Notes under the pieces: generated by a model
Told to the model about the DNA's origin: nothing
The model's input: the letters and a program-made list of their open reading frames with translations, nothing else
Databases searched by the model: none
IMG/VR virus record: IMGVR_UViG_3300031957_002643
Coordinates: 1-64,000 of that record
DNA length: 64,000 nucleotides
Reading direction: 5' to 3' (one strand)
Shown here: positions 1 through 64,000 of the stretch, in pieces
Position numbering within the stretch: the stretch's first letter is position 1
How the letters are laid out: the number at the start of each line of letters is the position of its first letter
Program-made: the position numbers and the translations under genes

Positions 1-1
1 T

Positions 2-2953
2 GCGTTCAATCACATAATGGTATCCAATTCGCGACCAGCGATTTGATATCGTATGATATCTCTCGATGGATGATGCGTTAGCACCACTGTTTGCAGATGT
101 GGCTGAACAATGGACCACGAGGTATTCGATCCGATCATCAGTCAATTCTGAGACTGGATCATCGTCCGTGACGGTTCCGCCTGTCGGCTTTGCTCTTCTG
201 TCTGTTGCGCTGGTAACGCCTCTGTCCGATGTAGACTTCTGCCCAGACTCACTCGTTGCCACGGCTTCTGGAACAATACGACCATCAGGCTTCCATGGTT
301 CATGTTGTGGAACACGCCGTGCAATATACTGTTGCGATGATCCCGCTGTTCCAGCTTGTGCTTGGGCCGATGTTGGTGGACCGGGCAATGATGTAGTTGG
401 TATTGAGCCAGCATTAGCGGCACCGGACAACTGATCATCGAGCACACCATCTAGTCCATTAACGCCAAGGGCACTCAAATCAACACCAGCGGTAGACAAT
501 TGGCCTACATTCAATCCGTTCAAATTATTGGAGAGATCACCAAGGTTCAAACTTCCGAGTGCAGTATCACCAATATTCAAATCTGATAGAACACCGCCAA
601 GATCAGAGACGTTCAAGTTGGTAATATCTGTGTCTCCCAGCAGTCCGCTTAGTTCACCCAAGTTGATGTCACTGAGTGGCAAATTGCCCAAACCGGCACC
701 ATTCAAAATGTCTGTGACTTGTGTGAGGTTCAAACCCGAAAGATCAAATTCACTCAGAGAAACATTCCCAACAACTCCGGTTGCTTGGCTAAGAGCATCA
801 CCAATGCCAGTAAGAGTGCCAGCATTCACGCTAGACAATGCAGAAGCATCGAGCGTATTAAACCCACTGACGATGTTCGAAATCTTGGACTGATCATTGA
901 TCATGTTGAGAATAGCAGGACCATGTTCACGACCAAACAATGCACGTGCGGTTGATGGTGTGATGTAGCTATCCTTGAGTTTGGTTAGTACCGACTCGAA
1001 ATTGGAATCGGTTAACGTGACATCTTCGGCATTAATATTTGCTCTGCTTAGAACTTCCAAGGTAGAAGCCGATGGGCTTTCTAATGCCGATGTGAACCTA
1101 TCAATTGCAGTTCTTACATCATTTCGCGGACCTGTGAATCTCGACAGGCTAGAAGCCATAGCGGTAACTTGTGCATCGGACAGATTGTTAGACAAAATCT
1201 GAGAGTTTAATCCATTTGCTCTGTCTCTGAATGCAGTGAAATCAACAGCGTTGAAACCACCAGTCACATTCGATAGTGCAGATGCTTGGGATGCAATATC
1301 ACTGAACGCATCACCAACACTGGAACCAAAAAGGGTAGTCGCGTTGGTTGGCGACAAACCAGATGATCTCAATGTTTCCAATACTGTTGGAAGTCCCAAT
1401 GTTGAAATGTCAACATCTGATGCAGTCAATCCTAAGTTCTCAATGATACTCAAATTGGCAGGAACACTAGAGACATTGTTTAGTGTGTTGACTATTCCTG
1501 TGACCTGCGAAGGAACACTACCAATGTCAATACCATTATTAGCCATGGCAGCAGTAATTCCACCAAGATCATTGATTGGAATGTTATTAGCTTGCGCGAG
1601 TGAACCCATACTACTGAGTGCACCGGTTACTGCGCCCGGATCAACGTTAGAAACTAAGCTCGTGATGTTGGCAGTATTTGCCAACGCCGGAACGTCTGCC
1701 ACTGTTCCAGAAACGCTACCCAACGTAGATGAAATTGAGGTCATAGATGAACTGTATGAAGGTAATGATGCAACGCCCTGTTCCATTTTCACCGTAGAAC
1801 CAGAGTCAATACCAACATCGCCAGTACCATAGATGAGCATCTTTGCTTTTGATCCGAGTGACATGTCTTGGGTCGATACGGCCTGAATCTTTTTCTTGGC
1901 AGCAATCTTGAAATTCTTATCGACACCAATTTCATAATTCTCAGCAACATTGGCTTTAAGATAACCGGCAAACACTTGATCAGTATTTCCAGCTACTTCC
2001 AATTTATAATCACCACCGACCTTGTGATAGAAATCACCAGCAACATCCAACAAATAATCACCATCTGCTCTTACGTTTAGATCAGCTTCGGTGTGAATTG
2101 ATACACTGTCTTTTGAATATACATCAATCTTGCCATCATCACTTATTTCTACCCATGCATTTCCTTGACCTGTCGCAATGTAGATACTGTCCGAAACATC
2201 AGAGAAGGTGATCTGATGTCCGCGAGATGTTCTTAATCGAACGCCTTGCTGTTCTGGAAGATCATCCATGATGAATGAGTGGCCCGGTACGCCATCTTTA
2301 GGATGTCCGGGGGTGAGTATGCCCGCAACACGTGATGGGCTTTCACGGGTGCTTCCTGACGTTCCTATGCCCCTAATGCGATCATTGCCAAGACCAGCGG
2401 TTTGAATGCGATCATTCAATTCGTTGAAAACACGTCTTGGGTCATTGGTGAGTGGTGACTTTTCTGTTGCCGGAACAGGGTTATCTTGACCCTCGACTTC
2501 AGCACCCGGAACGCCGGGCACCATGAAGTTCTTTCGCGGTTTCGGCAAACATCCTAGCCAAATCGGCATTGTACCATTGACGAATGCAACAACAACCACA
2601 TCACCCTTTCTTGGCTGTGGACCCCAGAAGCCATATGAATTTGAGAAACCATCTTCAGAACCAATGGAATCTGTCGTGCCAAATGATGGTGTCATTGGGT
2701 AACACCAGATCAAACCCGGATCAAACTGTTCATCCTTCTTACCGGCTGGTTCTGGTGTGCCATAGGATAATTGTGGAATATGAACTTTGACCCGGCCTTG
2801 TTTTTGCGGATCATAATCATCTTCAACAGTGGCCCAATACAATCCGTGCTGTCTTTTGTAGTTCTGATGCATTTCAGAAAACAATTCAGCATTACGTCTT
2901 GCAAATCCAGTTTCACCTAACGGACGATTGATACCTTTATTATTACGAGCCAC
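2..2953 (-). CDS. gp5-like baseplate hub/spike with a distal N-acetylmuramoyl-L-alanine amidase (T7 lysozyme/Amidase_2) domain; 3' end lies outside the window
   Basis: Hand translation from GTG 2953: MARNNKG...LYWATVEDDYDPQKQGRVKVHIPQL (gp5 OB fold), GHSFIMDD...RLRTSRGHQI...AWVEISDDGKIDVYS, VGGDYKLEVAGN (beta-helix repeats). Same frame at ~130-2 reads IEYLVVHCSAT...IERYH...WSRIGYHYVIER. Its absence from the ORF track is consistent with no in-window stop. Confidence 0.85.
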   Translation of the reverse strand, partial: MARNNKGINRPLGETGFARRNAELFSEMHQNYKRQHGLYWATVEDDYDPQKQGRVKVHIPQLSYGTPEPAGKKDEQFDPGLIWCYPMTPSFGTTDSIGSEDGFSNSYGFWGPQPRKGDVVVVAFVNGTMPIWLGCLPKPRKNFMVPGVPGAEVEGQDNPVPATEKSPLTNDPRRVFNELNDRIQTAGLGNDRIRGIGTSGSTRESPSRVAGILTPGHPKDGVPGHSFIMDDLPEQQGVRLRTSRGHQITFSDVSDSIYIATGQGNAWVEISDDGKIDVYSKDSVSIHTEADLNVRADGDYLLDVAGDFYHKVGGDYKLEVAGNTDQVFAGYLKANVAENYEIGVDKNFKIAAKKKIQAVSTQDMSLGSKAKMLIYGTGDVGIDSGSTVKMEQGVASLPSYSSSMTSISSTLGSVSGTVADVPALANTANITSLVSNVDPGAVTGALSSMGSLAQANNIPINDLGGITAAMANNGIDIGSVPSQVTGIVNTLNNVSSVPANLSIIENLGLTASDVDISTLGLPTVLETLRSSGLSPTNATTLFGSSVGDAFSDIASQASALSNVTGGFNAVDFTAFRDRANGLNSQILSNNLSDAQVTAMASSLSRFTGPRNDVRTAIDRFTSALESPSASTLEVLSRANINAEDVTLTDSNFESVLTKLKDSYITPSTARALFGREHGPAILNMINDQSKISNIVSGFNTLDASALSSVNAGTLTGIGDALSQATGVVGNVSLSEFDLSGLNLTQVTDILNGAGLGNLPLSDINLGELSGLLGDTDITNLNVSDLGGVLSDLNIGDTALGSLNLGDLSNNLNGLNVGQLSTAGVDLSALGVNGLDGVLDDQLSGAANAGSIPTTSLPGPPTSAQAQAGTAGSSQQYIARRVPQHEPWKPDGRIVPEAVATSESGQKSTSDRGVTSATDRRAKPTGGTVTDDDPVSELTDDRIEYLVVHCSATSANSGANASSIERYHTISNRWSRIGYHYVIER

Positions 2954-5267
2954 TTACGCCACCTGATCTTGTTAATTCTTGTGTCAGTCTGTGACCGACA
3001 AACGATTGTGAGTAATCGCCACCTTCAAACTTGTGTTCAACAGAAATTACTTGGAAGAAACCACCATAGTTTGCAGATTTCAATTGCGAGTTATTGTAAT
3101 CAATATTTGGGTTCATGTATTCCGTCTGTTCTGGATACAGGAGCTTCAGATAAATCACGTCAGTAGTTAGAGCCAAATTCAACTGTGCATCAGAAAGATT
3201 AGCTTGTGGATCATCCAAACTATAGATACTGGCCAACCATTGTGGATCGCCGCGTATCTCAAGGTTTTCCAAAGTGACGGATTGTGTTCTTAATGCTCTT
3301 TCCAGTTCTTGCTGATAGAGAGAGTAGCCCTCCAATTCTTCATTGGGTGTTGTCTCATCAACGCTGTTGGATTGAGCCATCATGTATCTAAATGGAGAAA
3401 ACGTCTGACGGTATGGAAAGATGTTCTCATCCTGAACGGTTTCAGAATTAGAATAAATCTCATTCAGAGCAGACTGAACCACACTGTTTGGAAACAAACT
3501 GATCCGTGGTGTTGTCAAATCCTGTTGTGCATCATCAATGGACTCGGAAGTCGAATTGTATCGATAGTCATTCGAAGGACTTGACCTGATGCTGTGCCAA
3601 AAGATATTAGCATCAATACTGAAATTCTTTACAACTGTATTGTCGCCAGTATAAACATATTTGTAAATTTTCTTGAGTGCACCAGATTGAATGATTTCTC
3701 TTGCACGTTCTTCTGCATCTTCTGACCAGTTTCTAAATTCGCTATAATTCGATGGCGTGTAGCGGTATTCTCGTTTTTTCTCGATATAGTAATGAATGAC
3801 TATGCCGGTCAAATCGCCAAACTGATCGATATACTCTTCAGATGATTCCGAATAATCGATGCGAGTTCGAATAACATAAATGTCACGGGGATATTCAATA
3901 TTGCCATTGTCATCACCGATTAGTCGTCTTCTGCCCTCAGAGGTTCGAGTGATTTTCTCCATGATGTCGCCCCGTATAGAAGACCCGATATTCCCCAAAC
4001 GTGTCAACGCCACGCGATCTTCATCAGATGTATCTTCTGGTAATTGGTCAAATGGAGCATCGACCAGATCAGAATCAACATGGAATTCATATCTTCGAAC
4101 CGCAATTTGTTCGGCACTATCCATACGATATCCCGGCTCACCGATTTCGACCGAAGTTGTGAAGGCATCGTTTAGTTTATTTTGAAGTTCATCGATGTAT
4201 CCACCGAATGTATTATTGGCTTCAGCTTCACCGCCAAGTTCAATGTCAAAATAATGCAAAGTGTCATATTCAGGATACATAACCAAATCATGTACAGGAA
4301 TCATGCTCAATTCATAGTTCGTTGAGGAACCATTATCCAGTTTGGACTTAACTTGAATGATGTTCACGAAATATGTGAAGGTCTCTACGTTTTGATATGA
4401 ACCATCCACTTCAACGACAGTATCAACTCTGGCAGAACCATAATCTGGATTTTCACCTTCAATGTCCCCAGAAATCGGAACAGACGTTGACGCATATGAT
4501 CTGGACGAGAGTTCGCTGACCGTTAAATTTGGATAAGGATTTGGAACTGGAACTTTTTCAACAAAAACACCATCACCACGATAACCAGAAAACCAAATAT
4601 CCATTCTGAAAATCATACGACTTGGTGGGAAGTTCCGACTATAACCCAATGCTGTTGCTGCCTGTCTGACACGCCTGTCAAAACTAAATCCATAAGGCTC
4701 TTCAACCTGCATCGTGAACATTGCAGAGTTTGGAGTCTCCGGGTTGTTCACGGTCATTGAGTTAATAGTCTTAAAATTCAATGACTTAATGAAGAATTGA
4801 CTTGGCGATTTGTTATCACCATAGCTCTCATCCGCGCCGGATATATCGGAGCTTGCAAGAAAGAACAGATTGTCGATATCGGATAATTCAGAATGGGTCG
4901 TTGTGACTGTATTGGAATCGCCAACAAGACTGAGACGAATATTGTACTTGGACGAAACGTAATCATCCAAGGTGTGAGTATGAAGAATAGAATTAGCAAT
5001 CGCTTCATTTTCATCACCGGCAAGGATACCATTCGGATCACCAGCCAATGCAATTGTATTCCTCATCGTTGGTGGGATAGGTGTACTTTCCCCGTTTCGT
5101 GCAGCACGATTATTGCTTGAACTTTGAATGGGATTACCACCAATGCCATCGAAACCAAAACCAAGACCGGGATTTCTTGTTTGGGTTATTCTGTCTCCGG
5201 GCGACTGGTTGGCATTTGAACCTGTTCGGTTGATGCCGAGTTCTGATGGCCTAATCGGTGTTGGCAT
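2943..5267 (-). CDS. putative baseplate hub / structural protein (774 aa)
   Basis: Long acidic ORF between gp53-like and gp5-like genes; C-terminal IRGDP and GFFQVISVEHKFEGGDYSQ resemble gp27/hub-type proteins. Confidence 0.6.
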   Translation of the reverse strand: MPTPIRPSELGINRTGSNANQSPGDRITQTRNPGLGFGFDGIGGNPIQSSSNNRAARNGESTPIPPTMRNTIALAGDPNGILAGDENEAIANSILHTHTLDDYVSSKYNIRLSLVGDSNTVTTTHSELSDIDNLFFLASSDISGADESYGDNKSPSQFFIKSLNFKTINSMTVNNPETPNSAMFTMQVEEPYGFSFDRRVRQAATALGYSRNFPPSRMIFRMDIWFSGYRGDGVFVEKVPVPNPYPNLTVSELSSRSYASTSVPISGDIEGENPDYGSARVDTVVEVDGSYQNVETFTYFVNIIQVKSKLDNGSSTNYELSMIPVHDLVMYPEYDTLHYFDIELGGEAEANNTFGGYIDELQNKLNDAFTTSVEIGEPGYRMDSAEQIAVRRYEFHVDSDLVDAPFDQLPEDTSDEDRVALTRLGNIGSSIRGDIMEKITRTSEGRRRLIGDDNGNIEYPRDIYVIRTRIDYSESSEEYIDQFGDLTGIVIHYYIEKKREYRYTPSNYSEFRNWSEDAEERAREIIQSGALKKIYKYVYTGDNTVVKNFSIDANIFWHSIRSSPSNDYRYNSTSESIDDAQQDLTTPRISLFPNSVVQSALNEIYSNSETVQDENIFPYRQTFSPFRYMMAQSNSVDETTPNEELEGYSLYQQELERALRTQSVTLENLEIRGDPQWLASIYSLDDPQANLSDAQLNLALTTDVIYLKLLYPEQTEYMNPNIDYNNSQLKSANYGGFFQVISVEHKFEGGDYSQSFVGHRLTQELTRSGGVSGS

Positions 5268-5548
5268 TAAAAGATACTCTTCACTGTTTCAAAGGTTGGG
5301 ATCATCAAATTACGATCCTTGGTCAAATCAAATATTGGGTCTTGCAGTCCGTTTCTCTGTGGAATGATCCACCACAATTCTGGATCACCATACAAATCCA
5401 ACGCCAATAGATCAGGCGCATGTTCATATTTTTCGTCCAGCTTTATAAGATAATCTGAATCTCTTGCTGGAATCTTCTTATAGTTCAATAAGTCCAAGAA
5501 CCCATTAATCTTTGGTGTTGTAGTATAAACTCCGGTTGAACTTTTCAT
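5267..5548 (-). CDS. gp53-like baseplate wedge (LysM-like) protein
   Basis: YEHAPDLLALDLYGDPELWWII motif; gene context. Confidence 0.75.
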   Translation of the reverse strand: MKSSTGVYTTTPKINGFLDLLNYKKIPARDSDYLIKLDEKYEHAPDLLALDLYGDPELWWIIPQRNGLQDPIFDLTKDRNLMIPTFETVKSIF

Positions 5549-6186
5549 ACACCTGAACTCCTTTGTCTATTGACGAGTGATCCGTTTCTGAAGTCCTGCA
5601 ATGAGAAGCCACCATCAACGCCACGCCAATAGTTAGGGCTGTGTTGCACGGTTAGTTGAAGGTCACCGATGTTTAATTTCACAGGTAACCAACTGAAATC
5701 ATCACCATCGGGATTGGTTGCTGGAATCTGATCGATCTCCATGTCTGAAAGGTTCATACTGTATCCTTTCAAAAGAACAGGAACACTATCAAACATGTAT
5801 TTGCCAAATGCAGAGAAGAACATGGGCGATGGTGGTCTGCCGGATCGAGAAACGCCGAAATCCATAAGACTGTATGTTCTAAAGAAATGGATCGCAGCTA
5901 ATCCATAACGAGCATTTTCCGATGTATCACAAGGGAAGATGACATTTCCCAAACTGATTTCCCTGTTCGACGTACCTCTATAGACATTAAAGGCTTCGTT
6001 CGTGTGGGGAATTTCAACGCTGTCGTAATTGATATTAGTCGATTCCGTAATGTTTGGTGTGATTGGCAACAACAATCCACCAGTATTGTAAATCGGATGT
6101 AACGGATGGCTCTCGTCAGCCAATTCGCCTGCCAGTTCATCAAAATCAAACGGAACTAGCTTAGCTGCATATTGTTCAATACTCAC
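5545..6186 (-). CDS. baseplate/tail-tube initiator-like protein
   Basis: TPNI...YD...HTN, G.PPS...FSAFGKYMF..VPV pattern; first gene of the operon; AGGAG RBS. Confidence 0.55.
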   Translation of the reverse strand: MSIEQYAAKLVPFDFDELAGELADESHPLHPIYNTGGLLLPITPNITESTNINYDSVEIPHTNEAFNVYRGTSNREISLGNVIFPCDTSENARYGLAAIHFFRTYSLMDFGVSRSGRPPSPMFFSAFGKYMFDSVPVLLKGYSMNLSDMEIDQIPATNPDGDDFSWLPVKLNIGDLQLTVQHSPNYWRGVDGGFSLQDFRNGSLVNRQRSSGV

Positions 6187-6206
6187 TGTATATGACTCCT
6201 CTGAAA

Positions 6207-6212
6207 TATTTA
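6207..6212 (-). promoter_or_regulatory. putative late promoter (TAAATA)
   Basis: CTAAATA ~20 nt upstream of the baseplate operon; resembles the T4 gp55-dependent TATAAATA. Confidence 0.6.
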
Positions 6213-6288
6213 GCAGTAAATATTGCAGTATTCGTATAACTCACAGGAATATGTCATATGATTCAAGTATCAACCCAAGGATTAACAA

Positions 6289-6858
6289 ATGGAAAAGGAT
6301 GATAACGAACCAAAGCCCGCAGCAAAAGCGCCTGTGAAACCTAAAACAAAAAGAAAGAAGCCTACACATTACATTGTGAATTCTGAAATGCTCGAAGAAG
6401 TCAAAAAGAGCAAAAAGCGATTGGAAGAAAATCCTGAACTTGGTGGTCAAGCATTGACAAAAGAGCTTGCCAGTATGTTTGTCAGGTTGGTCGATCATTA
6501 TGCTACAAAAAAGAATTGGGCAGGCTATTCATACATTGATGAATTGAAAGGCGAAGCCTTGGTCAACTTGGTCAACAAGTGGCACAAGTTTGACAGCGAC
6601 AAATACGACAAGCCCTTCGCATATTATTCCATGTTCGTTGAACGATCATTCAAAGGACAAATTCAAAAAGAGAAGAAGCCACAAAAGGTGAAGGATGCCA
6701 TCATCACCGCTCGTGGCGAAATGCCATCTTACGCGGCTCAAGAAGAGTACGAAAAAGAATGGCAAGAGAAAGTTGCTCAAGACACGGACGCAAGCGAGTC
6801 ATGGGATAACGGTCAGAATGATCGGTTCTACAATAATGAGGACCAAGATGATCAATGA
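6289..6858 (+). CDS. 55: late-transcription sigma factor, T4 gp55-like
   Basis: HYIVNSEML, NWAGYSYIDELKGEA, KFD...KPFAYY; lies upstream of gp47/gp46 as in T4-like phages. Confidence 0.85.
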   Translation: MEKDDNEPKPAAKAPVKPKTKRKKPTHYIVNSEMLEEVKKSKKRLEENPELGGQALTKELASMFVRLVDHYATKKNWAGYSYIDELKGEALVNLVNKWHKFDSDKYDKPFAYYSMFVERSFKGQIQKEKKPQKVKDAIITARGEMPSYAAQEEYEKEWQEKVAQDTDASESWDNGQNDRFYNNEDQDDQ

Positions 6859-7420
6859 TGCTTTCAACCCCCTGCATTTAGAACGGGTTGTTCTCGCTCT
6901 GAGATCATTGCTCAATACGAGTAAACTGGTTCTGACAGAGATTGGAACGTATGATGGCAAGAATGTGGTGATGGGACATACTAAAGGAAACACGGATGTC
7001 CCATTCATCCTGTACTTTAATGGAGAGTATCCAAGCATTTATGCTGGTGAAATTGGCAAGAAAAATTTCCCGGTCAAACGATACACTATTGAGAAAATGC
7101 AATATCCTCCGTTTGATTTCGATGGCACTTTGGTTCGATTTGAATCCTGTTTGCCGGAAACCTTCAAATTGGATGAAACCATGGAAGACATCATGGGGTT
7201 CAAGCCGACATCGAAGTTTGAACAAAAACATTTGAACCGGTGGAAACGAGTTGAAATCACAACGCAAGACTTGCTTTCCAAAGTTGATGAGCTTAAGAAC
7301 CTTTGGTCGTGGACCTATGAAATTCAAATGGACACGGTGTCTGGCATCAATGTCATATACTGTAGATCAGATGCAGACGTAAAGCGCCTGAAAAATGAAA
7401 CAGATGATGACGATCTATGA
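6848..7420 (+). CDS. hypothetical protein
   Basis: Start moved to the ATG (MINDAF) overlapping the gp55 end. Confidence 0.65.
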   Translation: MINDAFNPLHLERVVLALRSLLNTSKLVLTEIGTYDGKNVVMGHTKGNTDVPFILYFNGEYPSIYAGEIGKKNFPVKRYTIEKMQYPPFDFDGTLVRFESCLPETFKLDETMEDIMGFKPTSKFEQKHLNRWKRVEITTQDLLSKVDELKNLWSWTYEIQMDTVSGINVIYCRSDADVKRLKNETDDDDL

Positions 7421-7607
7421 TGCTAAAAATATAGAAGAATTGCTTGAATATCTTGAAAGTATCAATGATCTAATTGGTTCTTTCAAACGTAATGTCAACG
7501 ATAGAATTCTAGAAGAATTGCGTATTATGGAGAATAATGGGTATCGAATTGGTCATATATATATTTTGCAATTCCAAATAATGATAAAAGCAAAAATGAA
7601 GTCATGA
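7395..7607 (+). CDS. hypothetical protein
   Basis: Tiled ORF in operon. Confidence 0.5.
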   Translation: MKQMMTIYDAKNIEELLEYLESINDLIGSFKRNVNDRILEELRIMENNGYRIGHIYILQFQIMIKAKMKS

Positions 7608-7700
7608 TTGATAAATGTGCTGTTGAATACATAAAGCTGCCATGTGGACTTGGTGGATGGATTCTAGGCAACATTCCTAAAAGATCACAAGGATAATACA

Positions 7701-7946
7701 ATGACAGAAGATTTAAAACAAACACGAAAGAATTTGAAGAGCTTGATTGATGTCGCTTATGATATCGAGATCACTTCATCAGACATCGGACTATACGAAT
7801 CCAGTTTCACTATTGACCATTATCGTCAGTCTTTTGATGGTGATGGCAGAATGACCTACGTCTATAAGAAACCCGTTCAATACAGATTGATCGTGGAGAG
7901 CGAAGGTGAAGAAGTCCTGTTCAAAGACATGACCGCTAAAGAATAA
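7701..7946 (+). CDS. hypothetical protein
   Basis: AAGGA RBS; 81 aa. Confidence 0.6.
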   Translation: MTEDLKQTRKNLKSLIDVAYDIEITSSDIGLYESSFTIDHYRQSFDGDGRMTYVYKKPVQYRLIVESEGEEVLFKDMTAKE

Positions 7947-8748
7947 ACAGTTGTCCCTTGGATTCGTTCCATAGTTTATTGCATTGTCTAGAAAACTGTT
8001 GGCCGGATTGTTCAAATAACTTTTTCATTTCTGGTAAATTTTCTCTGATTAATGGTCGATCCCGATATGCGTCAGGGTACAGGAATTTGATCCTTCCATA
8101 TCTCAAAAAGTGAACGAACATTTCCATGATGATTTCACCTTCACGACTAATGTTGTTGTTTTTGAATGAGGTGATATCTACGAAAGGCTGAACGTGAAGA
8201 AGCATATCAAACATAGCTTGGAATAATTGTTGTTTTTCCATCTTGTGCTCAGTCCCCCAATATCCAACATTGATCCCTTGTATGATATGAATCAGAGGAG
8301 CATAAAAGCTTGTCAGGGTAACGGCTTGCGGCATCATTACTGCGTGCACACATCTATGCATAACCATCCATGGTGATAATGGTATCCATTGACTTGCAGT
8401 ATTATTGGTTAGAATGATGTTAATCGCATCTGGGTTCATTACGGATTGAATTTCATCAGCAACGTCTTCCATACCTTCATCACGCATCACTCTTCCGACT
8501 GTGCTATAAATGAAATGCTCTGGCTTCGTGTACTCGTCACGGACATCAAAGGGCAGACTTAGAAAGACGATATTGAGGTCTTTGTGAAATCTTGGAAACA
8601 GGCGTATCATTTTTGCTTTTAATGCTGTATCCTGTACCACTTGTTTGTCCTTGTAGGTCCAAACAGTGTTGTCAAAACCATCTTTTCTAGGCTTGGCATC
8701 CCAATCGCCTTTGATGTGCATGTCTTCGAAAACGTTAAGTAGTTTCAT
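7936..8748 (-). CDS. putative virion-internal protein (MKLLNVFE N-terminus)
   Basis: Lone minus-strand gene with TAAATA at 8770-8775 and a capsid-targeting-like N-terminus. Confidence 0.6.
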   Translation of the reverse strand: MKLLNVFEDMHIKGDWDAKPRKDGFDNTVWTYKDKQVVQDTALKAKMIRLFPRFHKDLNIVFLSLPFDVRDEYTKPEHFIYSTVGRVMRDEGMEDVADEIQSVMNPDAINIILTNNTASQWIPLSPWMVMHRCVHAVMMPQAVTLTSFYAPLIHIIQGINVGYWGTEHKMEKQQLFQAMFDMLLHVQPFVDITSFKNNNISREGEIIMEMFVHFLRYGRIKFLYPDAYRDRPLIRENLPEMKKLFEQSGQQFSRQCNKLWNESKGQLFIL

Positions 8749-8769
8749 GGGTAATCATCCGTATTGTTA

Positions 8770-8775
8770 TATTTA
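8770..8775 (-). promoter_or_regulatory. putative late promoter (TAAATA)
   Basis: TTAAATA 21 nt upstream of ATG 8748. Confidence 0.5.
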
Positions 8776-8793
8776 ATGTGGTAGGAGCATCTT

Positions 8794-9111
8794 ATGTCAT
8801 ATACAAAATTACCGACTGACGATCTTGCAAAAGAGTTCGTAGATGATGTGACTCGTCAGATAGTTTCCGGTAAGAAGAACTTGTCCGATGGTGAAAAGCG
8901 CGAAGTAGATATCAAAATCCAAGGATTGATGCTAACTGCTGAAATAATTCATCATTGTTTCCTTTATGGTATGAGTAAAAACAAAGCACAATTGGAAGAA
9001 ATTCGAAAGATACTAGTCCAAAAACTTATACCACTCGGATACAAAACACCCGAAGGTGATGCATATCAGTATGTTTTGTTGGATCAAATAAATGGATTTG
9101 AATTCAAATGA
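8794..9111 (+). CDS. hypothetical protein (degenerate motif NGFEFK at C-terminus)
   Basis: AGGAG RBS. Confidence 0.7.
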   Translation: MSYTKLPTDDLAKEFVDDVTRQIVSGKKNLSDGEKREVDIKIQGLMLTAEIIHHCFLYGMSKNKAQLEEIRKILVQKLIPLGYKTPEGDAYQYVLLDQINGFEFK

Positions 9112-9371
9112 GTAATCCTTATCAATGTGTCGAAATCCCCCTGTTTGCACCAATGACGGTTGATAATTTGATGGATTGCATTGAATATCACTCGTATTAT
9201 AACTACGAAAAACAACGAATGGATATGACAGACCGGGAACGTTGCAATGATCTAAATGCAATTCGGCATCATATTTTAGATTTGCGAGATTACTGTGGTG
9301 TAAAACAAGGACGCATTGGACCTAGACGGTGGATGAGTGGTATGTCGGAGTTTGAATTCAAATATGACTAA
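9108..9371 (+). CDS. hypothetical protein (degenerate motif SEFEFK)
   Basis: ATGA overlap; resembles next ORF (MTD.ER...LN). Confidence 0.65.
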   Translation: MSNPYQCVEIPLFAPMTVDNLMDCIEYHSYYNYEKQRMDMTDRERCNDLNAIRHHILDLRDYCGVKQGRIGPRRWMSGMSEFEFKYD

Positions 9372-9621
9372 TCAGTTGTTTGAAGATTGCTATTATTCTT
9401 GGCGCTACCATGTTGAATGCCTGAATGATGCAGTGATGACTGATGCTGAGCGCCAGCAGTATGTTCAATCGTTGAACAATAGCTTTAACGTCATGAAGAT
9501 ATTGATTAGTTCGGAATATGGTGACCATGGTGTACGCGCGGGTAAAGTACATCATGACGGATGGCAATATGATTGGCATGTGTTACCGCCAGCGTATGAA
9601 GTGAGACTGAACCATGACTGA
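9364..9621 (+). CDS. LP-motif small protein
   Basis: LPPAYEVR near C-terminus; start adjusted. Confidence 0.65.
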   Translation: MTNQLFEDCYYSWRYHVECLNDAVMTDAERQQYVQSLNNSFNVMKILISSEYGDHGVRAGKVHHDGWQYDWHVLPPAYEVRLNHD

Positions 9622-10048
9622 ACAATACAATTATTTCAAAATACATGCTGATGTTTTTAGTGATTGGTTGGATGATCTGCCAACCGATATGTTGTTCGAT
9701 AATAGAATTAGCGTGCTCGAAGAATTTTTGAATCTATTTTATCCAAAATTGAGTTTCACGTTAACAGAAACCAATATGTATTGGAGTGATGTGACACCGA
9801 ACGGGCGGCAAAAGACGGTGATTCGTGATATCGTCATGAGTCCGAACACATTCGAAATCGTCTCACATCGATATGATTATTTGGAACCAAACGAAAACCC
9901 AATCTCAAAAACGCCTCAACACTACTGCGAATTAGATGATTGGGCCGTGAAGTTGGGGAAATATATGAGAACATTTGGCCAGAAGGTTCCAATTGGGAAT
10001 GTGAAATACAAAATGAAAACACTGATGGGTGCAGGGTATGCAGGATGA
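9614..10048 (+). CDS. hypothetical protein
   Basis: Tiled ORF. Confidence 0.6.
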   Translation: MTEQYNYFKIHADVFSDWLDDLPTDMLFDNRISVLEEFLNLFYPKLSFTLTETNMYWSDVTPNGRQKTVIRDIVMSPNTFEIVSHRYDYLEPNENPISKTPQHYCELDDWAVKLGKYMRTFGQKVPIGNVKYKMKTLMGAGYAG

Positions 10049-10277
10049 GATTGATATTGCCTTGACTTATCTGGCGTCTCGTAAGATTCAATTTGATGAC
10101 ATTCGAAGACGCCGCCTGACAGACAAGAGACGAGTACTTTCATTGCTCGTCCATCACAGGTTGGTCAAGCTACGATATCAGGTCAAAGAATTAGTGGCTT
10201 TGGGTGTTCAAAAGTTCGAATATGATGGTTACCGGTATGAACCCTTACCGGACACATATGAGGTATTAATCTGGTGA
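10038..10277 (+). CDS. LP-motif small protein
   Basis: LPDTYEVL near C-terminus. Confidence 0.6.
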   Translation: MQDEIDIALTYLASRKIQFDDIRRRRLTDKRRVLSLLVHHRLVKLRYQVKELVALGVQKFEYDGYRYEPLPDTYEVLIW

Positions 10278-10558
10278 CGTTTATTGTAATCGATACGGCT
10301 ATTGCGAGTGATGTGGAACTCATCAGTGCTGAGCTTTTGCACTATCTGGACCATCCACCCGGTACTAAATTTTGGTGCCCAGAAATGGTCGATGGGCGCT
10401 TTATTAGCAATATGAAATTGCGGGAGCGTCTTCTGGATGAAGTGTATTCAAAACTCCGCAAATTGTCACATCATGAGATATGTGAGGCTCTTCATATTCT
10501 CAAATCGGCAGGATATGATTATCGGTCACTGCCAGCGGATTACGAGGTGAAATTATAA
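10274..10558 (+). CDS. LP-motif small protein
   Basis: LPADYEVK at C-terminus. Confidence 0.65.
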   Translation: MTFIVIDTAIASDVELISAELLHYLDHPPGTKFWCPEMVDGRFISNMKLRERLLDEVYSKLRKLSHHEICEALHILKSAGYDYRSLPADYEVKL

Positions 10559-11604
10559 TGGCATTATTCAACAAGGTTGCAAGTTTCAGTGATATTCACT
10601 TCGGTGAAGATGGCGACAGCAAATATCACAACGAGCTATGCATCTCGTATATCAAATGGTTTATTGATCAGTGCAAAGAGAATGATGTCGATCTGATTAT
10701 CTTCATGGGCGACTGGCATCATGCGCGTTCGAAGGTTGGATCGGAAACCCTCAAATATTCATACAAGGGAACCAAGCTCCTCAACGAGTGTGGTATTCCA
10801 GTTCTGTTTCTGATCGGCAATCACGATCTCTTCTATCGTGAGAACCGTTCCGTGCACTCATTGCCGTGGCTGTATGAGATGGACAACATCACGGTCATTG
10901 ACGATCCAACTGTCATGGATGATGTTCTTCTGGTCCCATGGCTGGTTGAAAGTGATGACCTCAAACAGATTGCCAATGTCAAAGTGAAATATGCGTTCGG
11001 CCACTTTGAACTTCCCGGCTTCCTCATGAATGAGAAATATGCGTTCCCAGATAAAGAAGGCATTCTCAAGAGTGAAGACATGGACCATCTGGAATACGTG
11101 TTCTCTGGTCACTTCCATGCCCGCCAAAAGAGAACCATGAAGTCCGGCTGTGAAATTCATTATATTGGAAACCCGTTCCCTCATGATTTTAATGATGTGA
11201 ATGACCGGGAACGTGGCATGATGATTCTTGAATACGACAACAAACCACAATATATCAATTGGCCGGATGCTCCGTACTACGAGAAGCTAACACTTTCTCA
11301 ACTGTTGGAACAGCCAGAAAAGTTTGATAATAATTCTCACATTAAGGTCATCCAAGATGTTGAGATGACTTCGACTGAGAAGGACGAATTGCGCCAAACT
11401 TTGTTGGAGAATTTTGGTATCGTTCATGTGAGTATTGAACCAGATCGCACCAAAGACAAAGATGGTAACCAAATCGTCAGCGAAGATGATGAAGTCTCGG
11501 ATATCGAGAATGTGGAATTGTATGTGGTGAATTGGATTACCGAGAACGAAGCCACGCGCAAAGATCGAATGATTGAACTCTTTACCAAAGCACAAGCCAT
11601 ATGA
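10558..11604 (+). CDS. 47: recombination endonuclease subunit gp47 (Mre11/SbcD-like)
   Basis: SDIHFG, MGDWHH, IGNHD, GHFE, FSGHFH phosphoesterase motifs. Confidence 0.92.
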   Translation: MALFNKVASFSDIHFGEDGDSKYHNELCISYIKWFIDQCKENDVDLIIFMGDWHHARSKVGSETLKYSYKGTKLLNECGIPVLFLIGNHDLFYRENRSVHSLPWLYEMDNITVIDDPTVMDDVLLVPWLVESDDLKQIANVKVKYAFGHFELPGFLMNEKYAFPDKEGILKSEDMDHLEYVFSGHFHARQKRTMKSGCEIHYIGNPFPHDFNDVNDRERGMMILEYDNKPQYINWPDAPYYEKLTLSQLLEQPEKFDNNSHIKVIQDVEMTSTEKDELRQTLLENFGIVHVSIEPDRTKDKDGNQIVSEDDEVSDIENVELYVVNWITENEATRKDRMIELFTKAQAI

Positions 11605-11843
11605 TTCGCGATACCATCATAGCGGAACGATTTGATCCGATTGCACGTAAGCTTCTTGTGTCACATGCACACGAACTATCATCGAGAGAAGTTGATGGCT
11701 TGGAAGCAGTAAAAGATTTGTGCTCGCCCGAAATCCGCAGCCGTGTTGTTCGAAAGCTAAAACTTCATAATCTTGGAAGAACATCCGCTTCATTTAATTA
11801 TGTATCAAAAAGATATTTGCGGGGAATATTAAATGCTTCGTGA
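11601..11843 (+). CDS. hypothetical protein (MIRDTI N-terminus)
   Basis: ATGA overlap with gp47. Confidence 0.6.
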   Translation: MIRDTIIAERFDPIARKLLVSHAHELSSREVDGLEAVKDLCSPEIRSRVVRKLKLHNLGRTSASFNYVSKRYLRGILNAS

Positions 11844-11988
11844 TATCATATACAAAACTGCCCGAAATGAATTATACGGGTTACAATGTAGCAACATAGT
11901 GCTTTTGCCCATAATAAAGCGCACACTAGAAGAAACAAAAAGCATTTTACGTGCTATTGAGAATGGAAATCGCACCAATGCTTCGTGA
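11833..11988 (+). CDS. hypothetical 51-aa protein (MLRDII), not in the ORF track
   Basis: Hand translation MLRDIIYKTARNELYG...NRTNAS*; fills the gap exactly. Confidence 0.55.
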   Translation: MLRDIIYKTARNELYGLQCSNIVLLPIIKRTLEETKSILRAIENGNRTNAS

Positions 11989-12181
11989 TCTGATTTTCAA
12001 CCAAGTGGTTTGTAGTACCTATGGGGATGTTCCGTTAGAAACCACATGTTGTGTTTTGAGTTCTTCAAGTGGATTTTTACATAATCATGCAATAAGAAAA
12101 ATAAAACAAGCTGAAGAGCGAAGAAACAGATTGGAGGCGATTAAACGACAAATCGCAAAGAGACAATTATGCCTACTTTAG
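11978..12181 (+). CDS. hypothetical protein (MLRDLI)
   Basis: Start adjusted to the overlapping ATG. Confidence 0.55.
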   Translation: MLRDLIFNQVVCSTYGDVPLETTCCVLSSSSGFLHNHAIRKIKQAEERRNRLEAIKRQIAKRQLCLL

Positions 12182-12438
12182 TGCCCGCACTGGCGGATAG
12201 CTGGCTTCAAGCCGTGAGTAACTTGATTGATGATGTACACATGAATGCTCCAAAGACATTATTAGACCTGCTGCATAAGCGATATGGCACAAATAACCTG
12301 TTGGACCGCTTGAAAGATCATAAAGAAGAGCGTATTATGATGGCTCGGATTTATTACAACATGGGCGTTACACCTTATGGAACACGATTTTACAAACTTC
12401 CCAGAGATTACGCAATCAAGTTTAGAGATGCTTATTAA
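12169..12438 (+). CDS. LP-motif small protein
   Basis: LPRDYAIK. Confidence 0.6.
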   Translation: MPTLVPALADSWLQAVSNLIDDVHMNAPKTLLDLLHKRYGTNNLLDRLKDHKEERIMMARIYYNMGVTPYGTRFYKLPRDYAIKFRDAY

Positions 12439-12673
12439 TGATGTTTCGGAATACCATCGTCTTCCCTCTGGCTTCGTCTTCAAGCCTATCATCGAAGACG
12501 AATATGGTGTGCTACCCGTAGAATATTTGATGATTGACGACAACGGGACTTTGTGGTCTATTACGCCATCAGATGAAGAGTTTGAGTACTGGAACCAAGT
12601 CGTATTTGAAGGCCATTCGCCTGATGAGATACGACAGTTGGGTATGGCATTGATGAAAGAGGTACTTGGGTGA
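12428..12673 (+). CDS. LP-motif small protein
   Basis: LPSGFVFK. Confidence 0.6.
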   Translation: MLINDVSEYHRLPSGFVFKPIIEDEYGVLPVEYLMIDDNGTLWSITPSDEEFEYWNQVVFEGHSPDEIRQLGMALMKEVLG

Positions 12674-13002
12674 TGCACGGCAGTTATGAATACGAATTGA
12701 TCGAACCCGATGATGCTGTTCCATTTTTTGACCCGAAATCGCTGAAATTCAGCAATGTCATGATCGTCAACAACGAAACGATAAACATGATTGCGGAAAC
12801 CGCTGACGTTGGTGAACTGAAACAACTACCGCCTGTGTTTGATTTCAAAGTCGATGACAAACCGGGCATTAGACTCACCGTGTTGGATGGCGATAAAATC
12901 CAACACTTTTATTTGTCCATATGGAGAGCGTGTGGAAGTCAACCGAGTGCATTGCCTATCTATGCACCAAAACTAATGGAACGTATAGGGGAATACCTAT
13001 GA
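12670..13002 (+). CDS. LP-motif small protein
   Basis: LPPVFDFK. Confidence 0.6.
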   Translation: MMHGSYEYELIEPDDAVPFFDPKSLKFSNVMIVNNETINMIAETADVGELKQLPPVFDFKVDDKPGIRLTVLDGDKIQHFYLSIWRACGSQPSALPIYAPKLMERIGEYL

Positions 13003-13316
13003 GTGAAACTGATCTGGTTGCCAAAGAAAAGTATGGCAAGACAATCATTGAATGGAACTTCACTACAGGTGAAGTGACATCTCGTTTGTACAGTGAAGTC
13101 AAGAAAACATTCGAGAAGCCAAGCACGGTCACTCGAACAAAAAACATTATGTCTGATCTTCGTAAGCCGGGGGATGATTACTTTGTCCTTCCAACGGGAT
13201 TTGAACTCAAGCTCAATCCGGCACTACCGAGATTCCTTGATCTAGAACAAGATGTCGCAGTGTTTCCAGCCGATGACGAATATAAAAGACGCTTTGCACA
13301 AATTGCCACGGATTGA
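12999..13316 (+). CDS. LP-motif small protein
   Basis: LPTGFELK. Confidence 0.6.
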   Translation: MSETDLVAKEKYGKTIIEWNFTTGEVTSRLYSEVKKTFEKPSTVTRTKNIMSDLRKPGDDYFVLPTGFELKLNPALPRFLDLEQDVAVFPADDEYKRRFAQIATD

Positions 13317-13617
13317 CTACGTTTGCTCTGTTCATTATGATCATGTGGATGTTATAATTGATACATCCTCACACAATGAGCAATCATACGAGCAAATAGA
13401 AGTTCAAGGTGGTATAATATGGCAACCACTGCAAGATATGGTCTCACTGCCAGATAGTTTTGAAATCACTGGTCTGAGTATCGGTGGTGATTATGATAAC
13501 ATAAATTTTAATAATATTTATGTTGAAAATGATGTCAAAATGTATATTCTTTGCGGTAAATTAAAGGATGACTTATTCAACAAAAAAGGTAAAATACAAA
13601 GCGAGGAAAACGCTTGA
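13273..13617 (+). CDS. LP-motif small protein
   Basis: LPDSFEIT. Confidence 0.55.
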   Translation: MTNIKDALHKLPRIDYVCSVHYDHVDVIIDTSSHNEQSYEQIEVQGGIIWQPLQDMVSLPDSFEITGLSIGGDYDNINFNNIYVENDVKMYILCGKLKDDLFNKKGKIQSEENA

Positions 13618-13933
13618 TGTGGGCGCTTTCTATTGTCCATACATCCCGCTTGATATGCCTATTATTCGTACATTTCTATTTCCTCTGCCCCATTGGAGAG
13701 GCAACGGCTCTTTTCACACAAAAAAGATTGAGCTAGGAACGGTTCATGATAAATGCTTGGTGGAACCAACTGCCGAGTGCGATGTCTTCCAATTGGTAAG
13801 CCTTCCAAAAGACTTTACTTTCAAACCAGTTTTCAATACAGTGCATCTGACTATTCCGATTGGTAACGGTAAGATCAAGAAGATTTGCCACGGGTCGGAT
13901 GAATTCAAGGATGAGTTGAAAAAACGGCTATGA
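13568..13933 (+). CDS. LP-motif small protein carrying a major-capsid C-terminal-like peptide
   Basis: LPKDFTFK; DVGAFYCPYIPL. Confidence 0.6.
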   Translation: MTYSTKKVKYKARKTLDVGAFYCPYIPLDMPIIRTFLFPLPHWRGNGSFHTKKIELGTVHDKCLVEPTAECDVFQLVSLPKDFTFKPVFNTVHLTIPIGNGKIKKICHGSDEFKDELKKRL

Positions 13934-14286
13934 GATTGTCTTCTCGCATACGATACATGATCGGCTTTGCCGAAGATCAATTGGCTACGTGGAAGCCACG
14001 ATTGCCCGTCCTCAATGGCAAGATTGTACAAAACAATAGCAATGGAACTGTAGCCGTTAGAGAGAAAAACAAATATGGTAAACGTCCCAAACTCGATGGC
14101 TTGCTAAGTTTTGTTGATACGCGATTTGGCACAGGCGAAATTCACTCATTGCCTGATTCGTTTTGCTTCAAACCCAAACAAAATAAACATGAACTGATTC
14201 GAATTCCGATCCATTCAACACGTGACGATGATAAGTTTCTTGGCTTTCTGACATTGACCCCGCGTTGGATCAAAGAGAACTCGTAA
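13930..14286 (+). CDS. LP-motif small protein
   Basis: LPDSFCFK; C-terminal GFLTLTPRWI shared with next ORF. Confidence 0.6.
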   Translation: MRLSSRIRYMIGFAEDQLATWKPRLPVLNGKIVQNNSNGTVAVREKNKYGKRPKLDGLLSFVDTRFGTGEIHSLPDSFCFKPKQNKHELIRIPIHSTRDDDKFLGFLTLTPRWIKENS

Positions 14287-14684
14287 TGGGTCTTGCTGCA
14301 AAGATACGTGAACGGGTTGAACAAATTCAAGCCGATATCAACTTATTACATTCTGATGCCCTTCAGGCTTATTCAGGACGCCAACAATCCCATATAATCC
14401 GCAAAAGACTTCCGCGTAAGTTGCGTGTTATTAAAATCCATCACAAGTGGAATGGTTATATTGATATTATTCATAATATCTGTGAGGATTGGTTTAAAAA
14501 TATAGAAACTGGCAAGTACTACAAGGTCAAAGAATATTTTGATACATCCGATAAAAAGGAAGTGACAGTCTTACCAAATAGTTTTGAATTCAAAATCACA
14601 CACAACTCAAAACATGCGTTCAAGACGCACATCGAGGGGTATGGATTTCTGACTTTTACCTATAAGTGGCTTAGAAACAATTAA
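14286..14684 (+). CDS. LP-motif small protein
   Basis: LPNSFEFK; GFLTFTYKWL. Confidence 0.6.
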   Translation: MGLAAKIRERVEQIQADINLLHSDALQAYSGRQQSHIIRKRLPRKLRVIKIHHKWNGYIDIIHNICEDWFKNIETGKYYKVKEYFDTSDKKEVTVLPNSFEFKITHNSKHAFKTHIEGYGFLTFTYKWLRNN

Positions 14685-14726
14685 TAATTTGTCCTATGAT
14701 GTGAGCATATTATTCATGAGGTTCTT

Positions 14727-15335
14727 ATGCTCTATCTATTCCGTCATGGTGAAAGCCTGACCAACATCAAACTCGATGAAGTTTGCAACTTTCCACTTAA
14801 TGACGACAATACGGTTCTGACCACACAAGGAATGATGCACGCCATGGACGTGGGCATGCGTTTGAAAGATCAAGGCGTAAGACCTGACATCATTTTCACA
14901 TCACCATTAGCCAGAGCACGACAAACCTCATATATTTTGGCATCATCCATGGAGCACGGATGTCCCATCGAAGTGATCGATGATCTCCATGAAATCGTCT
15001 GGCACAAGAATGGTGTCTTCGAGCGCCACGAGAATTACAGAGACATTGATGGGTGTTTCAAAACGGTAGACGAAAGACCATTGCCGGGTCTAGAAAATCA
15101 ACGAGACGTTTACAACCGTGTCGTCAGCCACATTCCAAAACTCATCACCGAAGCATTGTCCGGCAAAACTGTTTTCTGCGTCTCTCACTATTTTGTCATC
15201 AGAGCGATTAGAGCCTATCTGGATCATAACGATGTTGAATTCATGCCACACTATGACCCAAAGAATGTTGATCCAGTAATCTACACCGAAGCATTACTTG
15301 GCAGTCTATCAACCACCAAAATGTCGGCACTATGA
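14727..15335 (+). CDS. histidine phosphatase (phosphoglycerate mutase family)
   Basis: LFRHGES, SPLARARQT, VSH motifs. Confidence 0.9.
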   Translation: MLYLFRHGESLTNIKLDEVCNFPLNDDNTVLTTQGMMHAMDVGMRLKDQGVRPDIIFTSPLARARQTSYILASSMEHGCPIEVIDDLHEIVWHKNGVFERHENYRDIDGCFKTVDERPLPGLENQRDVYNRVVSHIPKLITEALSGKTVFCVSHYFVIRAIRAYLDHNDVEFMPHYDPKNVDPVIYTEALLGSLSTTKMSAL

Positions 15336-15721
15336 ATGCAATGAGTATCATCCCAGAAGATATAATAAACGAATGGGCCATCGAAGCCGCCAAACAGGTT
15401 CCATACACACATGAACCACTTCCAACTGAAGGGTTCTGTTTCAAATGGTCACCAAAACAACTTAAAGGAGTATTTCTTAGCTACTTCTATGAAATCTCAC
15501 AGTTTTTAGACGATGATGATTACAAGCGCTTATTTTACAATGATATAAAGGTTGCTCAAACGTATTATGATAGCCCTAAAATCCACAAAATGGGACCAGC
15601 GGGTATAATTAAGATGGAGAGTGATACTGGTGCATGCGCCGTATGCGTGTATGCGAATGCCGTGTGTGAAAGAACTGATTTAGATGAAACACTTTATGAC
15701 TGCGAAGGTTCAAGTAGTTGA
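15332..15721 (+). CDS. LP-motif small protein
   Basis: LPTEGFCFK (one-residue insertion). Confidence 0.6.
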   Translation: MNAMSIIPEDIINEWAIEAAKQVPYTHEPLPTEGFCFKWSPKQLKGVFLSYFYEISQFLDDDDYKRLFYNDIKVAQTYYDSPKIHKMGPAGIIKMESDTGACAVCVYANAVCERTDLDETLYDCEGSSS

Positions 15722-16106
15722 TCACGAGATTGATGCTCTAACTGATGTAGAAACGGATGAACACAAGGTTCATTATTACTACAAACCAATCAGTAATGCT
15801 AAAAAGGGAATTCTAGATGATTCTGAAGCAGAAAGCGTTGTCTTCTATCTATTCTACAAGAAATTCAGAGAAGGCAAAAAGCTTCCTTCTGGTTTTGAAG
15901 TCAAAATCCCAGAACAGCATATAGAAAACAAGTTCATCCCAACGGATAGCGCCTACAATTATGGCGAAGGGCGTTCATTTGCGGAATGGGGCATCTGTTA
16001 TCCTGTAGCTAATATCCATCTCGTTGATGGTACCTACATTGATGAAGACGGAGATGAAATCTACGATTACTTCGTGCAGTTTGACTTGGTGGTGAATGGT
16101 TTATGA
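15684..16106 (+). CDS. LP-motif small protein
   Basis: LPSGFEVK. Confidence 0.6.
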   Translation: MKHFMTAKVQVVDHEIDALTDVETDEHKVHYYYKPISNAKKGILDDSEAESVVFYLFYKKFREGKKLPSGFEVKIPEQHIENKFIPTDSAYNYGEGRSFAEWGICYPVANIHLVDGTYIDEDGDEIYDYFVQFDLVVNGL

Positions 16107-16450
16107 TTCACTACAAATCGAAGGGACATTCTCTCCCCTCTGAGTATGAGATAGAAATCTCTGGATCACCAGACGTTGGTGTTTTCAGATGTTTGACGCA
16201 TTCGTATATTGAACCTGATAAAAAGGATGACGTAAACTATCATCAATTTATTGGAAGACGATTAGTTACGAGTTTCCAAAAGAAATTCCCAAATTACATT
16301 TATTATCTTCATCTTAGTCCGCCAGCAGTAAGCGTGTTGAGCGAGGATGAAACAAAATGCTCAATAGCCTTCAAAGTTTTTGCCTTGGTTGCCAATGGGC
16401 CAAATGATATATCTGATACGCCCTTCATTAGTTATTGGAAAATAGAATGA
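16103..16450 (+). CDS. LP-motif small protein
   Basis: LPSEYEIE. Confidence 0.6.
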   Translation: MIHYKSKGHSLPSEYEIEISGSPDVGVFRCLTHSYIEPDKKDDVNYHQFIGRRLVTSFQKKFPNYIYYLHLSPPAVSVLSEDETKCSIAFKVFALVANGPNDISDTPFISYWKIE

Positions 16451-16740
16451 ATTTACCATCCACATTCGAATTCAAAATACATCCACGGGCCGAAAGCAAG
16501 ATTCAAGTCCATCATGTCAAAGAACCATTGATCGGGTCATCAGAAGACATCATTAATGCCATTCATGATGGCTATTCCCGTGGATATCGGTATCAGTATT
16601 CCACTTCGAACGTGACCGTATTGTCCTATGATGTTCATCTATCAGAACCCATGTCATATGTTGATACTGAAACCTTTGAAGTCAAACAAGTGTGGGGAAT
16701 GGTTGGAACCGTGACAATGTTAGTCTCATATATGCCATGA
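16447..16740 (+). CDS. LP-motif small protein
   Basis: LPSTFEFK at N-terminus; paralog of next ORF. Confidence 0.6.
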   Translation: MNLPSTFEFKIHPRAESKIQVHHVKEPLIGSSEDIINAIHDGYSRGYRYQYSTSNVTVLSYDVHLSEPMSYVDTETFEVKQVWGMVGTVTMLVSYMP

Positions 16741-17036
16741 CCAAACAACTTCCATCGGAATTCGAATTCAAAATAGACTATGATGTGGACGTTATTATTG
16801 ACGTTCGCAAATGTGGTCCGTGGATACTAACGGTTGCAGAGATATTAGAAGAAATGTTACTTCAATACCAAAATTACTATTCTAAAAGACACAAGATTAC
16901 TTCATCACGAATTGTAAGCCACACTCTGTATAAAACTCCCACACCAGTAGAAGTACTAGATGAGATCACATTCTCGCCAAAAATGATCATGGGCGTTCTT
17001 GGTGATGTCACAATTAAAACGATGGTTAGAAAATGA
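16737..17036 (+). CDS. LP-motif small protein
   Basis: LPSEFEFK at N-terminus. Confidence 0.6.
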   Translation: MTKQLPSEFEFKIDYDVDVIIDVRKCGPWILTVAEILEEMLLQYQNYYSKRHKITSSRIVSHTLYKTPTPVEVLDEITFSPKMIMGVLGDVTIKTMVRK

Positions 17037-17452
17037 GCAACGATAAAACGCAACTGGAAGCAATCTCATTTTATGATGATTGTGTTTCCGTTCATTCGGA
17101 ATGGAGCAATGCTCATATTGATTTCACTGATCTAAAAACACATGACGAATTGAATTGGTCTGCGCTTCCCTCCGACTATGAATTCAAATTGAGTGGATCA
17201 TTGGCTAGACGCCAGTATCATGAATATCTCTACATCGCTGACGATAAAGATTTCGTATCAATCCTTAGTAAAACCATCGAGGATATGATCGCGGTGTTGG
17301 GTCAGAACCATATTTCATTTGATGCTAAATTCATCAATGTGGAAAATGAAAACTATGATTACATCGATATCAAGGTCACATATTATCGCCCACCCCATAG
17401 AAATTTCACCCGTGCCTTGTCGGGTGTCGTACAAAAACATACATCTTCCTAA
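17033..17452 (+). CDS. LP-motif small protein
   Basis: LPSDYEFK. Confidence 0.6.
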   Translation: MSNDKTQLEAISFYDDCVSVHSEWSNAHIDFTDLKTHDELNWSALPSDYEFKLSGSLARRQYHEYLYIADDKDFVSILSKTIEDMIAVLGQNHISFDAKFINVENENYDYIDIKVTYYRPPHRNFTRALSGVVQKHTSS

Positions 17453-17473
17453 CAAAACTCATATGATGGTGTC

Positions 17474-19624
17474 ATGCTGAACTTAGGACTTCTGACAATT
17501 CAGAATTTGAAATCGTTTGGGAATAAGCGTTCCCAAATTCGATTGGATGACCATACTGGTCTAACACTCATCATGGGATCGAATAAAGATTCCCCCGACG
17601 AGGAATCGCGCAATGGCTGTGGTAAGTCTACCATCTTTGATGCCTTGGCATTCGTCCTGACTGGCAAGCCGATCAAGAATGCCAATCCACCATCCGCATT
17701 GGTCAATCGTGCCAATGAAAAGAAAATGTTGGTGGAACTTGATTTCGAATTGAATGGTTTCGAATGCCGTATCATTCGTGGCCTCAAGCCGGGCGTGTGC
17801 CGTTTCTACAAGAAACCAAAGAATGCTCCCGGCGAATTGATCGACTTTGATTGCACCAAGGATTCCATTGCGAATACCTCGAACGATATCATTGCGTTCA
17901 CCGGTATCGATAATGAGATTTTCAAACTGGTTCTTGTCACTGCTGCCAAACAGGAGAACTTTTTCTCGTTGGATGCTGCCAAGCAGCGCAATGTGATCGA
18001 AATCCTATTCGGTTCGACCATCCTTTCAGTCAAAGCTGAAGTTCTCAAAGAGATGCGGAAGCAGCGCGAAACTGATCTTGCTCTGGAAAAGGCAAAGATC
18101 ACTGAACGCATTGCACAACAGGAACGCGACAAGCGCCGCCTAGAGGCGTTAGAGGCCCGATGCACACAATGGACCGAACAACACGAAGCGTCCATCCTAG
18201 AGCATCAGGAACAGATTAAGGCACTGTCTGAGATTGATTTCGAAGAACAAGAGTCAATTTGGCGCGACAAGTCCGAATATGACAAGCAGCATTCCGAACT
18301 GAAGAGACAGCTTGAGACTGCACAAAAGGATGTGGCCAGTTTCGAGGCACAAGTCAAACTCCCAACGATGAACAAGTTGAGAGCTGCGGAAGCAAAGGTT
18401 GTTGAACTCAAAGGTATCGATATCGAGGATTTCATCAAACGATATGAAACCTATGAGAATACCAAGACTGAAATTGATGCGACCAAAAAGGATTTGCAAA
18501 CCGAGATCAAACTTCTCAACAGCAATTTGAACCAATTCAATACTGATCTTAAGACCTTGCGCAAACAGCTCGAAGGGTTTACAGATGAGTGTCCGACCTG
18601 TGGGCAACCATGGCCCGATGCTGAAGCTCGTCAAAAACAGATTGACGAACTCAACAAGCAGATTGGTGCGAAGGAAGCAGAACGAGAAGAAGCCAATGCT
18701 GAGATTGAAAAAACACAATTCGATCTTGGCGAACTGGATTTGATCAAGAATGAAAAGCCTACTGAATTCGCCAACCGTGATCTGGCTCTTAGAGCATCTA
18801 CTGATCTTGATAATGCACGTGCCATGGTTAAGACGCTTCGCGCTGAACTTGCTGATGCGGAAGCTAAAGAAGATGCCTTGGAAGCAACGCTTACGCTTGC
18901 TAAAAACAATCTGGCAGACTTCGAAAAATCCTCTGATCCGACAGCGGGTAAAGATTTACTTGTTGACAGCTTGGAAGAACTCAAAGTTCTACAAACAGAA
19001 CTTCGAGAATATGAAAAGCGCCTATCCCAACTACTAGTCGAAGAGAATCCACATACGGCCAGCTATGATGAATTGAAGGCTGAGATTTCCGATGAAGTCG
19101 ATAACTCTGCTGTCATCGAGATCGAAGAAGACATTCAAACGCACACCGATCTGATTAATCTTTTGACTAAAAAGGATTCACCAATCCGTAAAGACATTGC
19201 AGCAACCAAGCTGCCAGCGCTGAACAAGTTCATTGCTGAATATCTGGATGCCCTGAACCTTCCATACATCGTGAAGATCAATGATGATCTAACACCATCC
19301 ATTTATGACTTCGAAAAGGATGGCAACTTCACAACCGTATCTTCTGGTGAAGAGGAACGTATCGCTATGGCATTGTCATGGGCGTTCCGTGACTTGTTTG
19401 AATACATGAACTATCCGATCAACTTCTTCGGTATCGATGAACGCATTGATGCCGGTCTGGATGGTTCTGGTTCCAGTCGTGCAATCGATATTCTCTATGA
19501 GATGGCCACCAATAGAAAGCGTAATATTTTCTTGATCTCACATAAGCAAGAAATGATTGACTATGTGGATAGAGTTATGCTATTGGTTAAAGAGAATGGT
19601 TTTTCTAGAATTGAGATGGCGTAA
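17474..19624 (+). CDS. 46: recombination endonuclease subunit gp46 (Rad50/SbcC-like ATPase)
   Basis: NGCGKST Walker A, coiled coil with CPTC zinc hook, SSGE signature, IDE...GLD Walker B, ISH. Confidence 0.93.
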   Translation: MLNLGLLTIQNLKSFGNKRSQIRLDDHTGLTLIMGSNKDSPDEESRNGCGKSTIFDALAFVLTGKPIKNANPPSALVNRANEKKMLVELDFELNGFECRIIRGLKPGVCRFYKKPKNAPGELIDFDCTKDSIANTSNDIIAFTGIDNEIFKLVLVTAAKQENFFSLDAAKQRNVIEILFGSTILSVKAEVLKEMRKQRETDLALEKAKITERIAQQERDKRRLEALEARCTQWTEQHEASILEHQEQIKALSEIDFEEQESIWRDKSEYDKQHSELKRQLETAQKDVASFEAQVKLPTMNKLRAAEAKVVELKGIDIEDFIKRYETYENTKTEIDATKKDLQTEIKLLNSNLNQFNTDLKTLRKQLEGFTDECPTCGQPWPDAEARQKQIDELNKQIGAKEAEREEANAEIEKTQFDLGELDLIKNEKPTEFANRDLALRASTDLDNARAMVKTLRAELADAEAKEDALEATLTLAKNNLADFEKSSDPTAGKDLLVDSLEELKVLQTELREYEKRLSQLLVEENPHTASYDELKAEISDEVDNSAVIEIEEDIQTHTDLINLLTKKDSPIRKDIAATKLPALNKFIAEYLDALNLPYIVKINDDLTPSIYDFEKDGNFTTVSSGEEERIAMALSWAFRDLFEYMNYPINFFGIDERIDAGLDGSGSSRAIDILYEMATNRKRNIFLISHKQEMIDYVDRVMLLVKENGFSRIEMA

Positions 19625-19989
19625 TGGGTTATTGGCCTTGGTACTTCGTTCCTTTTATTCTGTGGTTGCTTTTTGTATCAGCCGCCCACCCGCTTCATAA
19701 TGCGAGTAAACGGGAAAAGGTATTTTGGTTCTTTGGACATGTGTACGCCTGTATTGCTGCCATCGCATGTCTCGTGGTTGGTATAAGAGGCATCGCATAT
19801 CACGAATCACTGGCTCGGGCAGAACAGGCAGCACAAGTAGAAATGGCCAATGATCCTGATGTCATGCAGGAAGTTCTGGAAGAGCGCATTCAACGCCAAC
19901 AAGAATTTCATGCAGAGATCGAAGCACTTCGTCGTCAAATTGAAGAGATGCGCGCAGAACGAGAAGCAAGAGAAGCAGACCAACCATGA
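19624..19989 (+). CDS. membrane protein (2 TM plus coiled coil)
   Basis: Two hydrophobic segments and a charged helical tail. Confidence 0.65.
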   Translation: MGYWPWYFVPFILWLLFVSAAHPLHNASKREKVFWFFGHVYACIAAIACLVVGIRGIAYHESLARAEQAAQVEMANDPDVMQEVLEERIQRQQEFHAEIEALRRQIEEMRAEREAREADQP

Positions 19990-20171
19990 TAGACTTACCT
20001 GACTGGATTTATTGGGCATTGGTCGTGCTTGACAATCTGTGGTTCGTCTATGTTGTTTATTATCTCAACAACTGGAAAGATGATAAACAGGGATGTGTAG
20101 TGATAGTCATCTTTTTAATCGTCAAATCCATTAGTCTCTTTGCAACCCTTAAGCTTTTGGAAAACGCCTGA
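19986..20171 (+). CDS. small membrane protein
   Basis: Two hydrophobic segments. Confidence 0.55.
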   Translation: MIDLPDWIYWALVVLDNLWFVYVVYYLNNWKDDKQGCVVIVIFLIVKSISLFATLKLLENA

Positions 20172-20314
20172 TGTTGACGCTACTCAAGATGTATACCATT
20201 ACGCCCGTGGTTGAATTCACAACTAAGGTTGGATATCCGCTACTTGCGGTTCTAACTATGATTGCTACGTTTGATGCGATCATGTTATTTGTAATTTTGG
20301 AGAATATGAAATGA
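20171..20314 (+). CDS. small membrane protein (47 aa, not in the ORF track)
   Basis: MLTLLKMY...YPLLAVLTMIATFDAIMLFVILENMK*; tiles the gap. Confidence 0.45.
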   Translation: MLTLLKMYTITPVVEFTTKVGYPLLAVLTMIATFDAIMLFVILENMK

Positions 20315-20598
20315 ATTTTAAGCCCCTACACCATCGCCTGTTGGTAAAACCTGATGCTCCGGTTGAACAAACCAAAGGTGGAGTTCTTTTACCGGATGAC
20401 TTGATCAAGCCTGTAAACCGTGGTACTGTGGTTGCTGTTGGTACAGGCCGTATCGATAACAAGGGTAATCGTCACTCCCTTGATTTTGAAGTCGGTGAAC
20501 GTGTTCTGGTTGCCAAATGGGGCGAACATGAATTCGTTTTCGAAGACACAAAGCACTATTTGATCGATGAATCAGATATCGTTGGAAGAGAAAAATGA
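20311..20598 (+). CDS. groES: co-chaperonin GroES
   Basis: FKPLHHRLLVK, TKGGVLLP mobile loop, GTVVAVGTG, ESDIVG. Confidence 0.93.
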   Translation: MNFKPLHHRLLVKPDAPVEQTKGGVLLPDDLIKPVNRGTVVAVGTGRIDNKGNRHSLDFEVGERVLVAKWGEHEFVFEDTKHYLIDESDIVGREK

Positions 20599-20855
20599 AA
20601 TACGATCATAACGCAGATGATTGGTTCTTTAATCCGAGAAACACCAAGATTTTCGGATATATTATCTGTGCTATCTTTTTCGTCTTTATGTTTTTTGAAG
20701 ATACGCTCGTCAGTTTCTTGACAGACGAAAATGGACCCCCTCCGGTGGCAATCCTGTGGCCCCTGCTGATGCCCATCGGTGCCATTTTTGTCAGTCTTGG
20801 TAAACTTCACGCCAGAATCAATCATCTCGAAAAGGAACAATCAAATGTTCGTTGA
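20595..20855 (+). CDS. small membrane protein
   Basis: Two hydrophobic segments. Confidence 0.6.
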   Translation: MKYDHNADDWFFNPRNTKIFGYIICAIFFVFMFFEDTLVSFLTDENGPPPVAILWPLLMPIGAIFVSLGKLHARINHLEKEQSNVR

Positions 20856-21087
20856 TCTACTCATCCTTGCAGGCATCACTCTGCTTCTTCATTTCGTGGT
20901 TACTATCTGCATCCGCAAGAGCCTTCTAGGTGCCCCGGCTATCACTGGTCCGCTTGGAACAGTGTTCCTGTTGGTGGCAATCGGAATCGCAAACTTCTGG
21001 ATGGCGGTGGCAATCTTCTGCTTCATCGTCCTTCCGATTATTATGGCCATTCGATACTCACTCAACCCGATGACCATCCCCAAGTGA
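20845..21087 (+). CDS. small membrane protein
   Basis: About three hydrophobic segments; AAGGA RBS. Confidence 0.6.
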   Translation: MFVDLLILAGITLLLHFVVTICIRKSLLGAPAITGPLGTVFLLVAIGIANFWMAVAIFCFIVLPIIMAIRYSLNPMTIPK

Positions 21088-21129
21088 GTCACCATTTTAG
21101 TGGAAGCTGGATAATCGAGGCAATTTGTA

Positions 21130-21501
21130 ATGTCGAAAAAAGACGATCACAGTGAATTCTATCGCGAAGACTGGATGACGGATGCACAATGGGAATGTGC
21201 CTGTTTGTTTGCCGATCTGGTCGGTGGTTTCCATCATGTGAGTGACAAGTTCAAGCCTTCTTATATTGATGGGGTTGAAATCAATACCCGCCAGACCTTC
21301 GCTACGTTCGACTGTGACGGCCTCACGCGCTTGGTTGTCCTTGCGCATGACAGATGCATCCGTGTGGAGATTTGCTCGTCAGGCCCCGGCAGAATCCGCC
21401 TTATGATACATAAGCGAGACCCAAATGGTAAACACCTGTGGGCACGTCATCCTAAACTGATGGATGCTATCAAACGAATCGGAAGACAACATGCTAAATG
21501 A
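21130..21501 (+). CDS. conserved phage hypothetical protein
   Basis: ATFD.DGLTRLVVLAHDRCIRVEI motif familiar from phage hypotheticals. Confidence 0.7.
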   Translation: MSKKDDHSEFYREDWMTDAQWECACLFADLVGGFHHVSDKFKPSYIDGVEINTRQTFATFDCDGLTRLVVLAHDRCIRVEICSSGPGRIRLMIHKRDPNGKHLWARHPKLMDAIKRIGRQHAK

Positions 21502-21679
21502 AAAACTCCTGCATGATGTCCTTCAAACAGAATGCCGAGATCAAACCGCTTGTGGAACTGGTATGATCATTAATTCTGATCAAGATGCTATCACTCGAAT
21601 GGTCAGAGTTCTAAACGAGGAATTGAAGAAATGCGTGCAGAAGAAATCTTCAAAGACATTGCCAAAGAAGAAATCATGA
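21491..21679 (+). CDS. hypothetical protein
   Basis: Tiled ORF. Confidence 0.45.
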   Translation: MLNEKLLHDVLQTECRDQTACGTGMIINSDQDAITRMVRVLNEELKKCVQKKSSKTLPKKKS

Positions 21680-21813
21680 AATCCTTGAAAGAGGTTTTCA
21701 GTGTCGAGGACGTATTTCTGGAAGCGGATGCCTCAGATACCGCTGACAAGATCATCCAAGCAATCAAGGAAAAGGGCTATGAACTCAGACTCGGTGGGAA
21801 GAAGTCCGATTGA
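21631..21813 (+). CDS. hypothetical protein
   Basis: GAGG RBS. Confidence 0.55.
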   Translation: MRAEEIFKDIAKEEIMKSLKEVFSVEDVFLEADASDTADKIIQAIKEKGYELRLGGKKSD

Positions 21814-22153
21814 CGATATTATGGATGAGGAACTTTTCCGAGTTCAACACTTGTATCCTGATGAGCGTATTGATGCAGCCGTCAAGGAAATCAATCGTAT
21901 CCTTCACAAGTACAATGTTTACATGAATGATGGCGGATTTGATTATTTTCAGGTCCACAGTGATGAGTTCAGTGCCATTATTAAGGACGATGAGATGGTG
22001 GACCCACGTCCTCATCTTTTTCCTGATGATGTCATTACTCGCAATTACATTGCACTTGCCAATGCAGAAGCACTCATGGTTCCTGTCTCCAAGGAACATG
22101 CTGAACGAATGATTCTTTTGGCAGAGGCATATTTGAAGACCAATGATAAATGA
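21779..22153 (+). CDS. hypothetical protein
   Basis: Start adjusted. Confidence 0.6.
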   Translation: MNSDSVGRSPIDDIMDEELFRVQHLYPDERIDAAVKEINRILHKYNVYMNDGGFDYFQVHSDEFSAIIKDDEMVDPRPHLFPDDVITRNYIALANAEALMVPVSKEHAERMILLAEAYLKTNDK

Positions 22154-22577
22154 TCTGTTACATTTCGATCTAACCGGTACGCATATTCTCAACGAACGCA
22201 AGTTATTCGAAAAGTATTTCAAGCGCATTCAAGAATATATAACCAAGAAGAACCCCGGCAAATACCCTCCGTATCCCTATCCGTTCGAATTAACGAGTAC
22301 TGCGCTTCGTTATATATCAAGAAAACGTGGATTGGTTTGGGAACAATCCGTGGGACTAATTGATTGTAGTACGGATACCTATAGAGAGAAAAATACTTTC
22401 TATGTCCGTATCGAATTAGTATTGTTCTACAATAAAGGTGGATGCCGTCTGGGCCTGCCGATAAATTGGGCATATCCGGCAACACTGTGGCTTGAAGCGT
22501 TCCAACACTGGATGGACACGAAATATGCTAGAGGGGACGACGATCCGCCTGACTTTATTTCTTATATCGAAAAATAA
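22143..22577 (+). CDS. E18-family paralog 1
   Basis: MINDLLHFDLTGTHILNE. Confidence 0.7.
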   Translation: MINDLLHFDLTGTHILNERKLFEKYFKRIQEYITKKNPGKYPPYPYPFELTSTALRYISRKRGLVWEQSVGLIDCSTDTYREKNTFYVRIELVLFYNKGGCRLGLPINWAYPATLWLEAFQHWMDTKYARGDDDPPDFISYIEK

Positions 22578-22585
22578 AACGTCCT

Positions 22586-23002
22586 ATGATTAACGACCTG
22601 ATCTTTTTTGATAATAAAAGTGTACTCACCACGGGAGAGTGCGACCTTTTTTCTTCTTATGTTGGAACTATCGTAGACTACATTAATGCTAATTTTGAAT
22701 TGATCGACACGCCCGTCTATTGGATCAATCCTCTTTTCAGAAATACATCGTTAAGAGATTTCGAAGTAAATCCGAATGTCAACTGTGAATATACAACTAC
22801 ATTCAATCGACAGACAATGGAATTTCGCGTTACGGTCGCTGGACATTATGCAGATGTCATGATTGGAATATACGTCCCATTCAATTCCCAAGTAGGAATA
22901 AACAAATGGGCTATTGCATTTTCGCGCTGGGTGGAAGAATATGCTGAAGACCAAAGTGCCAAGCCACCAGACTTTGCATACTTCATGGATATGGAAGACT
23001 AA
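22586..23002 (+). CDS. E18-family paralog 2
   Basis: MINDLIFFDNKSVLTTGE. Confidence 0.7.
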   Translation: MINDLIFFDNKSVLTTGECDLFSSYVGTIVDYINANFELIDTPVYWINPLFRNTSLRDFEVNPNVNCEYTTTFNRQTMEFRVTVAGHYADVMIGIYVPFNSQVGINKWAIAFSRWVEEYAEDQSAKPPDFAYFMDMED

Positions 23003-23385
23003 TGATTCGCGATCATATTATAGACAATGCATTGGAAGCTCTTAATTTCAGTGAGGGCAGTCTTATTGCGCGTCTTACCAGACAGTATATGAAATCAAAA
23101 GGATTGGTGGTAGATAATATACAATTAAGAGACTATTTTAGGAATAGCTACGAATTCCTTGCAGATCGGGATGAGGTTCGCATTGATCATGTTCGTTTGG
23201 AGTTAGAAACCGACGAGGATAACGACCATAAAGTTTCTATGTACAGTTTTCAATTTGTAGTACACAGTGAATTTGCCTCTGTTGATTTCACCTTTTACGG
23301 GTTTCAGATTCCAGATAGTATCACAGCAGAGATTGATAGATTGTTGGATGGATATAAGTTGAAGGAGTGGTTAGGTGCTTCGTGA
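23002..23385 (+). CDS. E18-family paralog 3
   Basis: MIRDHIIDNALEALNFSE. Confidence 0.7.
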   Translation: MIRDHIIDNALEALNFSEGSLIARLTRQYMKSKGLVVDNIQLRDYFRNSYEFLADRDEVRIDHVRLELETDEDNDHKVSMYSFQFVVHSEFASVDFTFYGFQIPDSITAEIDRLLDGYKLKEWLGAS

Positions 23386-23749
23386 CATCATAACTTCAGA
23401 AGCGTTTGATTCGTGTGTTCAAGAAGAACGCAAACTCGTCTTCTCACATATCATTTCGATCATGGAAAATTATGGACAATACTCATCCACCTTCTTGTCC
23501 TATCAAACCCATGAACAAGGAGGAACCGAATTCACTCCGAAGATCAGAACAGATTCCAACAATTCGCACATAGATATCAGTCTCACGATGCATTATAGCA
23601 GCGTGACGCATACTTTTAGATGGTATTACGATCTGTCTCCAAAAGAAATAAAAAAGATAGAGTGCGAACTAAAGAACTGGTTCGAAGATTATTACAAGAT
23701 CAAACCCAAATTGCTCAAGAACTTTTTTCCAGAGTTGTACATTTCATGA
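23375..23749 (+). CDS. E18-family paralog 4
   Basis: MLRDIITSEAFDSCVQEE. Confidence 0.7.
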   Translation: MLRDIITSEAFDSCVQEERKLVFSHIISIMENYGQYSSTFLSYQTHEQGGTEFTPKIRTDSNNSHIDISLTMHYSSVTHTFRWYYDLSPKEIKKIECELKNWFEDYYKIKPKLLKNFFPELYIS

Positions 23750-24174
23750 TTAGAGATTTAATACATGATTATGCTTGGGATAATGTTTTCTTATCCGAAA
23801 GAGAAACGATCAAGATGAACATTGCATTCGTCTTGAACGAAGCTCATTTCTACGTGCATGACATCCACCTTCGAGGCGCGCTAAATTCCATGTTCGATCC
23901 ATGCGAAATTGAAATCGATAGTTTGGAAGTTGATGATAGTGAGACTTACGAACATAAAATAGTAGGACGCGCGACACCGCACGTTGTCGTAGACAGAAAG
24001 CTTATTTTGAAGTTTACAGTGTTCGGGTATTACAATAATCTTAACTTCACAACCATAGCGGTAGCATCACAAGTTGATATCGAAAAGATTATGGATCAGA
24101 ATGGTAATGTCATCCTGTTCGATACAGTAGATGTCAATGATTGGCTAAATCCAAAGATGGTTCCTGATGATTAA
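23746..24174 (+). CDS. E18-family paralog 5
   Basis: MIRDLIHDYAWDNVFLSE. Confidence 0.7.
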   Translation: MIRDLIHDYAWDNVFLSERETIKMNIAFVLNEAHFYVHDIHLRGALNSMFDPCEIEIDSLEVDDSETYEHKIVGRATPHVVVDRKLILKFTVFGYYNNLNFTTIAVASQVDIEKIMDQNGNVILFDTVDVNDWLNPKMVPDD

Positions 24175-24643
24175 TGAACACATCATATCGACGAGCAAGA
24201 GAGATGTTCGTAAACGCGAAATCAAGCGTGTCAAGAAGGCTTTTGCTGAAAGACTGGTAGCCAATGGGTTTGGTAAGAACTGCACGCACAAGTGCCGTGT
24301 ATGGGTGCTGAATGAGTATTGCTTTTCGCCAATGTTCAGTGCAGAAGATACATATACGATAGTCCCACGTGATGGGAGTGGTCCTTTGTATGTTTTTACA
24401 AAGGACTATATAGCAATGACCCATTATGGTTGTGTACAAATTCATTATTCTCGTAAATCCAACAAGGAGTTTCGAAAATTTGATGATCATTGGAACAAAG
24501 CCAAACATGTAGATATCACGTTCAATTTCTACTATAATGGTTATCATTTCACAGCGATGCTTATTAATAAGGATTATAAGAGCCTTCTGAAGTTTGCCAG
24601 ACAGGTATCTCGTTCCGCACATGAGGCTATATTTGATGATTAA
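24167..24643 (+). CDS. E18-family paralog 6
   Basis: MINEHIISTSKRDVRKRE. Confidence 0.7.
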   Translation: MINEHIISTSKRDVRKREIKRVKKAFAERLVANGFGKNCTHKCRVWVLNEYCFSPMFSAEDTYTIVPRDGSGPLYVFTKDYIAMTHYGCVQIHYSRKSNKEFRKFDDHWNKAKHVDITFNFYYNGYHFTAMLINKDYKSLLKFARQVSRSAHEAIFDD

Positions 24644-24995
24644 TGATAAAATAATCGAAGAGACTACCATCAAGGGTGCCAAAAAAGAATTAAATGCTAT
24701 CCGAAACATTTGTGTAAAAGTACTTGACAGGTGGTTAAGTCTGGAAGAATCCAGAAGTCTATTGTCTAAAGACTTCTTACATTTGAACAAGAAGTATTTG
24801 AAAATACCACATGATAATGATCCACGAATAAGCATAGACTACTTCGATTTTGACATCACGATTGTGGTATTTGGAATCTTTTATACCAAGTCATGGGAGT
24901 TCCGGGTGCCATTAGACAATCGTGACCATGTTCATGAAATTGCTAACATGCTTACGGCGGAACTGGATTTGTTTTACGAGACATTCGATGCTTAA
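24636..24995 (+). CDS. E18-family paralog 7
   Basis: MINDKIIEETTIKGAKKE. Confidence 0.7.
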   Translation: MINDKIIEETTIKGAKKELNAIRNICVKVLDRWLSLEESRSLLSKDFLHLNKKYLKIPHDNDPRISIDYFDFDITIVVFGIFYTKSWEFRVPLDNRDHVHEIANMLTAELDLFYETFDA

Positions 24996-25419
24996 TGATC
25001 TCATTCAATATGATTACCATATTGTCTGTGGTAATAAGGAACTTCACTATTTTGATCAGTATTTCAATACGATTCGGAAGAAACTGTATTCATCACAGTT
25101 TGATGCGCCGCCCGGACATATCACTAGAAGAATGAATATCAATTTTAATTATACAGCACATATTCAAAAACAGCCTGTTATTAGATGGAACAACATTAAC
25201 AAAAGCACAATGATGAGATTAGAAATAATTGGCTTCTTCTCGGTTGTTAGTGTAGAATTTCATTACTGTCCGCTGCGGTACCAGTTCTTCAAAACGTGGT
25301 CCGAAATGTTTGACGTATGGTTCAATAATGAATACAATGGTATGGCTAACGTTTCACCACCATCTATCGAAGATGTATTGAATGAAAGACCTGTTCTGCG
25401 GAGCATCTTTGATGATTAG
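24988..25419 (+). CDS. E18-family paralog 8
   Basis: MLNDLIQYDYHIVCGNKE. Confidence 0.7.
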   Translation: MLNDLIQYDYHIVCGNKELHYFDQYFNTIRKKLYSSQFDAPPGHITRRMNINFNYTAHIQKQPVIRWNNINKSTMMRLEIIGFFSVVSVEFHYCPLRYQFFKTWSEMFDVWFNNEYNGMANVSPPSIEDVLNERPVLRSIFDD

Positions 25420-25864
25420 AAATACCGTCATTGCCGATCATAAAGCTAGTCTTGTTCGAAACGAATTCATCTTTATTGGTAACATTCTGCAAGAGATGAA
25501 AGCCAAGGCTTATGGTGGGGCTATGAAAGAACTCGCCGGGGATACGTACAATTACTATGACATCGGAAAGCCAGCCACTTCAATAATGGATTTGCGCGTC
25601 ACGGTAGTCGATAACATGTCCTCAGAACTATATTCGGTCACCGCTTATGGATACTATCTCCCAATGTCTCTCGATATAGAATATACTTCTCATAATTATT
25701 TGATCAGAAGTGAACGATATCCTAATAGAGACTTTGTTCGTGATCTGATAGATGTGTTTGAAACTTGGTTCGAAATCGAGTATGCCAGTGGCAAAGATAC
25801 AAAGCCTGACTTTAGTGAATGCATGAAGCGTGAATACAAAAGACGGTTAGAAACGTTCAGATGA
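25412..25864 (+). CDS. E18-family paralog 9
   Basis: MIRNTVIADHKASLVRNE. Confidence 0.7.
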   Translation: MIRNTVIADHKASLVRNEFIFIGNILQEMKAKAYGGAMKELAGDTYNYYDIGKPATSIMDLRVTVVDNMSSELYSVTAYGYYLPMSLDIEYTSHNYLIRSERYPNRDFVRDLIDVFETWFEIEYASGKDTKPDFSECMKREYKRRLETFR

Positions 25865-26223
25865 TCAACGATCTGGTATATGATGACTATGCTATGTTAA
25901 ATGCCCGCGAAGAACATCTCGTCCTTCTGCGAGACTTAGCTGATTTCATTCACGAACAGGGCTATCGTAACAGATCAATAGACATCTTCGAAAGATATAA
26001 AGATTTAGACTATGGCTTATCGTCATACTGGCGCGGTAAAATACTATGGCCGCATGTGTCATTTCTTACACATACAAATGACACCGTAATTACTGTTGAT
26101 ATCAATGGTTTCTTTGTTGGTCAGTACTATCATATACCGTTTGATGGATGGCCAGAATTTGCAGTTGTGAATTTGATGCGCGACCTAAACCATTATTTCA
26201 GAGACTACTTCAAACCTAGATAG
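25861..26223 (+). CDS. E18-family paralog 10
   Basis: MINDLVYDDYAMLNAREE. Confidence 0.7.
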   Translation: MINDLVYDDYAMLNAREEHLVLLRDLADFIHEQGYRNRSIDIFERYKDLDYGLSSYWRGKILWPHVSFLTHTNDTVITVDINGFFVGQYYHIPFDGWPEFAVVNLMRDLNHYFRDYFKPR

Positions 26224-26228
26224 TACTA

Positions 26229-26588
26229 ATGCTTATTGACATCATATCCGACAGCCGATGGAGACAGGAAGCCCGCAATGAATATATGCAGGTTGTGCGT
26301 GATGTTGCTGCCTTTTTGTATGATCATGGCTGGATCGATGATATGGACAAGATAATCAAAGCGTGTGAAACTCTTCCATTGACACGCTATTGCAATATCA
26401 TAAAAACACCCACTCCATATATTGTATTCTCCTCACAGGATTGGTATTTGCAGGCAAGTTATATTGGTCACTTTGGCTGTCGTCGTTTTACAATTGGTAC
26501 TGGTCCTGCCGCACATGAGGGACTAACGTTAGCGAAAACGGCAGACCATGCCAACGAATTCTTCAAGGATTATTTCGATGCTGTTTGA
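26229..26588 (+). CDS. E18-family paralog 11
   Basis: MLIDIISDSRWRQEARNE. Confidence 0.7.
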   Translation: MLIDIISDSRWRQEARNEYMQVVRDVAAFLYDHGWIDDMDKIIKACETLPLTRYCNIIKTPTPYIVFSSQDWYLQASYIGHFGCRRFTIGTGPAAHEGLTLAKTADHANEFFKDYFDAV

Positions 26589-26943
26589 TGTCATAAGCAA
26601 AACTCGCTGGGAACATGCCGCACATGAAGAGTATTTGAAAATCTATCATGATGTCGTCGAATACCTATATTCAACGGGTTGGATTGATCGGAAAATCAGA
26701 ACAGAAATCGAAGAAGCATGCTTTCGTGATCCATTCCAAATGTGTATAAATCATGGCACTTATATTATTAGTCCCCACATCAACATAAGCGTTCAAAGTT
26801 GGCGACTTGGTGTTGATTATGTCGGAGAGTATGATTGTCGTAAGTTCTCTATGGATATAAAGAATAATCTTGATGAACGTGGATTTGAAATATTAGCAAG
26901 TGAAGCGAACGAGTTCTTCAAGGATTACTTCGATGATTGTTGA
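26578..26943 (+). CDS. E18-family paralog 12
   Basis: MLFDVISKTRWEHAAHEE. Confidence 0.7.
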   Translation: MLFDVISKTRWEHAAHEEYLKIYHDVVEYLYSTGWIDRKIRTEIEEACFRDPFQMCINHGTYIISPHINISVQSWRLGVDYVGEYDCRKFSMDIKNNLDERGFEILASEANEFFKDYFDDC

Positions 26944-27289
26944 CAAGCTCGTATTTTGCGCACTTAAAGACATTGCGAAAGCTGAGAACGATGCGTTTCT
27001 GCAAGTAGTAGAAAACGTCATTAACGAACATGTGTCACCACCGATTGATATTTTTGAAAAACTACATGATCGTGAAAAATCGTTTGAAGTGCAATCAGCA
27101 AAAATGGGTTTTATCAAAATGCAAAAGCATGCATCATTTGAGTACGAAAGGGCGAGCAAATCGATTTTCATACAACACCGGGGAGAATGGTGTATTTTCT
27201 TTGAATACCTTTACTTAAAGACGCGAAATGCTCACAAAATACAAGAAGCGGTTATCGCCCTGAACAAACATTTTGCCCACTATGATTAA
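26933..27289 (+). CDS. E18-family paralog 13
   Basis: MIVDKLVFCALKDIAKAE. Confidence 0.7.
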   Translation: MIVDKLVFCALKDIAKAENDAFLQVVENVINEHVSPPIDIFEKLHDREKSFEVQSAKMGFIKMQKHASFEYERASKSIFIQHRGEWCIFFEYLYLKTRNAHKIQEAVIALNKHFAHYD

Positions 27290-27659
27290 TCACGTGATCA
27301 TAAATCACCATCTGGAAGATGTTGGCCGTGAAGAATTCCATAACATTCTTCAGGATATTGATACTATTGTCAATCAGCATGGTTGGGCGGGTTTTGACGT
27401 AATGGGGCAATTTAAACACTGTATTGTGCATTTTACTTGTGATGATTATCAATGTGCTATTCATAGAAGACGTGTAAGCATTAGCATGGTTAAATCGCCC
27501 CGTGCCAACTATAATGGTATCCGTATTATCATTCGGGGAGACTATTCTCATAAAGGCATGTTGCTTGTTTTTGATGATTGGCCACGGAAATACGTTGCGC
27601 GCGTAAAAGAGCGGTTAGCCGAACATTTTGATGGTATTTTTGGAAAGCTCAATGATTAA
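27282..27659 (+). CDS. E18-family paralog 14
   Basis: MINHVIINHHLEDVGREE. Confidence 0.7.
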   Translation: MINHVIINHHLEDVGREEFHNILQDIDTIVNQHGWAGFDVMGQFKHCIVHFTCDDYQCAIHRRRVSISMVKSPRANYNGIRIIIRGDYSHKGMLLVFDDWPRKYVARVKERLAEHFDGIFGKLND

Positions 27660-28014
27660 TTCTTGCATTAGATTAAATCACTTGAGAGAAGCATCACGCG
27701 AAGAATATTTTGCGTTCATGTCATATCTTTCGGACTATATTGCAACATACGGATATGAACCATACAATCTTACAGGACATAAAAGCGGTTTTCGAACCGT
27801 TTCCATGGACATATACAATAATCAGGACCGGGGCTATATCCGGGTTTCATACTATCATAATGGTAGTGGAGTAGTTGTTCGTGTTGTTGGTGATTATTTC
27901 AGACTGGAAATCTCAATACGACCGCTAAATTGGCCACCTGAAGAAATCTTCAAACTGTATGAAGAGTTGCAACGAGATGAGTTTGTGAGATATTTTCAAA
28001 ATCATGATCAATGA
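27652..28014 (+). CDS. E18-family paralog 15
   Basis: MINSCIRLNHLREASREE. Confidence 0.7.
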   Translation: MINSCIRLNHLREASREEYFAFMSYLSDYIATYGYEPYNLTGHKSGFRTVSMDIYNNQDRGYIRVSYYHNGSGVVVRVVGDYFRLEISIRPLNWPPEEIFKLYEELQRDEFVRYFQNHDQ

Positions 28015-28360
28015 CCATATCATACGACTCCACTTGGGTTGCGAAGGTCGTGAGGAATACAACAAGTTCCTGCGAGACGTGACCAACTTCATATCCGAGC
28101 ATGGATATGAACCATATGATCTATACACTCAAGAACAGGGGAAAGGTTGCTCAATACATAGTTATTCATATAGATTTTTCGAACGCCCATGTATTGACTT
28201 TCACTACTATTCGGACCATAGTGGTATTAACCTTCGTGTGAATGGTGAATACTTCTACAAAACCATAAGTCTGGATTTATCGGACTGGCCCAAAGGCGAA
28301 GCGTTCAAACTGTACAATCTAATGGTTGATCGATTAGAGAATTATTTCCATGATCCGTGA
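28004..28360 (+). CDS. E18-family paralog 16
   Basis: MINDHIIRLHLGCEGREE. Confidence 0.7.
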   Translation: MINDHIIRLHLGCEGREEYNKFLRDVTNFISEHGYEPYDLYTQEQGKGCSIHSYSYRFFERPCIDFHYYSDHSGINLRVNGEYFYKTISLDLSDWPKGEAFKLYNLMVDRLENYFHDP

Positions 28361-28700
28361 CAGTATTGCATATGAACGTGGTCAGGAGATCGCATACGCT
28401 GAAGCGGATTATATTGCTAAGCGAATATGGAGCATTGTTGAAAAACATATTGGGCAAGATGCTTATTGCCTTGATTTGATGTCTCATATGACAGATGATA
28501 TGATCTACAACCGGTCGCCAATTAGACAGCTTTCATTTGCGAAACTATCAGGCTATCCCGACCAGATTGCTTGTGGGATTCGTGGCTTCCATATCAGTAC
28601 GGATTTCTTTCTTTGTTTGGAAGTCCATAATGATGTGACTAGAGATGTTTTGCATGATCTTCAAGTATTTGCTGCTGAAGATGACTTTGAGACTGTATGA
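28350..28700 (+). CDS. E18-family paralog 17
   Basis: MIRDSIAYERGQEIAYAE. Confidence 0.7.
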   Translation: MIRDSIAYERGQEIAYAEADYIAKRIWSIVEKHIGQDAYCLDLMSHMTDDMIYNRSPIRQLSFAKLSGYPDQIACGIRGFHISTDFFLCLEVHNDVTRDVLHDLQVFAAEDDFETV

Positions 28701-29077
28701 TGCTGAGTGATCACCTCATAGATGATAATGTCGAGGTCTTGAACCGCGAAGAGGCAAGCTTCATCGTGGGTTCACTGGCAAAAATCTTCAAGAAGTATTT
28801 TGATCCAGTATCAGTGGATGATTTTTGCGAAGACCTGTATACCAAGTTGACCAAGAGATTCAGATGGATTGATGATCCCTCTGGCCAAGAAATGAGAATA
28901 TCGTATAATATTCCCATAAGTGATGCCTATGAGAGATTTCCAATCTATGTATGTGGACAGACTATAGCATATGAGTTCTATGTTTATACAACTGGAAAAC
29001 CTTCGACAGAGGTATGCATGATGGTCTATGAGTTAGAGCGGTTTGCAGAAGAAGATTTTGGAAAATACTATCAATGA
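28700..29077 (+). CDS. E18-family paralog 18
   Basis: MLSDHLIDDNVEVLNREE (second ATG of tandem MM). Confidence 0.7.
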   Translation: MLSDHLIDDNVEVLNREEASFIVGSLAKIFKKYFDPVSVDDFCEDLYTKLTKRFRWIDDPSGQEMRISYNIPISDAYERFPIYVCGQTIAYEFYVYTTGKPSTEVCMMVYELERFAEEDFGKYYQ

Positions 29078-29457
29078 TTTCTGACAGCATAAAACTCGAT
29101 TACCTTAGATACTTGAATCAATTGGAAGCCGGTTTTCTTGTAGATTCTCTATCCGATATTTTTCATGGTGTTTTTGGTAATGACAGTGTAACTCGATTTT
29201 GTCTGTCGTGTTATGATGACTTTACAGAAAAGCCCGTTCTCTCTGCTGATGGGTTCCACATAGTACATGAGATTGTAGAGATGGAACAGAAGGGTGGATA
29301 TGGGTATTCGGCAGAATTGCATGTCAAATTTTTCTGTCTCACTTTCATTGATCAGTTTTCTATTGATGTCACACATGTCAAAAGTGATGTACTGAGAGAG
29401 ATGAAACTGAAGCTGAACCGCCTCTTTAATGAAGAATATTTGGAATTCATGGGATGA
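29074..29457 (+). CDS. E18-family paralog 19
   Basis: MISDSIKLDYLRYLNQLE. Confidence 0.7.
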   Translation: MISDSIKLDYLRYLNQLEAGFLVDSLSDIFHGVFGNDSVTRFCLSCYDDFTEKPVLSADGFHIVHEIVEMEQKGGYGYSAELHVKFFCLTFIDQFSIDVTHVKSDVLREMKLKLNRLFNEEYLEFMG

Positions 29458-29810
29458 TACAAGACACTATCAATGAACTCCACCTTGAACGTATGAACAA
29501 GGTAGAAGCGGATTATATCATAAGCCTGTTGAAGCCTATTTTATGCGAATTCTACGACCGCAGGAAAGCGATTACGCTTTGTGATTATGTTCATGGCAAA
29601 TGCATACAGTATCGTTCACTGGCACGATCAAGCTTCAATCATCGTATTGATATAGTTGAATGCAGTGGCGATGTCCTACTTGTTTACTTTCATTGCGTGA
29701 CGTTTTATAGTAGAATGAAACTCAGCACAACAATGAAGCATAGAGAGAGAAGTAGACTAATTTGTTATTTGCATGATCTCAATGCACAATACTTGGAGTT
29801 CATCGGATGA
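29454..29810 (+). CDS. E18-family paralog 20
   Basis: MIQDTINELHLERMNKVE. Confidence 0.7.
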   Translation: MIQDTINELHLERMNKVEADYIISLLKPILCEFYDRRKAITLCDYVHGKCIQYRSLARSSFNHRIDIVECSGDVLLVYFHCVTFYSRMKLSTTMKHRERSRLICYLHDLNAQYLEFIG

Positions 29811-30166
29811 TTATTCATAGGATCAATAGTGATTATCTCGATCACATCAATAAAAACGAATCCGAGTTCCTTTCAGGGCAGTTCGAGGCTATTCTGTCTC
29901 ATCATGTATCAATAGACAATATAGAGAAATCTCTTTCCGGTTTTAAGCGGGTGGTGCACAAGTACAGAAACTTTATGAATGTTGAGCCGTCTATGAACTG
30001 TTATGTGGATTACGATTACTTCAACATTACAATTTCTATCGTTGGTGAAACATTCAATTGTGCATTCAAGGTGTTTGTGGATGCCAATTTGGATAGCACT
30101 CTAGCATTATTGCGAAATCTTAATGATTTTGAAAATGAGACATTCAAAGAGTACTACAATGCTTAG
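29807..30166 (+). CDS. E18-family paralog 21
   Basis: MIIHRINSDYLDHINKNE. Confidence 0.7.
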   Translation: MIIHRINSDYLDHINKNESEFLSGQFEAILSHHVSIDNIEKSLSGFKRVVHKYRNFMNVEPSMNCYVDYDYFNITISIVGETFNCAFKVFVDANLDSTLALLRNLNDFENETFKEYYNA

Positions 30167-30515
30167 AGATATGATTAAAGACAACCACATCCGATCAATT
30201 AATGATGATGAAGTCAAATTCTTTACCAATCATTTTCGATCTATTTTGGTCAATCACTTGAGCAATAACGAGAGTTCATTTTTGCTTTTTAAGTTGAAAA
30301 TAATTTTATGCACAATTTCCCATTTCGGAGAAATTGAACCACTAATGTCATGCACACGTGGTGAGGACAAGCCTAATTCGATACGGATAATAGTGACGGG
30401 TGAAACGTTTAATAGCGGCATTCATCTAGACATTACTGATGTATGTGATAAGAATAAGCTGATGGAAGAACTGGTTGAATTTTCTAAAGGCAAATTCAAA
30501 GAGTATTACTCATGA
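30159..30515 (+). CDS. E18-family paralog 22
   Basis: MLRDMIKDNHIRSINDDE. Confidence 0.7.
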   Translation: MLRDMIKDNHIRSINDDEVKFFTNHFRSILVNHLSNNESSFLLFKLKIILCTISHFGEIEPLMSCTRGEDKPNSIRIIVTGETFNSGIHLDITDVCDKNKLMEELVEFSKGKFKEYYS

Positions 30516-30874
30516 TCACTAATTTGCTATACTATGATGCTCTTAGTAACGTATATCACGATGAAAGAGCTTTCGTTCTTTGGAATATTGCGGAAATCAT
30601 AACCAAACACAAAGGTAAACTTGCCGCACAGATGTTCATTAACACTTATTTGTATGGTCGATATGCTACTAGACAACTTATGACACACGACGAAATCAGT
30701 TTGTGTTTTGTATGGCCAAATATTCACAAAGATTACATTATTGCAATCATTCATTGTGAGGTTTATCGTACTCGTATTGAAATCGGTACCGAATATATGT
30801 CTAATCCTGACGACTTTATTGTAGACCTTTGGGAATTCCAACGCAATGAATTCAACAAGAGATATAATAAATGA
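30512..30874 (+). CDS. E18-family paralog 23
   Basis: MITNLLYYDALSNVYHDE. Confidence 0.7.
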   Translation: MITNLLYYDALSNVYHDERAFVLWNIAEIITKHKGKLAAQMFINTYLYGRYATRQLMTHDEISLCFVWPNIHKDYIIAIIHCEVYRTRIEIGTEYMSNPDDFIVDLWEFQRNEFNKRYNK

Positions 30875-31242
30875 TCATCCAAAAAATCATACTTAATCAT
30901 GTAGAAGATGTCGGGAAGAAGGAGATGAGATTTATCGCTGATTGGTTTGGTCACATGATTGAAGAACATACGCAGAAATCAGTAAAAACGAGTGATAGTA
31001 TTTTCAAAGAAATCGAAAGATATAACCGTAGTTGGTACGATCTTAAGAGAACTCCAAAAATAAAGATCGAAGAAAGTCTTTTGAATACGTATGCTATTAT
31101 GATTAGTATTCATAGTCCATACTTTGTCTCAAGTTTTTACATAACTTTGGATATGTTTGGTGATTGTGATTACGATGCGTTCATGGATGAGGTGAACCGG
31201 TTCGCTGCAATCGACTATAAGGATTATCATGATGCTTTGTGA
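30871..31242 (+). CDS. E18-family paralog 24
   Basis: MIIQKIILNHVEDVGKKE. Confidence 0.7.
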   Translation: MIIQKIILNHVEDVGKKEMRFIADWFGHMIEEHTQKSVKTSDSIFKEIERYNRSWYDLKRTPKIKIEESLLNTYAIMISIHSPYFVSSFYITLDMFGDCDYDAFMDEVNRFAAIDYKDYHDAL

Positions 31243-31597
31243 TTTGGTGAGACGAGAACACATCGTATCTTTGGCATATGATGAAGCAGCACATATGGCC
31301 AGAAAGTTGGTGCTCATAGACAACAAGTATAAGACACGTAAAGATTTGACGTTTGATGATGTCATGGAATCCATGGAGGGGTGGGATAGTTTGTGTTTCG
31401 ATTCCTACGTCATACCAGAAATAACTATTATTAAAGTAGGCGGAACAAGTATTAATGTCAGATACAGAGGCAATCTGATTCGAGGAGATATATTCGTCAA
31501 CTCCTGTCTTCTTGGGTATTCCAAGTATAAGGAATTGATGTGGGAGCTTATTGCGTTTTCAGGTGATGCATTCACGGATTATCACAATGCTTCGTAA
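31232..31597 (+). CDS. E18-family paralog 25
   Basis: MLCDLVRREHIVSLAYDE (second ATG of tandem MM). Confidence 0.7.
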   Translation: MLCDLVRREHIVSLAYDEAAHMARKLVLIDNKYKTRKDLTFDDVMESMEGWDSLCFDSYVIPEITIIKVGGTSINVRYRGNLIRGDIFVNSCLLGYSKYKELMWELIAFSGDAFTDYHNAS

Positions 31598-31955
31598 CGT
31601 CATCGCAAATCAGTATATTCGCACTATGGTAATGGACGAAGTACGTTTTGTGTCAGAACATATATGTGAATTAGTGAACAAAGTGTTATCTAATCACAAA
31701 TATAATTTGGATGTGAATTTCACAGTAGACACCTTTTTAGATCAAGGCCATATTGGTATATTTGGTCTGAACCCTAATTTGACTATATCGCAGTCTGCAC
31801 GACAACAACTATACATCAAATTGAGCGGTCCCGTTTTTATTTCTGAGGTCAAATGGAACCTTGGTGTTCTCACCGAGAATGAGTTCAATAAGACTATCAG
31901 AAAGCTCAATATATTTGCCGCGAATGAATTCAGATATTATCACAATGCTTCGTAA
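31587..31955 (+). CDS. E18-family paralog 26
   Basis: MLRNVIANQYIRTMVMDE. Confidence 0.7.
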   Translation: MLRNVIANQYIRTMVMDEVRFVSEHICELVNKVLSNHKYNLDVNFTVDTFLDQGHIGIFGLNPNLTISQSARQQLYIKLSGPVFISEVKWNLGVLTENEFNKTIRKLNIFAANEFRYYHNAS

Positions 31956-32316
31956 TGTCATCATACATGAATACGCCAAGCATATGGCACAGAGAGAATT
32001 AATATTCGTATTCACAATCATTGCCCAAATCATGGACAAGTATTTTTATGACCCTATGGACAGGGTAGACGTGGAATTCGCTGTAACGAAAATGATGGAC
32101 AAGGGCAGTTTCGGCCTTCGTGACATCCAACCACGGTTGAGTATTATACATCGCAAGACTGACAAATTCATTATCGGAATAGATAGTCCATTCATACAGT
32201 CGCACACTAATTTTTGGTGCCCTAGTCTAACCATAGAAGAAGCGAACAGTATGAATGAAGAATTGCAAACCTTCGCTGATAATGAGTTCCTAGATTACCA
32301 CGGACTTGTATCTTGA
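31945..32316 (+). CDS. E18-family paralog 27
   Basis: MLRNVIIHEYAKHMAQRE. Confidence 0.7.
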   Translation: MLRNVIIHEYAKHMAQRELIFVFTIIAQIMDKYFYDPMDRVDVEFAVTKMMDKGSFGLRDIQPRLSIIHRKTDKFIIGIDSPFIQSHTNFWCPSLTIEEANSMNEELQTFADNEFLDYHGLVS

Positions 32317-32333
32317 GATATGCCTTCCGGTCA

Positions 32334-32339
32334 TAAATA
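32334..32339 (+). promoter_or_regulatory. putative late promoter (TAAATA), 5 nt before ATG
   Basis: CATAAATAtcgggATG at the boundary between two arrays. Confidence 0.65.
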
Positions 32340-32344
32340 TCGGG

Positions 32345-33067
32345 ATGGTCCACTCTCTACGCAAATACTTGATTGAAAACGAACACCAACAAGGAACATA
32401 CGAATCCTATGTGGCGTATTTCGAGAACTTGGACTACACCAAGAAATCCACCATTGAAAAACTAAAACTTCCATTCCCACCTGCCAACCAAAGAGAAACT
32501 ATGTTTAACAAAGATGGGTATGAAATGGATGGAGGGTATGAAATTTTTGATAATAGTATCATCAGGAAGCCATACATCACCATGAAGATTATTCCAAAGG
32601 ACAAAATCCGATATGGCATAATGCTTGAATTCAATATCAAAACTCACAAATTGGACCAGTGTATTCTTCTTAATCCAAAACGTTCATATGCAACACAAAC
32701 AAATATTAAAGATTGCGCGGTTCAATACCATGCTGGCAATTTTTACTTCAACAGTAATGGTCAACTGGTTCCTAATATTGGATATCACATTTTACAAACA
32801 CTGGTCAGGGACTACCAGCGAAAAACATTTTATAGTGTGCTGAAGAACCGAGAAGACCATATCAACAATAATATTCTTCCTATGATTCAAGGTTTGATCG
32901 ACAATGAGTATTTGTCATTGAAACAGGCCAAGTATTATATGAATGAGATTGCCGAAGAATCTGCAACATATTGGAAACACCAAGACCCATCTCATGGTGA
33001 AACGTTTGAAGAAGCGATTGAAGACTTCCGTAGATTGATGAGGGAGGCTACTCGTGCGCTTACGTAG
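32345..33067 (+). CDS. putative virion-internal protein (MVHSLRKYLIE)
   Basis: Start adjusted; paralog of the next two ORFs (GTYE.Y..YF..LD...KS...L.LPFPPAN). Confidence 0.7.
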   Translation: MVHSLRKYLIENEHQQGTYESYVAYFENLDYTKKSTIEKLKLPFPPANQRETMFNKDGYEMDGGYEIFDNSIIRKPYITMKIIPKDKIRYGIMLEFNIKTHKLDQCILLNPKRSYATQTNIKDCAVQYHAGNFYFNSNGQLVPNIGYHILQTLVRDYQRKTFYSVLKNREDHINNNILPMIQGLIDNEYLSLKQAKYYMNEIAEESATYWKHQDPSHGETFEEAIEDFRRLMREATRALT

Positions 33068-33743
33068 CATTGTGGAGGGTGAGGCACCCGAAGGCACTCT
33101 TGAAGCCTACACGGCGTATTTTAACGGGTTGGACCTCCGTAAGAAATCCGTGTTGGATAATATCAGATTACCGTTCCCACCAGCTAATGAAAGTGAAGCC
33201 ACTTATCGGCTTCACGGTCGATTGGGACCATTTTATGAAGTTGATGATTCAACTTATCGATTGCGGCTTAATCTCGAATACCAAGACATGGATCGCATCT
33301 ATATGGAGTTTTATGAGGACAGTGATCATCCTTATATTTTCAAATTCAAAGAAAAGGTGGATGGTACTGCGAAAGAAGTTCGTTGGTTCGAGAATGGTGA
33401 ACGCCAATATCGTTTCAAATCAACGAGACATATGGAGCACAGCGTTATCAACCACTTAGAACATATGCTTGATTATTGGATTGAGATTAGTCCCAATAAT
33501 GGAGGCATTGAATATGTGATGAAGGGGCAAGCATTTTTGGTGAAGTATGCATCGGAACTCATGTCTCTCAAGGAAAATGAATTTATAGATAGTCGTACTG
33601 CTAGTAGATGCATTGAAGCTGCTATCGATAAAGTAGAAGACGCATTGAATAGATTAGTGAATGATGATGTACTTGAGAAGAATGCTCGTCATGTGAAGGA
33701 ACTCAAAGCAACGTATGAGAAGGTGCGTCATGCGGTTGCGTAA
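33054..33743 (+). CDS. putative virion-internal protein (MRLRSIVE)
   Basis: GGAGG RBS; paralog family. Confidence 0.7.
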   Translation: MRLRSIVEGEAPEGTLEAYTAYFNGLDLRKKSVLDNIRLPFPPANESEATYRLHGRLGPFYEVDDSTYRLRLNLEYQDMDRIYMEFYEDSDHPYIFKFKEKVDGTAKEVRWFENGERQYRFKSTRHMEHSVINHLEHMLDYWIEISPNNGGIEYVMKGQAFLVKYASELMSLKENEFIDSRTASRCIEAAIDKVEDALNRLVNDDVLEKNARHVKELKATYEKVRHAVA

Positions 33744-34527
33744 TATTGTAGAAGCTGAGCAGAAGCGTGGTTCCTTTGAAGACTTTTATGAGTACTTCAC
33801 CAGTATGGATTTGACACATAAATCTGTGCTGGAAAGTCTTCGTCTTCCCTTTTCTACCGCCAACGATAGTGAGATCATCTATAAACAAGATGGCACACGA
33901 ACCGATAGTTACTTCCACTATGGAAATATTATACGTTTTGTATACAGGAAACTCACATCTCCTCATTATGATCAAATTTTAATGGAGTTCGAATTAGACG
34001 GCAGTCTTAGAAAAATCGATTTCAGAAAACATGATTCTCATGGTTATACGTCATATCGGGCAGGTGATATAATGGCTGTGATGTTCGATACACGTGACGG
34101 GCGGCCTATGGTTACTATAAAAAATACAACAGGTAATTCCTCAGATGATTACTTTATGAATGAAATTCGTACTAAGGGCATTGATGATTTTGTTAGCTAC
34201 GTTTATCCCAGCTTCAGAGAAACCGAAAACAATTATGCAGACACACCAGTATGGTTAGAAAGATCACAGGAATTCTTGAGCCGATTACTGGATGCCGGGT
34301 ATATCACAAAAGAAGATGCAATTAATGCGATTGATCAGATTCGTGCGAAGGTTGATCAAATAGAAGACCTATTCATTAATAAAATAGGTCTTGATGATTT
34401 TGGTATCTATTCAACTAATAGTGGAAAGTATCAAAAGGAAATTGAAGACGATCCGGTAGCTCATTTTAACAGGCTCAAAGCTGAAATCGACGCCAAGTTC
34501 AAGGAGGTGTATGATGCGTTTGTCTAA
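33730..34527 (+). CDS. putative virion-internal protein (MRLRNIVE)
   Basis: Start adjusted; paralog family. Confidence 0.7.
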   Translation: MRLRNIVEAEQKRGSFEDFYEYFTSMDLTHKSVLESLRLPFSTANDSEIIYKQDGTRTDSYFHYGNIIRFVYRKLTSPHYDQILMEFELDGSLRKIDFRKHDSHGYTSYRAGDIMAVMFDTRDGRPMVTIKNTTGNSSDDYFMNEIRTKGIDDFVSYVYPSFRETENNYADTPVWLERSQEFLSRLLDAGYITKEDAINAIDQIRAKVDQIEDLFINKIGLDDFGIYSTNSGKYQKEIEDDPVAHFNRLKAEIDAKFKEVYDAFV

Positions 34528-35239
34528 TATCATTGAAGCAACAGGACTTACCTTTGAACAACTTGTTGACGTGTTCCGCAATGCGAATATCAAAACGGTT
34601 GAAGACATCCAAAAATTCAGGTTGAAGAAAAGCATGATCCCAAATCAGAGTGTTTACCTCTTTGATAAAAATGGACGAAATAAAGGTGAGTATGCCGCTC
34701 GTACTTTTAACTTTTATGTAGGTGATGAGGAGGCCGAGAACAATATTCTTGAAGTCTACACGAATGCGGAAGAAGGGTTCAATAAATTTGATTACGATTT
34801 GATCACTGATCGGTTACTTCGTGCTGCTAGGTTTAAGCCCTATACGACAGAGCTTGGAGATATCGTTATTGGTTCGGATCATAAAACTATTACAGATCAG
34901 CCTGTAAGCGTTGATTGGTTCCATGGTGAAATGAGATGTCATTGGCCACTAATAGGTACAAACGGACATGACAGAACCATACCATTTGTGTCCTTTGTCA
35001 GACACAATTTTAATACAATTTATGAAAAGAATGATGATTGGGAACAGGCATTCGATTATGTCACCAATGCCTGTAAGAACAATAAAGAATGGGGATTCAT
35101 TGACGGGGATAGGGCTAAAGCTGTTGTTGAAGTCGTAACGGAAATGATGATCAGATATATGAGACAGACAAACGTGGACAGGAAGATCATTGGTGGTGCT
35201 GAACGCAAGAGACAGGAGATGATCGATGAAATCTCTTAA
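34514..35239 (+). CDS. putative virion-internal protein (MRLSNIIE)
   Basis: AGGAGG RBS; LFDKNGR.KG shared with the next two ORFs. Confidence 0.7.
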   Translation: MRLSNIIEATGLTFEQLVDVFRNANIKTVEDIQKFRLKKSMIPNQSVYLFDKNGRNKGEYAARTFNFYVGDEEAENNILEVYTNAEEGFNKFDYDLITDRLLRAARFKPYTTELGDIVIGSDHKTITDQPVSVDWFHGEMRCHWPLIGTNGHDRTIPFVSFVRHNFNTIYEKNDDWEQAFDYVTNACKNNKEWGFIDGDRAKAVVEVVTEMMIRYMRQTNVDRKIIGGAERKRQEMIDEIS

Positions 35240-35924
35240 GACATATCTTGTGGAGACAGAACAAGTGGATGATTTGATGAGTTTCTTCAAAGAAAAGAAG
35301 ATATCTGATCTGAATACATTCAAGGAAATCAGGAAAACTCACACATTTAATACGCCCAATCAGGTATTGCTTTTTGACAGAGATGGTGAGCCTAAAGGTA
35401 ATCAAATCGTTGCTAGGAATTACAATGAATGGAGCGGTCCATATACTTTTGCGGTCTTCATTAATGATCCTTCTCTATCTTACAATACCTTCGAGATCAC
35501 TAATGGGAAACTATTCTCTATGGGTAGAGAATTCATGACCGAGGACGGTTATATTGGAAGACGGTATCATGACAAGGATTACTTGCCGCTCAAAGTAAGT
35601 ATTAACACAAAGTATGATAGCGAGAAAACCATTTGGTTTTTTGATCGCACAGAGATCACAAGGTTTGGAGAATTTATTCAAAAAATTCTATACCATGAAA
35701 TGAAGCATGTATTGAATGATCATGAGAAAGCCTTTGAAGCCGTTAAGAAAGCTGTGACTGTAAATGTCGAAGGCGGCTTTGTGAGTAGAAGTCTTGCAGC
35801 GAGAGTATTGAAGGTGGTGTTGAAAACCCGTTTCCTAAATCGTATTCTTTCAACTGACATGAACCGGGAGAAGATCAAACCTATCATACAAAAGGTGGAG
35901 GACTTGATCAATGAAATCTCTTAA
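35226..35924 (+). CDS. putative virion-internal protein (MKSLKTYLVE)
   Basis: LLFDRDGEPKGNQ. Confidence 0.7.
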   Translation: MKSLKTYLVETEQVDDLMSFFKEKKISDLNTFKEIRKTHTFNTPNQVLLFDRDGEPKGNQIVARNYNEWSGPYTFAVFINDPSLSYNTFEITNGKLFSMGREFMTEDGYIGRRYHDKDYLPLKVSINTKYDSEKTIWFFDRTEITRFGEFIQKILYHEMKHVLNDHEKAFEAVKKAVTVNVEGGFVSRSLAARVLKVVLKTRFLNRILSTDMNREKIKPIIQKVEDLINEIS

Positions 35925-36690
35925 CACTTACCTGTTTGAAGAAACAAAGGTGACTGATCCATTTGAGTTTTTCAAGACTGTGGAAATTAATACATTGGAT
36001 GATTATCTCAAACTTAGAGACAATTACAGATTTGAAGTATCCAATTTCGTTCTCTTGTTTGACAAGAATGGACGCAAGAAGGGTGATCAAGTCATGGAAC
36101 ATAGAAGAGTTAATAAATGGATTCACATCTATCTTGATAACAAGAAGGGTTTCAACAATTTCTACATCAATTTGGATGGAATACTGATTAGGGCTGAGAT
36201 GTCACAAATGGAAGCATCTGATAGAATGACTACGTTCAGAATGACGCCCAATAGATATCTTCCATCATCGATCAATGTGTTTGCTTCAACGGGTGATCCT
36301 GCTGGTTTGACATGCTCATGGGAGACTCGTTCTGTAATCAATCCATTGGATAAATCATTTACCATTTTCAGTAAGTTTGCGAGTTATTATCTTCTATCGG
36401 AACAAACCACAAAATTGGAACAATCGACGGGCGGAATAAAGACATTGGATTTGTTTCTCGAAAGTCTTGAAACGCTTAAAGAGATGGTTGCAGCGAATGT
36501 GGATGCTGGTTTCATTGACTATCTCGATGCGATGGAAGCAGTTAGAGATTTCTCCGATAAGGCGATTGAGAAGACTTCAAGACATGCTATCACTTACGAA
36601 CCAGAGTATAGAGACGAATACAGAGAAATAATCGGCGGTATGGCACGTGCTAGGGACGAATTATTTGCACAATATGAAAGGAATAGGTGA
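35911..36690 (+). CDS. putative virion-internal protein (MKSLNTYLFE)
   Basis: LLFDKNGRKKGDQ. Confidence 0.7.
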   Translation: MKSLNTYLFEETKVTDPFEFFKTVEINTLDDYLKLRDNYRFEVSNFVLLFDKNGRKKGDQVMEHRRVNKWIHIYLDNKKGFNNFYINLDGILIRAEMSQMEASDRMTTFRMTPNRYLPSSINVFASTGDPAGLTCSWETRSVINPLDKSFTIFSKFASYYLLSEQTTKLEQSTGGIKTLDLFLESLETLKEMVAANVDAGFIDYLDAMEAVRDFSDKAIEKTSRHAITYEPEYRDEYREIIGGMARARDELFAQYERNR

Positions 36691-37445
36691 TGGACTTTAT
36701 TGATCAGGCTTATGCTGAATTTAGAAAGCATGATTTCAATGATTTGGAAATCATCAAAAATTATCGTTTCCCATTGAAGATGCCAGAAACGGCATTTAGC
36801 GCGTATCGTTATAGAGATAGTGACGATACAGACATCAAGGCTATCAAATTTTTTGGCACAGCAAAAAACGGACAAACTGGTGCTTTCTTTGTGTTTCCAG
36901 AAGAAAGGGACACGATAGCCGCACAACCAAATGCGTTTGGTGTTTCAATCAATGATGGTAAGCTGTATCGTGTATGTTGGGGTGCAAAATTTGGTCGATA
37001 TGAGCCTGACATCTCTAAAGTAGTATCAGAGAGATATTCTGGACCAGCAGAGATATGGATACAGGCCGATAACGACAAACTCAGTTACAAATGGCGTGTT
37101 GGAACCTATTCGGAAAGTATGAATCCTCCTCGACCATACAGAATGGCGGAACAGATGATTATTCATGAGGTGATACATGAATTTTCAACGGGTGATACGT
37201 GGCGTGCATTTGCGAATGTATCCAACCATTTTCTGACTGTAGAAGCAAAGATCATATTCATGTTTGAAAACTCTTATATTGATATCGATCTTAGAAATGA
37301 ACTTGTCAAAAGTGCATTTAATTGTTCGCTTGAATTATTGAACAATATGGCCGACAAAAAAGACAGTGAGGATCGAAAAAGAGCAGACGAGTACATTAAT
37401 AATTTTATCCGCAAGATCGGACCAATTTTGAAGAAATATAAATAG
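36687..37445 (+). CDS. paralog of the same family lacking the N-terminal tag
   Basis: Shares PN...I..G....V.W, GPA and NSYID segments with neighbours. Confidence 0.65.
   Translation: MMDFIDQAYAEFRKHDFNDLEIIKNYRFPLKMPETAFSAYRYRDSDDTDIKAIKFFGTAKNGQTGAFFVFPEERDTIAAQPNAFGVSINDGKLYRVCWGAKFGRYEPDISKVVSERYSGPAEIWIQADNDKLSYKWRVGTYSESMNPPRPYRMAEQMIIHEVIHEFSTGDTWRAFANVSNHFLTVEAKIIFMFENSYIDIDLRNELVKSAFNCSLELLNNMADKKDSEDRKRADEYINNFIRKIGPILKKYK
37437..37444 (+). promoter_or_regulatory. T4-type late promoter TATAAATA, 4 nt before ATG
   Basis: Exact T4 late consensus. Confidence 0.7.
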
Positions 37446-37448
37446 AAG

Positions 37449-38267
37449 ATGCGTATTCGTTCAATCATCACCGAAGGCATTGTTGCCGATGCCGAAAAGC
37501 TTTATCATGAGATTGAAAAGCTGGTTGAAACCTTTGAGCCTACAGAAGAATGGTTCAAAGTTGCTAATGCTCGTATAGCGCTTCCAAAGACGGAATTTCT
37601 TACATTTGATAAAAATGATAGAATGTATGGTGGTTTGTTCCATTGGAAACAGCCTCATATGAATGTCTTAGTCTGGTTTAAACCTCAGAAAAACCCAGCC
37701 CATAATACACAACCGCCAAATTATATTTCTATAGGGCTGAAATCTGGAAGAATTCGAGAAGTTGGATGGACACAAGCTCCTATCGTTGATGATACTGATG
37801 ACATAAAATTCCACAAAGTGAATGGTCCAGCGGTATTCGAAACCAACTATATGGGCGATCAGATGCGTGTCAGTGGACTATGGTATGTCAATGGGTATTA
37901 TCATTTGCCACGTGATGTAATGAATGCATTGTTCCAATACGCGAAGCATAATAATCCTTTTGTTGATACTTTAGACCATGATGATCGGCTAGGTATACAT
38001 GATGAATTACCATACCCAAAACAATTTGATCTGACAATGAAATGGGTGAAGGAGTTTGTCGATAATGGATATGGTTCTGGTGAAGAAGCTATAAAGGCGA
38101 TGAATGGTACGATCAAAAGAATTGTCAATGATGAACAGCTAACGCTTGACGTTGTTTTCGGCAACGAGGATTCTGATTCTGATGCGAAGAATTGGGATGC
38201 GGGTGTTCAACGTCTAGAAGCTTGGAAAACTGATGCTGAAGCTCGTGTAAGGGAGGCGTTCGCATGA
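37449..38267 (+). CDS. putative virion-internal protein (MRIRSIITE)
   Basis: HKVNGPA; DNGY...EEA. Confidence 0.7.
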   Translation: MRIRSIITEGIVADAEKLYHEIEKLVETFEPTEEWFKVANARIALPKTEFLTFDKNDRMYGGLFHWKQPHMNVLVWFKPQKNPAHNTQPPNYISIGLKSGRIREVGWTQAPIVDDTDDIKFHKVNGPAVFETNYMGDQMRVSGLWYVNGYYHLPRDVMNALFQYAKHNNPFVDTLDHDDRLGIHDELPYPKQFDLTMKWVKEFVDNGYGSGEEAIKAMNGTIKRIVNDEQLTLDVVFGNEDSDSDAKNWDAGVQRLEAWKTDAEARVREAFA

Positions 38268-38806
38268 GATTGAGGCAGCTCGTTGAAAAGAAGAGAACCT
38301 TCAAGACAGAAGCGTATTATGATGCCGATGGGAAATTTCATCGTTTAGATGGGCCAGCTTATGTGTCCTATTACGACAATGGTCAATTGTATCGAGAGGT
38401 TTGGAGGGAACACGGTAGATATAAAAGAGACGATGGCCCGTGCTTGGTTAACTATAGTGTCAACGGAGTACTAACGGAACAGATATGGAATAGTAACGAT
38501 AAGCCCGACGAGGTTCCCACAAAATATATTGATACTGAAACTGGAGGGATTGTCATGTCTTGGGGACTGATAAATCCCCCCTATGAGTTTTACTCACACA
38601 GACTTGATGGACCGGCTGAAATTGTTTGGGATCAGAAGAAAAACGAAATGAGATGTTTCTGGTATATCGACAATTACATGTACGGATATAGAACCAGCAG
38701 TATTAATGAACCACCGCAACAATTCTTGAAACAGAGAGAACATGAAACGGATGATCCATTCCCTGAAAAGGTAAAAGTCTTGTTACCGAATGGAGAATAT
38801 CTATGA
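38264..38806 (+). CDS. HRxDGPA-repeat protein (MRLRQLVE)
   Basis: HRLDGPA twice, RDDGP. Confidence 0.75.
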   Translation: MRLRQLVEKKRTFKTEAYYDADGKFHRLDGPAYVSYYDNGQLYREVWREHGRYKRDDGPCLVNYSVNGVLTEQIWNSNDKPDEVPTKYIDTETGGIVMSWGLINPPYEFYSHRLDGPAEIVWDQKKNEMRCFWYIDNYMYGYRTSSINEPPQQFLKQREHETDDPFPEKVKVLLPNGEYL

Positions 38807-39414
38807 GGTTAAATCAGATCGTTGAATCCAAGAAGAAAAAATTCACGCAAACCGAGATGTACTATGACAAAAACGGCAAAATGCACCGGTTGGATGGTCC
38901 TGCTTATAGCGGGTACAGGTCACACCAGAAATTGGCTAGAGAAGAGTGGTTAATTCATGGAAAACACCATTCTAAAGAACACCCATCTCTTATTTTGTAT
39001 TATCCTAAAGGCACGCCTAATATGGAGGCATGGGATTGGTTTGGTAAAGGGCACCGGTTAGATGGTCCTGCTGTAACATATTATAATCCTGATGGTACCG
39101 TGTCGAAAACCGTATGGTTAAAGGATGGGCAAACTCATAGAGATGAGGATTTACCAGCAGTATACGATTACGAGAATCGAGATTATCAGTGGTATAAAAA
39201 TGAAAATCCGCACCGAGACAATGGTCCTGCTGGTGTTAGAAGGGTGAATGGTCGTTGGTATTATGAGTGGGTATTTCATGGAAATAATTTTGGCGAAACT
39301 GAAGACCCAAATAATCCACCCGGTGCATATTTGGATTATCGAAAAACTTATAACAAAGAACCATTCCCAAAAGAGGTTTGGATCAAGATTGAAGGTGAGC
39401 CAGATTTCTCATGA
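38803..39414 (+). CDS. HRxDGPA-repeat protein (MRLNQIVE)
   Basis: About five repeats (HRLDGPA, HRDEDLPA, HRDNGPA). Confidence 0.75.
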   Translation: MRLNQIVESKKKKFTQTEMYYDKNGKMHRLDGPAYSGYRSHQKLAREEWLIHGKHHSKEHPSLILYYPKGTPNMEAWDWFGKGHRLDGPAVTYYNPDGTVSKTVWLKDGQTHRDEDLPAVYDYENRDYQWYKNENPHRDNGPAGVRRVNGRWYYEWVFHGNNFGETEDPNNPPGAYLDYRKTYNKEPFPKEVWIKIEGEPDFS

Positions 39415-39812
39415 TTATTGAACGCATTCAGTATTGTGACAAAGATGGGCATGTGTCTCGTTTGGATGGCCCTGCTGCAATTGAATATTCTGGCGGTAAA
39501 AAAGATTCATTTTTTACCGCATGGTATTATTCTGGTCTTTATATTCGTAGACAAGATAATGACTATGCAGAAATGATGCCTGCAAAATTTGTTCAGTATT
39601 TGCATTATCACATGTACAATCATGTCCCCCAAGGGGAAGTTGTCAAAGTATTCACGGACATTATCAAGAAGATTTACAAAGGTGGATACTTGAGTAAGAA
39701 AGACGCAGTTAAATACATTAGAGAATACAAAATTGCAGATGAGACCAATGACTTGCCAAATCCAAGATGGGTTGGACAGGATTTAGGTATTATGGATGAC
39801 GAGATGTACTGA
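39411..39812 (+). CDS. single HRxDGPA-like repeat plus helical domain
   Basis: SRLDGPA; GGYLSKKDA. Confidence 0.65.
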   Translation: MIIERIQYCDKDGHVSRLDGPAAIEYSGGKKDSFFTAWYYSGLYIRRQDNDYAEMMPAKFVQYLHYHMYNHVPQGEVVKVFTDIIKKIYKGGYLSKKDAVKYIREYKIADETNDLPNPRWVGQDLGIMDDEMY

Positions 39813-41476
39813 TGAAGCTGAGACAAATTGTTGAAGATACAGGATTAAAGAACTATCGAGAGGATTACTATAAAGTATCATCCGATGGACCAGATGTTCT
39901 TCATCGCGACGATGGACCGGCACATGCTATCTACAAAAACGGTAAACCAGTTCTTGAGCACTGGTATCAAAATGGATCAACACATCGTGACAGCGACAGT
40001 CCTGCTTGCACGCATATCAATAATGATAAGAAAACAGAAATATGGTACAAAGATAACGTCAAACATAGAGAAGGTGCACCTGCTCAAATTGAAACCAGAT
40101 TGAATGATATTGGTTATGACATTGAGAAATGGTTCTTTATGGGTGTTGCCCATCGTGATACCAAGGATGGACCACAAGAAACATGGAAAAATTCTGTTGG
40201 TACAGTTTACAAGCAAATATGGTTGGATAAAGATAAGGGACATCATCGTGAAGATGGACCATCATTTATCATGTATCAGCCGAATGGACAGGTCGCCAAA
40301 GAAGAATGGAAAATCAATAATAAACTCCATCGTGATTCCGAGGATGGTCCCGCGTATATCGACAATATGAACAATGACATACGGTACTATTGGAAGGGAA
40401 AGATACACAGACTGGATGGACCTGCATGGGTCGTTGATGGATCATCCGAATGGGCCGTTAACGGCGAGACGATTTGTCTGTCCGATGATCTGAATTTGCC
40501 AGAAAAGTATAGAGAAGCATTTGAAACTGCGGTTGCCGAATACAAAAAGAATAATCCTATCACTGAGGCTAAGGTTATTCGAGATGGTCAGATCACATAT
40601 TACGATCATGTTTCCAGACGTGATCTCCAAAGGCTGATTACTGATAATGAAGAGATCAGAAAATATGGTATGCGTGGCGTGTACTCAGATAGTTTATCTG
40701 TAGCGTCATCCTTAAGAGCACATCATGTGAACTTGGTAAATAATACGGGCAATAACGGTTCATTGATTATTATCGGTGCCAATCGAAAACAATTGGACCA
40801 TATGGACCACAACAATAAGTTCATTTTCTTGTTACCAGATTTAGATAACTGGTTGTTGGAATTCGTTGAACCAAGGGTTTATGATCACTATTCGTTGGTT
40901 CGAATGTTGAATGATATGACTAAAATATTTGGCACCATGAAGCTGATCAAGGCGAATAGAAGAATGCCCGGCTTTCAAGTGTTTGATGAGATCGAGGTTG
41001 GACAAGTATTTGCACCATTGACCGAAGCTAAAGTGATCAAGGATGATGCTAGTTTTGGGTATTCTCAAGGCAAGCAGATTTACACCAAGCTTGCTCGCAG
41101 AGATGCAACCATGCTTTTGGAGAAATACAAGAGAGATGGCATTCGCTTCATCATCACAGAAGATGAAATGTATTATGGACCGCCTGCTTTGTTTTACCAT
41201 TATTCAATAGCAAGTCTTGCTGGTTATGACATTTATGAAGATCGAATGGATTGCGCTGTTGTTGCTCGTAGTGCTGCACAAATTTATAGCATGGAGATGA
41301 CATTCAGAAAATCTGATCCAGTCTTGGTGCTTGAGGATCATCCCGGTTGGTTCATCATGTTGAGGGGCCAGCCATTGCTGTATAAATTCCCATTGGAAGC
41401 AACGATTGCACGCTTGCAGCCTGTATGGGGCAAGATAAGTATTCAAGAAGCAGCGTTGTATTTCGATGAGAATTAA
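39812..41476 (+). CDS. HRxDGPA-repeat protein fused to two repeated domains; putative polyprotein (MKLRQIVE)
   Basis: About seven repeats; internal PITEAKVI and PLTEAKVI junctions. Confidence 0.75.
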   Translation: MKLRQIVEDTGLKNYREDYYKVSSDGPDVLHRDDGPAHAIYKNGKPVLEHWYQNGSTHRDSDSPACTHINNDKKTEIWYKDNVKHREGAPAQIETRLNDIGYDIEKWFFMGVAHRDTKDGPQETWKNSVGTVYKQIWLDKDKGHHREDGPSFIMYQPNGQVAKEEWKINNKLHRDSEDGPAYIDNMNNDIRYYWKGKIHRLDGPAWVVDGSSEWAVNGETICLSDDLNLPEKYREAFETAVAEYKKNNPITEAKVIRDGQITYYDHVSRRDLQRLITDNEEIRKYGMRGVYSDSLSVASSLRAHHVNLVNNTGNNGSLIIIGANRKQLDHMDHNNKFIFLLPDLDNWLLEFVEPRVYDHYSLVRMLNDMTKIFGTMKLIKANRRMPGFQVFDEIEVGQVFAPLTEAKVIKDDASFGYSQGKQIYTKLARRDATMLLEKYKRDGIRFIITEDEMYYGPPALFYHYSIASLAGYDIYEDRMDCAVVARSAAQIYSMEMTFRKSDPVLVLEDHPGWFIMLRGQPLLYKFPLEATIARLQPVWGKISIQEAALYFDEN

Positions 41477-41963
41477 AGACCTATTGCCTGAAACTGGAAT
41501 TATGTCGGAGTCAAAAAGACTTCCGGGTAAGAATCCGTTGAACAGCATCTATTATGATATCAGGAAAGCAGAGGTTTCCAGATTATTGGAAATCAACGAA
41601 CATGATGGGCTTCGCGGTTACTATGATCGTGAATATCATGAGATGTTCGTAAGCAGTTCCAGATCACATCACCATGCCGATATTTTTGACATTGCTGGAA
41701 GGCATGGAATGATTCAGTGTCATGATGGTTTTGAATTCTGCATTGCCAAAAGTCTTCTACAGTTGAACCATATGGAATGGGATTTGCCTGAACGTGAGGG
41801 TACAGCTTATATGCTTGCTGATCATCACCCGTGGTTCATTGTAACCCATTTCTCTCATCAAATGAAAACGGCCATGACCAAATTTGAAAAGACGTTTGGC
41901 AAGTTGGTTGAGATTACCCGTGACAATAGAGATCAGGTATTGTTTGAATCTATATGTGAATGA
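41466..41963 (+). CDS. stand-alone paralog of the polyprotein C-terminal domains
   Basis: R......L......G[MIL]R, [VS]SS...HH pattern; MRIKDLLPE N-terminus. Confidence 0.65.
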   Translation: MRIKDLLPETGIMSESKRLPGKNPLNSIYYDIRKAEVSRLLEINEHDGLRGYYDREYHEMFVSSSRSHHHADIFDIAGRHGMIQCHDGFEFCIAKSLLQLNHMEWDLPEREGTAYMLADHHPWFIVTHFSHQMKTAMTKFEKTFGKLVEITRDNRDQVLFESICE

Positions 41964-41983
41964 CTTGTAAACATTAATAAAGT

Positions 41984-42484
41984 GTGGTAAATATATTGAA
42001 GTTGTTGAAATTATTTGAGGGTGATATGGATCATGCTGCGCATATGGCGAAAACTGGTTATTGGGGCAAACAAGGGGCCGGACTGGTATTCTTTTGCACT
42101 CGGACTAAAAGATTTTGCTTATCTTTTCGGTCGTCCTTAGTCGCTGAGCCTCATACGTGGTCCACATGGGGTGGTGCTATGGATGAGGGCGAGGAACCCG
42201 CAGAAACGGCTGTACGGGAGGCTCACGAGGAAACAGGGTTATCTCTGGACATCAAGAAGCTTACCCGTATTCATGTGAACCAGATTCCAAATGTTTTCAC
42301 CTACACGACATTCGTTGCTCTTGTGAATGAAGAGTTCGAACCGCACACTGAAGGCAATTGGGAAGTTGATGGTTATGAGTGGTGCAAGTTTGGTGATTGG
42401 CCAGAGCCTTTACATAAAGGCATGAAACAAACCCTGACCCATCAACCGGCTTTGGACATTCTTGAGGAACTTAGTCGTAGATGA
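41984..42484 (+). CDS. Nudix hydrolase with capsid-targeting-like N-terminus (start uncertain, possibly TTG 41996 or 42002)
   Basis: Nudix box GGAMDEGEEPAETAVREAHEETGL; KLLKLFE; TAAATA at 41988-41993. Confidence 0.88.
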   Translation: MVNILKLLKLFEGDMDHAAHMAKTGYWGKQGAGLVFFCTRTKRFCLSFRSSLVAEPHTWSTWGGAMDEGEEPAETAVREAHEETGLSLDIKKLTRIHVNQIPNVFTYTTFVALVNEEFEPHTEGNWEVDGYEWCKFGDWPEPLHKGMKQTLTHQPALDILEELSRR

Positions 42485-42653
42485 CTTCTACGTTCGTCAT
42501 TGGAAGAATTTCTTCTACGATGATCTGAGCATCTTCCAGTTCCAAAGTGCCTTCTTCGATATGATCCATCCAGTAATCAACGTCTGAAAGCTTTTCATCG
42601 AGAAATTGTTCAATTTCTTCGGTGAGGATTTTCTTAAGTTCTGATAATGACAA
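42471..42653 (-). CDS. hypothetical protein
   Basis: GGGAG RBS; acidic. Confidence 0.55.
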   Translation of the reverse strand: MSLSELKKILTEEIEQFLDEKLSDVDYWMDHIEEGTLELEDAQIIVEEILPMTNVEVIYD

Positions 42654-42685
42654 TTCTTAAACTCCCGATTTAGAATCGAGGTTAT

Positions 42686-43504
42686 TTAGATGTACTTTCG
42701 CATTTTTGAGATAAGGGATGCAAATTCATTACCACCAATGACTCGTTCCATTCTATTGCAAATCTCATGCATCTTTATATTGCCACGAGTACCATGGTGA
42801 ACTTCTGACAAGTATAACTCAATGAAGGCAGTCAAGAATGCGGCTTCGTCATCGTTCACCACGACATTAAAATTATCAGAAAGGAAGTGTCTGAGATATG
42901 AACCAACGCGGTTGCGTCCATTTCTTGTATGCGATCTTACTTGTTGAGTGAAATATTCTTTTTTCAAGTCAAAAGTTTCGTATACCCGATTGTTCATCCA
43001 CTTGCACAAATCACGAGTAGGCTCGATACCATTCGTGCCTGATGTGATCAATTTCACTTCACCACGTGACAACCCGCCTTTTTCAATATATTTCTGGAAG
43101 ATCGAATCTGAATGATCGCCAGTCAGACTCGCGGTCATCATTTTATCTATATTCTTTCTGGCGGTATCAGTAATTTGTTCAGCTAGATTGTCGTCGAGAT
43201 GGAAGAAGGAATGAGTCTTACCATCGGTGCGTCTCACGGGCATTTCGCGTCCCGGTTCCCACCAGCCCGTTTCCTTTTCCTGCGCACTCATGTATCGATC
43301 TTCATCATAACGACCGATTTCAACTGCATCACAGGAATAGCACACATAAGGTGCAACTTGCTGACCCTTGCCATTGAAAAGGGCTTCAGCTTCTTCCTTA
43401 CAATACGGACAGTGAACAACCTTATTTGTTGAAGGTGCATCCGTATCCGTTTCGGCTTCTTGTTGGTCCCAAAACGGATCATCCATGGAAAGTGCATTAT
43501 TCAT
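42686..43504 (-). CDS. hypothetical protein with N-terminal zinc ribbon
   Basis: CPYC...CYSC. Confidence 0.65.
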   Translation of the reverse strand: MNNALSMDDPFWDQQEAETDTDAPSTNKVVHCPYCKEEAEALFNGKGQQVAPYVCYSCDAVEIGRYDEDRYMSAQEKETGWWEPGREMPVRRTDGKTHSFFHLDDNLAEQITDTARKNIDKMMTASLTGDHSDSIFQKYIEKGGLSRGEVKLITSGTNGIEPTRDLCKWMNNRVYETFDLKKEYFTQQVRSHTRNGRNRVGSYLRHFLSDNFNVVVNDDEAAFLTAFIELYLSEVHHGTRGNIKMHEICNRMERVIGGNEFASLISKMRKYI

Positions 43505-44525
43505 AGTTGTCAGCCACACGATTAGCAGTAATCAGGTTTGCTCTACGGTTCTTGAGTTCTGTGATTTTCTCACAGTTCAGATAGGTACAAGCCGAACGGA
43601 TACCGCCAAGGATATCTTGCACGGTATTATGCACACTACCACGGCTTTGTCTAGCCGTGATCTTTCCTTCTACCGTTCGGTAATTTTTGGTCGAATCGTA
43701 ACCATTGGCTTTCTCGGAAGAGTTACCATAGTGGTAGATCGTTCCATCGCCATTACCATAACCCGGTTCAACGCCTTCTTGGTGATAGGCTAACATACCT
43801 CCAAGCATGACCATATCAGCGCCAAGTGCGAATGCCTTAACCAGATCAGAAGGAAGACGGCACCCACCATCGGAAATGATTTTGGGACACTGGTATTGAA
43901 GTGAGAATTCATCGAACTGATCGAGCAGTGTTGCCTGTGGTACACCGATACCAGTCTTGAGACGGGTGGTACAAACTGATCCAGAACCAATCCCAACTTT
44001 AACATAATCAGGCACAAATTTCAATTCGGTCAGCATATGAAGAATGGCCCATGGATTGGCAAGATTTCCATAGATGAACTTCACGTCATAATTGTCCTTG
44101 CACCATTTCATCAGTGCATGTGCAGTCTTCATATTGGTTTCAGTATGACCGTTAGCTACATCGAAACAAACGAGGCGAACATCATGACCGAACATACCCA
44201 TGATAGATTTGAAATTCTGAATGCTTTCAACATCAGCACCAACCGTTGGGATCATGTATTTGTAGTCGGCACCAACTGCTTTTGCCGCATCCCAATGGAT
44301 CGTTTCTTTGGTTTTTTGAATGGCTGTAAAGATGCGATGTTCTTGTAGCGCCTTGGCCATATGGATGTTACCAATGTTCATCATATTGGAGGCAATAATT
44401 GGAACACCATCAACATCAGGATCAATCAGGTCAACTTTTGCCCGAGAATCGATCTTGCTTACGGGCGCTGGCTTGATCAGTACATCTTTGAAATCGTAGC
44501 CACGTTCGGCGCATTGGAGTGTCAT
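43497..44525 (-). CDS. guaC: GMP reductase (IMPDH/GMPR family)
   Basis: DFKDVLIKP, DVANG, KVGIGSGSVCTTR, SDGG, MLGG, GGIRSACTY; no CBS insert. Confidence 0.88.
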   Translation of the reverse strand: MTLQCAERGYDFKDVLIKPAPVSKIDSRAKVDLIDPDVDGVPIIASNMMNIGNIHMAKALQEHRIFTAIQKTKETIHWDAAKAVGADYKYMIPTVGADVESIQNFKSIMGMFGHDVRLVCFDVANGHTETNMKTAHALMKWCKDNYDVKFIYGNLANPWAILHMLTELKFVPDYVKVGIGSGSVCTTRLKTGIGVPQATLLDQFDEFSLQYQCPKIISDGGCRLPSDLVKAFALGADMVMLGGMLAYHQEGVEPGYGNGDGTIYHYGNSSEKANGYDSTKNYRTVEGKITARQSRGSVHNTVQDILGGIRSACTYLNCEKITELKNRRANLITANRVADNYE

Positions 44526-44534
44526 GTTTAATCC

Positions 44535-44798
44535 TTAATTGTCAACGACCGTGAAAACAGGAGTAGTGTGCATCTTGACCATTCCTGTTGTAATCATCGT
44601 ATCGTCATTGTAAACTTCAAAAGTCAAAGGCCACTTGAAATCGTAGCCACTCTGGAAAAAGAAAAAGTTCTTGGCGGCTTCTTCCAGCATCATCTGATGA
44701 CCATCCATGCTTTTGGTGATCGAACCATACATGATCTTTTCGGTCAGGTATACGTCTTCGTCCTTGGCACGGTAATACAATCTAACAGGCGCGCTCAT
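44535..44798 (-). CDS. hypothetical protein
   Basis: WPLTF motif; tiled. Confidence 0.6.
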   Translation of the reverse strand: MSAPVRLYYRAKDEDVYLTEKIMYGSITKSMDGHQMMLEEAAKNFFFFQSGYDFKWPLTFEVYNDDTMITTGMVKMHTTPVFTVVDN

Positions 44799-45445
44799 TA
44801 TTCCCACCACGTTGCTACAATTGGTCTCAACTGATTAATACCAGAATTATCCATAATGTCAAGTTTTCTAAGCCAATATCTCAGATCGGGTGGAACATCG
44901 GGAACGATATGATCGGGGCGCTTCCCGTCACGCGACATCATTGTTCCATCCCAATCAATAGGGCGATCTGTTTCGGTGGATCGAACCTCATTCGCATATG
45001 GATAGAAACCATAGTTGCATTCAACTATTTTGTTCTCTGGTCCATCATTATTCTGTAAATTGAATTCGACATAATCAATGTCGTCATCATGTCTCATCCA
45101 TTTGTGGGCAAAGTCGATTGTTGGCATAAAAAGAACATGTGTCGGATTTTCAAGACAAATCTCATAATACAATTTGGCAAATGAATGTGGTTCGGCGCTG
45201 TTGATTCGGTCGAACGGTTTGAAGAAGAATTGAAGTGGCCGATACCCGAGGTCCATCAACTCTTTTATTATTTTTGGATCATGTGGACCGCTAAGAAGTT
45301 CTTGAGTTTCCTGATTGTCCACCAATGTATCGTATAGCCATTCCATCTTTTCGTGATGATTATCACTAGTTACTGGGTTGAAATGGTCATTGAATTGTGC
45401 AATGGGCATTCCATAGCCCATTGCTTTATTAATTCTTATACCCAA
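44798..45445 (-). CDS. hypothetical protein
   Basis: TTG start after AGGAG (MGIRINKAMGYG); WMRHDDDIDY. Confidence 0.65.
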   Translation of the reverse strand: MGIRINKAMGYGMPIAQFNDHFNPVTSDNHHEKMEWLYDTLVDNQETQELLSGPHDPKIIKELMDLGYRPLQFFFKPFDRINSAEPHSFAKLYYEICLENPTHVLFMPTIDFAHKWMRHDDDIDYVEFNLQNNDGPENKIVECNYGFYPYANEVRSTETDRPIDWDGTMMSRDGKRPDHIVPDVPPDLRYWLRKLDIMDNSGINQLRPIVATWWE

Positions 45446-45446
45446 A

Positions 45447-45629
45447 TTATTCTCCTGCGAGCTTATCCTGAATCGATGATAGGATAAGAGCAGGGTCTTC
45501 TTCATTTTCGAGCATGTGCATGGTCGAAGAAATGATACCCATAAGCACTTCGTTGCGCTCATTGGCTTCCTTCAATTGGCGCTCTCGCGCTTCCAGATAG
45601 GTTGATGGTTCAACGGCTAGTCTTGGCAT
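45447..45629 (-). CDS. hypothetical protein
   Basis: GGAG RBS. Confidence 0.55.
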   Translation of the reverse strand: MPRLAVEPSTYLEARERQLKEANERNEVLMGIISSTMHMLENEEDPALILSSIQDKLAGE

Positions 45630-45681
45630 CGGGAATCTCCACTATTTCTTCAACCATTATATGATATTTTCGACCATCGGT

Positions 45682-45864
45682 TTAATCGTCTTGATTGTTT
45701 TCAATTTCGTGATCATGGGCCATCAGCCATCCATCACAAAACGCATTCACCAAATGATCATCTTCGAACGGACAAGCGTCTGAAACAGAGAGACCAGCTT
45801 CATACATATCGTATCCGGTCTGTTGTGCATCCAGAACAGATGTTTGATCATCAAAATCAGCCAT
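45682..45864 (-). CDS. small acidic hypothetical protein
   Basis: GY...AG....CPF....FCDGW (Rmf-like pattern, weak). Confidence 0.55.
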   Translation of the reverse strand: MADFDDQTSVLDAQQTGYDMYEAGLSVSDACPFEDDHLVNAFCDGWLMAHDHEIENNQDD

Positions 45865-46300
45865 CTTGATTCTCCTCGTCCAGCGCGTTCAGATCGACCA
45901 CGCCATAGGTTTCAGGATATTCCACGAACAGTTTGTTGTGAAGCCAGTCATTGGTGATGGGTGCGTTTTCGGGGAGCTTACTCAACCCGGTGCCCAGACC
46001 GTCAGACGGAATGACCACAATAGAACCGGCTTTCAGATGTTTCTCGACCGGCTGAAGATCGATTTCCAGATATACGATGAATTTTTCATGATCGTGTTCA
46101 TCCGTTTCGATCCACATGTCTTGCGGATTCATCCCCGGCGAGAACTTCGTTGCGACACCCAGCGCATTGGGTTCACCGCGCATGCTCTTGGCTTGGCCAC
46201 CCATCCCGATACGGAGCAGGTTGTCACCGAATAGGTAAACGCGATCTTGATTTTGTTTCAGGTCGGATCGTTCAATCCAGTTTTGATATGCAACAGGCAT
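45857..46300 (-). CDS. conserved phage protein (FGDN...GxGGQA...PNA.G..TK family)
   Basis: Gly-rich motifs FGDN, GGQA, DGLGTG suggest a nucleotide-binding fold. Confidence 0.7.
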   Translation of the reverse strand: MPVAYQNWIERSDLKQNQDRVYLFGDNLLRIGMGGQAKSMRGEPNALGVATKFSPGMNPQDMWIETDEHDHEKFIVYLEIDLQPVEKHLKAGSIVVIPSDGLGTGLSKLPENAPITNDWLHNKLFVEYPETYGVVDLNALDEENQDG

Positions 46301-46321
46301 AGTAATCTCCCTATTATGACT

Positions 46322-46350
46322 AGTATATCAGGAAGATTTGGATTTGTCAA
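46322..46350 (-). promoter_or_regulatory. sigma70-type early promoter
   Basis: TTGACA-N17-TATACT. Confidence 0.8.
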
Positions 46351-46534
46351 ATGCTCTATACAGTTCCAATAATTTTCTTGGTGTTAATGAAAATGTAGTT
46401 TCAAGGTCATGTTCTGTGGAAACTTTAAATGATGCCAAGTCGTCAGCATGTTTGATATAATATTCAGTCAGCTCTTGAACGACTTCGATATCACTCATTT
46501 CTGAAATTCTGGGAATCACACAGTCACCAGCCAT
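46328..46534 (-). CDS. hypothetical protein
   Basis: AAGGA RBS. Confidence 0.5.
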   Translation of the reverse strand: MAGDCVIPRISEMSDIEVVQELTEYYIKHADDLASFKVSTEHDLETTFSLTPRKLLELYRAFDKSKSS

Positions 46535-46593
46535 AGCCTTTGTCCTTATGTTTATTGGTATTGAAAGTATTAAACCTTAACAGGAGCGAGGCG

Positions 46594-46974
46594 TCAAGAC
46601 GTTTTGTCTTGTTTTGCCGCTTCAACCTGTTCTTTCATAAGGGAAAGTACTGCTTTGTAGGTTTCGTTGATGGAATCATCAACCAAGAAGGGATATTGTT
46701 TTTCATTCATCCCGTAAGCGGAGAAGATAGATATCAACAAGAACACGCTTGCTGGATGCTGGTGATCATAATCGATGGAGTTTAATGCATCGATGAAGTG
46801 AGATGGAATTTGTGTCAAAGCATGCTTCACGACCTCTTCGAGCGTGTAGTAGGTCTTCATGTTTTGTCTAAACCAACGTCTTAATGCAATACTTTGATCG
46901 GCTTCATCGGGTGGAATGAAATAAAAGTAGTGTTCATCCGTTGGAATATCATTGGTATCGACTTCTTTTCCCAT
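46594..46974 (-). CDS. hypothetical protein
   Basis: Start adjusted. Confidence 0.6.
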   Translation of the reverse strand: MGKEVDTNDIPTDEHYFYFIPPDEADQSIALRRWFRQNMKTYYTLEEVVKHALTQIPSHFIDALNSIDYDHQHPASVFLLISIFSAYGMNEKQYPFLVDDSINETYKAVLSLMKEQVEAAKQDKTS

Positions 46975-46978
46975 AACT

Positions 46979-47620
46979 TTACTTATAGAGATCGAGTTCC
47001 TTAGTAAGATTATCAATGGCCACAACATCACGTGTTTGATAGAACATATTTGTTCTAAAGATACGGTCTTGTTTGATCAAGCCAAGGACAAATGCTTTTC
47101 TTCCAGTATTGAACTGTTCTTCAGTAAAGGATGGAACATATTCATCCTTTACTTGTTGGACATATTCCAGATAGGCAGTATGTTCCAGTGCAAGCACCAT
47201 CATATCGAGATCATGGAAGAAATTGATCAGAAATTCGTTCTGATTTTTCGGGTCCATGTACAGGATCATTCTGGAAATGTTTTTAGAAATCGACTTCCAG
47301 TCGGAACCAAAGATTTTCCGATTCTTGCTGATCCATTTGTGTGCATAACGCGCACTGACTTCTTCGTTGTCGCTGCGTTTTACATGATAAATGATATCAT
47401 GGAAGATAATTGCTCCACAAAGCAATTGCCATTCTGATGCGTCGAACAGGTCTTTGTAATCACACGCAAGTAGGTAAAGAGACTTGATGTGATCAAGATT
47501 ATGGTAATGACGGCTGTCCTCACCATATCGCTCCATCACATCAAGCATGAATTCCGCATAATCAGAATTAGACCCGGTGAAATCTGTAATCAGATTATCA
47601 AGAACTGAATCGTTTTTCAT
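46979..47620 (-). CDS. HD-superfamily metal-dependent phosphohydrolase
   Basis: RHYHNLDH, FHDIIY, DNEEVSA, DLD. Confidence 0.85.
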   Translation of the reverse strand: MKNDSVLDNLITDFTGSNSDYAEFMLDVMERYGEDSRHYHNLDHIKSLYLLACDYKDLFDASEWQLLCGAIIFHDIIYHVKRSDNEEVSARYAHKWISKNRKIFGSDWKSISKNISRMILYMDPKNQNEFLINFFHDLDMMVLALEHTAYLEYVQQVKDEYVPSFTEEQFNTGRKAFVLGLIKQDRIFRTNMFYQTRDVVAIDNLTKELDLYK

Positions 47621-48386
47621 ATTCTTTGACCTTCTTATCCAAAGATATAAGAAATTTCTTTTTCGCAGCTTCAATTTTTTCGCCCCACATATCTTTGAGT
47701 TCTTGGATGGTCCAAGTCGTTTCCTTGCGGCTGTTTGAAACGATACTCAGTACGAACGAATCGGTCGAAGGGATGGAGGCGAAACAGCCATCAGGCAAGT
47801 CTTCAAGCATGACGGAAACCAGATCATAGGTACCATCACCGTTGACACGGTAACCGAAAGTTGGTTCCGGTCGGACATTCTGTTCAAGAAGCGTGCTCAT
47901 TTCCATGTCCCAAAACGCAATATTGAATTTCAGCGTTGGGAAATGTTTTACGATCAGATCAAGATCACTGTTGAATTCATCACAATCTGGCCATTTGCCG
48001 GAATTTTGAAATTGCATGATCGTGCCGTCAGGATGAACCCAACCATGAGGACCACTAATGTATGATGATGCAACCCAATGATTATTCAAATGGTTCAACT
48101 CATTGATATGCTCAAACGATTCCAACCAATCGTTGTGCGCATCCCAAAGTGCCGATCTGACTGCTTGGGATTGATCATCATCATCCGAACTGCGCCCCCA
48201 TAACAGTTGGGTCAATTTTTCATTGAACGAGTGATCATTGCACACATAAATGGGATACGAAAGCGCATAGTCCGTTCTGCGAATGATTTCCATCGCTTCC
48301 ACAGGATCAATCGAGTCGCCCCAAATTAGCGTAGCTGGCCATTTTGAGGCGAAACCGATGCTACCAGTTTGTTCAATTTTTTCCAT
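47598..48386 (-). CDS. conserved phage hypothetical protein
   Basis: EIIRRTD, SSYISGPHGWVHPDG, GKWP. Confidence 0.7.
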   Translation of the reverse strand: MEKIEQTGSIGFASKWPATLIWGDSIDPVEAMEIIRRTDYALSYPIYVCNDHSFNEKLTQLLWGRSSDDDDQSQAVRSALWDAHNDWLESFEHINELNHLNNHWVASSYISGPHGWVHPDGTIMQFQNSGKWPDCDEFNSDLDLIVKHFPTLKFNIAFWDMEMSTLLEQNVRPEPTFGYRVNGDGTYDLVSVMLEDLPDGCFASIPSTDSFVLSIVSNSRKETTWTIQELKDMWGEKIEAAKKKFLISLDKKVKEYEKRFSS

Positions 48387-49570
48387 CAGTTGAACTCCGT
48401 TCCACCTTTACGGGTCAGATAGTCAGGTGAAACCCATTTTGCAATTTTCCGACCATACACAGGATGGCGAGTTGAAGACGCACTGGTAATCACGACACCT
48501 TCACGAACGTTGGTGTTAGAGATCGTATCCAGTCCATCACGAAGTGCTTCGATCTTCTCGCGATCAAAGGGGCCACGATACAGGGATGGAACCTTTTCAA
48601 CGCCAAGGCGACCGAAAATTTCATCTCGGAAATCAACACCAAGGAATGAACCATCATGAATGGCATCGAAGAACATGATCTTGGGAGACTGTTCACCATA
48701 TGCCAAATCTTGAATGCCACGACCGAACACTTCACCAAACATGGTAAAAACACCACGAGTGATATTGTCTTTGACCAGAAGATTAGTAATCTTTTCAAAG
48801 ATTCCCATTTCTTCGTCCATAGCAAGCAAGGTCTTCACGTAGACATTCTTTGCTGCATTCTTTTCGTTGTTCTTGAACACAAGACCACGCGCACCAAGCC
48901 CTTTGGACGTGATGTAGATGTTTCCATTCGGGCCGAACAGATCACCATGAGGATGTTCCAGATCGAGAATGATACCAATTTGAACATTGGTGCCATGGAT
49001 TTTTTCAGTGACGGAGACTTCTTCCCCGACATAGAACATGTCCGTGACCTTTTGGATGGAATCAAAATCATACTTACAAGTATGTTGTGCAAAGCCACCC
49101 ATGACTTCACCGGCCATACTAGTAGGGACAGGCGGTTCATATTTCACAATGCCCAGAAGATCGGCAACATCTGCACCCGGTCCAAGATCGCGGACAGGCA
49201 GATCATTGTCTTTCATGTATTCGAACGAAAGACGGGCACGGACTTCAGGTTCAGACAGGGCGAATAGAATACCTTGGGACAGGATATCACGCAGACGAAT
49301 TGCCTTCACGCGATCACCTTTGGAACCGGCAAGGATGCCCTTGCCCTTGCTCTCATCCCAGAAGCCCAGCTTGAGAAGCCATTCCGGCACAACTGCACCT
49401 TCCGGCACATATACCACCCAATCACCTTGCTTATAACGAGGAGAACCATCTTCCAGCTTTGCAGAAATGCAAGTGTAACCACGGATTTGTACCAGAGACA
49501 GGCGATCAGCATTCGGGTGATCAACAACCGGCTCAGTAATTAGTTCGATTTTAACTTCAAATTCAGACAT
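48386..49570 (-). CDS. ATP-dependent RNA ligase (DRB0094/Rnl5-like, N-terminal OB domain)
   Basis: HPNADRL, SQGIL, TEKIHGT (motif I), FGE, REGVV, KWVSPDYL. Confidence 0.88.
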   Translation of the reverse strand: MSEFEVKIELITEPVVDHPNADRLSLVQIRGYTCISAKLEDGSPRYKQGDWVVYVPEGAVVPEWLLKLGFWDESKGKGILAGSKGDRVKAIRLRDILSQGILFALSEPEVRARLSFEYMKDNDLPVRDLGPGADVADLLGIVKYEPPVPTSMAGEVMGGFAQHTCKYDFDSIQKVTDMFYVGEEVSVTEKIHGTNVQIGIILDLEHPHGDLFGPNGNIYITSKGLGARGLVFKNNEKNAAKNVYVKTLLAMDEEMGIFEKITNLLVKDNITRGVFTMFGEVFGRGIQDLAYGEQSPKIMFFDAIHDGSFLGVDFRDEIFGRLGVEKVPSLYRGPFDREKIEALRDGLDTISNTNVREGVVITSASSTRHPVYGRKIAKWVSPDYLTRKGGTEFN

Positions 49571-49920
49571 TATTCTTTCTCGGGTAACTTTTGCGTCACG
49601 ACGACAGTATCAGGAACTTCCATGGCAAGCAAGGTGGAATAGCCACGGTCGCTCAAGGAAATTTTCATTGGCCAATCAGGGATCGGGACATCTTCGTCCA
49701 GAGGTTCGACACCGATGTTCCAAACAGCTTCAAATGCGGCGTACATCGCAGTCACGCGAAGTCCATGACCATTTTCGTCACGGATTTCAACTGCTGCATT
49801 GACGCCTTTGTTCCCCAACCAGCAATCGATCTCATCGGGTTCGCCGGGTATGGTGCCCTCGATCTCGAACAGATCATCACTGGCACCATAAAATTGAAGA
49901 GTTCTAGTAGCTGTAGACAT
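49570..49920 (-). CDS. conserved phage hypothetical protein
   Basis: YGASDDLFEIEG motif. Confidence 0.7.
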   Translation of the reverse strand: MSTATRTLQFYGASDDLFEIEGTIPGEPDEIDCWLGNKGVNAAVEIRDENGHGLRVTAMYAAFEAVWNIGVEPLDEDVPIPDWPMKISLSDRGYSTLLAMEVPDTVVVTQKLPEKE

Positions 49921-50768
49921 TATGCACGCTCTTTTCTTTGTTCATCAGTCATGATGATCTTACCCTTATTGTCGATCCAGTCTTCCAGATCAGCAAGGGT
50001 GAACCATCCGCAATTGTGAATACGCTGTTCTGCCGGGTTCAGCCAGAAAATGATTTCCGTTTCCTCGTCATTGTTCCATTTGGGTGACAGGGCAAAATAG
50101 CGACAACCGGTTTCCTTGAGACGATCTTCAATGCCAGTCTTATGGACGGCTTTTGCCAGACGTTGTTTGGATTCGTCTTCGGCCCCGAATTCGTCCAGTT
50201 CGTCCTTGGTGAAGCTGTCAATGTTGACGAACACCAAACCACCAGAACGGAAGCCCTCAACGTCCAAGGACTTGCACGTCATCTTGCCATCAAGGAACAT
50301 CTGATGAATCTTCTTCAGATTGTCACCATATTCCTTACCAGAAACCATCACCAGAAATGATTTCTTGTCCCATGCCGCGACAAGTGCCTGACCATCTTCT
50401 TTGGCACGTCTGCGAAGGGAAAGAAGTTCGGAATTCAAATAGCATTTCGGTCCCAGCACATTTTCTAGTTTCACATCAGCCGTCGCGTCGAGATAGCGCC
50501 AACTGCCAATATTGGAACTGAACATGAAGACTTCACCAAGATCATTTTCGACCAGACATACTTCCTTGCCATTTTTGACCTTGAACCGGTCGATGCCGAT
50601 TTTGTTGGTATCATTCAGATCAATACCCAGCAATTGCGTGAGTTCACGCATGCCCCATTCATGTTCCGCACAGAAATCAAAACCAAGGGATACACCGCAC
50701 AGCCCGTCAGACGCATACATGCGGTCATAATCTTTGATGAAACCAATGTTATTAAAAGTGCGGCGCAT
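49920..50768 (-). CDS. conserved phage hypothetical protein
   Basis: DFCAEHEWG, FWLNP...CGWFT. Confidence 0.7.
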   Translation of the reverse strand: MRRTFNNIGFIKDYDRMYASDGLCGVSLGFDFCAEHEWGMRELTQLLGIDLNDTNKIGIDRFKVKNGKEVCLVENDLGEVFMFSSNIGSWRYLDATADVKLENVLGPKCYLNSELLSLRRRAKEDGQALVAAWDKKSFLVMVSGKEYGDNLKKIHQMFLDGKMTCKSLDVEGFRSGGLVFVNIDSFTKDELDEFGAEDESKQRLAKAVHKTGIEDRLKETGCRYFALSPKWNNDEETEIIFWLNPAEQRIHNCGWFTLADLEDWIDNKGKIIMTDEQRKERA

Positions 50769-50787
50769 GATATTTCTCCTTATATAA

Positions 50788-50816
50788 ACGTTAACAGATT
50801 ATCTTTAATCTGTCAA
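50788..50816 (-). promoter_or_regulatory. possible sigma70 promoter with an 8-bp inverted repeat across the spacer
   Basis: TTGACA-N17-TAACGT; ACAGATTA-tctt-TAATCTGT. Confidence 0.5.
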
Positions 50817-51377
50817 TCCTTCTTCGGCTTTGATTTGATCAACAATTTCTTTGGCAATTCGTGCACGTTCTGCAAGTTCTTCGTCAGTAGGACCATACAT
50901 CGCATCATAAGATGCTCGTGTAGTTTTGGCCAATCGATTGGCTTTCGAGTTCAAGAAATTGTTTGCTTCGCGGTGAAACCGCACCAAGGCGGTTTCAATC
51001 GCGTGAAGAACCTCACCAGCCAGATTAGCCCATTCCTTGGTCATATTGTCAGGAAGATTGAAAATCAGGGAATACTCACACAACCGGGTGATGTCATTGA
51101 AATCGAAATTGATTGAATCACCAAGAACCAGATCAGGAGAATTCCTGACAGCATCGAGCACCATATTGGTTTGAAGATCATGCATGCTCTGAGGATCATC
51201 AACGAAATCTTCGAACGGTTCAGAGACATCACTGAAGATGTTGCACAGATCACCGTCAACCCATTCATATCCGTTACCATGGCCCAACAGGGCATGCGCC
51301 AGAGCCTTGGACTTGTTCGGATAAATGGTGGGATATTTGGAAATAGTATCCAGAATCCATTCATCAATTTTGTTCAT
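50805..51377 (-). CDS. hypothetical protein, paralog of 51426-52013
   Basis: KIDEW...PNKSKALAHAL..GNGYEWVDG. Confidence 0.7.
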   Translation of the reverse strand: MNKIDEWILDTISKYPTIYPNKSKALAHALLGHGNGYEWVDGDLCNIFSDVSEPFEDFVDDPQSMHDLQTNMVLDAVRNSPDLVLGDSINFDFNDITRLCEYSLIFNLPDNMTKEWANLAGEVLHAIETALVRFHREANNFLNSKANRLAKTTRASYDAMYGPTDEELAERARIAKEIVDQIKAEEGLTD

Positions 51378-51400
51378 GGTCTTCTCCAAACAATACTGGC

Positions 51401-51429
51401 ACTATAACAGACAAATGGAAGTTTGTCAA
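51401..51429 (-). promoter_or_regulatory. sigma70-type early promoter
   Basis: TTGACA-N17-TATAGT. Confidence 0.8.
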
Positions 51430-52013
51430 GTATTCTCTTCTTTTTCCTTTTTCAAAAAGGCAAGCAAGTCTTCCATATTTTTTTCGTAATTGGTTTTGCC
51501 GAAACGTTCCGTAAAACGTTTTTTGGCTTCCTTCATATCTGCTTCGAGTTGTTTGAAATCAAACACTCCTCGATGGAGACGCTTGACGTTGAAGCAGTAT
51601 TGAATTTTCTCAAAGACCTCACCGATCAACTGTTTCCATTCATCAGTGAGATCATCTGGCAAGTTCATAAAGTTCGAATACTCATCGATATGTGACAGGT
51701 CTTCCAAAGTAAATTCGAGCCACATATGAAGAATCGCATCCGAATGATATTTGACGCGATCAAGCGTTTGGTTGATTTCAATATTGAACATCGAATCCAT
51801 CGGCTTGTATCGAAATAGTTCTTTGTCGCTTGGACACGTATTGATCAATTCGCCATTAACCCATTCGTACCCAGAGCCGCACACGAACAGTGCATGAGCC
51901 AGAACCTTGGATTTGTTCGGGAAGATGCTTGGGAAACGCGCGATGCTGTCGATCAACCAATGATCGATTTTGGATCGCTTCTTCGGCCAGTTATAAACAA
52001 TCACATCATCCAT
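51426..52013 (-). CDS. hypothetical protein, paralog of 50805-51377
   Basis: KIDHW...PNKSKVLAHAL..GSGYEWVNG. Confidence 0.7.
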   Translation of the reverse strand: MDDVIVYNWPKKRSKIDHWLIDSIARFPSIFPNKSKVLAHALFVCGSGYEWVNGELINTCPSDKELFRYKPMDSMFNIEINQTLDRVKYHSDAILHMWLEFTLEDLSHIDEYSNFMNLPDDLTDEWKQLIGEVFEKIQYCFNVKRLHRGVFDFKQLEADMKEAKKRFTERFGKTNYEKNMEDLLAFLKKEKEENT

Positions 52014-52210
52014 CAGATTTCACCATCATCGATCATTTTTTGGACAATGCGTTCCGCTGCATGGTTCGCGCGGTCGAAAGGAATGTCACAGACCATCGAG
52101 CAACATTTCGGATCATCCATATCAACATGACGTATCCGAATGAGTTCCGCCAGTTGGCGAACCTTGTCCCGATATTTGGGATGAAGACGAAGTGCAATAG
52201 GACCAGTCAT
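52013..52210 (-). CDS. hypothetical protein
   Basis: Tiled; start adjusted. Confidence 0.5.
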   Translation of the reverse strand: MTGPIALRLHPKYRDKVRQLAELIRIRHVDMDDPKCCSMVCDIPFDRANHAAERIVQKMIDDGEI

Positions 52211-53487
52211 TATGCATTTTCCTTTTCTTTGATTTTGACACGATTGATCCACGTGGACTTTCCGAATTTCGGATGATCGTTGTGGGATTTGATCGTACCC
52301 TTCAGCGTTTTGGTTTCACCGGGCGTCCAATCAATCCAATTACTGCTGGTGACATTCACATCGTTACCATCCTCGTCCTTACAGAAGAACATGTAGGTGG
52401 TTCCGAACTGGCCATTCTTTTCCAGCTTGCGATCCAGCGTCAGAACGAAATCGCGGCGTTCCTTGATTTCACCAACAAACTGAGAATTGGTTTCCTGCTT
52501 GACTTCAGTCATGCGATTGTACAGGGCAATGACGGAAGCAACAATGCCGATCTCGGATGTATTTTCCTTGCGGGTGATGATATTCATCATCTTCCACATC
52601 CATTGATTGTTAACATCATAGGCATCGGTGGTCACAAACGTCTTGCACCATTCGAGAATTTCTTGAGCCTTGGCGCGATGATCACCATTCGCGCGCTTCA
52701 CATTGCGCGGATTGAGGAATACGTCAGAAACCAGTTCGGTGGTGCTGCGAAGGTGTTGGGCATTGAACGCCTGATCTTGTTCCATGCGAAGTTCATTTTC
52801 TTCTGCACGTTCGCGAGACACGTAACAGCCAGAAATTTCACAGACAGCAATGGCTTCCGCAATAATGTCAACAACCGGATAGGTGAAATTGTAATTGGCA
52901 TAATTGCCCTCATACAGTTCACCGTCAAAGGCAAACGGAATAAGTTGAGCTTCCGCGCCGAAATATTTTTCGAACATTTCAGGGCGAGTGCTGCCCAGAA
53001 AGTCCATGATGCAGGTCGAGCCAACTTGCTTGTACTCGCCAGTCTCTTCATTGAAAAGAACATAGCCACGCTTGCGGGCACGATTCACATTGCAGTGTTC
53101 GCAGACCTTCATGGAAATGGTTTCGAGAATAGCGCGCAGTTCGGGCGTATTCATCTTTTCAATCACAGTCACCTTCGGAATGCCATCACCATCGACATCG
53201 ACGTAGCGAGCAGCCAGAGTCCAACCATTGATCTTGGGGATCGGGTTAACGATCAGAACAGTGCGACACAGAACATTGACAGTGTACGGTTCACCATCAA
53301 AATCCCTGATGGTGACCGGCACGTCACGTTCTTCCATGGGAAGGAAGATGATTTCTTCCAGACCCCACTTCACAGCTTTCTTGTTCAGCTTCGCAATGAG
53401 CTGTTGAAGAGAAGCGAGACGACCGACCGGAACATCCATGTGGATCATCGGATTGTCGGCAGTTTCGATTTCAGCAGTGTTGCACAT
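52210..53487 (-). CDS. conserved early phage protein (Zn-binding Cys motif, C-terminal OB-like domain)
   Basis: CEHC..RARK, QVGSTC; C-terminal FVGE..ER...FG...GTIK.H...T..NR. Confidence 0.75.
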   Translation of the reverse strand: MCNTAEIETADNPMIHMDVPVGRLASLQQLIAKLNKKAVKWGLEEIIFLPMEERDVPVTIRDFDGEPYTVNVLCRTVLIVNPIPKINGWTLAARYVDVDGDGIPKVTVIEKMNTPELRAILETISMKVCEHCNVNRARKRGYVLFNEETGEYKQVGSTCIMDFLGSTRPEMFEKYFGAEAQLIPFAFDGELYEGNYANYNFTYPVVDIIAEAIAVCEISGCYVSRERAEENELRMEQDQAFNAQHLRSTTELVSDVFLNPRNVKRANGDHRAKAQEILEWCKTFVTTDAYDVNNQWMWKMMNIITRKENTSEIGIVASVIALYNRMTEVKQETNSQFVGEIKERRDFVLTLDRKLEKNGQFGTTYMFFCKDEDGNDVNVTSSNWIDWTPGETKTLKGTIKSHNDHPKFGKSTWINRVKIKEKENA

Positions 53488-53510
53488 ATCATTCTCTCCC
53501 GTTGAGTATT

Positions 53511-53539
53511 GTTATACACGGGATCAAATGAAATGTCAA
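53511..53539 (-). promoter_or_regulatory. sigma70-type early promoter (extended -10)
   Basis: TTGACA-N17-TATAAC. Confidence 0.75.
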
Positions 53540-53541
53540 CC

Positions 53542-53715
53542 CTATCTATCAGAAGATAAGTTTTCTTCTTCTTCGGGCTTCAAAAACTCTTCGTATAACA
53601 TTTCAGCAAACGGCTTTATATCCGATTTGGAATATAATGGACGCATTGCGACAAATTGGGTGGCACACTGTAGGGCGCTGACCTTCAGATAATCTTCACG
53701 TTTCAAACCGAGCAT
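53542..53715 (-). CDS. hypothetical 57-aa protein (not in the ORF track)
   Basis: MLGLKREDYLKVSALQCA...NLSSDR*. Confidence 0.45.
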   Translation of the reverse strand: MLGLKREDYLKVSALQCATQFVAMRPLYSKSDIKPFAEMLYEEFLKPEEEENLSSDR

Positions 53716-54049
53716 TTTTCAAGAACAATCCTTTTACATCGAAAACTTTCCCATTTTTGAGAATGTTTCCAGATGCATTATGATAGGACAATTCCCAATC
53801 ATATGCGAGATCAGCAACCTTGTAGTATTGTTCTTCCTTCTCGTGCGGAAGATGGCATCCTTCGATAGCAGCCGTATCGATGTAACGATTGACGGCTCGA
53901 CTCAATGATGCGTCGGAGTCAACTAAACCAATTCGTTCGATTTCCTGCTCTTCACCATCCTGATCCTTAAGGATGATAGTGAAGCATTGTTTGGTTACCA
54001 CAAGGCAGAGAAATTCACCGTCTTCGGTTTTGTTGTTAATCAGTTCCAT
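53696..54049 (-). CDS. hypothetical protein
   Basis: Tiled ORF. Confidence 0.6.
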   Translation of the reverse strand: MELINNKTEDGEFLCLVVTKQCFTIILKDQDGEEQEIERIGLVDSDASLSRAVNRYIDTAAIEGCHLPHEKEEQYYKVADLAYDWELSYHNASGNILKNGKVFDVKGLFLKNARFET

Positions 54050-54758
54050 TTTCTTTCTTCTTCAGATGTTCACGATAAATGCGCAAGGAACCAAATCCTT
54101 GGCTTCTTGCTTTTGCAATTTCAGACGCCAAACGCTTGGCATCTTGGTTGGAAAGACTTCCATTCGTTTTATGCTTTTCCAACAGTTGTGCCAGATTGGA
54201 TTTCTTGCGAGCTTCCATCTTGGCAATGGTTCCCTTATGCTTATCGTGGAAACCTTTTAGTGCATCATATTCTGCCTTTGACAGAATCACCGCTTCTTGC
54301 TTCGCGAGCTTATGAGTGGACGTATCGTACACGGCATTATTACCATTATCACGATACGTTTTGTATTTGTCAGTTTCGAAGAATGAATATCCAAGCGGCA
54401 GGAATTCAATCACGCGGATCAGTTTTTCAATCCGCATGATTTCAAGCTGAACCAAAGTCGGATCAGGATGCAGTTCTGGCAATGCAGGAATGATCAAGTC
54501 CGCGATTTCTCTAAGGAGCTTTTCGCGTGACTGTTCATACATCAGACACCAGAAATAACTGAAGTCTTCGAGTTCCGTAGCGCGAACGAGAACATTTGAA
54601 TTTTCAGGAGACGGATAACGATATTGTCGATATTCACGCACGGTGGCAGGAAAATCATTGATCTTCTTTACATTCTCATCAACAATCTTCTGAATTTCGG
54701 CTTCCTGAAAACGCGCTTCGATTTCAGCAGACATTTCATCTGTGATCATGTCAGGCAT
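54036..54758 (-). CDS. hypothetical protein
   Basis: 240 aa, basic C-terminus. Confidence 0.65.
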   Translation of the reverse strand: MPDMITDEMSAEIEARFQEAEIQKIVDENVKKINDFPATVREYRQYRYPSPENSNVLVRATELEDFSYFWCLMYEQSREKLLREIADLIIPALPELHPDPTLVQLEIMRIEKLIRVIEFLPLGYSFFETDKYKTYRDNGNNAVYDTSTHKLAKQEAVILSKAEYDALKGFHDKHKGTIAKMEARKKSNLAQLLEKHKTNGSLSNQDAKRLASEIAKARSQGFGSLRIYREHLKKKENGTD

Positions 54759-54927
54759 TGCGAACTCGTTTGTTAATATCGGGAGACACCAGCTTCAGAA
54801 CAGAATCATATGCTTTCTGAATTTCTTCCAATGCTTCGGCATCAGACGCACTCGTTTGCTTCGCAAGTTTATCAACTGCGGCTTTCATCCGAAGTGCTGC
54901 GTTGGCTCTAAGTGTTGCGGTTCTCAT
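54751..54927 (-). CDS. hypothetical 58-aa helical early protein (not in the ORF track)
   Basis: MRTATLRANAALRMKAAVDKL...RVRNA*; GAGG RBS directly after a promoter. Confidence 0.6.
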   Translation of the reverse strand: MRTATLRANAALRMKAAVDKLAKQTSASDAEALEEIQKAYDSVLKLVSPDINKRVRNA

Positions 54928-54947
54928 TGTTTCCTCGATTTGATGTA

Positions 54948-54976
54948 ACTATATTCCACAATCAATATGGTGTCAA
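54948..54976 (-). promoter_or_regulatory. sigma70-type early promoter
   Basis: TTGACA-N17-TATAGT. Confidence 0.8.
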
Positions 54977-55011
54977 CTGAATTTTCATGGTAGTACACTT
55001 ATTATAGCACG

Positions 55012-55017
55012 TAAATA
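55012..55017 (+). promoter_or_regulatory. putative late promoter (TAAATA)
   Basis: Upstream of AAGGAG RBS and ATG 55036. Confidence 0.45.
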
Positions 55018-55035
55018 GGGCCAAGGAGAAACCTT

Positions 55036-55854
55036 ATGACAGAATTATATTTTCACGACATGGGAATGACCAATGCAGAAAGAACAGATGTACCGTTGGA
55101 GGTACATTTGATTCCATGTGACATTCAACATGTTCGACATGAACTCGAATTGGCCGGATGGTTCAAGCTCGTTGGAAGCGGCAAGTATTACATTATTGAT
55201 AATGCCGTCATGTTTACCAGCAGCGAGGTTGCTACTAATTTTTTCGATCAGATGAAAGAATGTAAATGGCAATGGATGGATGGGAAACTTTGGCCCGACG
55301 CGGATGATTTCAATGCCGCTGTTGGTGATGGACAGGGTGTGAATATTGCTGGCAACATTCCATTCGCAAATGAGATGTTGAATTACGACAATGAAAAGAT
55401 TTTGGATAAAATCTATAATCTTTGGATGCACATTTACATGACGTGTGGTGATCGTGTTTGGTATTATGACAACCGTTTTTGGTTTGAGAGCAAGCCGGAC
55501 ATGATGCTTGTCAGTATGTTCTTGAACGAGGTTGATATCGAAACATGGAAAAAAGACAGCGAAAAGCCATTAGTAAACGTTTTGAGAGATGAGGACATTC
55601 AGGACTGGTTGAAAAAGAACGGCCCTTATCAGCCACACCAAACAAGACCGATTTGGATCACAGAACCAAGATATGGCAATCCGGGTGAGTGGAATTATGG
55701 AACAGGCACGATTCCTGTGACATCAACACTTGGAATTCCACACAACACGTGTGATTCCACATCAGGAGTAACGTCATTGTCTGCTGCTGATGTAAAATCA
55801 AATATCGTAAATGCTCTACGAAATGAACTGAAAGAAGAAGAAGAGTTGGTTTAA
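55036..55854 (+). CDS. hypothetical protein
   Basis: Strong RBS; 272 aa. Confidence 0.7.
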   Translation: MTELYFHDMGMTNAERTDVPLEVHLIPCDIQHVRHELELAGWFKLVGSGKYYIIDNAVMFTSSEVATNFFDQMKECKWQWMDGKLWPDADDFNAAVGDGQGVNIAGNIPFANEMLNYDNEKILDKIYNLWMHIYMTCGDRVWYYDNRFWFESKPDMMLVSMFLNEVDIETWKKDSEKPLVNVLRDEDIQDWLKKNGPYQPHQTRPIWITEPRYGNPGEWNYGTGTIPVTSTLGIPHNTCDSTSGVTSLSAADVKSNIVNALRNELKEEEELV

Positions 55855-55883
55855 TTACTCAGCCGGGTCGATTAAGTATATGC

Positions 55884-56414
55884 ATGACACGTATACTTGG
55901 TTTAGACCCGGCTGGCTCATTTGGCTGGACGTTACTCGATGATGATCGCTATTTGGATGGCGGCGTCACTAAATTCAAATTTCCTACAAAAGTTCAACAA
56001 GAAAAGAAGGGCATTCCACGAGGTAAGAAGTGGATGGATGCTCTGGAATGGATTGAAACAATTCCAGAGCACAAGCCTGATTTCATTATCATGGAAGATG
56101 TTAGGCGTCATGTGAGTACGCTTGCAGGCCATTCGTATGGTTTCTTCAGGTATGCGGTTGAGGCCATTTGTGCGAAGAATGATATTCCATTTTATCCTAT
56201 CATTGTTACGCAATGGAAATTGACATCAATTGGGTATGGAGGCAGCGATAAAGATCGTATTGCTGCTGCACTACAAGAAAAATATCCAGATGTTGAATTC
56301 CTGACAAACGACCATAGTGATGCATGTGGTATCGCACTTGCCGGTCATATTTTGAATCAAGAGAACAAACTGAAATCTCTTTATGAGTCAGTAGGTGGGA
56401 AAAGGAAAAAATGA
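55884..56414 (+). CDS. RuvC-like Holliday junction resolvase
   Basis: ILGLDP..SFG, IMED, WK...G.G..DK, DHSDA. Confidence 0.82.
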   Translation: MTRILGLDPAGSFGWTLLDDDRYLDGGVTKFKFPTKVQQEKKGIPRGKKWMDALEWIETIPEHKPDFIIMEDVRRHVSTLAGHSYGFFRYAVEAICAKNDIPFYPIIVTQWKLTSIGYGGSDKDRIAAALQEKYPDVEFLTNDHSDACGIALAGHILNQENKLKSLYESVGGKRKK

Positions 56415-57004
56415 GAATTGGTTTTACGGGTGCTGGCGCGACTGGCAAGACAACGACACTGAATGTATTTGCGGAATTCAATCCTAATATTCCGGTTCTG
56501 CCATCATCCAACCGATCTGTTTACAAGAAGTGGAACCTGACCGAAGAGGATCAGGAAAAAATGACCTTTGAAGAAAAGTTGCGTCTTCAAGAGGACATCT
56601 ACGAGGCCCGTTTTAAATCTGAAGAAGAATACGAACAGTCGGGCTTTGTTTCAGACCGAACCGTTCTTGATAACTTCTGCTATCAGCAAATTCGCTGCTA
56701 TGATGCAATGGATCAAGACATGCTGGACGAAAAGCGAGTTCAGGTCAAAAAGAACATGAGAAAATATGACTTGATCTGCTACTTCCCCATTACCTTTAGA
56801 CCGGTGGGCGATGAAATCAGATACGCCAATCCTGTTTTCCAAAACATGATGGACAATTTTGTGTTTGCCGAACTTCACAAAATGGACCTTTGGGACAAGA
56901 CCATCACAGTTCGAACTGGAACGCCTGAAGAAAGAGCAGGCCAGATTTCAAACTTCGTCAAACATATCAATCAGCCAACCCAAACTATGTTCGGAGGTTT
57001 TTGA
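56411..57004 (+). CDS. P-loop kinase/ATPase (AAA_28, nucleotide-kinase-like)
   Basis: GAGATGKTT, VSDRTVLD. Confidence 0.75.
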   Translation: MRIGFTGAGATGKTTTLNVFAEFNPNIPVLPSSNRSVYKKWNLTEEDQEKMTFEEKLRLQEDIYEARFKSEEEYEQSGFVSDRTVLDNFCYQQIRCYDAMDQDMLDEKRVQVKKNMRKYDLICYFPITFRPVGDEIRYANPVFQNMMDNFVFAELHKMDLWDKTITVRTGTPEERAGQISNFVKHINQPTQTMFGGF

Positions 57005-57348
57005 TGTCTCAGATCAGATTAAGAAAAGCAGTTATCGAAACCATTAGTGACACATCAGCTAATGTGAAGTTGGAAAATGGTTCTACCTTTTCCATTCCAC
57101 ATTCATTCGTGGCAGATGATGTCGTATATGCCTTTGATGAGGGCGACGAGGTTTTCATCTATGTGGATGAAATCACCAAATCATCCGATCTTCCATATGT
57201 CATTATCGCAACGCCTACAGAAGAAGGAGGCTTAAGCGTATCCATGGCCGGTGACGATCAAGGTGAACATTATATTATCAATGAAATCAAATACATGACC
57301 AAGGAAGAAATAAATGATTTACGATGTGAAATTCAAGGACGAGCATGA
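57001..57348 (+). CDS. hypothetical protein (possible S1/OB fold)
   Basis: Beta-rich; EGDEVFIYV. Confidence 0.55.
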   Translation: MMSQIRLRKAVIETISDTSANVKLENGSTFSIPHSFVADDVVYAFDEGDEVFIYVDEITKSSDLPYVIIATPTEEGGLSVSMAGDDQGEHYIINEIKYMTKEEINDLRCEIQGRA

Positions 57349-57835
57349 AGTTGTAACGAACCTTGCTCATGCATTAGGCCGCGTTGAAGAACGTAAAGGC
57401 AATTATGCCTATGTTCGCATTGACGAATATCCAGAACTTTTAAAAGTCATTGGTGAATTTGAAACACCAGAGGATACACCAGAAGAAGACCAATTTAGTT
57501 TCAATCTGGAAGTCAATCAAATGGTATTTGTCGCCATGATTTATGTCGGCAATGATACATTCCAGCACTCTTGCTACTATGAGCGCGAGAATGATTGGAT
57601 TTATTCGATTGTGGAAATCGGCAAGAAAACCAAAGATATCGAAGTCGCATTACTAAACCATGATGACGTGACTGCGGAACTGGCAGTTAGAGAAGGCAAA
57701 ACCCCAAGCTTTATTTCTGCTACCGGTGCCGCCGCACAGGAATTTGTGAACAAGATTGCAAAAACTCCAACGCGAAAAAAGATCATCATGCCGGAAAAAG
57801 ACCTTATTAAACCAGATACCAAAATTATTATCTAA
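57314..57835 (+). CDS. hypothetical protein
   Basis: AAGGA RBS. Confidence 0.65.
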   Translation: MIYDVKFKDEHEVVTNLAHALGRVEERKGNYAYVRIDEYPELLKVIGEFETPEDTPEEDQFSFNLEVNQMVFVAMIYVGNDTFQHSCYYERENDWIYSIVEIGKKTKDIEVALLNHDDVTAELAVREGKTPSFISATGAAAQEFVNKIAKTPTRKKIIMPEKDLIKPDTKIII

Positions 57836-57845
57836 GGAAATCAAT

Positions 57846-58709
57846 ATGTTACCAGACGAATTAAAGCCATTTGCTAATGAGCAAACCTATTTGACTGCCT
57901 TGGAAAAGGTTTTGTTGAATGGTGAAAAGAAGGGAGACCGCACAGGAACAGGAACTATGTCTGTATTTGGAATGCATTCCACGTATGACATGGATTGTGA
58001 TTTCCCTGTTCTGACTTCGAAAAAGATTTTCTGGAAAGGCATTGTTGGTGAATTGCTTTGGTTCCTTCGTGGAGAAACCAACATCAAATCCCTTCAGGAA
58101 GACAATATTAATTTTTGGGATGAATGGGCGGATGCCGATGGCAACCTTGGTCCAGTATATGGATATCAGTGGAGACGATTCCCAAGAGTTGATTGGGATA
58201 ATGGTGATCCGGCTCAAGCTGGATATGTTGATCAAATCGAACAAGTTCGTAACAGCTTGATCAATGATCCTCACAGTCGTAGACAGATTGTTAGCGCGTG
58301 GAACCCCGGAATGGTTCATGATATGGCACTACCGCCATGTCATGCGTTCTTTCAGTTCTATGTGCGAGAGAACAAATATCTAGATTGTCAGTTGTATCAA
58401 AGATCGGCTGATATGTTTTTGGGTGTGCCGTTTAACATCGCATCATACTCACTGCTGACAGCCATTATGGCGATGAAGGTTGGATTAGAACCGGGTCGCT
58501 TCCATCATACTCTTGGAGATGCACATATCTATGTGAACCATGAAGAGCAGGTTAGAGAACAGTTGTACAAGAGAGCAAGACATCATGCACCTAAGCTGTG
58601 GATTGATCCTGTCGTGAAGGATTTGCCATGGGAAGAGTTGAAACTTGAACATTTCAAGTTGGTGGATTATGTCAGTGAAGGGATTTTGAAAGCGGAGATC
58701 GCAGTATGA
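57846..58709 (+). CDS. thyA: thymidylate synthase
   Basis: DRTGTGT, ELLWFL, LGPVYG.QWR, ALPPCH, YQRSADMFLGVPFN. Confidence 0.96.
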   Translation: MLPDELKPFANEQTYLTALEKVLLNGEKKGDRTGTGTMSVFGMHSTYDMDCDFPVLTSKKIFWKGIVGELLWFLRGETNIKSLQEDNINFWDEWADADGNLGPVYGYQWRRFPRVDWDNGDPAQAGYVDQIEQVRNSLINDPHSRRQIVSAWNPGMVHDMALPPCHAFFQFYVRENKYLDCQLYQRSADMFLGVPFNIASYSLLTAIMAMKVGLEPGRFHHTLGDAHIYVNHEEQVREQLYKRARHHAPKLWIDPVVKDLPWEELKLEHFKLVDYVSEGILKAEIAV

Positions 58710-59086
58710 TCATTCAAACCATTGTGCAAGGCGACGAACCGACAGAGAGCGGAAGAACGCTTTCGACCGAAGAACTGACGAAGGCACTAGAAGTTTACAA
58801 TCAGAAGGATGTTAGACTTGGTGAAGTCATGGATGAAAACTTCACGGTCAATTCTAGTATTGATCTGGCCAATACCGCGTTCATCATTGAAGATGCATTT
58901 CTGGATGAAGATAATATCCTGTGTGCACAAATCAAACCATTAGATACCCCGATGGGTAAGATTATCTTTCATGAAGGACTTCTACCAAATATAAAATTCA
59001 CACCGCGTTATAGTGGAGTAGTGAATGAGGATGGAACCGTTACCGATATCGAGATGATCTCTATCGATGCTTATAATGGTGTATGA
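58706..59086 (+). CDS. prohead protease (gp21)-like fold lacking catalytic His/Ser
   Basis: GR....EL..A, LGE, IDL.N....I, LDTPMGKI match gp21; ELxHP and SSRG motifs are replaced. Confidence 0.65.
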   Translation: MIIQTIVQGDEPTESGRTLSTEELTKALEVYNQKDVRLGEVMDENFTVNSSIDLANTAFIIEDAFLDEDNILCAQIKPLDTPMGKIIFHEGLLPNIKFTPRYSGVVNEDGTVTDIEMISIDAYNGV

Positions 59087-59637
59087 TAATGAAAATTGAA
59101 TATGCTCAAAATCCTATGGCATCTAAAATCATTCTTGATGATGCCGATTTGAACACTCTCAGAGATAAATGTTTTGTAGAAGCTGCTGAAGATTTGATTG
59201 CTAGTTTCTATTGTGACATGAAATATCGAGATATGGATATCGAAGACGCATATTCAAAAACGTTCGATTCGGTTGAAAAACAAATGCGATCTGAAGTCAA
59301 CCATTATATGGACTGGTTGCCTGACACTGCGACGGGACAACATGTCGGAGATTGTACATGTGTGCCTTCGACCTGTGGGCGTTGCATGTTAGAGAATTTC
59401 CTTGGGATCGATACCATTGAAGGTTTGGGCAAACATGAGGGTGCCAAAATCAGTGGGTACTTTAACAAGCATCCAGACGGGACCGCCAAAGACTGCCTTG
59501 AGCATATGAGAAATCGAACCGTTGAAGCAACTGAAGACTGGCACAAGCCTCACATCGAGCGATGGAAACAAGAACTCGTGAACACAATCGCGTGGCTTGA
59601 AAAATACATCACTGAGAAACTTGAGGAAGAACTATGA
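59083..59637 (+). CDS. hypothetical Cys-cluster protein
   Basis: HVGDCTCVPSTCGRC. Confidence 0.7.
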   Translation: MIMKIEYAQNPMASKIILDDADLNTLRDKCFVEAAEDLIASFYCDMKYRDMDIEDAYSKTFDSVEKQMRSEVNHYMDWLPDTATGQHVGDCTCVPSTCGRCMLENFLGIDTIEGLGKHEGAKISGYFNKHPDGTAKDCLEHMRNRTVEATEDWHKPHIERWKQELVNTIAWLEKYITEKLEEEL

Positions 59638-60047
59638 AACCTAGTTTTGATATGGCATTTAGTATTGCCCTTATTGAACGCGGTAAGGGGAACATGGATT
59701 TCAGTGGTCTTGAAAAAATCGAAGAAATTTATCATCACTATAATAAATTCGAAAGCCTAAAGAATCCGCCATTACTTCTGAAGAAGTGGACGGTCTCTGA
59801 TACCATAAAAGCTACTTTGTATGTCGTTCCCGAAAGTACAGTCATGACATCTCCTCGATTGAGTATCGTGTACTCGGGGAAATATGTGTACAAAGTTCTA
59901 CATACAGACTTCAGCTACAAATTCCTGATGTACACCGATGAGGCCATTCAACAGATGGTCGATGAGCACGAAGATGAAATTAAACGTCTAGACCACTACG
60001 ATAAACATTTCTTCGATGTAGAAAAGAGAGACAAATATGAGCATTAG
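59634..60047 (+). CDS. hypothetical protein
   Basis: Tiled ORF. Confidence 0.6.
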   Translation: MKPSFDMAFSIALIERGKGNMDFSGLEKIEEIYHHYNKFESLKNPPLLLKKWTVSDTIKATLYVVPESTVMTSPRLSIVYSGKYVYKVLHTDFSYKFLMYTDEAIQQMVDEHEDEIKRLDHYDKHFFDVEKRDKYEH

Positions 60048-60513
60048 TATGATTGTTGCCCATGATATTAATCGGGCAATCGGAAAAGACGGGACCATTC
60101 CATGGCATATCCCGAATGATTTGAAATTCTTCAAAACCATGACTGTTGGCAAAACGGTCGTCATGGGACGGAAGACATTTGAATCCATTGGCTGTAAACC
60201 ACTGCCAGATCGGCGCAACGTTGTGCTCTCTCGTACTGTGGATAAACTATATGGCAACGTTATCCAATTCGATAATGCTGGAAGAGTTTCCGAACTTGCC
60301 AAGAATGATGAAATTTTCATTATTGGTGGCGCAGAGCTTTATGCACAGTTCATCAATATTGCAAATAAACTGTACGTCACCGAAATACATCAAGACATTG
60401 GTGGTGACGTATTCTTTCCTCCTGTAGATGAAACCAGATTTAAACTTGCATCTTCATGGTCCAATAGTTATAATGATTTGGACTATGATGTAAAGGTTTA
60501 TCTAAAGCGATGA
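60037..60513 (+). CDS. folA: dihydrofolate reductase
   Basis: IG..GTIPW.IP.D..FFK, VMGRKTFESI, PLPDRRN, IIGGA. Confidence 0.95.
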   Translation: MSISMIVAHDINRAIGKDGTIPWHIPNDLKFFKTMTVGKTVVMGRKTFESIGCKPLPDRRNVVLSRTVDKLYGNVIQFDNAGRVSELAKNDEIFIIGGAELYAQFINIANKLYVTEIHQDIGGDVFFPPVDETRFKLASSWSNSYNDLDYDVKVYLKR

Positions 60514-60797
60514 AGCGAGAACTTAGAGATAGATGGGTTGAATATCTGAAAGATAAGAAGAAAGCCCGCAGAAAGATGATTAACCCCCATCGCACGGACC
60601 AATTATGCTGTTTAGGGCATTTGTGCGTGATGGAGGGGATTGATAAAAAACGCCTTAAAGGCAAAACAATGCCTACAAATAACTTTTTGCGTAAAATTGG
60701 ATTATCTTATACTTTAGCTGGCACACTTGCCGAATTAAATGATACGAATGCTGGGTTCCCGATTGATGCTATAATGGAGTTACCTGTTGAAGATTAG
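60510..60797 (+). CDS. hypothetical protein
   Basis: CCLGHLC...LND motif. Confidence 0.65.
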   Translation: MKRELRDRWVEYLKDKKKARRKMINPHRTDQLCCLGHLCVMEGIDKKRLKGKTMPTNNFLRKIGLSYTLAGTLAELNDTNAGFPIDAIMELPVED

Positions 60798-61560
60798 TAT
60801 TGTATCCGATCTCCACATGGAAATCTGGAAGGAAAAGTTTCCTCAGATTGACTATGGCGATGCAGACATTGTTTGCTTCCTTGGTGACATCCACAAGGGA
60901 TCGCATGCGCTTGAAATGATGGCAGAGGTCAAGGAAGCCAAAGAAGGCCGTGAGGTTTTCTACATCGTTGGCAACCATGAACTTTATCGTTTTGAGTATC
61001 ATGCGATGATGAAGGAGATCAAGGAGCGCGCCAGTGCTCGTGGTATTATTGTGTTGGAAAATGAAGTGTTCCAAAAGGATGGGTTCACCTTCATCGGTGC
61101 TACTTGCTGGACGGATTATGAATTCGATCCGCAACACAATGCAAGCTATGTGATGGTTCAAGCTGCTTGGAATATGAACGATCACTATCTGATCGACTGG
61201 AACGATGAAAAGTTCAAGCCGCAGCATGCAAAGCAGTTGAATGATGTATCTAAACAATTCATCTTCAATGCTATTGCTGAGCACGGTAATGACAAGTCGA
61301 TTGTGTTGACGCATCATGCACCAACCAAGCATGCTGTTGCGCCACGCTTCCATGGCGATCCACTTAATGGTGCGTTCTGCAACAATTGGGATGATCTGAT
61401 TCGCGAGAATGGTCCTAAGCTTTGGGCGTTCGGTCATACTCACTTTGATGTGGACATTGATGTGGGTGATACTCGTGTCGTTGCTCGTCAGCTTGGTTAT
61501 CCCGGTGAACGCATGCACACCAGTCAAGGTGATTTCGAACCACTGTTCATTGACCTTTGA
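60787..61560 (+). CDS. calcineurin-like metallophosphoesterase
   Basis: SDLH, GD, GNHE, THHAP, GHTH. Confidence 0.9.
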   Translation: MKISIVSDLHMEIWKEKFPQIDYGDADIVCFLGDIHKGSHALEMMAEVKEAKEGREVFYIVGNHELYRFEYHAMMKEIKERASARGIIVLENEVFQKDGFTFIGATCWTDYEFDPQHNASYVMVQAAWNMNDHYLIDWNDEKFKPQHAKQLNDVSKQFIFNAIAEHGNDKSIVLTHHAPTKHAVAPRFHGDPLNGAFCNNWDDLIRENGPKLWAFGHTHFDVDIDVGDTRVVARQLGYPGERMHTSQGDFEPLFIDL

Positions 61561-61575
61561 TCAATAATGCAAAAC

Positions 61576-61612
61576 GAAAAGGCCCGCATCACGATTAGAT
61601 GCGGGCCTTTTC
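61576..61612. terminator. bidirectional rho-independent terminator
   Basis: GAAAAGGCCCGCATC-acgatta-GATGCGGGCCTTTTC between convergent genes. Confidence 0.9.
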
Positions 61613-61623
61613 TGTTTCTGATA

Positions 61624-62205
61624 TTACTTCGACCGGGAAGAGATCAGTGCTTTCGCATTGAAGTAGGCTACGGTTGCCCATTTCGGCGGAAGAGAATGTG
61701 CACTGGCGATCAGTGAGATCATTTCATCTTCGAGAAGTGCAGGACTCGATTTGATCGTGTCAGCAACCTCTTCAATCAGATCATCTGATTTGACACGGGC
61801 CGCATAGAATGAATCACCGACAGTCTTCGCAGTTTCTTTGGCAGCATTAGCCAAAGAACCAAAAAACTTTTTGGTTTTTCCACCAAGTTCGGCACCAATC
61901 TTATTGCCCATAGCACGAAGTTCCTCGGGCGAAAGATTCGCAATGGTTCGATCCGTAAATTCATGAACTTCCCGCATAGCTTCATCCATTTTCTTTCGAA
62001 CTTCATCGTTCGAAAGTGCAGAATCCGCCACCTGATCTGTCCAGACCTCAAGGACCATTTCCGCGATCTCATCGAAATGATTATCGAGAACAGTCATCAG
62101 GGCTTCCTGCGTGCTACGCTGGCGAGTTCGTTGCAGATTGTCGATACGAGTAGCAATGAACTCTGAAAGCTTGCTCTTCATATCCGGTTGACGAGTTCCA
62201 AACAT
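61624..62205 (-). CDS. hypothetical helical protein
   Basis: AGGAG RBS. Confidence 0.7.
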   Translation of the reverse strand: MFGTRQPDMKSKLSEFIATRIDNLQRTRQRSTQEALMTVLDNHFDEIAEMVLEVWTDQVADSALSNDEVRKKMDEAMREVHEFTDRTIANLSPEELRAMGNKIGAELGGKTKKFFGSLANAAKETAKTVGDSFYAARVKSDDLIEEVADTIKSSPALLEDEMISLIASAHSLPPKWATVAYFNAKALISSRSK

Positions 62206-62211
62206 TCCTGA

Positions 62212-62409
62212 TTACTCCTTGACAGGGAACATGGTTTCGGGCGGATGACCAACACCACACCAACCGACCATGGCTTGCTCGCAGATGTTGGTTGCTTGAC
62301 GTTCAGTATAGCGACCAGCTTCACGCATGTAGTAGGTATAGCCTGCTTTGTTCGGCTTCCACCATGCCTTGTGCTCATCACTCCAAATAAGGTAATAACG
62401 CTTGGCCAT
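62212..62409 (-). CDS. conserved small phage protein
   Basis: YLIWS.EH.AWW.PN..GYT....AGRY. Confidence 0.7.
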   Translation of the reverse strand: MAKRYYLIWSDEHKAWWKPNKAGYTYYMREAGRYTERQATNICEQAMVGWCGVGHPPETMFPVKE

Positions 62410-62431
62410 TACTAATTCCTCCATGATCTAT

Positions 62432-62460
62432 AACATACACGAAAAAAGTAATAGTGTCAA
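62432..62460 (-). promoter_or_regulatory. sigma70-type early promoter
   Basis: TTGACA-N17-TATGTT. Confidence 0.65.
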
Positions 62461-62462
62461 GT

Positions 62463-62732
62463 TTATTCTTGAGCGCAAATAGGATTTCCGCTTTCATCTA
62501 ATCTTGCATGAATTGCAATAGAGTAAGAGTCTTGAAGTATGAAATATTGGCATCCGTTATCTAGGTCAGTCATTATACTAACATCCAAAAAACTATACGG
62601 ATCATCGAACGCATGAGAAAGTTCAACGCGCCGAACATAATTCTCGGTTTCGGTACTTGTTACGAAAATTCGATTTGGGTCTTCATAACAAGCACTTAAA
62701 AGGATGCACAGGGATAATAGCAAATATTTCAT
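62463..62732 (-). CDS. putative lipoprotein
   Basis: MKYLLLSLCILLSAC lipobox; GCQY...C. Confidence 0.7.
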   Translation of the reverse strand: MKYLLLSLCILLSACYEDPNRIFVTSTETENYVRRVELSHAFDDPYSFLDVSIMTDLDNGCQYFILQDSYSIAIHARLDESGNPICAQE

Positions 62733-63436
62733 TATAATTCTCTTTCGATCTCTACAACTCTATCTAGTCCCAAAGCGAACTCAAATACACGAGTCTCTTC
62801 GGAATAATCGTTGCGGATCGACATGGACGCGATTTCTCTCCAACCTTTTTTGGTATGTGCTTCAAGGTCCAGTGTGCTTTCTGAATAGCTTGGCAGTCGA
62901 TCAGATTCAACAACACGAATTTTCTTGCCAAGAATTCTGGCAAGCATCGGTTCGACCTCCTTGATCACTGCATCACGATAGTCGGCCTTGGTTCCAACAG
63001 AATAGATACATTGCCATTCTGCTTGATAGAATTCATTAAAGCGAAGCTTGGATGGAGATGCACCATCAGCTTTCTCACGTCTAAAGCTTTTGCCAACCTG
63101 ATACACACAGAATGGGAGCTTTGCACGCTTGTTTGTTTTTTCCAAATGACGTGCAGCGGTATATGATGATGCGGTTGTTTCGCCACGCAAAACAAGTTGC
63201 TCACCAGCCGCTTCGTGGTTGGTTTCGAAAATATCATCACCAGTATATTCGGGCGAAACAAATGAGCGAGGCGTAAGAATTGGCCCTTCGATCTGGAAAA
63301 ACTCCCATGCAGGATTTTTGGCAAGGAGTGCTTTTTTAATCATGAAATTCGTTCTGGAAGAAATCATATCACGCACAAGGATTTCTTCTTCTGACCAGAA
63401 ACGAAGTCCGTCAGTTGGGTATAATGCAGTGCTCAT
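62732..63436 (-). CDS. class II aminoacyl-tRNA synthetase-like (GlyRS-type) catalytic core
   Basis: LRGET, QVGKSFRRE, LR..EF.Q.E.Q, EIAS, FEFALGLDR; no anticodon-binding domain. Confidence 0.8.
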   Translation of the reverse strand: MSTALYPTDGLRFWSEEEILVRDMISSRTNFMIKKALLAKNPAWEFFQIEGPILTPRSFVSPEYTGDDIFETNHEAAGEQLVLRGETTASSYTAARHLEKTNKRAKLPFCVYQVGKSFRREKADGASPSKLRFNEFYQAEWQCIYSVGTKADYRDAVIKEVEPMLARILGKKIRVVESDRLPSYSESTLDLEAHTKKGWREIASMSIRNDYSEETRVFEFALGLDRVVEIEREL

Positions 63437-63441
63437 AAGGA

Positions 63442-63870
63442 TTACCAGTCGTCGTTATCGTTGTATGGAGGGATGATTTCTACAAGGGTATTGCCTATGT
63501 ATCTATCAATCACGGGTTTAAGAAACTTCTTCCCATCGGGTTCATATGATGAGATTTTCAATTTCTTATACCCCTTGTTTTCGGCAAATGCAACAACCGC
63601 AGGAAACAAAGATGTTGCCATCCCCATATTTCGGAATTCAGAATCAACAGAAATGAATTTCATCCATAGCATTTCTGGATCATTAGGATTTTCCTGCAAT
63701 CCAGCAGCGGCTACCAGCTTATTTTTAACTTCTATGTAAAGAATGGTTTCTTCCCAATCCCATCCATAGACCAGATTGGGGGAAAGATAATCGATACGGT
63801 CATAAACATCACTTCCTTCGTATTTTTCAACGAAATCTCTTCCTCGTAATGTTTTGACCTTCCATGACAT
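63442..63870 (-). CDS. GNAT acetyltransferase
   Basis: ISVDSEFRNMGMATSL acetyl-CoA motif; start adjusted to the ATG after TAAATA. Confidence 0.8.
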   Translation of the reverse strand: MSWKVKTLRGRDFVEKYEGSDVYDRIDYLSPNLVYGWDWEETILYIEVKNKLVAAAGLQENPNDPEMLWMKFISVDSEFRNMGMATSLFPAVVAFAENKGYKKLKISSYEPDGKKFLKPVIDRYIGNTLVEIIPPYNDNDDW

Positions 63871-63875
63871 GAGAT

Positions 63876-63881
63876 TATTTA
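63876..63881 (-). promoter_or_regulatory. putative late promoter (TAAATA), 5 nt before ATG
   Basis: CATAAATAatctcATG. Confidence 0.6.
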
Positions 63882-63883
63882 TG

Positions 63884-64000
63884 TTAAACAATAAATGTTG
63901 CACCTGCGTTATCGATCAGCCATTGTTTTATAATCGTCAGATTTTTAATTATCTTGTCATCAGAAATGCCACAAGTATCAATATCGGGCATTCCAATATC
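63884..64000 (-). CDS. C-terminal fragment of a gene starting outside the window
   Basis: Open frame ...KQWLIDNAGATFIV*. Confidence 0.5.
   Translation of the reverse strand, partial: DIGMPDIDTCGISDDKIIKNLTIIKQWLIDNAGATFIV

What the first reader, a model, noticed from the sequence alone, without database searches (positions are those of the whole stretch)
8794..17452. A floating short linear motif LPxx[FY]x[FIVL]K in 17 otherwise dissimilar small proteins around gp47/gp46
Seen once per ORF: LPPAYEVR, LPDTYEVL, LPADYEVK, LPRDYAIK, LPSGFVFK, LPPVFDFK, LPTGFELK, LPDSFEIT, LPKDFTFK, LPDSFCFK, LPNSFEFK, LPTEGFCFK, LPSGFEVK, LPSEYEIE, LPSTFEFK, LPSEFEFK, LPSDYEFK, plus degenerate GFEFK and SEFEFK in 8794 and 9108. 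The motif sits C-terminally, centrally or N-terminally and is encoded by varied codons, so selection appears to act on the peptide. I did not see it in the other two arrays. Inference: a beta-strand-addition docking tag that recruits many cargo proteins to one hub (a phage complex, a sorting or import factor, or a host protein).
Basis: partly seen in the sequence, partly recalled or inferred. Interest (0 to 1): 0.86.

Follow-up and report, generated by a model that had tools for sequence, protein, structure and literature searches.

The report
Shared peptide motif in phage gene array
Nineteen tiny, fast-evolving genes of unknown function packed around the Mre11/Rad50-like genes of an uncultivated giant phage all keep one short peptide (LPxxFEFK-like), which is real and selected at the protein level, but whether it is a docking tag for a common partner or just the last surviving core of a duplicated gene family could not be settled.

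Summary
All 17 listed motifs and the 2 degenerate ones are present, one per ORF, on the + strand. There are 12 strict and 16 loose matches against 0.019 and 0.23 expected from shuffles. No strict match lies in any real ORF elsewhere in the 64 kb. All six Leu and all four Pro codons are used, so selection acts on the peptide.

The carriers are 19 of 23 co-oriented, overlapping small ORFs flanking gp47 and preceding gp46 in a 335-kb T4-superfamily jumbo phage. They have no Pfam, PHROG, PDB or phage homologues, and none in 1.8–5.8 billion proteins outside this clade.

The motif is C-terminal in the first six ORFs, central in the next seven and N-terminal in the last six. Profile comparison aligns only the motif. 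However, four pairs share flank homology, motif variants track neighbours, and an obvious paralogue array nearby is almost as undetectable.

A sister phage carries five variant motifs in the same interval, with a basic instead of an acidic residue at position 6 (P=3e-4).

Best reading: a tandemly amplified, fast-diverging ORFan family whose only constrained element is a turn plus an amphipathic β-strand, probably a shared interaction strand. The docking-hub idea remains untested. Both AlphaFold models were poor.

The parts
8794..9111 (+). C-type small ORF (105 aa); degenerate motif GFEFK at the C-terminus (nt 9094-9108)
9108..9371 (+). C-type small ORF (87 aa); degenerate motif EFEFK near the C-terminus (nt 9348-9362)
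9364..9621 (+). C-type small ORF (85 aa by the JGI gene call); LPPAYEVR at nt 9583-9606
9614..10048 (+). 144-aa ORF inside the array without a canonical motif (only LPTDMLFD near the N-terminus)
10038..10277 (+). C-type small ORF (79 aa); LPDTYEVL at nt 10245-10268
10274..10558 (+). C-type small ORF (94 aa); LPADYEVK at nt 10529-10552, one residue before the stop
10558..11604 (+). gp47-like Mre11-type nuclease (Metallophos). A landmark, not a motif carrier
12169..12438 (+). C-type small ORF (89 aa); LPRDYAIK at nt 12397-12420
12377..12673 (+). M-type small ORF (98 aa); LPSGFVFK at nt 12461-12484
12673..13002 (+). M-type small ORF (109 aa); LPPVFDFK at nt 12826-12849
12999..13316 (+). M-type small ORF (105 aa); LPTGFELK at nt 13188-13211
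13273..13617 (+). M-type small ORF (114 aa); LPDSFEIT at nt 13447-13470
13619..13933 (+). M-type small ORF (104 aa); LPKDFTFK at nt 13802-13825
13930..14286 (+). M-type small ORF (118 aa); LPDSFCFK at nt 14149-14172. AlphaFold model of low confidence
14286..14684 (+). M-type small ORF (132 aa); LPNSFEFK at nt 14571-14594
14727..15335 (+). Histidine-phosphatase-superfamily gene that interrupts the array. It is conserved next to gp47 in relatives that lack the array, so it is not a motif carrier
15332..15721 (+). N-type ORF (129 aa); LPTEGFCFK with a three-residue spacer at nt 15419-15445. Its orthologue in L002 (13973-14383) has LTEPFRIK
15696..16106 (+). N-type ORF (136 aa); LPSGFEVK at nt 15882-15905
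16103..16450 (+). N-type ORF (115 aa); LPSEYEIE at nt 16133-16156 (residues 11-18)
16447..16740 (+). N-type ORF (97 aa); LPSTFEFK at nt 16453-16476 (residues 3-10)
16737..17036 (+). N-type ORF (99 aa); LPSEFEFK at nt 16749-16772 (residues 5-12). AlphaFold model of low confidence
17033..17452 (+). N-type ORF (139 aa); LPSDYEFK at nt 17165-17188
17474..19624 (+). gp46-like Rad50/SbcC-type ATPase. A landmark that closes the array

Best explanation
The region holds a clade-restricted, tandemly amplified and very fast-evolving family of small ORFan genes in a 335-kb T4-superfamily jumbo phage. It splits into three local sub-groups, with the motif C-terminal, central or N-terminal.

The only element held constant by selection is a signature of about 12 residues, [DE]-h-x-x-L-P-x-x-[FY]-E-[FV]-K-h. 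It reads as a Leu-Pro turn followed by a five-residue amphipathic beta-strand: F5, F7 and h9 lie on one face, E6 and K8 on the other.

Either flank can be absent. C-type proteins end at the strand and N-type proteins begin with it. I therefore infer that the strand itself carries the conserved function. Most likely it is a beta-sheet pairing surface, used with a common partner or between family members, while the variable flanks supply different activities or specificities.

The genes are probably dispensable accessory genes, for host take-over or counter-defence, co-transcribed with the gp47/gp46 recombination genes.

Shown: the motif is real, it is selected as a peptide, its position varies, the genes have orphan status and a tandem arrangement, they evolve fast, and the sister phage carries a variant motif.

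Inferred: the beta-strand conformation, common descent of all three sub-groups, an interaction function, and the accessory or early role.
For: Enrichment:
- 12 strict matches against 0.019 expected, and no strict match elsewhere in the window.
- Synonymous codon diversity.

Structure of the motif:
- Alternating hydrophobic/charged pattern with a hydrophobic residue at +9. The related peptide FEFEFKFK is a known self-assembling beta-sheet former (PMC4221980).
- Only the 13-20 motif columns align between the three groups. With the motif removed, nothing aligns.

Tandem family character:
- 19 of 23 co-oriented, overlapping ORFs of 79-144 aa, with motif-to-motif spacing mostly 244-460 nt.
- Four pairs with flank homology, two of them adjacent genes.
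- Sub-variants track neighbours: YEV in C-type, F5 in all M-type, LPS in 5 of 6 N-type.
- A neighbouring, obviously paralogous array shows the same loss of pairwise similarity, with 9 of 120 pairs at E<0.01.

Fast evolution:
- The orthologous pair 15332 / L002:13973 is 22% identical, while gp47 is 73% and gp46 is 56%. The motif block is the best-conserved stretch of that pair.

Orphan status:
-.

Sister phage L002:
- 5 relaxed motifs in about 579 aa of small ORFs between gp47 and gp46, against 0.087 expected (P=4e-8).
- A basic residue at position 6 in 4 of 5 members, against 14 acidic and 0 basic of 19 in the window (Fisher P=3e-4).
Against: - No partner was identified and no complex could be modelled.
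- Both AlphaFold2 models were poor (mean pLDDT 56.6 and 46.0). They left the motif unstructured at pLDDT 40-55, so the beta-strand assignment rests on the sequence pattern alone. Foldseek found nothing.
- Common descent of the three sub-groups is not demonstrated, because flanks do not align even within groups.
- The charge switch in L002 rests on five motifs found with a pattern relaxed after inspection. It could also reflect lineage-specific expansion from different founders rather than co-evolution with a partner.
- Only 64 kb plus about 15 kb of the 335-kb genome was examined.
- Expression timing is unknown. The promoter scan was uninformative.
Confidence: 0.5

Rival explanations
1. Pure structural relic. 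All members descend from one small domain by tandem duplication, with truncations or extensions at either end. The motif is only the folding nucleus, a beta-turn-strand packing into each protein's own core. There is no common partner.
For: - Tandem, co-oriented genes of similar size.
- Residual flank homology in four pairs.
- Motif variants cluster by neighbourhood.
- The motif lies in aromatic-rich, beta-prone context rather than in low-complexity linkers.
- Array 2 shows that paralogues in this phage erode to short conserved signatures.
Against: - The strand is terminal with nothing after it in C-type proteins, and nothing before it in three N-type proteins. It would therefore have to pair with different neighbours in different members.
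- The two residues on the polar face of the amphipathic pattern (E6, K8) are conserved in proteins with pI from 4.1 to 10.1.
- The charge at position 6 differs between the two phages in several members at once.
- No flank similarity appears between groups, although that test has low power.
Confidence: 0.3
2. A true floating short linear motif in the reader's sense. Unrelated proteins acquired or retained a portable docking tag that recruits them all to a single hub, either a phage complex such as gp46/gp47 or a host protein, by beta-strand addition.
For: - Only the motif aligns between groups.
- Position independence.
- Peptide-level selection.
- A charge switch at position 6 in several members of the sister phage at once.
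- The array brackets gp47 and abuts gp46. Eukaryotic Mre11 is bound by Nbs1 through a short NFKxFxK peptide (PMC7260605). This is an analogy only, because the spacing differs.
Against: - No hub is known.
- The carriers look like one duplicated family rather than unrelated proteins.
- The context is not visibly disordered.
- The motif is missing from more distant relatives that keep gp46/gp47, so it is not required for gp46/gp47 function.
- Adjacency to gp46/gp47 may be incidental, since small accessory genes commonly fill gaps between core genes in T4-like phages (own knowledge).
Confidence: 0.12
3. The motif is a processing or modification site, for example a phage protease cleavage site or the target of a modifying enzyme acting on the conserved Lys or Glu.
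For: - Invariant LP and an aromatic residue, with conserved E and K.
- Head proteases of T4-like and phiKZ-like phages cleave after Glu in short motifs (own knowledge).
Against: - Glu at position 6 is present in only 14 of 19 members and is replaced by Arg or Lys in L002. A Glu-specific protease would need it to be invariant.
- Cleavage at a C-terminal motif would remove only 1-5 residues, and at an N-terminal one only about 10.
- The genes sit among replication and recombination genes, not head genes.
Confidence: 0.05
4. The conserved element is really a DNA or RNA signal (promoter, recombination site or RNA structure), and it only appears as a peptide by translation.
For: The motif recurs at intervals of roughly 250-460 nt.
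Against: - Six Leu and four Pro codons are used, third positions are near-random, and information is concentrated at codon positions 1 and 2.
- The motif lies in all three + frames.
- There is no excess of promoter-like sites.
Confidence: 0.01

Closest known systems
Tandem multigene (paralogue) arrays of jumbo phages, such as array 2 of this same window (22.1-32.3 kb)
   Same: Co-oriented, tightly packed ORFs of roughly 80-140 aa. They are ORFans that have diverged beyond pairwise detection, keeping only a short conserved signature.
   Different: Array 2 is colinear: its signature sits at fixed N- and C-termini and its members are of equal length. In the LP array the signature moves from the C-terminus to the centre to the N-terminus, and the flanks are not alignable even as profiles.
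Hub-docking short linear motifs, such as sliding-clamp-binding motifs of bacterial and phage replication proteins or the Nbs1 NFKxFxK peptide on Mre11
   Same: A short peptide with invariant hydrophobic anchors, shared by proteins that otherwise do not align. It could pair with a partner as an extended strand. The array also lies next to an Mre11/Rad50 pair (PMC7260605).
   Different: The sequence and spacing differ. Known motifs sit in flexible tails or linkers, whereas here the context looks ordered. No hub is known, and the carriers are probably paralogues.
T4 capsid-targeting sequence of internal proteins
   Same: A short shared peptide on otherwise unrelated small phage proteins that directs them to one assembly (own knowledge).
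   Different: The capsid-targeting sequence is strictly N-terminal and is removed by the head protease after a Leu/Ile-x-Glu site. Here the position varies, Glu is not invariant, and the genes are not in a head module.
Motif-marked effector families of pathogens (RxLR, PEXEL, MIX-type markers)
   Same: Rapidly diversifying, locally amplified gene families in which only a short motif is conserved (own knowledge).
   Different: Those motifs have a fixed N-terminal position and a known role in export or translocation. Neither has been shown here.
Ionic-complementary beta-sheet peptides (FEFEFKFK)
   Same: The core F-E-F-K has the same alternating aromatic/charged pattern, which forms antiparallel beta-sheets (PMC4221980).
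   Different: Those are synthetic repeats of eight residues. Here there is a single four- to five-residue strand inside natural proteins, and the sister phage's F-R-V-K variant is not self-complementary.

Membership tests
Short linear motif (ELM sense) | Short (3-12 residues) with a few fixed positions | tested here: met
   L1, P2, [FY]5 and h7 are invariant in 16 of 16 canonical copies. E6 is present in 11 of 16 and K8 in 12 of 16.
Short linear motif (ELM sense) | Lies in an intrinsically disordered or flexible region | tested here: inconclusive
   The flanks are aromatic-rich and beta-prone. AlphaFold gives pLDDT 40-55 at the motif, but the whole models are poor.
Short linear motif (ELM sense) | Occurs in evolutionarily unrelated proteins | tested here: inconclusive
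   Flanks do not align between groups. However, the test has low power, and the tandem arrangement plus four homologous pairs suggest paralogy.
Short linear motif (ELM sense) | Binds a defined globular partner | not testable with these tools
   No multimer prediction or experiment was available.
Tandem paralogue family | Adjacent, co-oriented genes of similar length | tested here: met
   19 motif ORFs of 79-139 aa, all on the + strand, mostly overlapping by a few bases.
Tandem paralogue family | Detectable homology along the whole length among members | tested here: inconclusive
   Only 4 pairs reach E<0.01. Within-group flank profiles do not align. The control array 2 is also barely detectable.
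Tandem paralogue family | Conserved signature at a colinear position | tested here: not met
   The relative position of the motif ranges from 0.07 to 0.96 of protein length.
T4 capsid-targeting sequence | N-terminal location followed by a Leu/Ile-x-Glu protease site | tested here: not met
   The motif is C-terminal or central in 13 of 19 members. Glu is not invariant and there is no Leu/Ile at -2.
Sliding-clamp-binding motif | QL[SD]LF-type or T4 LDFL-type consensus (own knowledge) | tested here: not met
   The sequences read LPxx[FY]E[FV]K. The gp55-like protein's C-terminus does not carry the motif.
Any curated protein family (Pfam, PHROG, PDB sequence) | Significant profile match | tested here: not met
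   No hit reached a curated cut-off. The best PDB sequence hit had E 0.0099, with no stretch significant on its own.

The most novel reading that the evidence does not exclude
The LPxx[FY]E[FV]K strand is a portable docking tag through which about 19 different small phage proteins compete for, or are recruited to, one hub by beta-strand addition. The tag co-evolves with that hub, acidic at position 6 in this phage and basic in its sister. The hub could be the adjacent gp47/gp46 Mre11-Rad50 machine, by analogy with the Nbs1 peptide on Mre11, or a host protein. This would be a client/hub motif system in a bacteriophage of a kind I have not seen described.
Probability: 0.2. Interest if true: 0.85.

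Novelty: new variant of a known kind. Interest (0 to 1): 0.5.

Why it matters
Giant phages carry many arrays of orphan genes whose function is unknown. This array gives an unusually clean handle on one of them. A single 8-12-residue element survives divergence so extreme that orthologues are 22% identical, and it survives regardless of where it sits in the protein.

If the element is an interaction strand, mutating two residues would switch off a whole family at once, and the partner could be fished out with a peptide. That would show how a phage uses a battery of variable proteins on one target.

If it is only a folding nucleus, it would still be an example of how little of a protein needs to stay constant in phage gene families.

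Tried and rejected
- **Nucleotide-level element:** rejected by codon diversity.
- **Chance:** rejected by shuffles and by the inside/outside and strand controls.
- **Known families:** Pfam, PHROGs and PDB sequence profiles found nothing.
- **Homologue searches:** all returned only the input sequences or nothing. These were word-indexed searches of 5.8 billion proteins for all three groups, exhaustive HMMER of the N-type profile against 1.84 billion representatives, and megablast and tblastn against 50,697 phage genomes.
- **Structure:** the AlphaFold2 models of 16737-17036 and 13930-14286, built on paralogue alignments, had mean pLDDT 56.6 and 46.0. The Foldseek PDB search had no hit at E<=0.001.
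- **One domain, permuted or truncated:** hhalign on the flanks with the motif removed found nothing. The positive control on array 2 was also weak, so this remains open.
- **More relatives:** gp46 and gp47 scans found only one informative sister contig (L002) and a short one (L023).
- **Head-protease site, clamp-binding motif, capsid-targeting sequence and ribbon-helix-helix N-terminal strand:** considered and rejected on consensus and position.
- **Promoters and terminators:** sigma-70 and T4-late promoter scans gave no timing information.
- **Wasted look-ups:** four encoding-contig runs returned nothing because I gave wrong gene boundaries.

Full report
**Source and context**

The window is the first 64 kb of IMGVR_UViG_3300031957_002643, a 335,552-bp uncultivated phage contig. 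Five public contigs carry the region, one of them a rotated copy of the same 335,552-bp length.

The gp46-like Rad50/SbcC ATPase (17474-19624) is at most about 30% identical to any sequenced phage. Its best hits are jumbo phages of 310-385 kb, including Salmonella SE_PL and Munch, Escherichia PBECO4 and G17, Pectobacterium CBB and Xanthomonas XacN1. Megablast of the flagged region against 50,697 phage genomes finds nothing.

Other landmarks:
- gp47-like Mre11 nuclease at 10558-11604, and a histidine-phosphatase gene at 14727-15335.
- A Cpn10 gene at 20311-20598.
- Baseplate genes upstream of the window, and baseplate and portal genes downstream.

**Check of the observation**

So are the two degenerate C-terminal copies, GFEFK and EFEFK.

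- The strict pattern LPxx[FY]x[FIVL]K occurs 12 times in the 2,478 residues of small ORFs in the region. Residue shuffling gives 0.019 on average and never more than 2 in 20,000 trials. The loose pattern occurs 16 times against 0.23.
- In ORFs of at least 60 aa outside the region (about 39,000 residues, both strands) there is no strict match and there are five loose matches. The reverse strand inside the region has none. The only strict six-frame match elsewhere contains a stop codon.
- The other two arrays of the window (22-32 kb and 32-38 kb) therefore lack the motif.
- About 15 kb beyond both window ends also lacks it.
- The codons are diverse: six Leu codons and four Pro codons are used, and third positions carry almost no information. 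The constraint is on the peptide.

**Anatomy of the motif**

Anchoring the sequences on the aromatic residue shows a longer signature:
- an acidic residue at -4 and a hydrophobic or aromatic residue at -3, where an upstream sequence exists;
- invariant Leu-Pro, then two variable residues;
- Phe or Tyr, Glu (11 of 16), Phe/Val/Ile/Leu, Lys (12 of 16);
- then usually Ile, Leu or Pro.

Positions 5, 7 and 9 are hydrophobic and positions 6 and 8 are charged. This is the pattern of an amphipathic beta-strand that begins after a Leu-Pro turn. The assignment is an inference from the sequence. The related synthetic peptide FEFEFKFK is a known beta-sheet former (PMC4221980).

**Anatomy of the array**

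Using the JGI gene calls for boundaries, 19 of the 23 small ORFs between 8794 and 17452 carry the motif. The exceptions are a 144-aa ORF at 9614-10048 and three short ORFs just after gp47.

Position follows gene order:
- C-terminal in the six carriers from 8794 to 12438. In 10274-10558 the motif ends one residue before the stop.
- Central in the seven carriers from 12377 to 14684.
- N-terminal or near it in the six carriers from 15332 to 17452. The motif starts at residues 3, 5 and 11 in three of them.

The spacing between neighbouring motifs within each run of carriers is mostly 244-460 nt in all three sections. Protein pI ranges from 4.1 to 10.1.

**Are the carriers related to each other?**

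Profile-profile comparison of the three positional groups aligns only the 13-20 motif columns. With the motif cut out, no pair of flank sets aligns (all P>=0.2). Even random halves of one group do not align.

Three things argue that the genes are nevertheless a duplicated family:
1. Four pairs keep homology beyond the motif at BLASTP E<0.01: 16435/16692 over 90 residues, 13930/14265, 12377/13568 and 12921/15332. Two of these pairs are adjacent genes.
2. Motif sub-variants track the neighbourhood. C-type has Tyr-Glu-Val, all seven central members have Phe at position 5, and five of six N-type members have Leu-Pro-Ser.
3. The negative result has little power. Array 2 of the same window is an obvious colinear paralogue family of about 25 ORFs, yet it has only 9 of 120 pairs at E<0.01. 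Split into two sets of six, it gives hhalign E-values of only 3e-4 to 0.18.

Evolution is extremely fast. The one clear orthologous pair with the sister phage (15332-15721 and L002:13973-14383) is 22% identical, while gp47 is 73% and gp46 is 56%. The motif block is the best-conserved stretch of that alignment.

**Distribution**

None of the proteins matches Pfam, PHROGs or PDB sequences.
- Word-indexed profile searches of 5.8 billion proteins for each group returned only proteins of this contig and of L002.
- An exhaustive HMMER search of the N-type profile against 1.84 billion representatives returned only its own eight input sequences.
- Among 29 related loci fetched through gp47, only the closest relatives (gp47 at least 71% identical) have any motif copies. 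Relatives at 50% or less have none.
- In one of those distant relatives (L024, gp47 45%), gp47, the histidine phosphatase and gp46 sit close together with a single 381-aa gene and no array between them. The array is therefore an insertion and expansion specific to a narrow clade, and it is not needed for gp46/gp47 function.

**The sister phage**

In L002 the interval between gp47 and gp46 holds about six small ORFs. Five of them carry a relaxed form of the motif: LPDEFRVK, MPASFRIR, LPVRMKVK, LTEPFRIK and LPESFIIQ. The same pattern's background rate predicts 0.087 (P=4e-8). I relaxed the pattern after looking at the sequences, so this P value is optimistic.

Position 6 is basic in four of the five L002 motifs. 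In the window it is acidic in 14 of 19 and never basic (Fisher P=3e-4). A simultaneous charge change in several paralogues is what co-evolution with one partner would produce. It would also arise if each phage expanded its array from a different founder. The single proven orthologous pair (Cys in the window, Arg in L002) does not decide between these.

**Structure prediction**

Two AlphaFold2 runs on paralogue alignments gave mean pLDDT of 56.6 (16737-17036) and 46.0 (13930-14286).
- In both models the motif was unstructured at pLDDT 40-55.
- With alignments this shallow, the result says little either way. Foldseek against the PDB gave no hit at E<=0.001.

**Interpretation**

The most economical account is a tandemly amplified, fast-diverging ORFan family whose single constrained element is the turn-plus-strand.

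Because C-type proteins end with the strand and several N-type proteins start with it, neither flank is necessary for whatever keeps the strand constant. The strand must also pair with different intramolecular neighbours, or none, in different members. Add the conserved charged face in proteins of very different pI and the charge switch in the sister phage. On that basis I favour an interaction role, meaning beta-sheet pairing with a common partner or between members, over a purely structural relic. The margin is modest (0.5 against 0.3).

The position next to an Mre11/Rad50 pair recalls the Nbs1 NFKxFxK peptide that binds Mre11 (PMC7260605). However, the spacing differs and distant relatives manage without the array, so this is only a lead.

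A protease-site reading fails because Glu is not invariant and becomes Arg or Lys in L002. A nucleic-acid signal is excluded by the codon diversity.

**Verdict**

The family is new and orphan. The mechanism is unresolved with the tools available here. I rate the finding as moderately interesting: a well-defined, experimentally tractable signature in giant-phage dark matter, but without a function or a partner.

Noticed in passing
window 22143-32316: Array 2: about 25 co-oriented ORFs of roughly 120 aa. They share a conserved N-terminus M-[IL]-x-[DN]-x-[IL] and a conserved C-terminus [EF]-[FY]-x-x-Y-[FHY]. Only 9 of 120 pairs reach BLASTP E<0.01, so paralogues in this phage erode to terminal signatures.
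   Followed up: partly
window 32306-39414: Array 3: about eight ORFs of 230-270 aa, most starting MRLR/MKSL-x-I-V-E. They are followed by two ORFs (38264-38806 and 38803-39414) with repeated H-R-L-D-G-P-A units that resemble MORN-type repeats. No Pfam hit for 33715-34527.
   Followed up: no
window 11601-12181: Three short ORFs directly after gp47 begin with, or contain, MIRD/MLRD, which is the N-terminal signature of array 2. They look like fragments of that family lying inside the LP array.
   Followed up: no
window 6848-7420; L002 9064-9639; L023 8712-9293; L024 9358-9993: A conserved protein of about 190 aa next to the gp55-like gene starts MINDAF (array-2-like) and has LPETFKLD in mid-protein. 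This is conserved as LPDVFTVK and LPNKFQLK in close relatives, and a 211-aa ORF at the same position in the distant relative L024 has YPETFKIF. It is probably part of that protein's own fold, but it could be related to the motif.
   Followed up: partly
L024 9127-9357: In a distant relative that lacks the array, a 76-aa ORF between the gp55-like gene and the 211-aa ORF begins MAELLPSEFDEIY. This is an N-terminal LPSEF reminiscent of the N-type motif. It scored only 2.4 bits with the motif HMM.
   Followed up: no
window 6000-20000: Terminator-like hairpins are about twice as frequent as in shuffles (20 against 8.4, sd 2.9), many of them on the - strand.
   Followed up: no
L034 5402-6628 (about 4-5 kb beyond the window's 3' end): An IS605 OrfB/TnpB-type (Cas12f-like) gene sits in the phage genome between a T4-type baseplate gene and accessory genes. 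Portal and baseplate genes follow.
   Followed up: no
window 43497-44525 (-), 48386-49570 (-), 57756-58709 (+), 60787-61560 (+): Auxiliary metabolism and repair genes: an IMPDH/GMP-reductase-like gene, an RNA ligase, thymidylate synthase and a second metallophosphoesterase. DHFR, an acetyltransferase and a class-II tRNA-synthetase-like gene lie nearby.
   Followed up: no
window 7936-8748 (-): A 270-aa ORF on the opposite strand, with no family match, sits just upstream of the array. It is absent from the corresponding position in L002.
   Followed up: no

What the first reader, a model, noticed from the sequence alone, without database searches (positions are those of the whole stretch)
8794..42484. 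Three consecutive arrays, each with its own peptide tag: a possible genome-ordered protein addressing system
Seen: about 55 accessory ORFs fall into three contiguous blocks with mutually exclusive tags (LP motif; M[IL]xD..E18; M[RK]Lxx[IL]xE). The boundary between blocks 2 and 3 is sharp and coincides with a late promoter. Known: the third tag resembles the T4 capsid-targeting sequence. Inference: the other two tags may likewise sort cargo to different destinations or partners, giving a modular constant-tag/variable-payload arsenal.
Basis: inference. Interest (0 to 1): 0.75.

Follow-up and report, generated by a model that had tools for sequence, protein, structure and literature searches.

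The report
Capsid-tagged late array beside two paralog arrays
In an uncultured 335-kb marine jumbo phage, one of the three "tags" looks like a portable T4-style capsid-targeting/protease-cleavage peptide, carried by about 25 late proteins, while the other two are conserved motifs of phage-specific gene families and not address labels.

Summary
The window is the first 64 kb of a 335,552-bp T4-like jumbo phage from seawater. About 60 co-directional, mostly overlapping ORFs do form three sets with distinct motifs.

- **Block 3 (32345-41963).** The tag M-[KR]-[IL]-x-x-[LI]-x-E is real and N-terminal. It is also portable: it sits on about 25 proteins genome-wide that form at least 18 unrelated groups. 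It ends in the [LI]xE site expected for the phage's gp21-type prohead protease. That same site marks the capsid-protein propeptide boundary and is dense in the scaffold protein. The block 2/3 boundary coincides with a late-promoter-like CATAAATA placed 5 nt before the ATG, a layout found at 18 genes. This fits a T4-like capsid-targeting sequence on late, probably leaderless, transcripts.
- **Block 2 (22143-32316).** This is one 27-copy tandem family found in no other sequence among 1.84 billion cluster representatives. Its "tag" is the start of a long first helix of one compact fold. It also holds the upstream gene's stop codon.
- **Block 1.** The LP motif (LPxxFEFK) is real but sits at N-terminal, internal or C-terminal positions.

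A three-way addressing system is not supported; a single capsid-addressing tag is. No expression or virion data exist.

The parts
6289..6858 (+). gp55-type late sigma factor (context: it predicts T4-type TATAAATA late promoters)
   Evidence: phrog_12791 and phrog_234, late sigma factor, E 1e-26 and 7e-25
7936..8748 (-). 270-aa protein starting MKLLNVFED. It carries tag 3, lies just outside the finding, and is a paralog of the tagged 123857-124741(-)
   Evidence: PSSM score 9.9 at an ORF start; BLAST family
8794..10558 (+). Block 1a: six small ORFs. Five end with the (LP)xx[FY]E[FV]K motif at or near the C-terminus
10558..11604 (+). gp47/SbcD-like recombination nuclease subunit (core gene, not part of the arrays)
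   Evidence: phrog_100, E 3e-66
11601..12673 (+). Short ORFs with tag-2-like starts (MIRDTI, MLRDII, MLRDLI; MLINDV at 12428) and 11-nt overlaps, but with no block-2 payload
   Evidence: the A1 profile matches only their first 11-16 residues, E above 0.2
12673..17452 (+). Block 1b: small ORFs with the LPxxFEFK motif at internal or N-terminal positions, plus a phosphoglycerate-mutase-like ORF (14727-15335) without it
17474..19624 (+). gp46/Rad50-like recombination nuclease subunit (core gene). It lies next to gp47 in a related Vibrio jumbo phage, so block 1 fills an expanded gap
22143..32316 (+). Block 2: 27 tandem genes of about 120 aa, one phage-specific family. Predicted fold: helix(2-32)-helix-3 strands-helix. 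24 of 26 junctions overlap by 1, 4, 8 or 11 nt
32332..32339 (+). Late-promoter-like CATAAATA, 5 nt before the ATG of the first block-3 gene
32345..38267 (+). Block 3a: eight paralogs of 230-270 aa. Seven have an N-terminal peptide ending in [LI]xE; 36690 lacks it
37437..37444 (+). Perfect TATAAATA, 4 nt before the ATG of 37449
38264..41476 (+). Tagged HRxDGPA-repeat (MORN_2/YwqK-like) proteins 38264, 38803 and 39812, plus 39411-39812 without the canonical tag
41466..41963 (+). 165-aa tagged protein (MRIKDLLPE), related to the C-terminal part of the 39812 protein
41984..42484 (+). NUDIX hydrolase, the last gene of the + run. A TTG start at 41996 would give MKLLKLFEGD, a tag-3 match; the true start is uncertain
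   Evidence: PF00293, E 9e-15; PSSM score 11.6

Best explanation
The region is a hyperplastic arm of a T4-like marine jumbo phage, filled by lineage-specific tandem gene expansions. Only one of the three 'tags' is an address.

Block 3 (32345-41963). It is transcribed from gp55-type late promoters placed 5 nt before the first ATG, so the first gene of each unit is probably leaderless. The following genes have Shine-Dalgarno sites and overlap by 4-14 nt, which suggests translational coupling. Its proteins carry an 8-10-residue N-terminal peptide, M-[KR]-[IL]-x-x-[LI]-x-E. I infer that this peptide works like the T4 capsid-targeting sequence: it brings the protein into the scaffolding core of the prohead and is then cut off after the Glu by the phage's gp21-family protease. 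The cargo would stay inside the head and be ejected with the DNA. The same late-promoter-plus-tag unit is attached to at least 10 further unrelated genes around the genome.

Block 2. It is a 27-copy tandem family of one small alpha/beta domain. Its conserved start is the beginning of helix alpha-1. Those codons are also constrained because the upstream gene's stop codon lies within codons 1-4. I guess it is a diversifying set of early or middle host-interaction proteins; that function is inferred only.

Block 1. Its ORFs share a position-independent LPxxFEFK peptide motif of unknown partner.

Shown here: the motifs, their statistics, the protease, the site usage in capsid and scaffold proteins, the promoter-like elements and the family relationships. 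Inferred: packaging, cleavage, timing and leaderless initiation.
For: Tag 3
- There are 16 strict matches, all at ORF starts, against about 1.1 expected. The PSSM scan breaks cleanly after about 20 hits.
- K/R and L/I are encoded by different codons, so selection acts on the peptide.
- The 26 tagged proteins form 18 BLAST-unrelated groups once the first 10 residues are removed.
- Homologs of the HRxDGPA-repeat payload in other organisms lack the tag.

Protease and its site
- Peptidase_S77/gp21 lies at 74308-74940 (82.9 bits; phrog_207, E 1.5e-48).
- All four [LI]xE sites of the capsid protein lie in its first 53 residues. The last one (LME) precedes the segment I matched by eye to the start of mature T4 gp23, and none lies in the remaining 353 residues.
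- The scaffold protein has 17 sites in 360 aa against 6.8 expected, the second-highest density in the genome.

T4 reference sequences read from NC_000866
- ipII and ipIII start MKTYQEFIAE, gp24 MAKINELLRE, gp67 MEGLIE, gp68 MLLIPE.
- Papers state that T4 internal proteins share only the CTS (PMC3012670) and that gp21 removes N-terminal propeptides of 10-20 residues (PMC5694885).

Late timing
- A gp55 homolog is encoded.
- Of 70 ATAAATA sites, 18 are followed by ATG at exactly 5 nt; every other spacing has 3 or fewer. These include the first gene of the portal-to-capsid-protein cluster (68885), gene 32345 and 8 of the dispersed tagged genes.
- The + strand of the window has no ATAAATA between 8794 and 32316.

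A related Vibrio jumbo phage has MKLVELFEAN on the small protein between portal and protease.

Block 2
- AF2 models of two distant members have the same topology (pLDDT 87.6 and 85.3).
- hhalign of sub-groups B and C gives 91% probability even without the first 22 residues.
- 14 of 27 members are recognised without the tag by leave-one-out profiles.
- The upstream stop codon lies inside the next gene's start at 24 of 26 junctions.
- The only 27 hits in 1.84 billion representatives are the phage's own genes.
Against: - There is no transcript, virion-proteome or cleavage data. Only DNA runs from seawater hold this phage.
- The tag resembles the T4 CTS in pattern only, not in sequence.
- Internal [LI]xE sites in the mature parts of tagged proteins are only weakly depleted (observed/expected 0.94 against 1.24 genome-wide). 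Three tagged proteins (39812, 41466, 78920) are rich in such sites.
- Two block-3 genes lack the tag.
- The complex prediction of protease with a tagged protein gave no answer.
- For block 2, the nine proximal genes (22143-25412) match the rest significantly only through their first ~37 residues. Both AF2 models used the same 27-sequence alignment.
- Four short ORFs outside the array carry a tag-2-like start on other sequences.
- Beyond an 18-residue stretch around the LP motif, block-1 ORFs are not alignable. This would also fit a portable module.
Confidence: 0.6

Rival explanations
1. One reading: three independent peptide address labels (LP, M[IL]xD..E18, M[RK]Lxx[IL]xE) each send a set of variable cargos to a different destination or partner.
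For: - Tag 3 does behave as a portable label.
- Block-1 ORFs share only about 18 residues around the LP motif.
- The nine proximal block-2 genes share significant similarity with the rest only in the first ~37 residues.
- Tag-2-like starts occur on four short ORFs with other sequences.
Against: - The LP motif is N-terminal, internal or C-terminal, so it is not an N-terminal tag.
- The block-2 'tag' is the start of a 30-residue helix that is part of one conserved fold. The payload is homologous in at least 18 of 27 members.
- Neither motif is found on clearly unrelated, well-supported proteins elsewhere in the genome.
- Neither motif ends in a protease site.
Confidence: 0.1
2. Tag 3 is only a protease-removed propeptide, or a feature of translation initiation on leaderless late mRNAs. 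It has no targeting role, and the proteins are not packaged.
For: - 8 of the dispersed tagged genes and 2 array genes sit 4-5 nt after ATAAATA. The first codons of such genes could be constrained for leaderless initiation.
- A-rich second codons are common.
Against: - Nine tagged array genes have ordinary Shine-Dalgarno leaders and overlaps, yet keep the tag.
- K/R and L/I are encoded by unrelated codons.
- Other ATAAATA-N5-ATG genes lack the tag.
- A cleavage site for a protease that, in T4, is assembled into the prohead core and acts there (PMC5694885) implies co-localisation with the prohead.
Confidence: 0.15
3. All three motifs are plain residues of common descent: the best-conserved segments of tandem paralogs, with no signal function at all.
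For: - BLAST and profile comparisons show real paralog families in blocks 2 and 3.
- Overlapping stop and start codons constrain the first codons.
Against: - After tag removal, the tag-3 bearers fall into 18 unrelated groups spread over the genome.
- The repeat payload has untagged homologs in other organisms.
- The tag ends in the protease site that is also used in the capsid protein.
Confidence: 0.1

Closest known systems
T4 capsid-targeting sequence (CTS) of internal proteins IPI/IPII/IPIII and Alt, and the short gp21-cleaved propeptides of gp24, gp67 and gp68
   Same: - A short N-terminal peptide begins with M plus a basic residue and ends in [LI]xE. T4 ipII and ipIII start MKTYQEFIAE and gp24 starts MAKINELLRE.
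- A gp21-family protease is encoded.
- The tag is the only thing that diverse cargo proteins share (PMC3012670).
- The genes appear to be late.
- Hydrophobic residues are spaced i, i+3, i+4.
   Different: - There is no sequence homology to the T4 CTS.
- The tag is 8 residues long, not 10.
- About 25 proteins bear it, not about 5-8, and 11-12 of them lie in one 10-kb tandem array.
- In 10 of the tagged genes the tag is fused directly to a late promoter 4-5 nt upstream, implying a leaderless transcript, whereas the T4 ip genes have normal leaders.
- Packaging is untested.
Processed ejection and inner-body protein paralogs of giant phages phiKZ, 201phi2-1 and SPN3US
   Same: - These are giant phages with many head-internal proteins cut after Glu by a gp21-related protease.
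- Paralogs can keep identical N-termini while the rest diverges, as in SPN3US gp53/gp54 (PMC5694885).
- A diverged, probably inactive protease paralog is also present here (58706-59086), as with SPN3US gp117.
   Different: - The cleavage motif there is [AGS]-x-E, and many propeptides exceed 100 residues.
- Here the motif is the T4-type [LI]xE and the propeptide is about 8 residues.
- Those phages belong to a different lineage, with phage-encoded RNA polymerases.
Lineage-specific tandem paralog expansions in large phages (hyperplastic regions between core genes)
   Same: - Blocks 1 and 2 lie between and beside core genes. Here 6 kb separates gp47 from gp46, which are adjacent in Vibrio phage 2.275.O.
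- The genes are small, co-directional and overlapping.
   Different: - Block 2 has 27 copies of a family with no detectable member outside this phage among 1.84 billion cluster representatives.
- Its predicted fold has no convincing match in PDB, BFVD or AFDB clusters.

Membership tests
T4-type CTS / gp21-cleaved N-terminal propeptide (tag 3) | The phage encodes a gp21-family (Peptidase S77) prohead protease | tested here: met
   PF03420 at 74308-74940, 82.9 bits, over the cut-off; phrog_207, E 1.5e-48
T4-type CTS / gp21-cleaved N-terminal propeptide (tag 3) | A short (6-20 aa) N-terminal peptide ending in [LI]-x-E | tested here: met
   11 of 13 block-3 genes and at least 10 other genes. T4 references read from NC_000866
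T4-type CTS / gp21-cleaved N-terminal propeptide (tag 3) | The same site is used in known protease substrates: the capsid-protein propeptide boundary and the scaffold | tested here: met
   All 4 sites of the capsid protein lie in residues 1-53 and none in the mature 353 aa. The scaffold has 17 sites against 6.8 expected
T4-type CTS / gp21-cleaved N-terminal propeptide (tag 3) | The tag is shared by otherwise unrelated cargo proteins | tested here: met
   18 BLAST-unrelated groups among 26 bearers; untagged homologs of the repeat payload exist in other organisms
T4-type CTS / gp21-cleaved N-terminal propeptide (tag 3) | Late expression together with head genes | tested here: inconclusive
   ATAAATA-N5-ATG at 32345, TATAAATA-N4 at 37449 and the same layout at 8 dispersed tagged genes; a gp55 homolog is present. 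No RNA data exist
T4-type CTS / gp21-cleaved N-terminal propeptide (tag 3) | Sequence homology to the T4 CTS (MKTYQEFIAE) | tested here: not met
   The likeness is in pattern only (M, basic residue, hydrophobic pair, E); no alignable identity. It works like a CTS but is not a homolog
T4-type CTS / gp21-cleaved N-terminal propeptide (tag 3) | Physical incorporation into proheads and removal of the tag | not testable with these tools
   The phage is uncultured and known only from a seawater metagenome. Complex prediction gave no answer
Single tandem paralog family (block 2) | Full-length homology of all members, not only of the N-terminus | tested here: inconclusive
   Met for the 18 distal members (hhalign 91% without the first 22 aa). 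The 9 proximal members match significantly only through residues 1-37, although the AF2 topology is the same (both models used the same alignment)
Portable N-terminal address label (tag 2) | The motif occurs on clearly unrelated payloads and is separable from the folded domain | tested here: not met
   The motif is the start of helix 2-32 of the domain. Outside the array it occurs only on four short ORFs at 11601-12673
N-terminal address label (LP motif, block 1) | Fixed N-terminal position | tested here: not met
   The position ranges from residue 3 to residue 96 in block 1, and the motif sits within 13 residues of the stop in six ORFs
MORN_2 / YwqK-like repeat proteins (38264-41476) | A match to PF07661 or PF20530 repeats | tested here: inconclusive
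   No Pfam hit at E below 0.01. Sequence homologs carry PF07661/PF20530 and the same HRxDGPA repeat. Structure leads have TM 0.57-0.83 by the hit

The most novel reading that the evidence does not exclude
All three motifs are docking modules. (1) The late-promoter-plus-8-residue tag is a portable cassette that turns any ORF into a late, leaderless, capsid-packaged and ejected protein, which would give the largest CTS-addressed cargo set known. (2) The position-independent LPxxFEFK peptide is shared by otherwise unalignable ORFs wedged between the gp47 and gp46 genes. (3) The conserved first helix of the 27-copy family is the third module. Motifs (2) and (3) would each recruit their bearers to a different common partner. 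Together this would be a three-channel, genome-ordered sorting of accessory proteins.
Probability: 0.12. Interest if true: 0.85.

Novelty: new variant of a known kind. Interest (0 to 1): 0.58.

Why it matters
If the tag works as inferred, this phage packages and injects an unusually large and diverse protein arsenal: about 25 proteins in at least 18 families, 11-12 of them in one array. It would do so with a minimal 8-residue address fused directly to a late promoter. That extends the T4 CTS principle well beyond the Tevenvirinae. It also offers a compact, testable packaging signal for a distant capsid system and points to candidate ejected anti-defence or host-takeover proteins in marine jumbo phages.

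The apparent leaderless layout of 18 late genes would be an unusual expression strategy for a T4-type late promoter; T4's own ip genes and a related Vibrio jumbo phage have ordinary leaders.

The 27-copy family has no relative in 15 billion proteins. It is a striking case of rapid gene birth and expansion within one phage lineage.

Tried and rejected
- **Close relatives.** Megablast of blocks 2 and 3 against 50,697 phage records found nothing. tblastn of the 554-aa repeat protein found nothing. The search for related loci with gp46 in IMG/VR found no relative. Conservation of the arrays in close relatives therefore could not be tested.
- **Family and homolog searches for blocks 2 and 3a.** Pfam and PHROGs gave nothing significant for block 2, block 3a or the ten dispersed tagged proteins. 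The search for homologous proteins with the block-2 and block-3a profiles returned only the phage's own proteins.
- **Fold searches of the block-2 model.** PDB Foldseek, BFVD, the VIA-align wide search and AFDB clusters gave no convincing match. The best Z was 4.9, to halves of 2H-phosphoesterases, which is within noise.
- **Iterative HMM search without tags.** It stalled at 6 members, so I replaced it with leave-one-out profiles and hhalign.
- **Promoter scans.** Sigma-70 promoter matches were at chance level, so no early promoters could be assigned to blocks 1 and 2.
- **LP motif as a DNA repeat.** I tested the 12-bp palindrome TTTGAATTCAAA. The L and P codons vary and the motif is always read in frame, so it is a peptide-level motif.
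- **Blocks 1 and 2 as one superfamily.** hhalign probability was 0.1%.
- **LP motif as a clamp-binding tail.** This was a lead from memory of T4/RB69 polymerase and gp55 tails. The phage's gp55 C-terminus has no such motif, so the idea stays untested.
- **Block-2 junction as a conserved DNA recombination cassette.** Information content upstream of the ATG is 0.4 bit or less per position, so this is not supported.
- **RNA evidence.** No RNA run holds this phage, and read laying was not used.
- **Complex prediction (protease plus the 38264 protein).** No answer; it counts neither for nor against binding.
- **Depletion of internal [LI]xE in tagged proteins.** The effect was weak.

Full report
**Source and context**

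The window is bases 1-64000 of a 335,552-bp virus record with direct terminal repeats. It was assembled from seawater metagenomes, and only DNA runs hold it. It has no close relative in the phage, IMG/VR or protein collections.

Its gp46-like protein is about 29% identical to those of Rak2-like and other jumbo phages such as Salmonella SE_PL and Munch, Vibrio phage 2.275.O, CBB and XacN1. The core genes are T4-like:
- gp55 late sigma factor at 6289-6858, gp47 at 10558-11604 and a GroES-like gene at 20311-20598;
- gp46 at 17474-19624;
- further along the genome, a portal, gp21-type protease, scaffold and capsid-protein cluster at 71328-77285.

**The observation**

From 8794 to 42484 there is one co-directional run of about 60 small ORFs with almost no intergenic space. 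After refining the starts, three sets appear.

*Block 2 (22143-32316).* These are 27 consecutive genes of 116-158 aa, and all start M[IL]x[DN]x[ILV]. M1 and E18 are the only invariant columns. Independent gene calls in the public protein collection use the same starts.

*Block 3 (32345-41963).* These are 13 genes, 11 of which start with a peptide ending in [LI]xE at residues 8-11: MRLRSIVE, MRLRNIVE, MRLSNIIE, MKSLKTYLVE, MKSLNTYLFE, MRIRSIITE, MRLRQLVE, MRLNQIVE, MKLRQIVE, MRIKDLLPE and MVHSLRKYLIE.

*Block 1 (8794-17452, interrupted by gp47).* The motif LPxx[FY]E[FV]K occurs in 17 of 20 ORFs, against 8 loose matches in 530 other ORFs.

The motifs are therefore real and far above chance. Two details of the description fail, however.
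- The LP motif is not N-terminal. It lies at residues 3-11 in three ORFs, within 13 residues of the stop in six, and internally in about ten.
- The tags are not exclusive to their blocks. Tag-2-like starts occur at 11601, 11833, 11978 and 12428. Tag 3 occurs on 7936-8748(-) and on many genes outside the window.

**Tag 3 is a genome-wide, portable N-terminal signal**

The strict pattern M[KR][ILV]xx[LI][FILVYTP]E occurs 16 times in my ORF set. Every occurrence lies within the first 11 codons of an ORF, against about 1.1 expected for a Met-preceded match. A PSSM scan over all 8,433 candidate starts breaks cleanly after about 20 hits, all at ORF starts. Ten strict bearers lie outside the window.

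Several results show that selection acts on the peptide and that the tag is separable from its payload.
- Lys/Arg at position 2 and Leu/Ile at position 6 are encoded by unrelated codons.
- After the first 10 residues are removed, 26 bearers fall into 18 BLAST-unrelated groups.
- The HRxDGPA-repeat payload of 38264-41476 has homologs in many other organisms, annotated as MORN_2, YwqK or DUF6745. None of them carries the tag.

For this tag, 'constant tag, variable payload' is correct.

**Why it looks like a capsid-targeting and protease signal**

- The genome encodes a Peptidase_S77 (T4 gp21) prohead protease.
- The capsid protein has four [LI]xE sites, all in its first 53 residues. The last one (LME) sits directly before a segment that I matched by eye to the start of mature T4 gp23. 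The remaining 353 residues have none.
- The scaffold protein has 17 sites in 360 aa against 6.8 expected from composition, the second-highest density in the genome.
- I read the T4 references from NC_000866. ipII and ipIII start MKTYQEFIAE, gp24 MAKINELLRE, gp67 MEGLIE, gp68 MLLIPE and gp21 MNEPQLLIE. gp22 carries 16 such sites.
- Reviews state that T4 internal proteins are a diverse set sharing only the CTS, which places them in the scaffolding core (PMC3012670). [quoted passage not shown]
- In the related Vibrio phage 2.275.O, the small protein between portal and protease, at the position of T4 gp67, starts MKLVELFEAN. Its capsid protein has LME before the mature start.

The tag here matches the T4 signals in architecture and hydrophobic spacing but not in sequence. 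It works like a CTS; it is not a homolog of one.

**Late-promoter link**

CATAAATA lies at 32332-32339, 5 nt before the ATG of 32345. A perfect TATAAATA lies 4 nt before the ATG of 37449. These are the only ATAAATA sites on the + strand of the window.

Genome-wide, 18 of 70 ATAAATA sites are followed by ATG at exactly 5 nt, and no other spacing has more than 3. These genes include the first gene of the head cluster (68885) and 8 of the dispersed tagged genes.

From my own knowledge of T4, the late promoter occupies positions -13 to -6. A 5-nt spacer would then put the transcript start on the A of the ATG, giving leaderless late mRNAs. This is an inference.

Genes inside the array have Shine-Dalgarno sites and overlap their predecessor by 14, 11, 4 or 1 nt, yet they keep the tag. 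The tag is therefore not a by-product of leaderless initiation. The Vibrio relative has TATAAATA with ordinary leaders and no N5 arrangement.

**Block 2 is one family**

*Fold.* AF2 on the 27-member alignment gives a confident compact model (pLDDT 87.6, pTM 0.79). Its elements are a helix at 2-32, a short helix, three strands and a C-terminal helix. The 'tag' and E18 lie in the first helix. A proximal member (24636) modelled with the same alignment has the same topology (pLDDT 85.3).

*Sequence.* Without the first 22 residues, 14 of 27 members are still recognised by leave-one-out profiles ahead of any other ORF. Sub-groups B and C still align at 91% probability. The nine proximal genes match the rest significantly only through the first ~37 residues, so their payload homology rests on the shared predicted fold and on length.

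*Junctions.* At 24 of 26 junctions the upstream stop codon lies within codons 1-4 of the next gene, with overlaps of 1, 4, 8 or 11 nt. ATGATTAATGAT (M-I-N-D) contains stops in both other frames. This arrangement suggests translational coupling and adds a nucleotide constraint on the first codons. D4 is also kept where there is no overlap. DNA conservation upstream of the ATG is negligible.

*Distribution and function.* The family has no Pfam or PHROG match and no convincing fold relative. A full HMM scan of 1.84 billion cluster representatives returned exactly the phage's own 27 genes. The function is unknown. Because no late promoter precedes the array and the genes are small and diversifying, I guess it encodes early or middle host-interaction proteins.

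**Block 1**

Beyond an 18-residue stretch around LPxxFEFK, the ORFs do not align with each other. They are not related to block 2 either (probability 0.1%). The L and P codons vary, so the motif is a peptide motif and not a DNA repeat. Its position-independence is typical of a short linear interaction motif, but the partner is unknown.

In the Vibrio relative, gp47 and gp46 are adjacent. Block 1 therefore fills an expanded gap between two core genes.

**Verdict**

The three arrays are tandem, lineage-specific expansions in a hyperplastic genome arm. One tag is very probably a T4-like capsid-targeting and protease-cleavage peptide, coupled to late and probably leaderless promoters. It is used on about 25 proteins, 11-12 of them in the window's third block. 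The other two motifs are family or linear motifs without evidence of an addressing role.

Nothing here has been tested experimentally: no expression, cleavage or virion data exist for this phage. The complex prediction gave no answer, and depletion of internal cleavage sites in tagged proteins is only weak.

Noticed in passing
genome-wide; in the window at 32332-32347 and 37437-37451, and on the - strand at 63870-63883: Of 70 ATAAATA sites in the genome, 18 are followed by ATG at exactly 5 nt. With a T4-type late promoter this implies leaderless late mRNAs. A related Vibrio jumbo phage has none of these and uses ordinary Shine-Dalgarno leaders.
   Followed up: partly
window 58706-59086 (+): A 126-aa paralog of the gp21-type prohead protease: 28% identity over 120 aa, E 4e-9. 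The region that aligns with the His-containing motif reads differently, so it is probably inactive. This recalls the diverged protease paralog gp117 of SPN3US.
   Followed up: partly
window 41984-42484 (+): A NUDIX hydrolase closes the tagged array. A TTG start at 41996 would give MKLLKLFEGD, a good tag-3 match. In T4, nudE lies two genes from ipIII and ipII. This may be coincidence.
   Followed up: no
window 7936-8748 (-): A 270-aa protein starting MKLLNVFED carries tag 3. It is transcribed divergently from the start of block 1 and has paralogs at genome 123857-124741(-) (tagged, with ATAAATA-N5) and 150666-151958(+).
   Followed up: partly
window 10558-19624: The gp47 and gp46 genes are separated by 6 kb of block-1 ORFs, whereas they are adjacent in Vibrio phage 2.275.O (MG592671).
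   Followed up: yes
window 9097, 9351, 14583: The perfect 12-bp palindrome TTTGAATTCAAA, which contains an EcoRI site, occurs three times in the 335-kb genome, each time encoding F-E-F-K of the LP motif. One-mismatch versions cluster in block 1.
   Followed up: partly
genome 71328-73505 (outside the window): After a Gly-rich linker, the portal ORF carries a C-terminal ~130 aa that weakly resembles the separate gp67-position protein of the Vibrio relative (tblastn E 0.04). It is flanked by LTE and LKE sites, so it may be a fusion released by the protease.
   Followed up: partly
window 12428 (inside ORF 12377-12673): An internal ATG overlaps the previous ORF by 11 nt, as in block 2. It gives MLINDV... 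followed by the LP motif at residue 12, that is, a tag-2-like start on an LP-motif protein.
   Followed up: no
window 19624-21087 (+): A run of small, very hydrophobic ORFs lies around the GroES-like gene (20311-20598). They are probably membrane proteins and carry none of the three motifs.
   Followed up: no
genome about 250.9-251.0 kb (outside the window): The sequence just upstream of the repeat-protein paralog at 251033 looks like the 3' end of a tRNA (GGTTCGAATCC...CCA). No tRNA genes lie in the window itself.
   Followed up: no

What the first reader, a model, noticed from the sequence alone, without database searches (positions are those of the whole stretch)
22143..32316. 27 tandem divergent paralogs with a fixed-length N-terminal segment and an invariant Glu18
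Seen: 10.2 kb filled with 27 ORFs of ~115-160 aa, with no intervening genes. With starts set at the overlapping ATG/GTG, every one begins M-[IL]-x-(mostly D/N)-x-[ILV] and has Glu at exactly position 18 (27/27 by hand count; two need the second Met of an MM). Many also share a late 'I.G..F' strand and a C-terminal F..Y[FYH]; the middles look highly diverged. Inference: a conserved 18-residue docking helix on a variable domain, i.e. a repertoire of interchangeable specificity subunits that plug into one partner (for example anti-defence or host-targeting adaptors). I do not recognise the family.
Basis: partly seen in the sequence, partly recalled or inferred. Interest (0 to 1): 0.88.

Follow-up and report, generated by a model that had tools for sequence, protein, structure and literature searches.

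The report
27-gene orphan paralog array, jumbo phage
A giant uncultivated T4-like phage carries 27 back-to-back, very diverged copies of one small protein with no relatives or structural match anywhere else, probably a fast-evolving set of host-interaction proteins, but their function is unproven.

Summary
Window 22143-32316 holds exactly 27 same-strand paralogs (116-158 aa). In 24 of 26 junctions the genes overlap by 1, 4, 8 or 11 nt. All 27 have Glu at residue 18 and start M-[IL]-x-(D/N)-x-[ILV].

The genome is a 335.5-kb metagenomic jumbo phage of the T4 superfamily, related to the Rak2/Munch group. A family profile searched against 1.84 billion protein representatives found only these 27. 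Pfam, PHROGs, NCBIfam, PADLOC and PDB sequences gave nothing.

AlphaFold2 gives a confident fold (pLDDT 90.8): a 32-residue N-terminal helix, a three-stranded sheet and a C-terminal helix. Foldseek found no significant neighbour for it.

Residues 1-18 are not a separate docking peptide. They are the first half of one continuous helix, and E18 lies on its core-facing hydrophobic stripe.

I tested a T4-style capsid-targeting propeptide cleaved after E18. The phage encodes a Peptidase_S77 protease, but the required hydrophobic P3 residue is present in only 3 of 27 members.

A related phage (MCP 93% identical) has about 27-32 small tandem genes in the same slot. They are unrecognisably diverged and lack E18.

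Best reading: an ancient, lineage-specific multigene family of diversified small binding proteins in a hypervariable accessory locus. Function is inferred, not shown.

The parts
22143..32316 (+). Whole array: 27 tandem paralogs in one translationally coupled block
   Evidence: Junction tally: overlaps of 11 nt (8), 8 nt (7), 4 nt (7), 1 nt (2), plus two gaps of 5 and 8 nt. Promoter-like sites are not enriched.
22143..22577 (+). g01, 144 aa, most divergent member
   Evidence: E18. Leave-one-out E=1.2, but 42 bits and 26% identity to g02. HMM 55.8 bits.
22586..23002 (+). g02, 138 aa
   Evidence: E18. Leave-one-out E=6.3e-5.
23002..23385 (+). g03, 127 aa
   Evidence: E18. Leave-one-out E=1.1e-3.
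23375..23749 (+). g04, 124 aa, GTG start
   Evidence: E18. Leave-one-out E=7.3e-8.
23746..24174 (+). g05, 142 aa
   Evidence: E18. Leave-one-out E=8.4e-3.
24167..24643 (+). g06, 158 aa, basic, weakest member
   Evidence: E18 and an MINEHI start. Leave-one-out E=1.4 at Z=10,000. HMM 52.7 bits.
24636..24995 (+). g07, 119 aa
   Evidence: E18. Leave-one-out E=5.4e-5.
24988..25419 (+). g08, 143 aa
   Evidence: E18. Leave-one-out E=1.8e-4.
25412..25864 (+). g09, 150 aa
   Evidence: E18. Leave-one-out E=2.7e-3.
25861..26223 (+). g10, 120 aa
   Evidence: E18. Leave-one-out E=3e-10.
26229..26588 (+). g11, 119 aa
   Evidence: E18. Closest pair with g12, 80 bits.
26578..26943 (+). g12, 121 aa
   Evidence: E18. 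Leave-one-out E=2.8e-10.
26933..27289 (+). g13, 118 aa
   Evidence: E18. Leave-one-out E=1.3e-3.
27282..27659 (+). g14, 125 aa
   Evidence: E18. Leave-one-out E=4.7e-11.
27652..28014 (+). g15, 120 aa
   Evidence: E18. 70 bits to g16.
28004..28360 (+). g16, 118 aa, the member modelled with high confidence
   Evidence: AF2 pLDDT 90.8, pTM 0.82. Elements: H2-33, H40-45, E63-68, E74-80, E84-91, H97-111.
28350..28700 (+). g17, 116 aa
   Evidence: E18. Leave-one-out E=6.7e-6.
28700..29077 (+). g18, 125 aa (second Met of an MM)
   Evidence: E18 with the second Met. Leave-one-out E=5.4e-12.
29074..29457 (+). g19, 127 aa
   Evidence: E18. Leave-one-out E=7.7e-6.
29454..29810 (+). g20, 118 aa
   Evidence: E18. 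Leave-one-out E=2.9e-4.
29807..30166 (+). g21, 119 aa
   Evidence: E18. Leave-one-out E=2.2e-10.
30159..30515 (+). g22, 118 aa
   Evidence: E18. Leave-one-out E=1.8e-16.
30512..30874 (+). g23, 120 aa
   Evidence: E18. Leave-one-out E=1e-6.
30871..31242 (+). g24, 123 aa
   Evidence: E18. Leave-one-out E=5.2e-13.
31232..31597 (+). g25, 121 aa (second Met of an MM)
   Evidence: E18 with the second Met. Leave-one-out E=9e-7.
31587..31955 (+). g26, 122 aa
   Evidence: E18. 64 bits to g27.
31945..32316 (+). g27, 123 aa (internal Met; the database call is 7 aa longer)
   Evidence: E18. Start discussed. Leave-one-out E=1.1e-10.

Best explanation
The segment is a real operon of 27 ancient tandem duplicates of one small cytoplasmic-type protein. 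It lies in the plastic accessory region of an uncultivated T4-superfamily jumbo phage.

Shown:
- All 27 copies keep one compact fold: a long N-terminal helix packed with a C-terminal helix on a three-stranded antiparallel sheet.
- The conserved positions are the hydrophobic core, a Pro before the first strand, a hairpin Gly and a single invariant polar residue, Glu18, on the core-facing side of helix 1.
- Variation is concentrated in the loops (especially after residue 37) and on the solvent face of the sheet.
- The genes are chained by stop-start overlaps and weak Shine-Dalgarno sequences embedded in the preceding gene's C-terminal codons.
- A related phage keeps an array of similar size, gene length and junction style in exactly the same slot, with sequences diverged beyond recognition.

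Inferred:
- The whole set is made together from one transcript.
- The locus is a duplication-and-divergence ('accordion') repertoire of small binding proteins that act on variable host targets, for example in counter-defence or host takeover.
- E18 is a structural or functional keystone of this particular family's fold, not the end of a detachable peptide.
For: - Paralogy and exact count.
- Neighbouring genes are the most similar (mean 26 bits at distance 1, about 12 bits at distance 4 or more).
- The best-conserved DNA is at the gene junctions.
- Protein-level selection on E18, with both Glu codons used.
- Confident common fold. Conservation map showing core conserved, loops and sheet face variable, and no indel in residues 1-32.
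- E18 on the hydrophobic stripe.
- Coupling: 24 of 26 junctions overlap. Shine-Dalgarno duplex energy averages -3.4 against -1.6 kcal/mol in controls. Promoter-like sites are not enriched.
- Accessory location: SbcC and the baseplate/portal/protease/MCP block are about 3 kb apart in Salmonella phage Munch and about 48 kb apart here.
- Orphan status.
- Syntenic array in a relative. It has no significant similarity but a weak collective signal (z about 3.4 and 4.9).
- Precedent: about 10% of RaK2 proteins are paralogues, many of them orphans (PMC3622015). Phage G carries a roughly 35-copy expansion (PMC7824862).
Against: - Nothing links any member to a target, a defence system or a host protein. 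The binder-repertoire function rests on analogy.
- The host is unknown and the phage is uncultured.
- Only one member has a confident model. The g01 model was poor (pLDDT 60.2).
- I could not inspect model coordinates, so E18's burial is inferred from helical periodicity only.
- No invariant intramolecular partner for E18 exists in the family. That leaves room for an external partner or a catalytic role.
- Flanking orthologues in the relative are themselves only 46-66% identical. The unrecognisable divergence of the arrays therefore does not by itself prove accelerated evolution.
Confidence: 0.45

Rival explanations
1. Packaged internal (ejected) head proteins. Residues 1-18 would be a capsid-targeting propeptide that docks to the scaffolding core and is removed by the phage's gp21-type prohead protease cutting after the invariant Glu18, as in the T4 internal proteins.
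For: - The phage encodes a full T4-type head module, including Peptidase_S77.
- T4 internal-protein propeptides are 10-19 residues long, cleavage is strictly after Glu, and Asp blocks processing (PMC9026906). This would explain a fixed 18-residue length and a Glu that is never Asp.
- T-even internal proteins are a highly diverse set that share only the targeting sequence (PMC3012670).
- The array abuts a block of genes whose leaders do fit the protease motif.
Against: - The T4 rule needs L/I at P3. Here P3 (residue 16) is L/I/V/M in only 3 of 27 members and mostly R/K/Q/H.
- The same phage's likely MCP maturation site (M-L-x-E, invariant with phage Munch), its scaffold (25 such sites) and array 2 (9 of 10) do obey the rule.
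- None of the 27 has the phiKZ-type S/A/G at P3.
- E18 lies mid-helix on the hydrophobic face of a confidently modelled continuous helix.
- The syntenic array in the relative has no fixed Glu.
Confidence: 0.12
2. Helix 1 with E18 is a shared adaptor surface through which interchangeable variable subunits plug into one common partner, for example a phage or host hub protein with a conserved basic residue.
For: - E18 is invariant, yet no other polar position is conserved above about 70% that could be its intramolecular partner.
- I2 and I6 are hydrophobic in 27 of 27 members, on a different face from the 11-29 stripe. A 32-residue helix is longer than the sheet it packs on, so part of it may be exposed.
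- Co-translation of all 27 would suit competition for one partner.
Against: - There is no module boundary at residue 18. The helix and its hydrophobic stripe are continuous.
- No candidate partner was identified.
- The N-terminal M-[IL]-x-[DN] motif is partly imposed by embedded stop codons.
- The relative's array has different invariants (His9) and no E18.
Confidence: 0.2
3. A family of small enzymes with Glu18 as the catalytic residue and variable substrate pockets.
For: - A single strictly invariant carboxylate on the inner face of a helix.
- Both Glu codons are used.
Against: - No second conserved polar residue, no metal- or nucleotide-binding motif and no conserved Cys or His.
- No fold or sequence match to any enzyme.
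- 27 co-expressed isoenzymes of 120 aa would be unusual.
Confidence: 0.05
4. Non-functional or decaying duplicates, or a gene-calling artefact.
For: The family is an orphan and its members are highly diverged.
Against: - 27 intact reading frames in a row, with conserved core periodicity and a confident fold.
- Preserved stop-start junctions.
- Sequences are identical on 4-5 independent contigs.
- An independent gene caller agrees.
Confidence: 0.02

Closest known systems
T4 / T-even internal protein (IP) genes with a capsid-targeting sequence (PMC3012670, PMC9026906)
   Same: - A T4-superfamily phage with a gp21-family protease.
- Small, very divergent proteins that share only a short N-terminal segment of fixed length ending in Glu.
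- Location in a plastic region of the genome.
- A presumed counter-defence logic.
   Different: - The L/I-x-E cleavage motif is missing in 24 of 27 members.
- The conserved N-terminus is part of a structural helix.
- There are 27 copies of one fold rather than a few unrelated folds.
- There is no sequence relation to the T4 proteins.
- The neighbouring array 2 fits the T4 model much better.
Lineage-specific paralog expansions in jumbo phages: about 10% of RaK2 proteins are paralogues, many of them orphans (PMC3622015); about 35 zinc-ribbon copies in Bacillus phage G (PMC7824862)
   Same: - Many paralogues of a small domain confined to one jumbo-phage lineage.
- Members are more like each other than like anything in the databases.
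- Function unknown.
   Different: - Here all copies sit in a single uninterrupted, translationally coupled array.
- The fold has no recognisable relative, whereas the phage G expansion is of a known zinc-ribbon fold.
Multigene families and 'genomic accordions' of large eukaryotic DNA viruses (poxvirus host-range genes, ASFV MGF families). This comparison is from general knowledge and was not tested here.
   Same: - Tandem duplication and divergence of small accessory genes.
- Turnover between related genomes.
- Location outside the conserved core.
   Different: - The host domain is different.
- No evidence of recent copy-number change: the closest pair scores only about 80 bits and there is no near-identical DNA.
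- No functional data.
Small alpha-beta-alpha sandwiches (Roadblock/LC7, MP1-p14, longin) and the dsRBD alpha-beta3-alpha fold
   Same: Generic architecture: an N-terminal and a C-terminal helix on an antiparallel sheet. These folds recur among the weak Foldseek hits.
   Different: - All hits are insignificant (E>=0.26, query-normalised TM<=0.30 against the PDB).
- Helix 1 is about three times longer than in a dsRBD.
- No sequence signal.

Membership tests
T4-type capsid-targeted internal proteins | Phage encodes a gp21-family (Peptidase_S77) prohead protease and a T4-type scaffold and MCP | tested here: met
   Portal_T4, Peptidase_S77, a 360-aa scaffold-position protein and a Gp23-type MCP lie just past the window end.
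T4-type capsid-targeted internal proteins | N-terminal propeptide of 10-19 residues ending in Glu (PMC9026906) | tested here: met
   Glu is at residue 18 in 27 of 27 members, and it is never Asp.
T4-type capsid-targeted internal proteins | Cleavage motif L/I-X-E (hydrophobic P3) | tested here: not met
   P3 is L/I/V/M in 3 of 27 members. Array 2 scores 9 of 10, and the MCP and scaffold conform.
T4-type capsid-targeted internal proteins | Protein is present in virions and is N-terminally processed | not testable with these tools
   The phage is an uncultured metagenomic contig, and no proteome is available.
phiKZ-type inner-body / ejection protein paralogs | Cleavage at S/A(/G)-X-E by a diverged gp21 homologue | tested here: not met
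   None of the 27 has S, A or G at residue 16. The phage is not phiKZ-like.
Lineage-specific tandem multigene family | Three or more same-strand adjacent paralogues, with neighbours most similar to each other | tested here: met
   27 adjacent members. Mean similarity is 26 bits at distance 1 and about 12 bits at distance 4 or more.
Lineage-specific tandem multigene family | Restricted phyletic distribution | tested here: met
   The profile search of 1.84 billion representatives returned only the 27. Clusters are single-sequence, on 4-5 near-identical contigs.
Lineage-specific tandem multigene family | Located in a variable accessory region, with turnover between relatives | tested here: met
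   A 48-kb insertion relative to phage Munch. The syntenic array in the relative with 93%-identical MCP is not recognisably similar.
Any Pfam / PHROG / NCBIfam / PADLOC family | A significant profile match | tested here: not met
   No family matched more than one member, and nothing scored below E=0.0025.
Known folds (PDB, BFVD) | Foldseek E<=0.001 or TM>=0.5 | tested here: not met
   With the pLDDT 90.8 model, the best PDB hit had E=0.26 and query-normalised TM<=0.30. The best BFVD hit had E=0.087 and TM<=0.37.

The most novel reading that the evidence does not exclude
The whole 20-kb block (array 1, array 2, the 554-aa protein, the 165-aa protein and NUDIX) is a giant cargo locus for proteins delivered with the DNA.
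- The downstream genes would use a T4-like N-terminal tag cleaved at [LIV]-x-E.
- Array 1 would be a second, mechanistically new class. It might be loaded through its invariant helix and Glu without canonical cleavage, or it might act as a set of dedicated adaptors or chaperones for the tagged cargo.

This would give a jumbo phage a repertoire of 40 or more injectable proteins that turns over between close relatives.
Probability: 0.12. Interest if true: 0.8.

Novelty: new member of a known kind. Interest (0 to 1): 0.55.

Why it matters
If these proteins are a diversified host-interaction repertoire, the locus would be one of the largest single-family expansions seen in a phage. It would be a compact source of 27 (plus about 27-32 in the sister phage) natural variants on one small, apparently new scaffold. 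That is useful for finding new counter-defence or host-takeover activities and for studying how phage accessory genes diversify by duplication.

The conserved 'array slot' between GroES and the head module, with complete sequence turnover between two related phages, offers a defined place to look for such repertoires in other jumbo phages.

The adjacent leader-tagged genes may extend the T4 capsid-targeting principle to a jumbo-phage lineage, including an enzyme (NUDIX).

None of this changes established knowledge yet. The function is unproven and the phage is uncultured.

Tried and rejected
1. Near-identity search of the array against GenBank phages: no match. tblastn of single members of array 1 and array 2: no match.
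Single-protein scans found only the source contig.
3. The search for homologous proteins with the alignment recovered only 4 of the 27 proteins themselves. The word index is insensitive for so diverse a family.
4. The first structure job used the most divergent member (g01) and gave pLDDT 60.
5. The T4 late-promoter box TATAAATA is not used in this phage: 1 site in 64 kb and none in the head module. The sigma-70 scan was at chance level. Expression timing is therefore undetermined.
6. hhalign of array 1 against array 2 found them unrelated. hhalign of array 1 against the relative's array gave probability below 1%.
7. A microdiversity or dN/dS test between two strains of the relative was impossible because the loci are identical.
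8. The 124-aa gene just upstream (21779-22153) shares the 11-nt overlap style but is not a family member (E=3.5).
9. A lysozyme or transglycosylase idea (a catalytic Glu in an N-terminal helix) and a RelE/ParE-like idea were considered and dropped. Foldseek gave no such hits.
10. One contig-walk look-up failed because a TTG start is translated as Leu.

Full report
**1. What is there**

Window 22143-32316 contains 27 consecutive + strand genes of 116-158 aa and nothing else.
- E18 uses both Glu codons (GAA 21, GAG 6), so the constraint acts on the protein.
- No member has an insertion or deletion in residues 1-32.
- An independent gene caller, whose calls are in the public protein collection, chose the same start in 24 of 27 genes. 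Two of the others differ by the first Met of an MM, and one was called 7 codons longer.
- The family is statistically real. Leave-one-out profiles recover 25 of 27 members at E<0.01 for Z=10,000. g01 is linked through g02, and g06 is the weakest.
- A six-frame scan of the window and its flanks gives exactly 27 hits at E<=5e-15, and then nothing better than E=0.3.
- Mean column identity is 18%, with M1 and E18 the only invariant columns.

**2. Gene organisation**
- 24 of 26 junctions overlap: by 11 nt (8 junctions), 8 nt (7), 4 nt (7) or 1 nt (2). The other two have gaps of 5 and 8 nt.
- The upstream stop codon therefore lies inside or abuts the first 11 nt of the next gene.
- The common start ATG-ATT-AAT-GAx carries stops in both other frames. 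Nucleotide 9, the third base of a variable codon, is T in 19 of 27 genes. Part of the 'M-[IL]-x-[DN]' motif is thus a nucleotide-level stop-start cassette.
- Overlaps of 8 or 11 nt make up 58% of array junctions, against 9% of 70 other same-strand junctions in these phages.
- Weak Shine-Dalgarno sequences are embedded in the previous gene's conserved C-terminal codons. Mean duplex energy is -3.4 against -1.6 kcal/mol in controls.
- The gene junctions are the best-conserved DNA in the array.
- Promoter-like sites are at chance level.
- I infer one polycistronic, translationally coupled unit.
- Neighbouring genes are the most similar, as expected for tandem duplication. Even the closest pair scores only about 80 bits, so the expansion is old.

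**3. Genome context**

The window is the first 64 kb of a 335,552-bp metagenomic contig.
- Identified genes include SbcD and SbcC, a GroES homologue, RNA ligase, a GMP-reductase/IMPDH-type enzyme, NUDIX and thymidylate synthase.
- Just past the window end lie T4_baseplate, Portal_T4, Peptidase_S77, a scaffold-position protein and a Gp23-type MCP.
- The nearest cultured relatives are Rak2/Munch/CBB-type jumbo phages, with SbcC about 28% and MCP 57% identical.
- In phage Munch, SbcC and the baseplate-portal-protease-MCP block are about 3 kb apart. Here they are about 48 kb apart, and the array lies in that accessory insertion.

**4. Is the family known?**

No.
- Pfam, PHROGs, NCBIfam and PADLOC give nothing.
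- A profile search against PDB sequences gives nothing.
- An exhaustive HMMER profile search of 1.84 billion representatives returned 27 proteins, all encoded by this window.
- The 90% clusters are single-sequence and occur only on 4-5 near-identical contigs of about 335 kb.

**5. Fold**
- With the 27-member alignment, AlphaFold2 models g16 at pLDDT 90.8 and pTM 0.82. The elements are helix 2-33, short helix 40-45, strands 63-68, 74-80 and 84-91, and helix 97-111.
- g01, the outlier, was modelled poorly (pLDDT 60.2) but with the same order of elements.
- Foldseek finds no significant neighbour in the PDB (best E=0.26, query-normalised TM<=0.30) or in BFVD (best E=0.087, TM<=0.37). Only generic Roadblock/longin/dsRBD-like hits recur.
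- Mapping the alignment on the model shows a conserved hydrophobic core in every element, Pro62, and Gly81 in the hairpin. Variability lies in the loops (194 inserted residues after position 37) and on the polar face of the sheet.

**6. What is E18?**
- Averaged hydrophobicity places E18 within about 20-30 degrees of the centre of the local hydrophobic stripe (positions 11, 14, 18, 22, 25/26, 29) of one continuous helix. It faces the core or an interface and does not end a module.
- No other polar position is conserved enough to be its fixed side-chain partner.
- It could hydrogen-bond to backbone, for example at the Gly81 turn, or to a partly conserved Tyr. It could also contact something external.
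- I could not read the model coordinates, so this remains inference.

**7. The propeptide hypothesis, tested**

T4 internal proteins share only an N-terminal capsid-targeting propeptide of 10-19 residues. The gp21 protease removes it after Glu at L/I-X-E, and Asp blocks processing (PMC9026906, PMC3012670).

This phage has a gp21 homologue. Several features indicate that the L/I-X-E rule holds in this phage:
- The protease keeps an L-I-E near its own N-terminus.
- The MCP has an M-L-x-E site that is invariant with phage Munch.
- The scaffold has 25 [LIVM]-x-E sites.

Array 1 fails the rule. Residue 16 is L/I/V/M in only 3 of 27 members, and never S, A or G. Together with E18's position in the helix, this lowers the propeptide idea to about 0.12.

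**8. Comparative evidence**
- IMG/VR holds a relative with an MCP 93% identical. Walking its contigs shows the same gene order: SbcC, small genes, GroES, 32 small tandem genes (96-161 aa, 13.3 kb, with the same 8- and 11-nt overlaps), leader-tagged genes, NUDIX, IMPDH, ThyA, DHFR, baseplate, portal, protease and MCP.
- About 27 of the relative's small genes share their own fixed start, M-[ILF]-x-x-[ILMF]-[IL]-x-x-His9, and have no fixed Glu.
- They are not detectably similar to the 27. The best family-HMM hit is E=0.014 at Z=32, phmmer and blastp find nothing, and hhalign probability is below 1%.
- Their mean score does exceed shuffled controls (z about 3.4, and 4.9 for the reciprocal search). 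Remote homology or a shared fold pattern is therefore possible.
- Flanking orthologues are 46-66% identical, so drift alone could erase similarity between small proteins.
- The slot is conserved while its content has turned over. The relative's array is also an orphan.

**9. Interpretation**

The identity of the object is secure (about 0.95 confidence): a real, ancient, translationally coupled, phage-lineage-specific multigene family with an apparently new small fold.

Its function is inferred. A conserved scaffold with variable surfaces, an accessory location and turnover between relatives together resemble diversified host-interaction repertoires. Comparable cases are the T-even internal proteins, jumbo-phage paralog families (PMC3622015, PMC7824862) and the multigene families of large DNA viruses (the last from general knowledge). 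I put this at 0.45.

The remainder is unassigned.

**10. Novelty and score**

Tandem orphan paralog families in jumbo phages are a known phenomenon. This is a new and unusually large, compact member of that kind, with no known fold relative and a conserved array slot. The lack of any functional handle, the single uncultured lineage and the unknown host limit the interest to about 0.55.

Noticed in passing
window 32345-39411 (10 genes), continuing through 39411-39812, 39812-41476, 41466-41963 and 41984-42484: A second, unrelated orphan array of 10 tandem paralogs (180-272 aa) directly follows array 1. Nine of the ten begin with a short leader (for example MRLRNIVE, MKSLKTYLVE) whose [LIV]-x-E ends at residue 8-11. 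The next genes (554 aa, 165 aa, NUDIX) carry similar leaders. This matches the T4 gp21 cleavage rule and the length and position of T4 capsid-targeting propeptides far better than array 1 does. Array 1 serves as an internal control: only 3 of 27 members have such a site ending at residues 6-12. These genes may be packaged or ejected proteins.
   Followed up: partly
L035:10169-19711 and L036:8828-19543 (relative phage): The relative has the same leader on at least 12 heterogeneous genes (MKLKEVVQ, MRLSDIIVE, MRLKHIITE, MKLEALFE and others), including a 295-aa NUDIX hydrolase (MKFDRLIE). About 7 of 12 end in [LIV]-x-E. Three have Q and one has D in place of E, so cleavage, if it occurs, would not be universal.
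   Followed up: partly
L038:5470-18777 (relative phage; contigs Ga0129324_10000068 and ENA k141_371680, 317 kb): 32 small tandem genes sit in the same slot as array 1. About 27 of them share M-[ILF]-x-x-[ILMF]-[IL]-x-x-His9. A sub-cluster (r16-r19) starts MFDAFY and ends RRCYD. No Pfam or PHROG match.
   Followed up: yes
window 38264-39812; L035/L036 leader-tagged genes: Several leader-tagged genes contain repeated 'H-R-x-D-G-P-A' units (DNA repeat family D1, 5 copies). These resemble MORN-like or YwqK-like repeats. Not checked against a profile.
   Followed up: no
contig about 66-67 kb (L004:6633-7859; L005:6694-7920): An IS605-family OrfB/TnpB gene (HTH_OrfB_IS605, OrfB_IS605, Cas12f1-like_TNB) lies between the accessory region and the baseplate gene. 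It is absent at the same place in the relative (L008), so it is a recent insertion in this phage.
   Followed up: partly
L005:17181-18401 compared with the rest of the genome: The MCP is 93% identical to the relative's, while SbcC, GroES, NUDIX, IMPDH and ThyA are only 46-66% identical. Either there is unusually strong constraint on the capsid protein or the head module was recently exchanged between lineages.
   Followed up: no
window 20311-20598: A phage-encoded GroES (Cpn10) homologue lies 1.5 kb upstream of the array. It is conserved at the same place in the relative. By analogy with T4 gp31 it probably serves capsid-protein folding.
   Followed up: no
L005:14735-15424: A 229-aa extremely acidic protein (long D/E runs) lies between the portal and the protease. 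It is probably a prohead core protein, and it carries several [LIVM]-x-E sites at both ends.
   Followed up: no
window 32345-41963: Array 2 junctions favour a 14-nt overlap (5 of 12). This is another unusual stop-start register and is specific to that block.
   Followed up: no
window 62735-63436 (- strand): A 234-aa protein has class II aminoacyl-tRNA-synthetase core hits (tRNA-synt_2b, and a weak tRNA-synt_2d hit). No tRNA genes were found in the 64-kb window.
   Followed up: no
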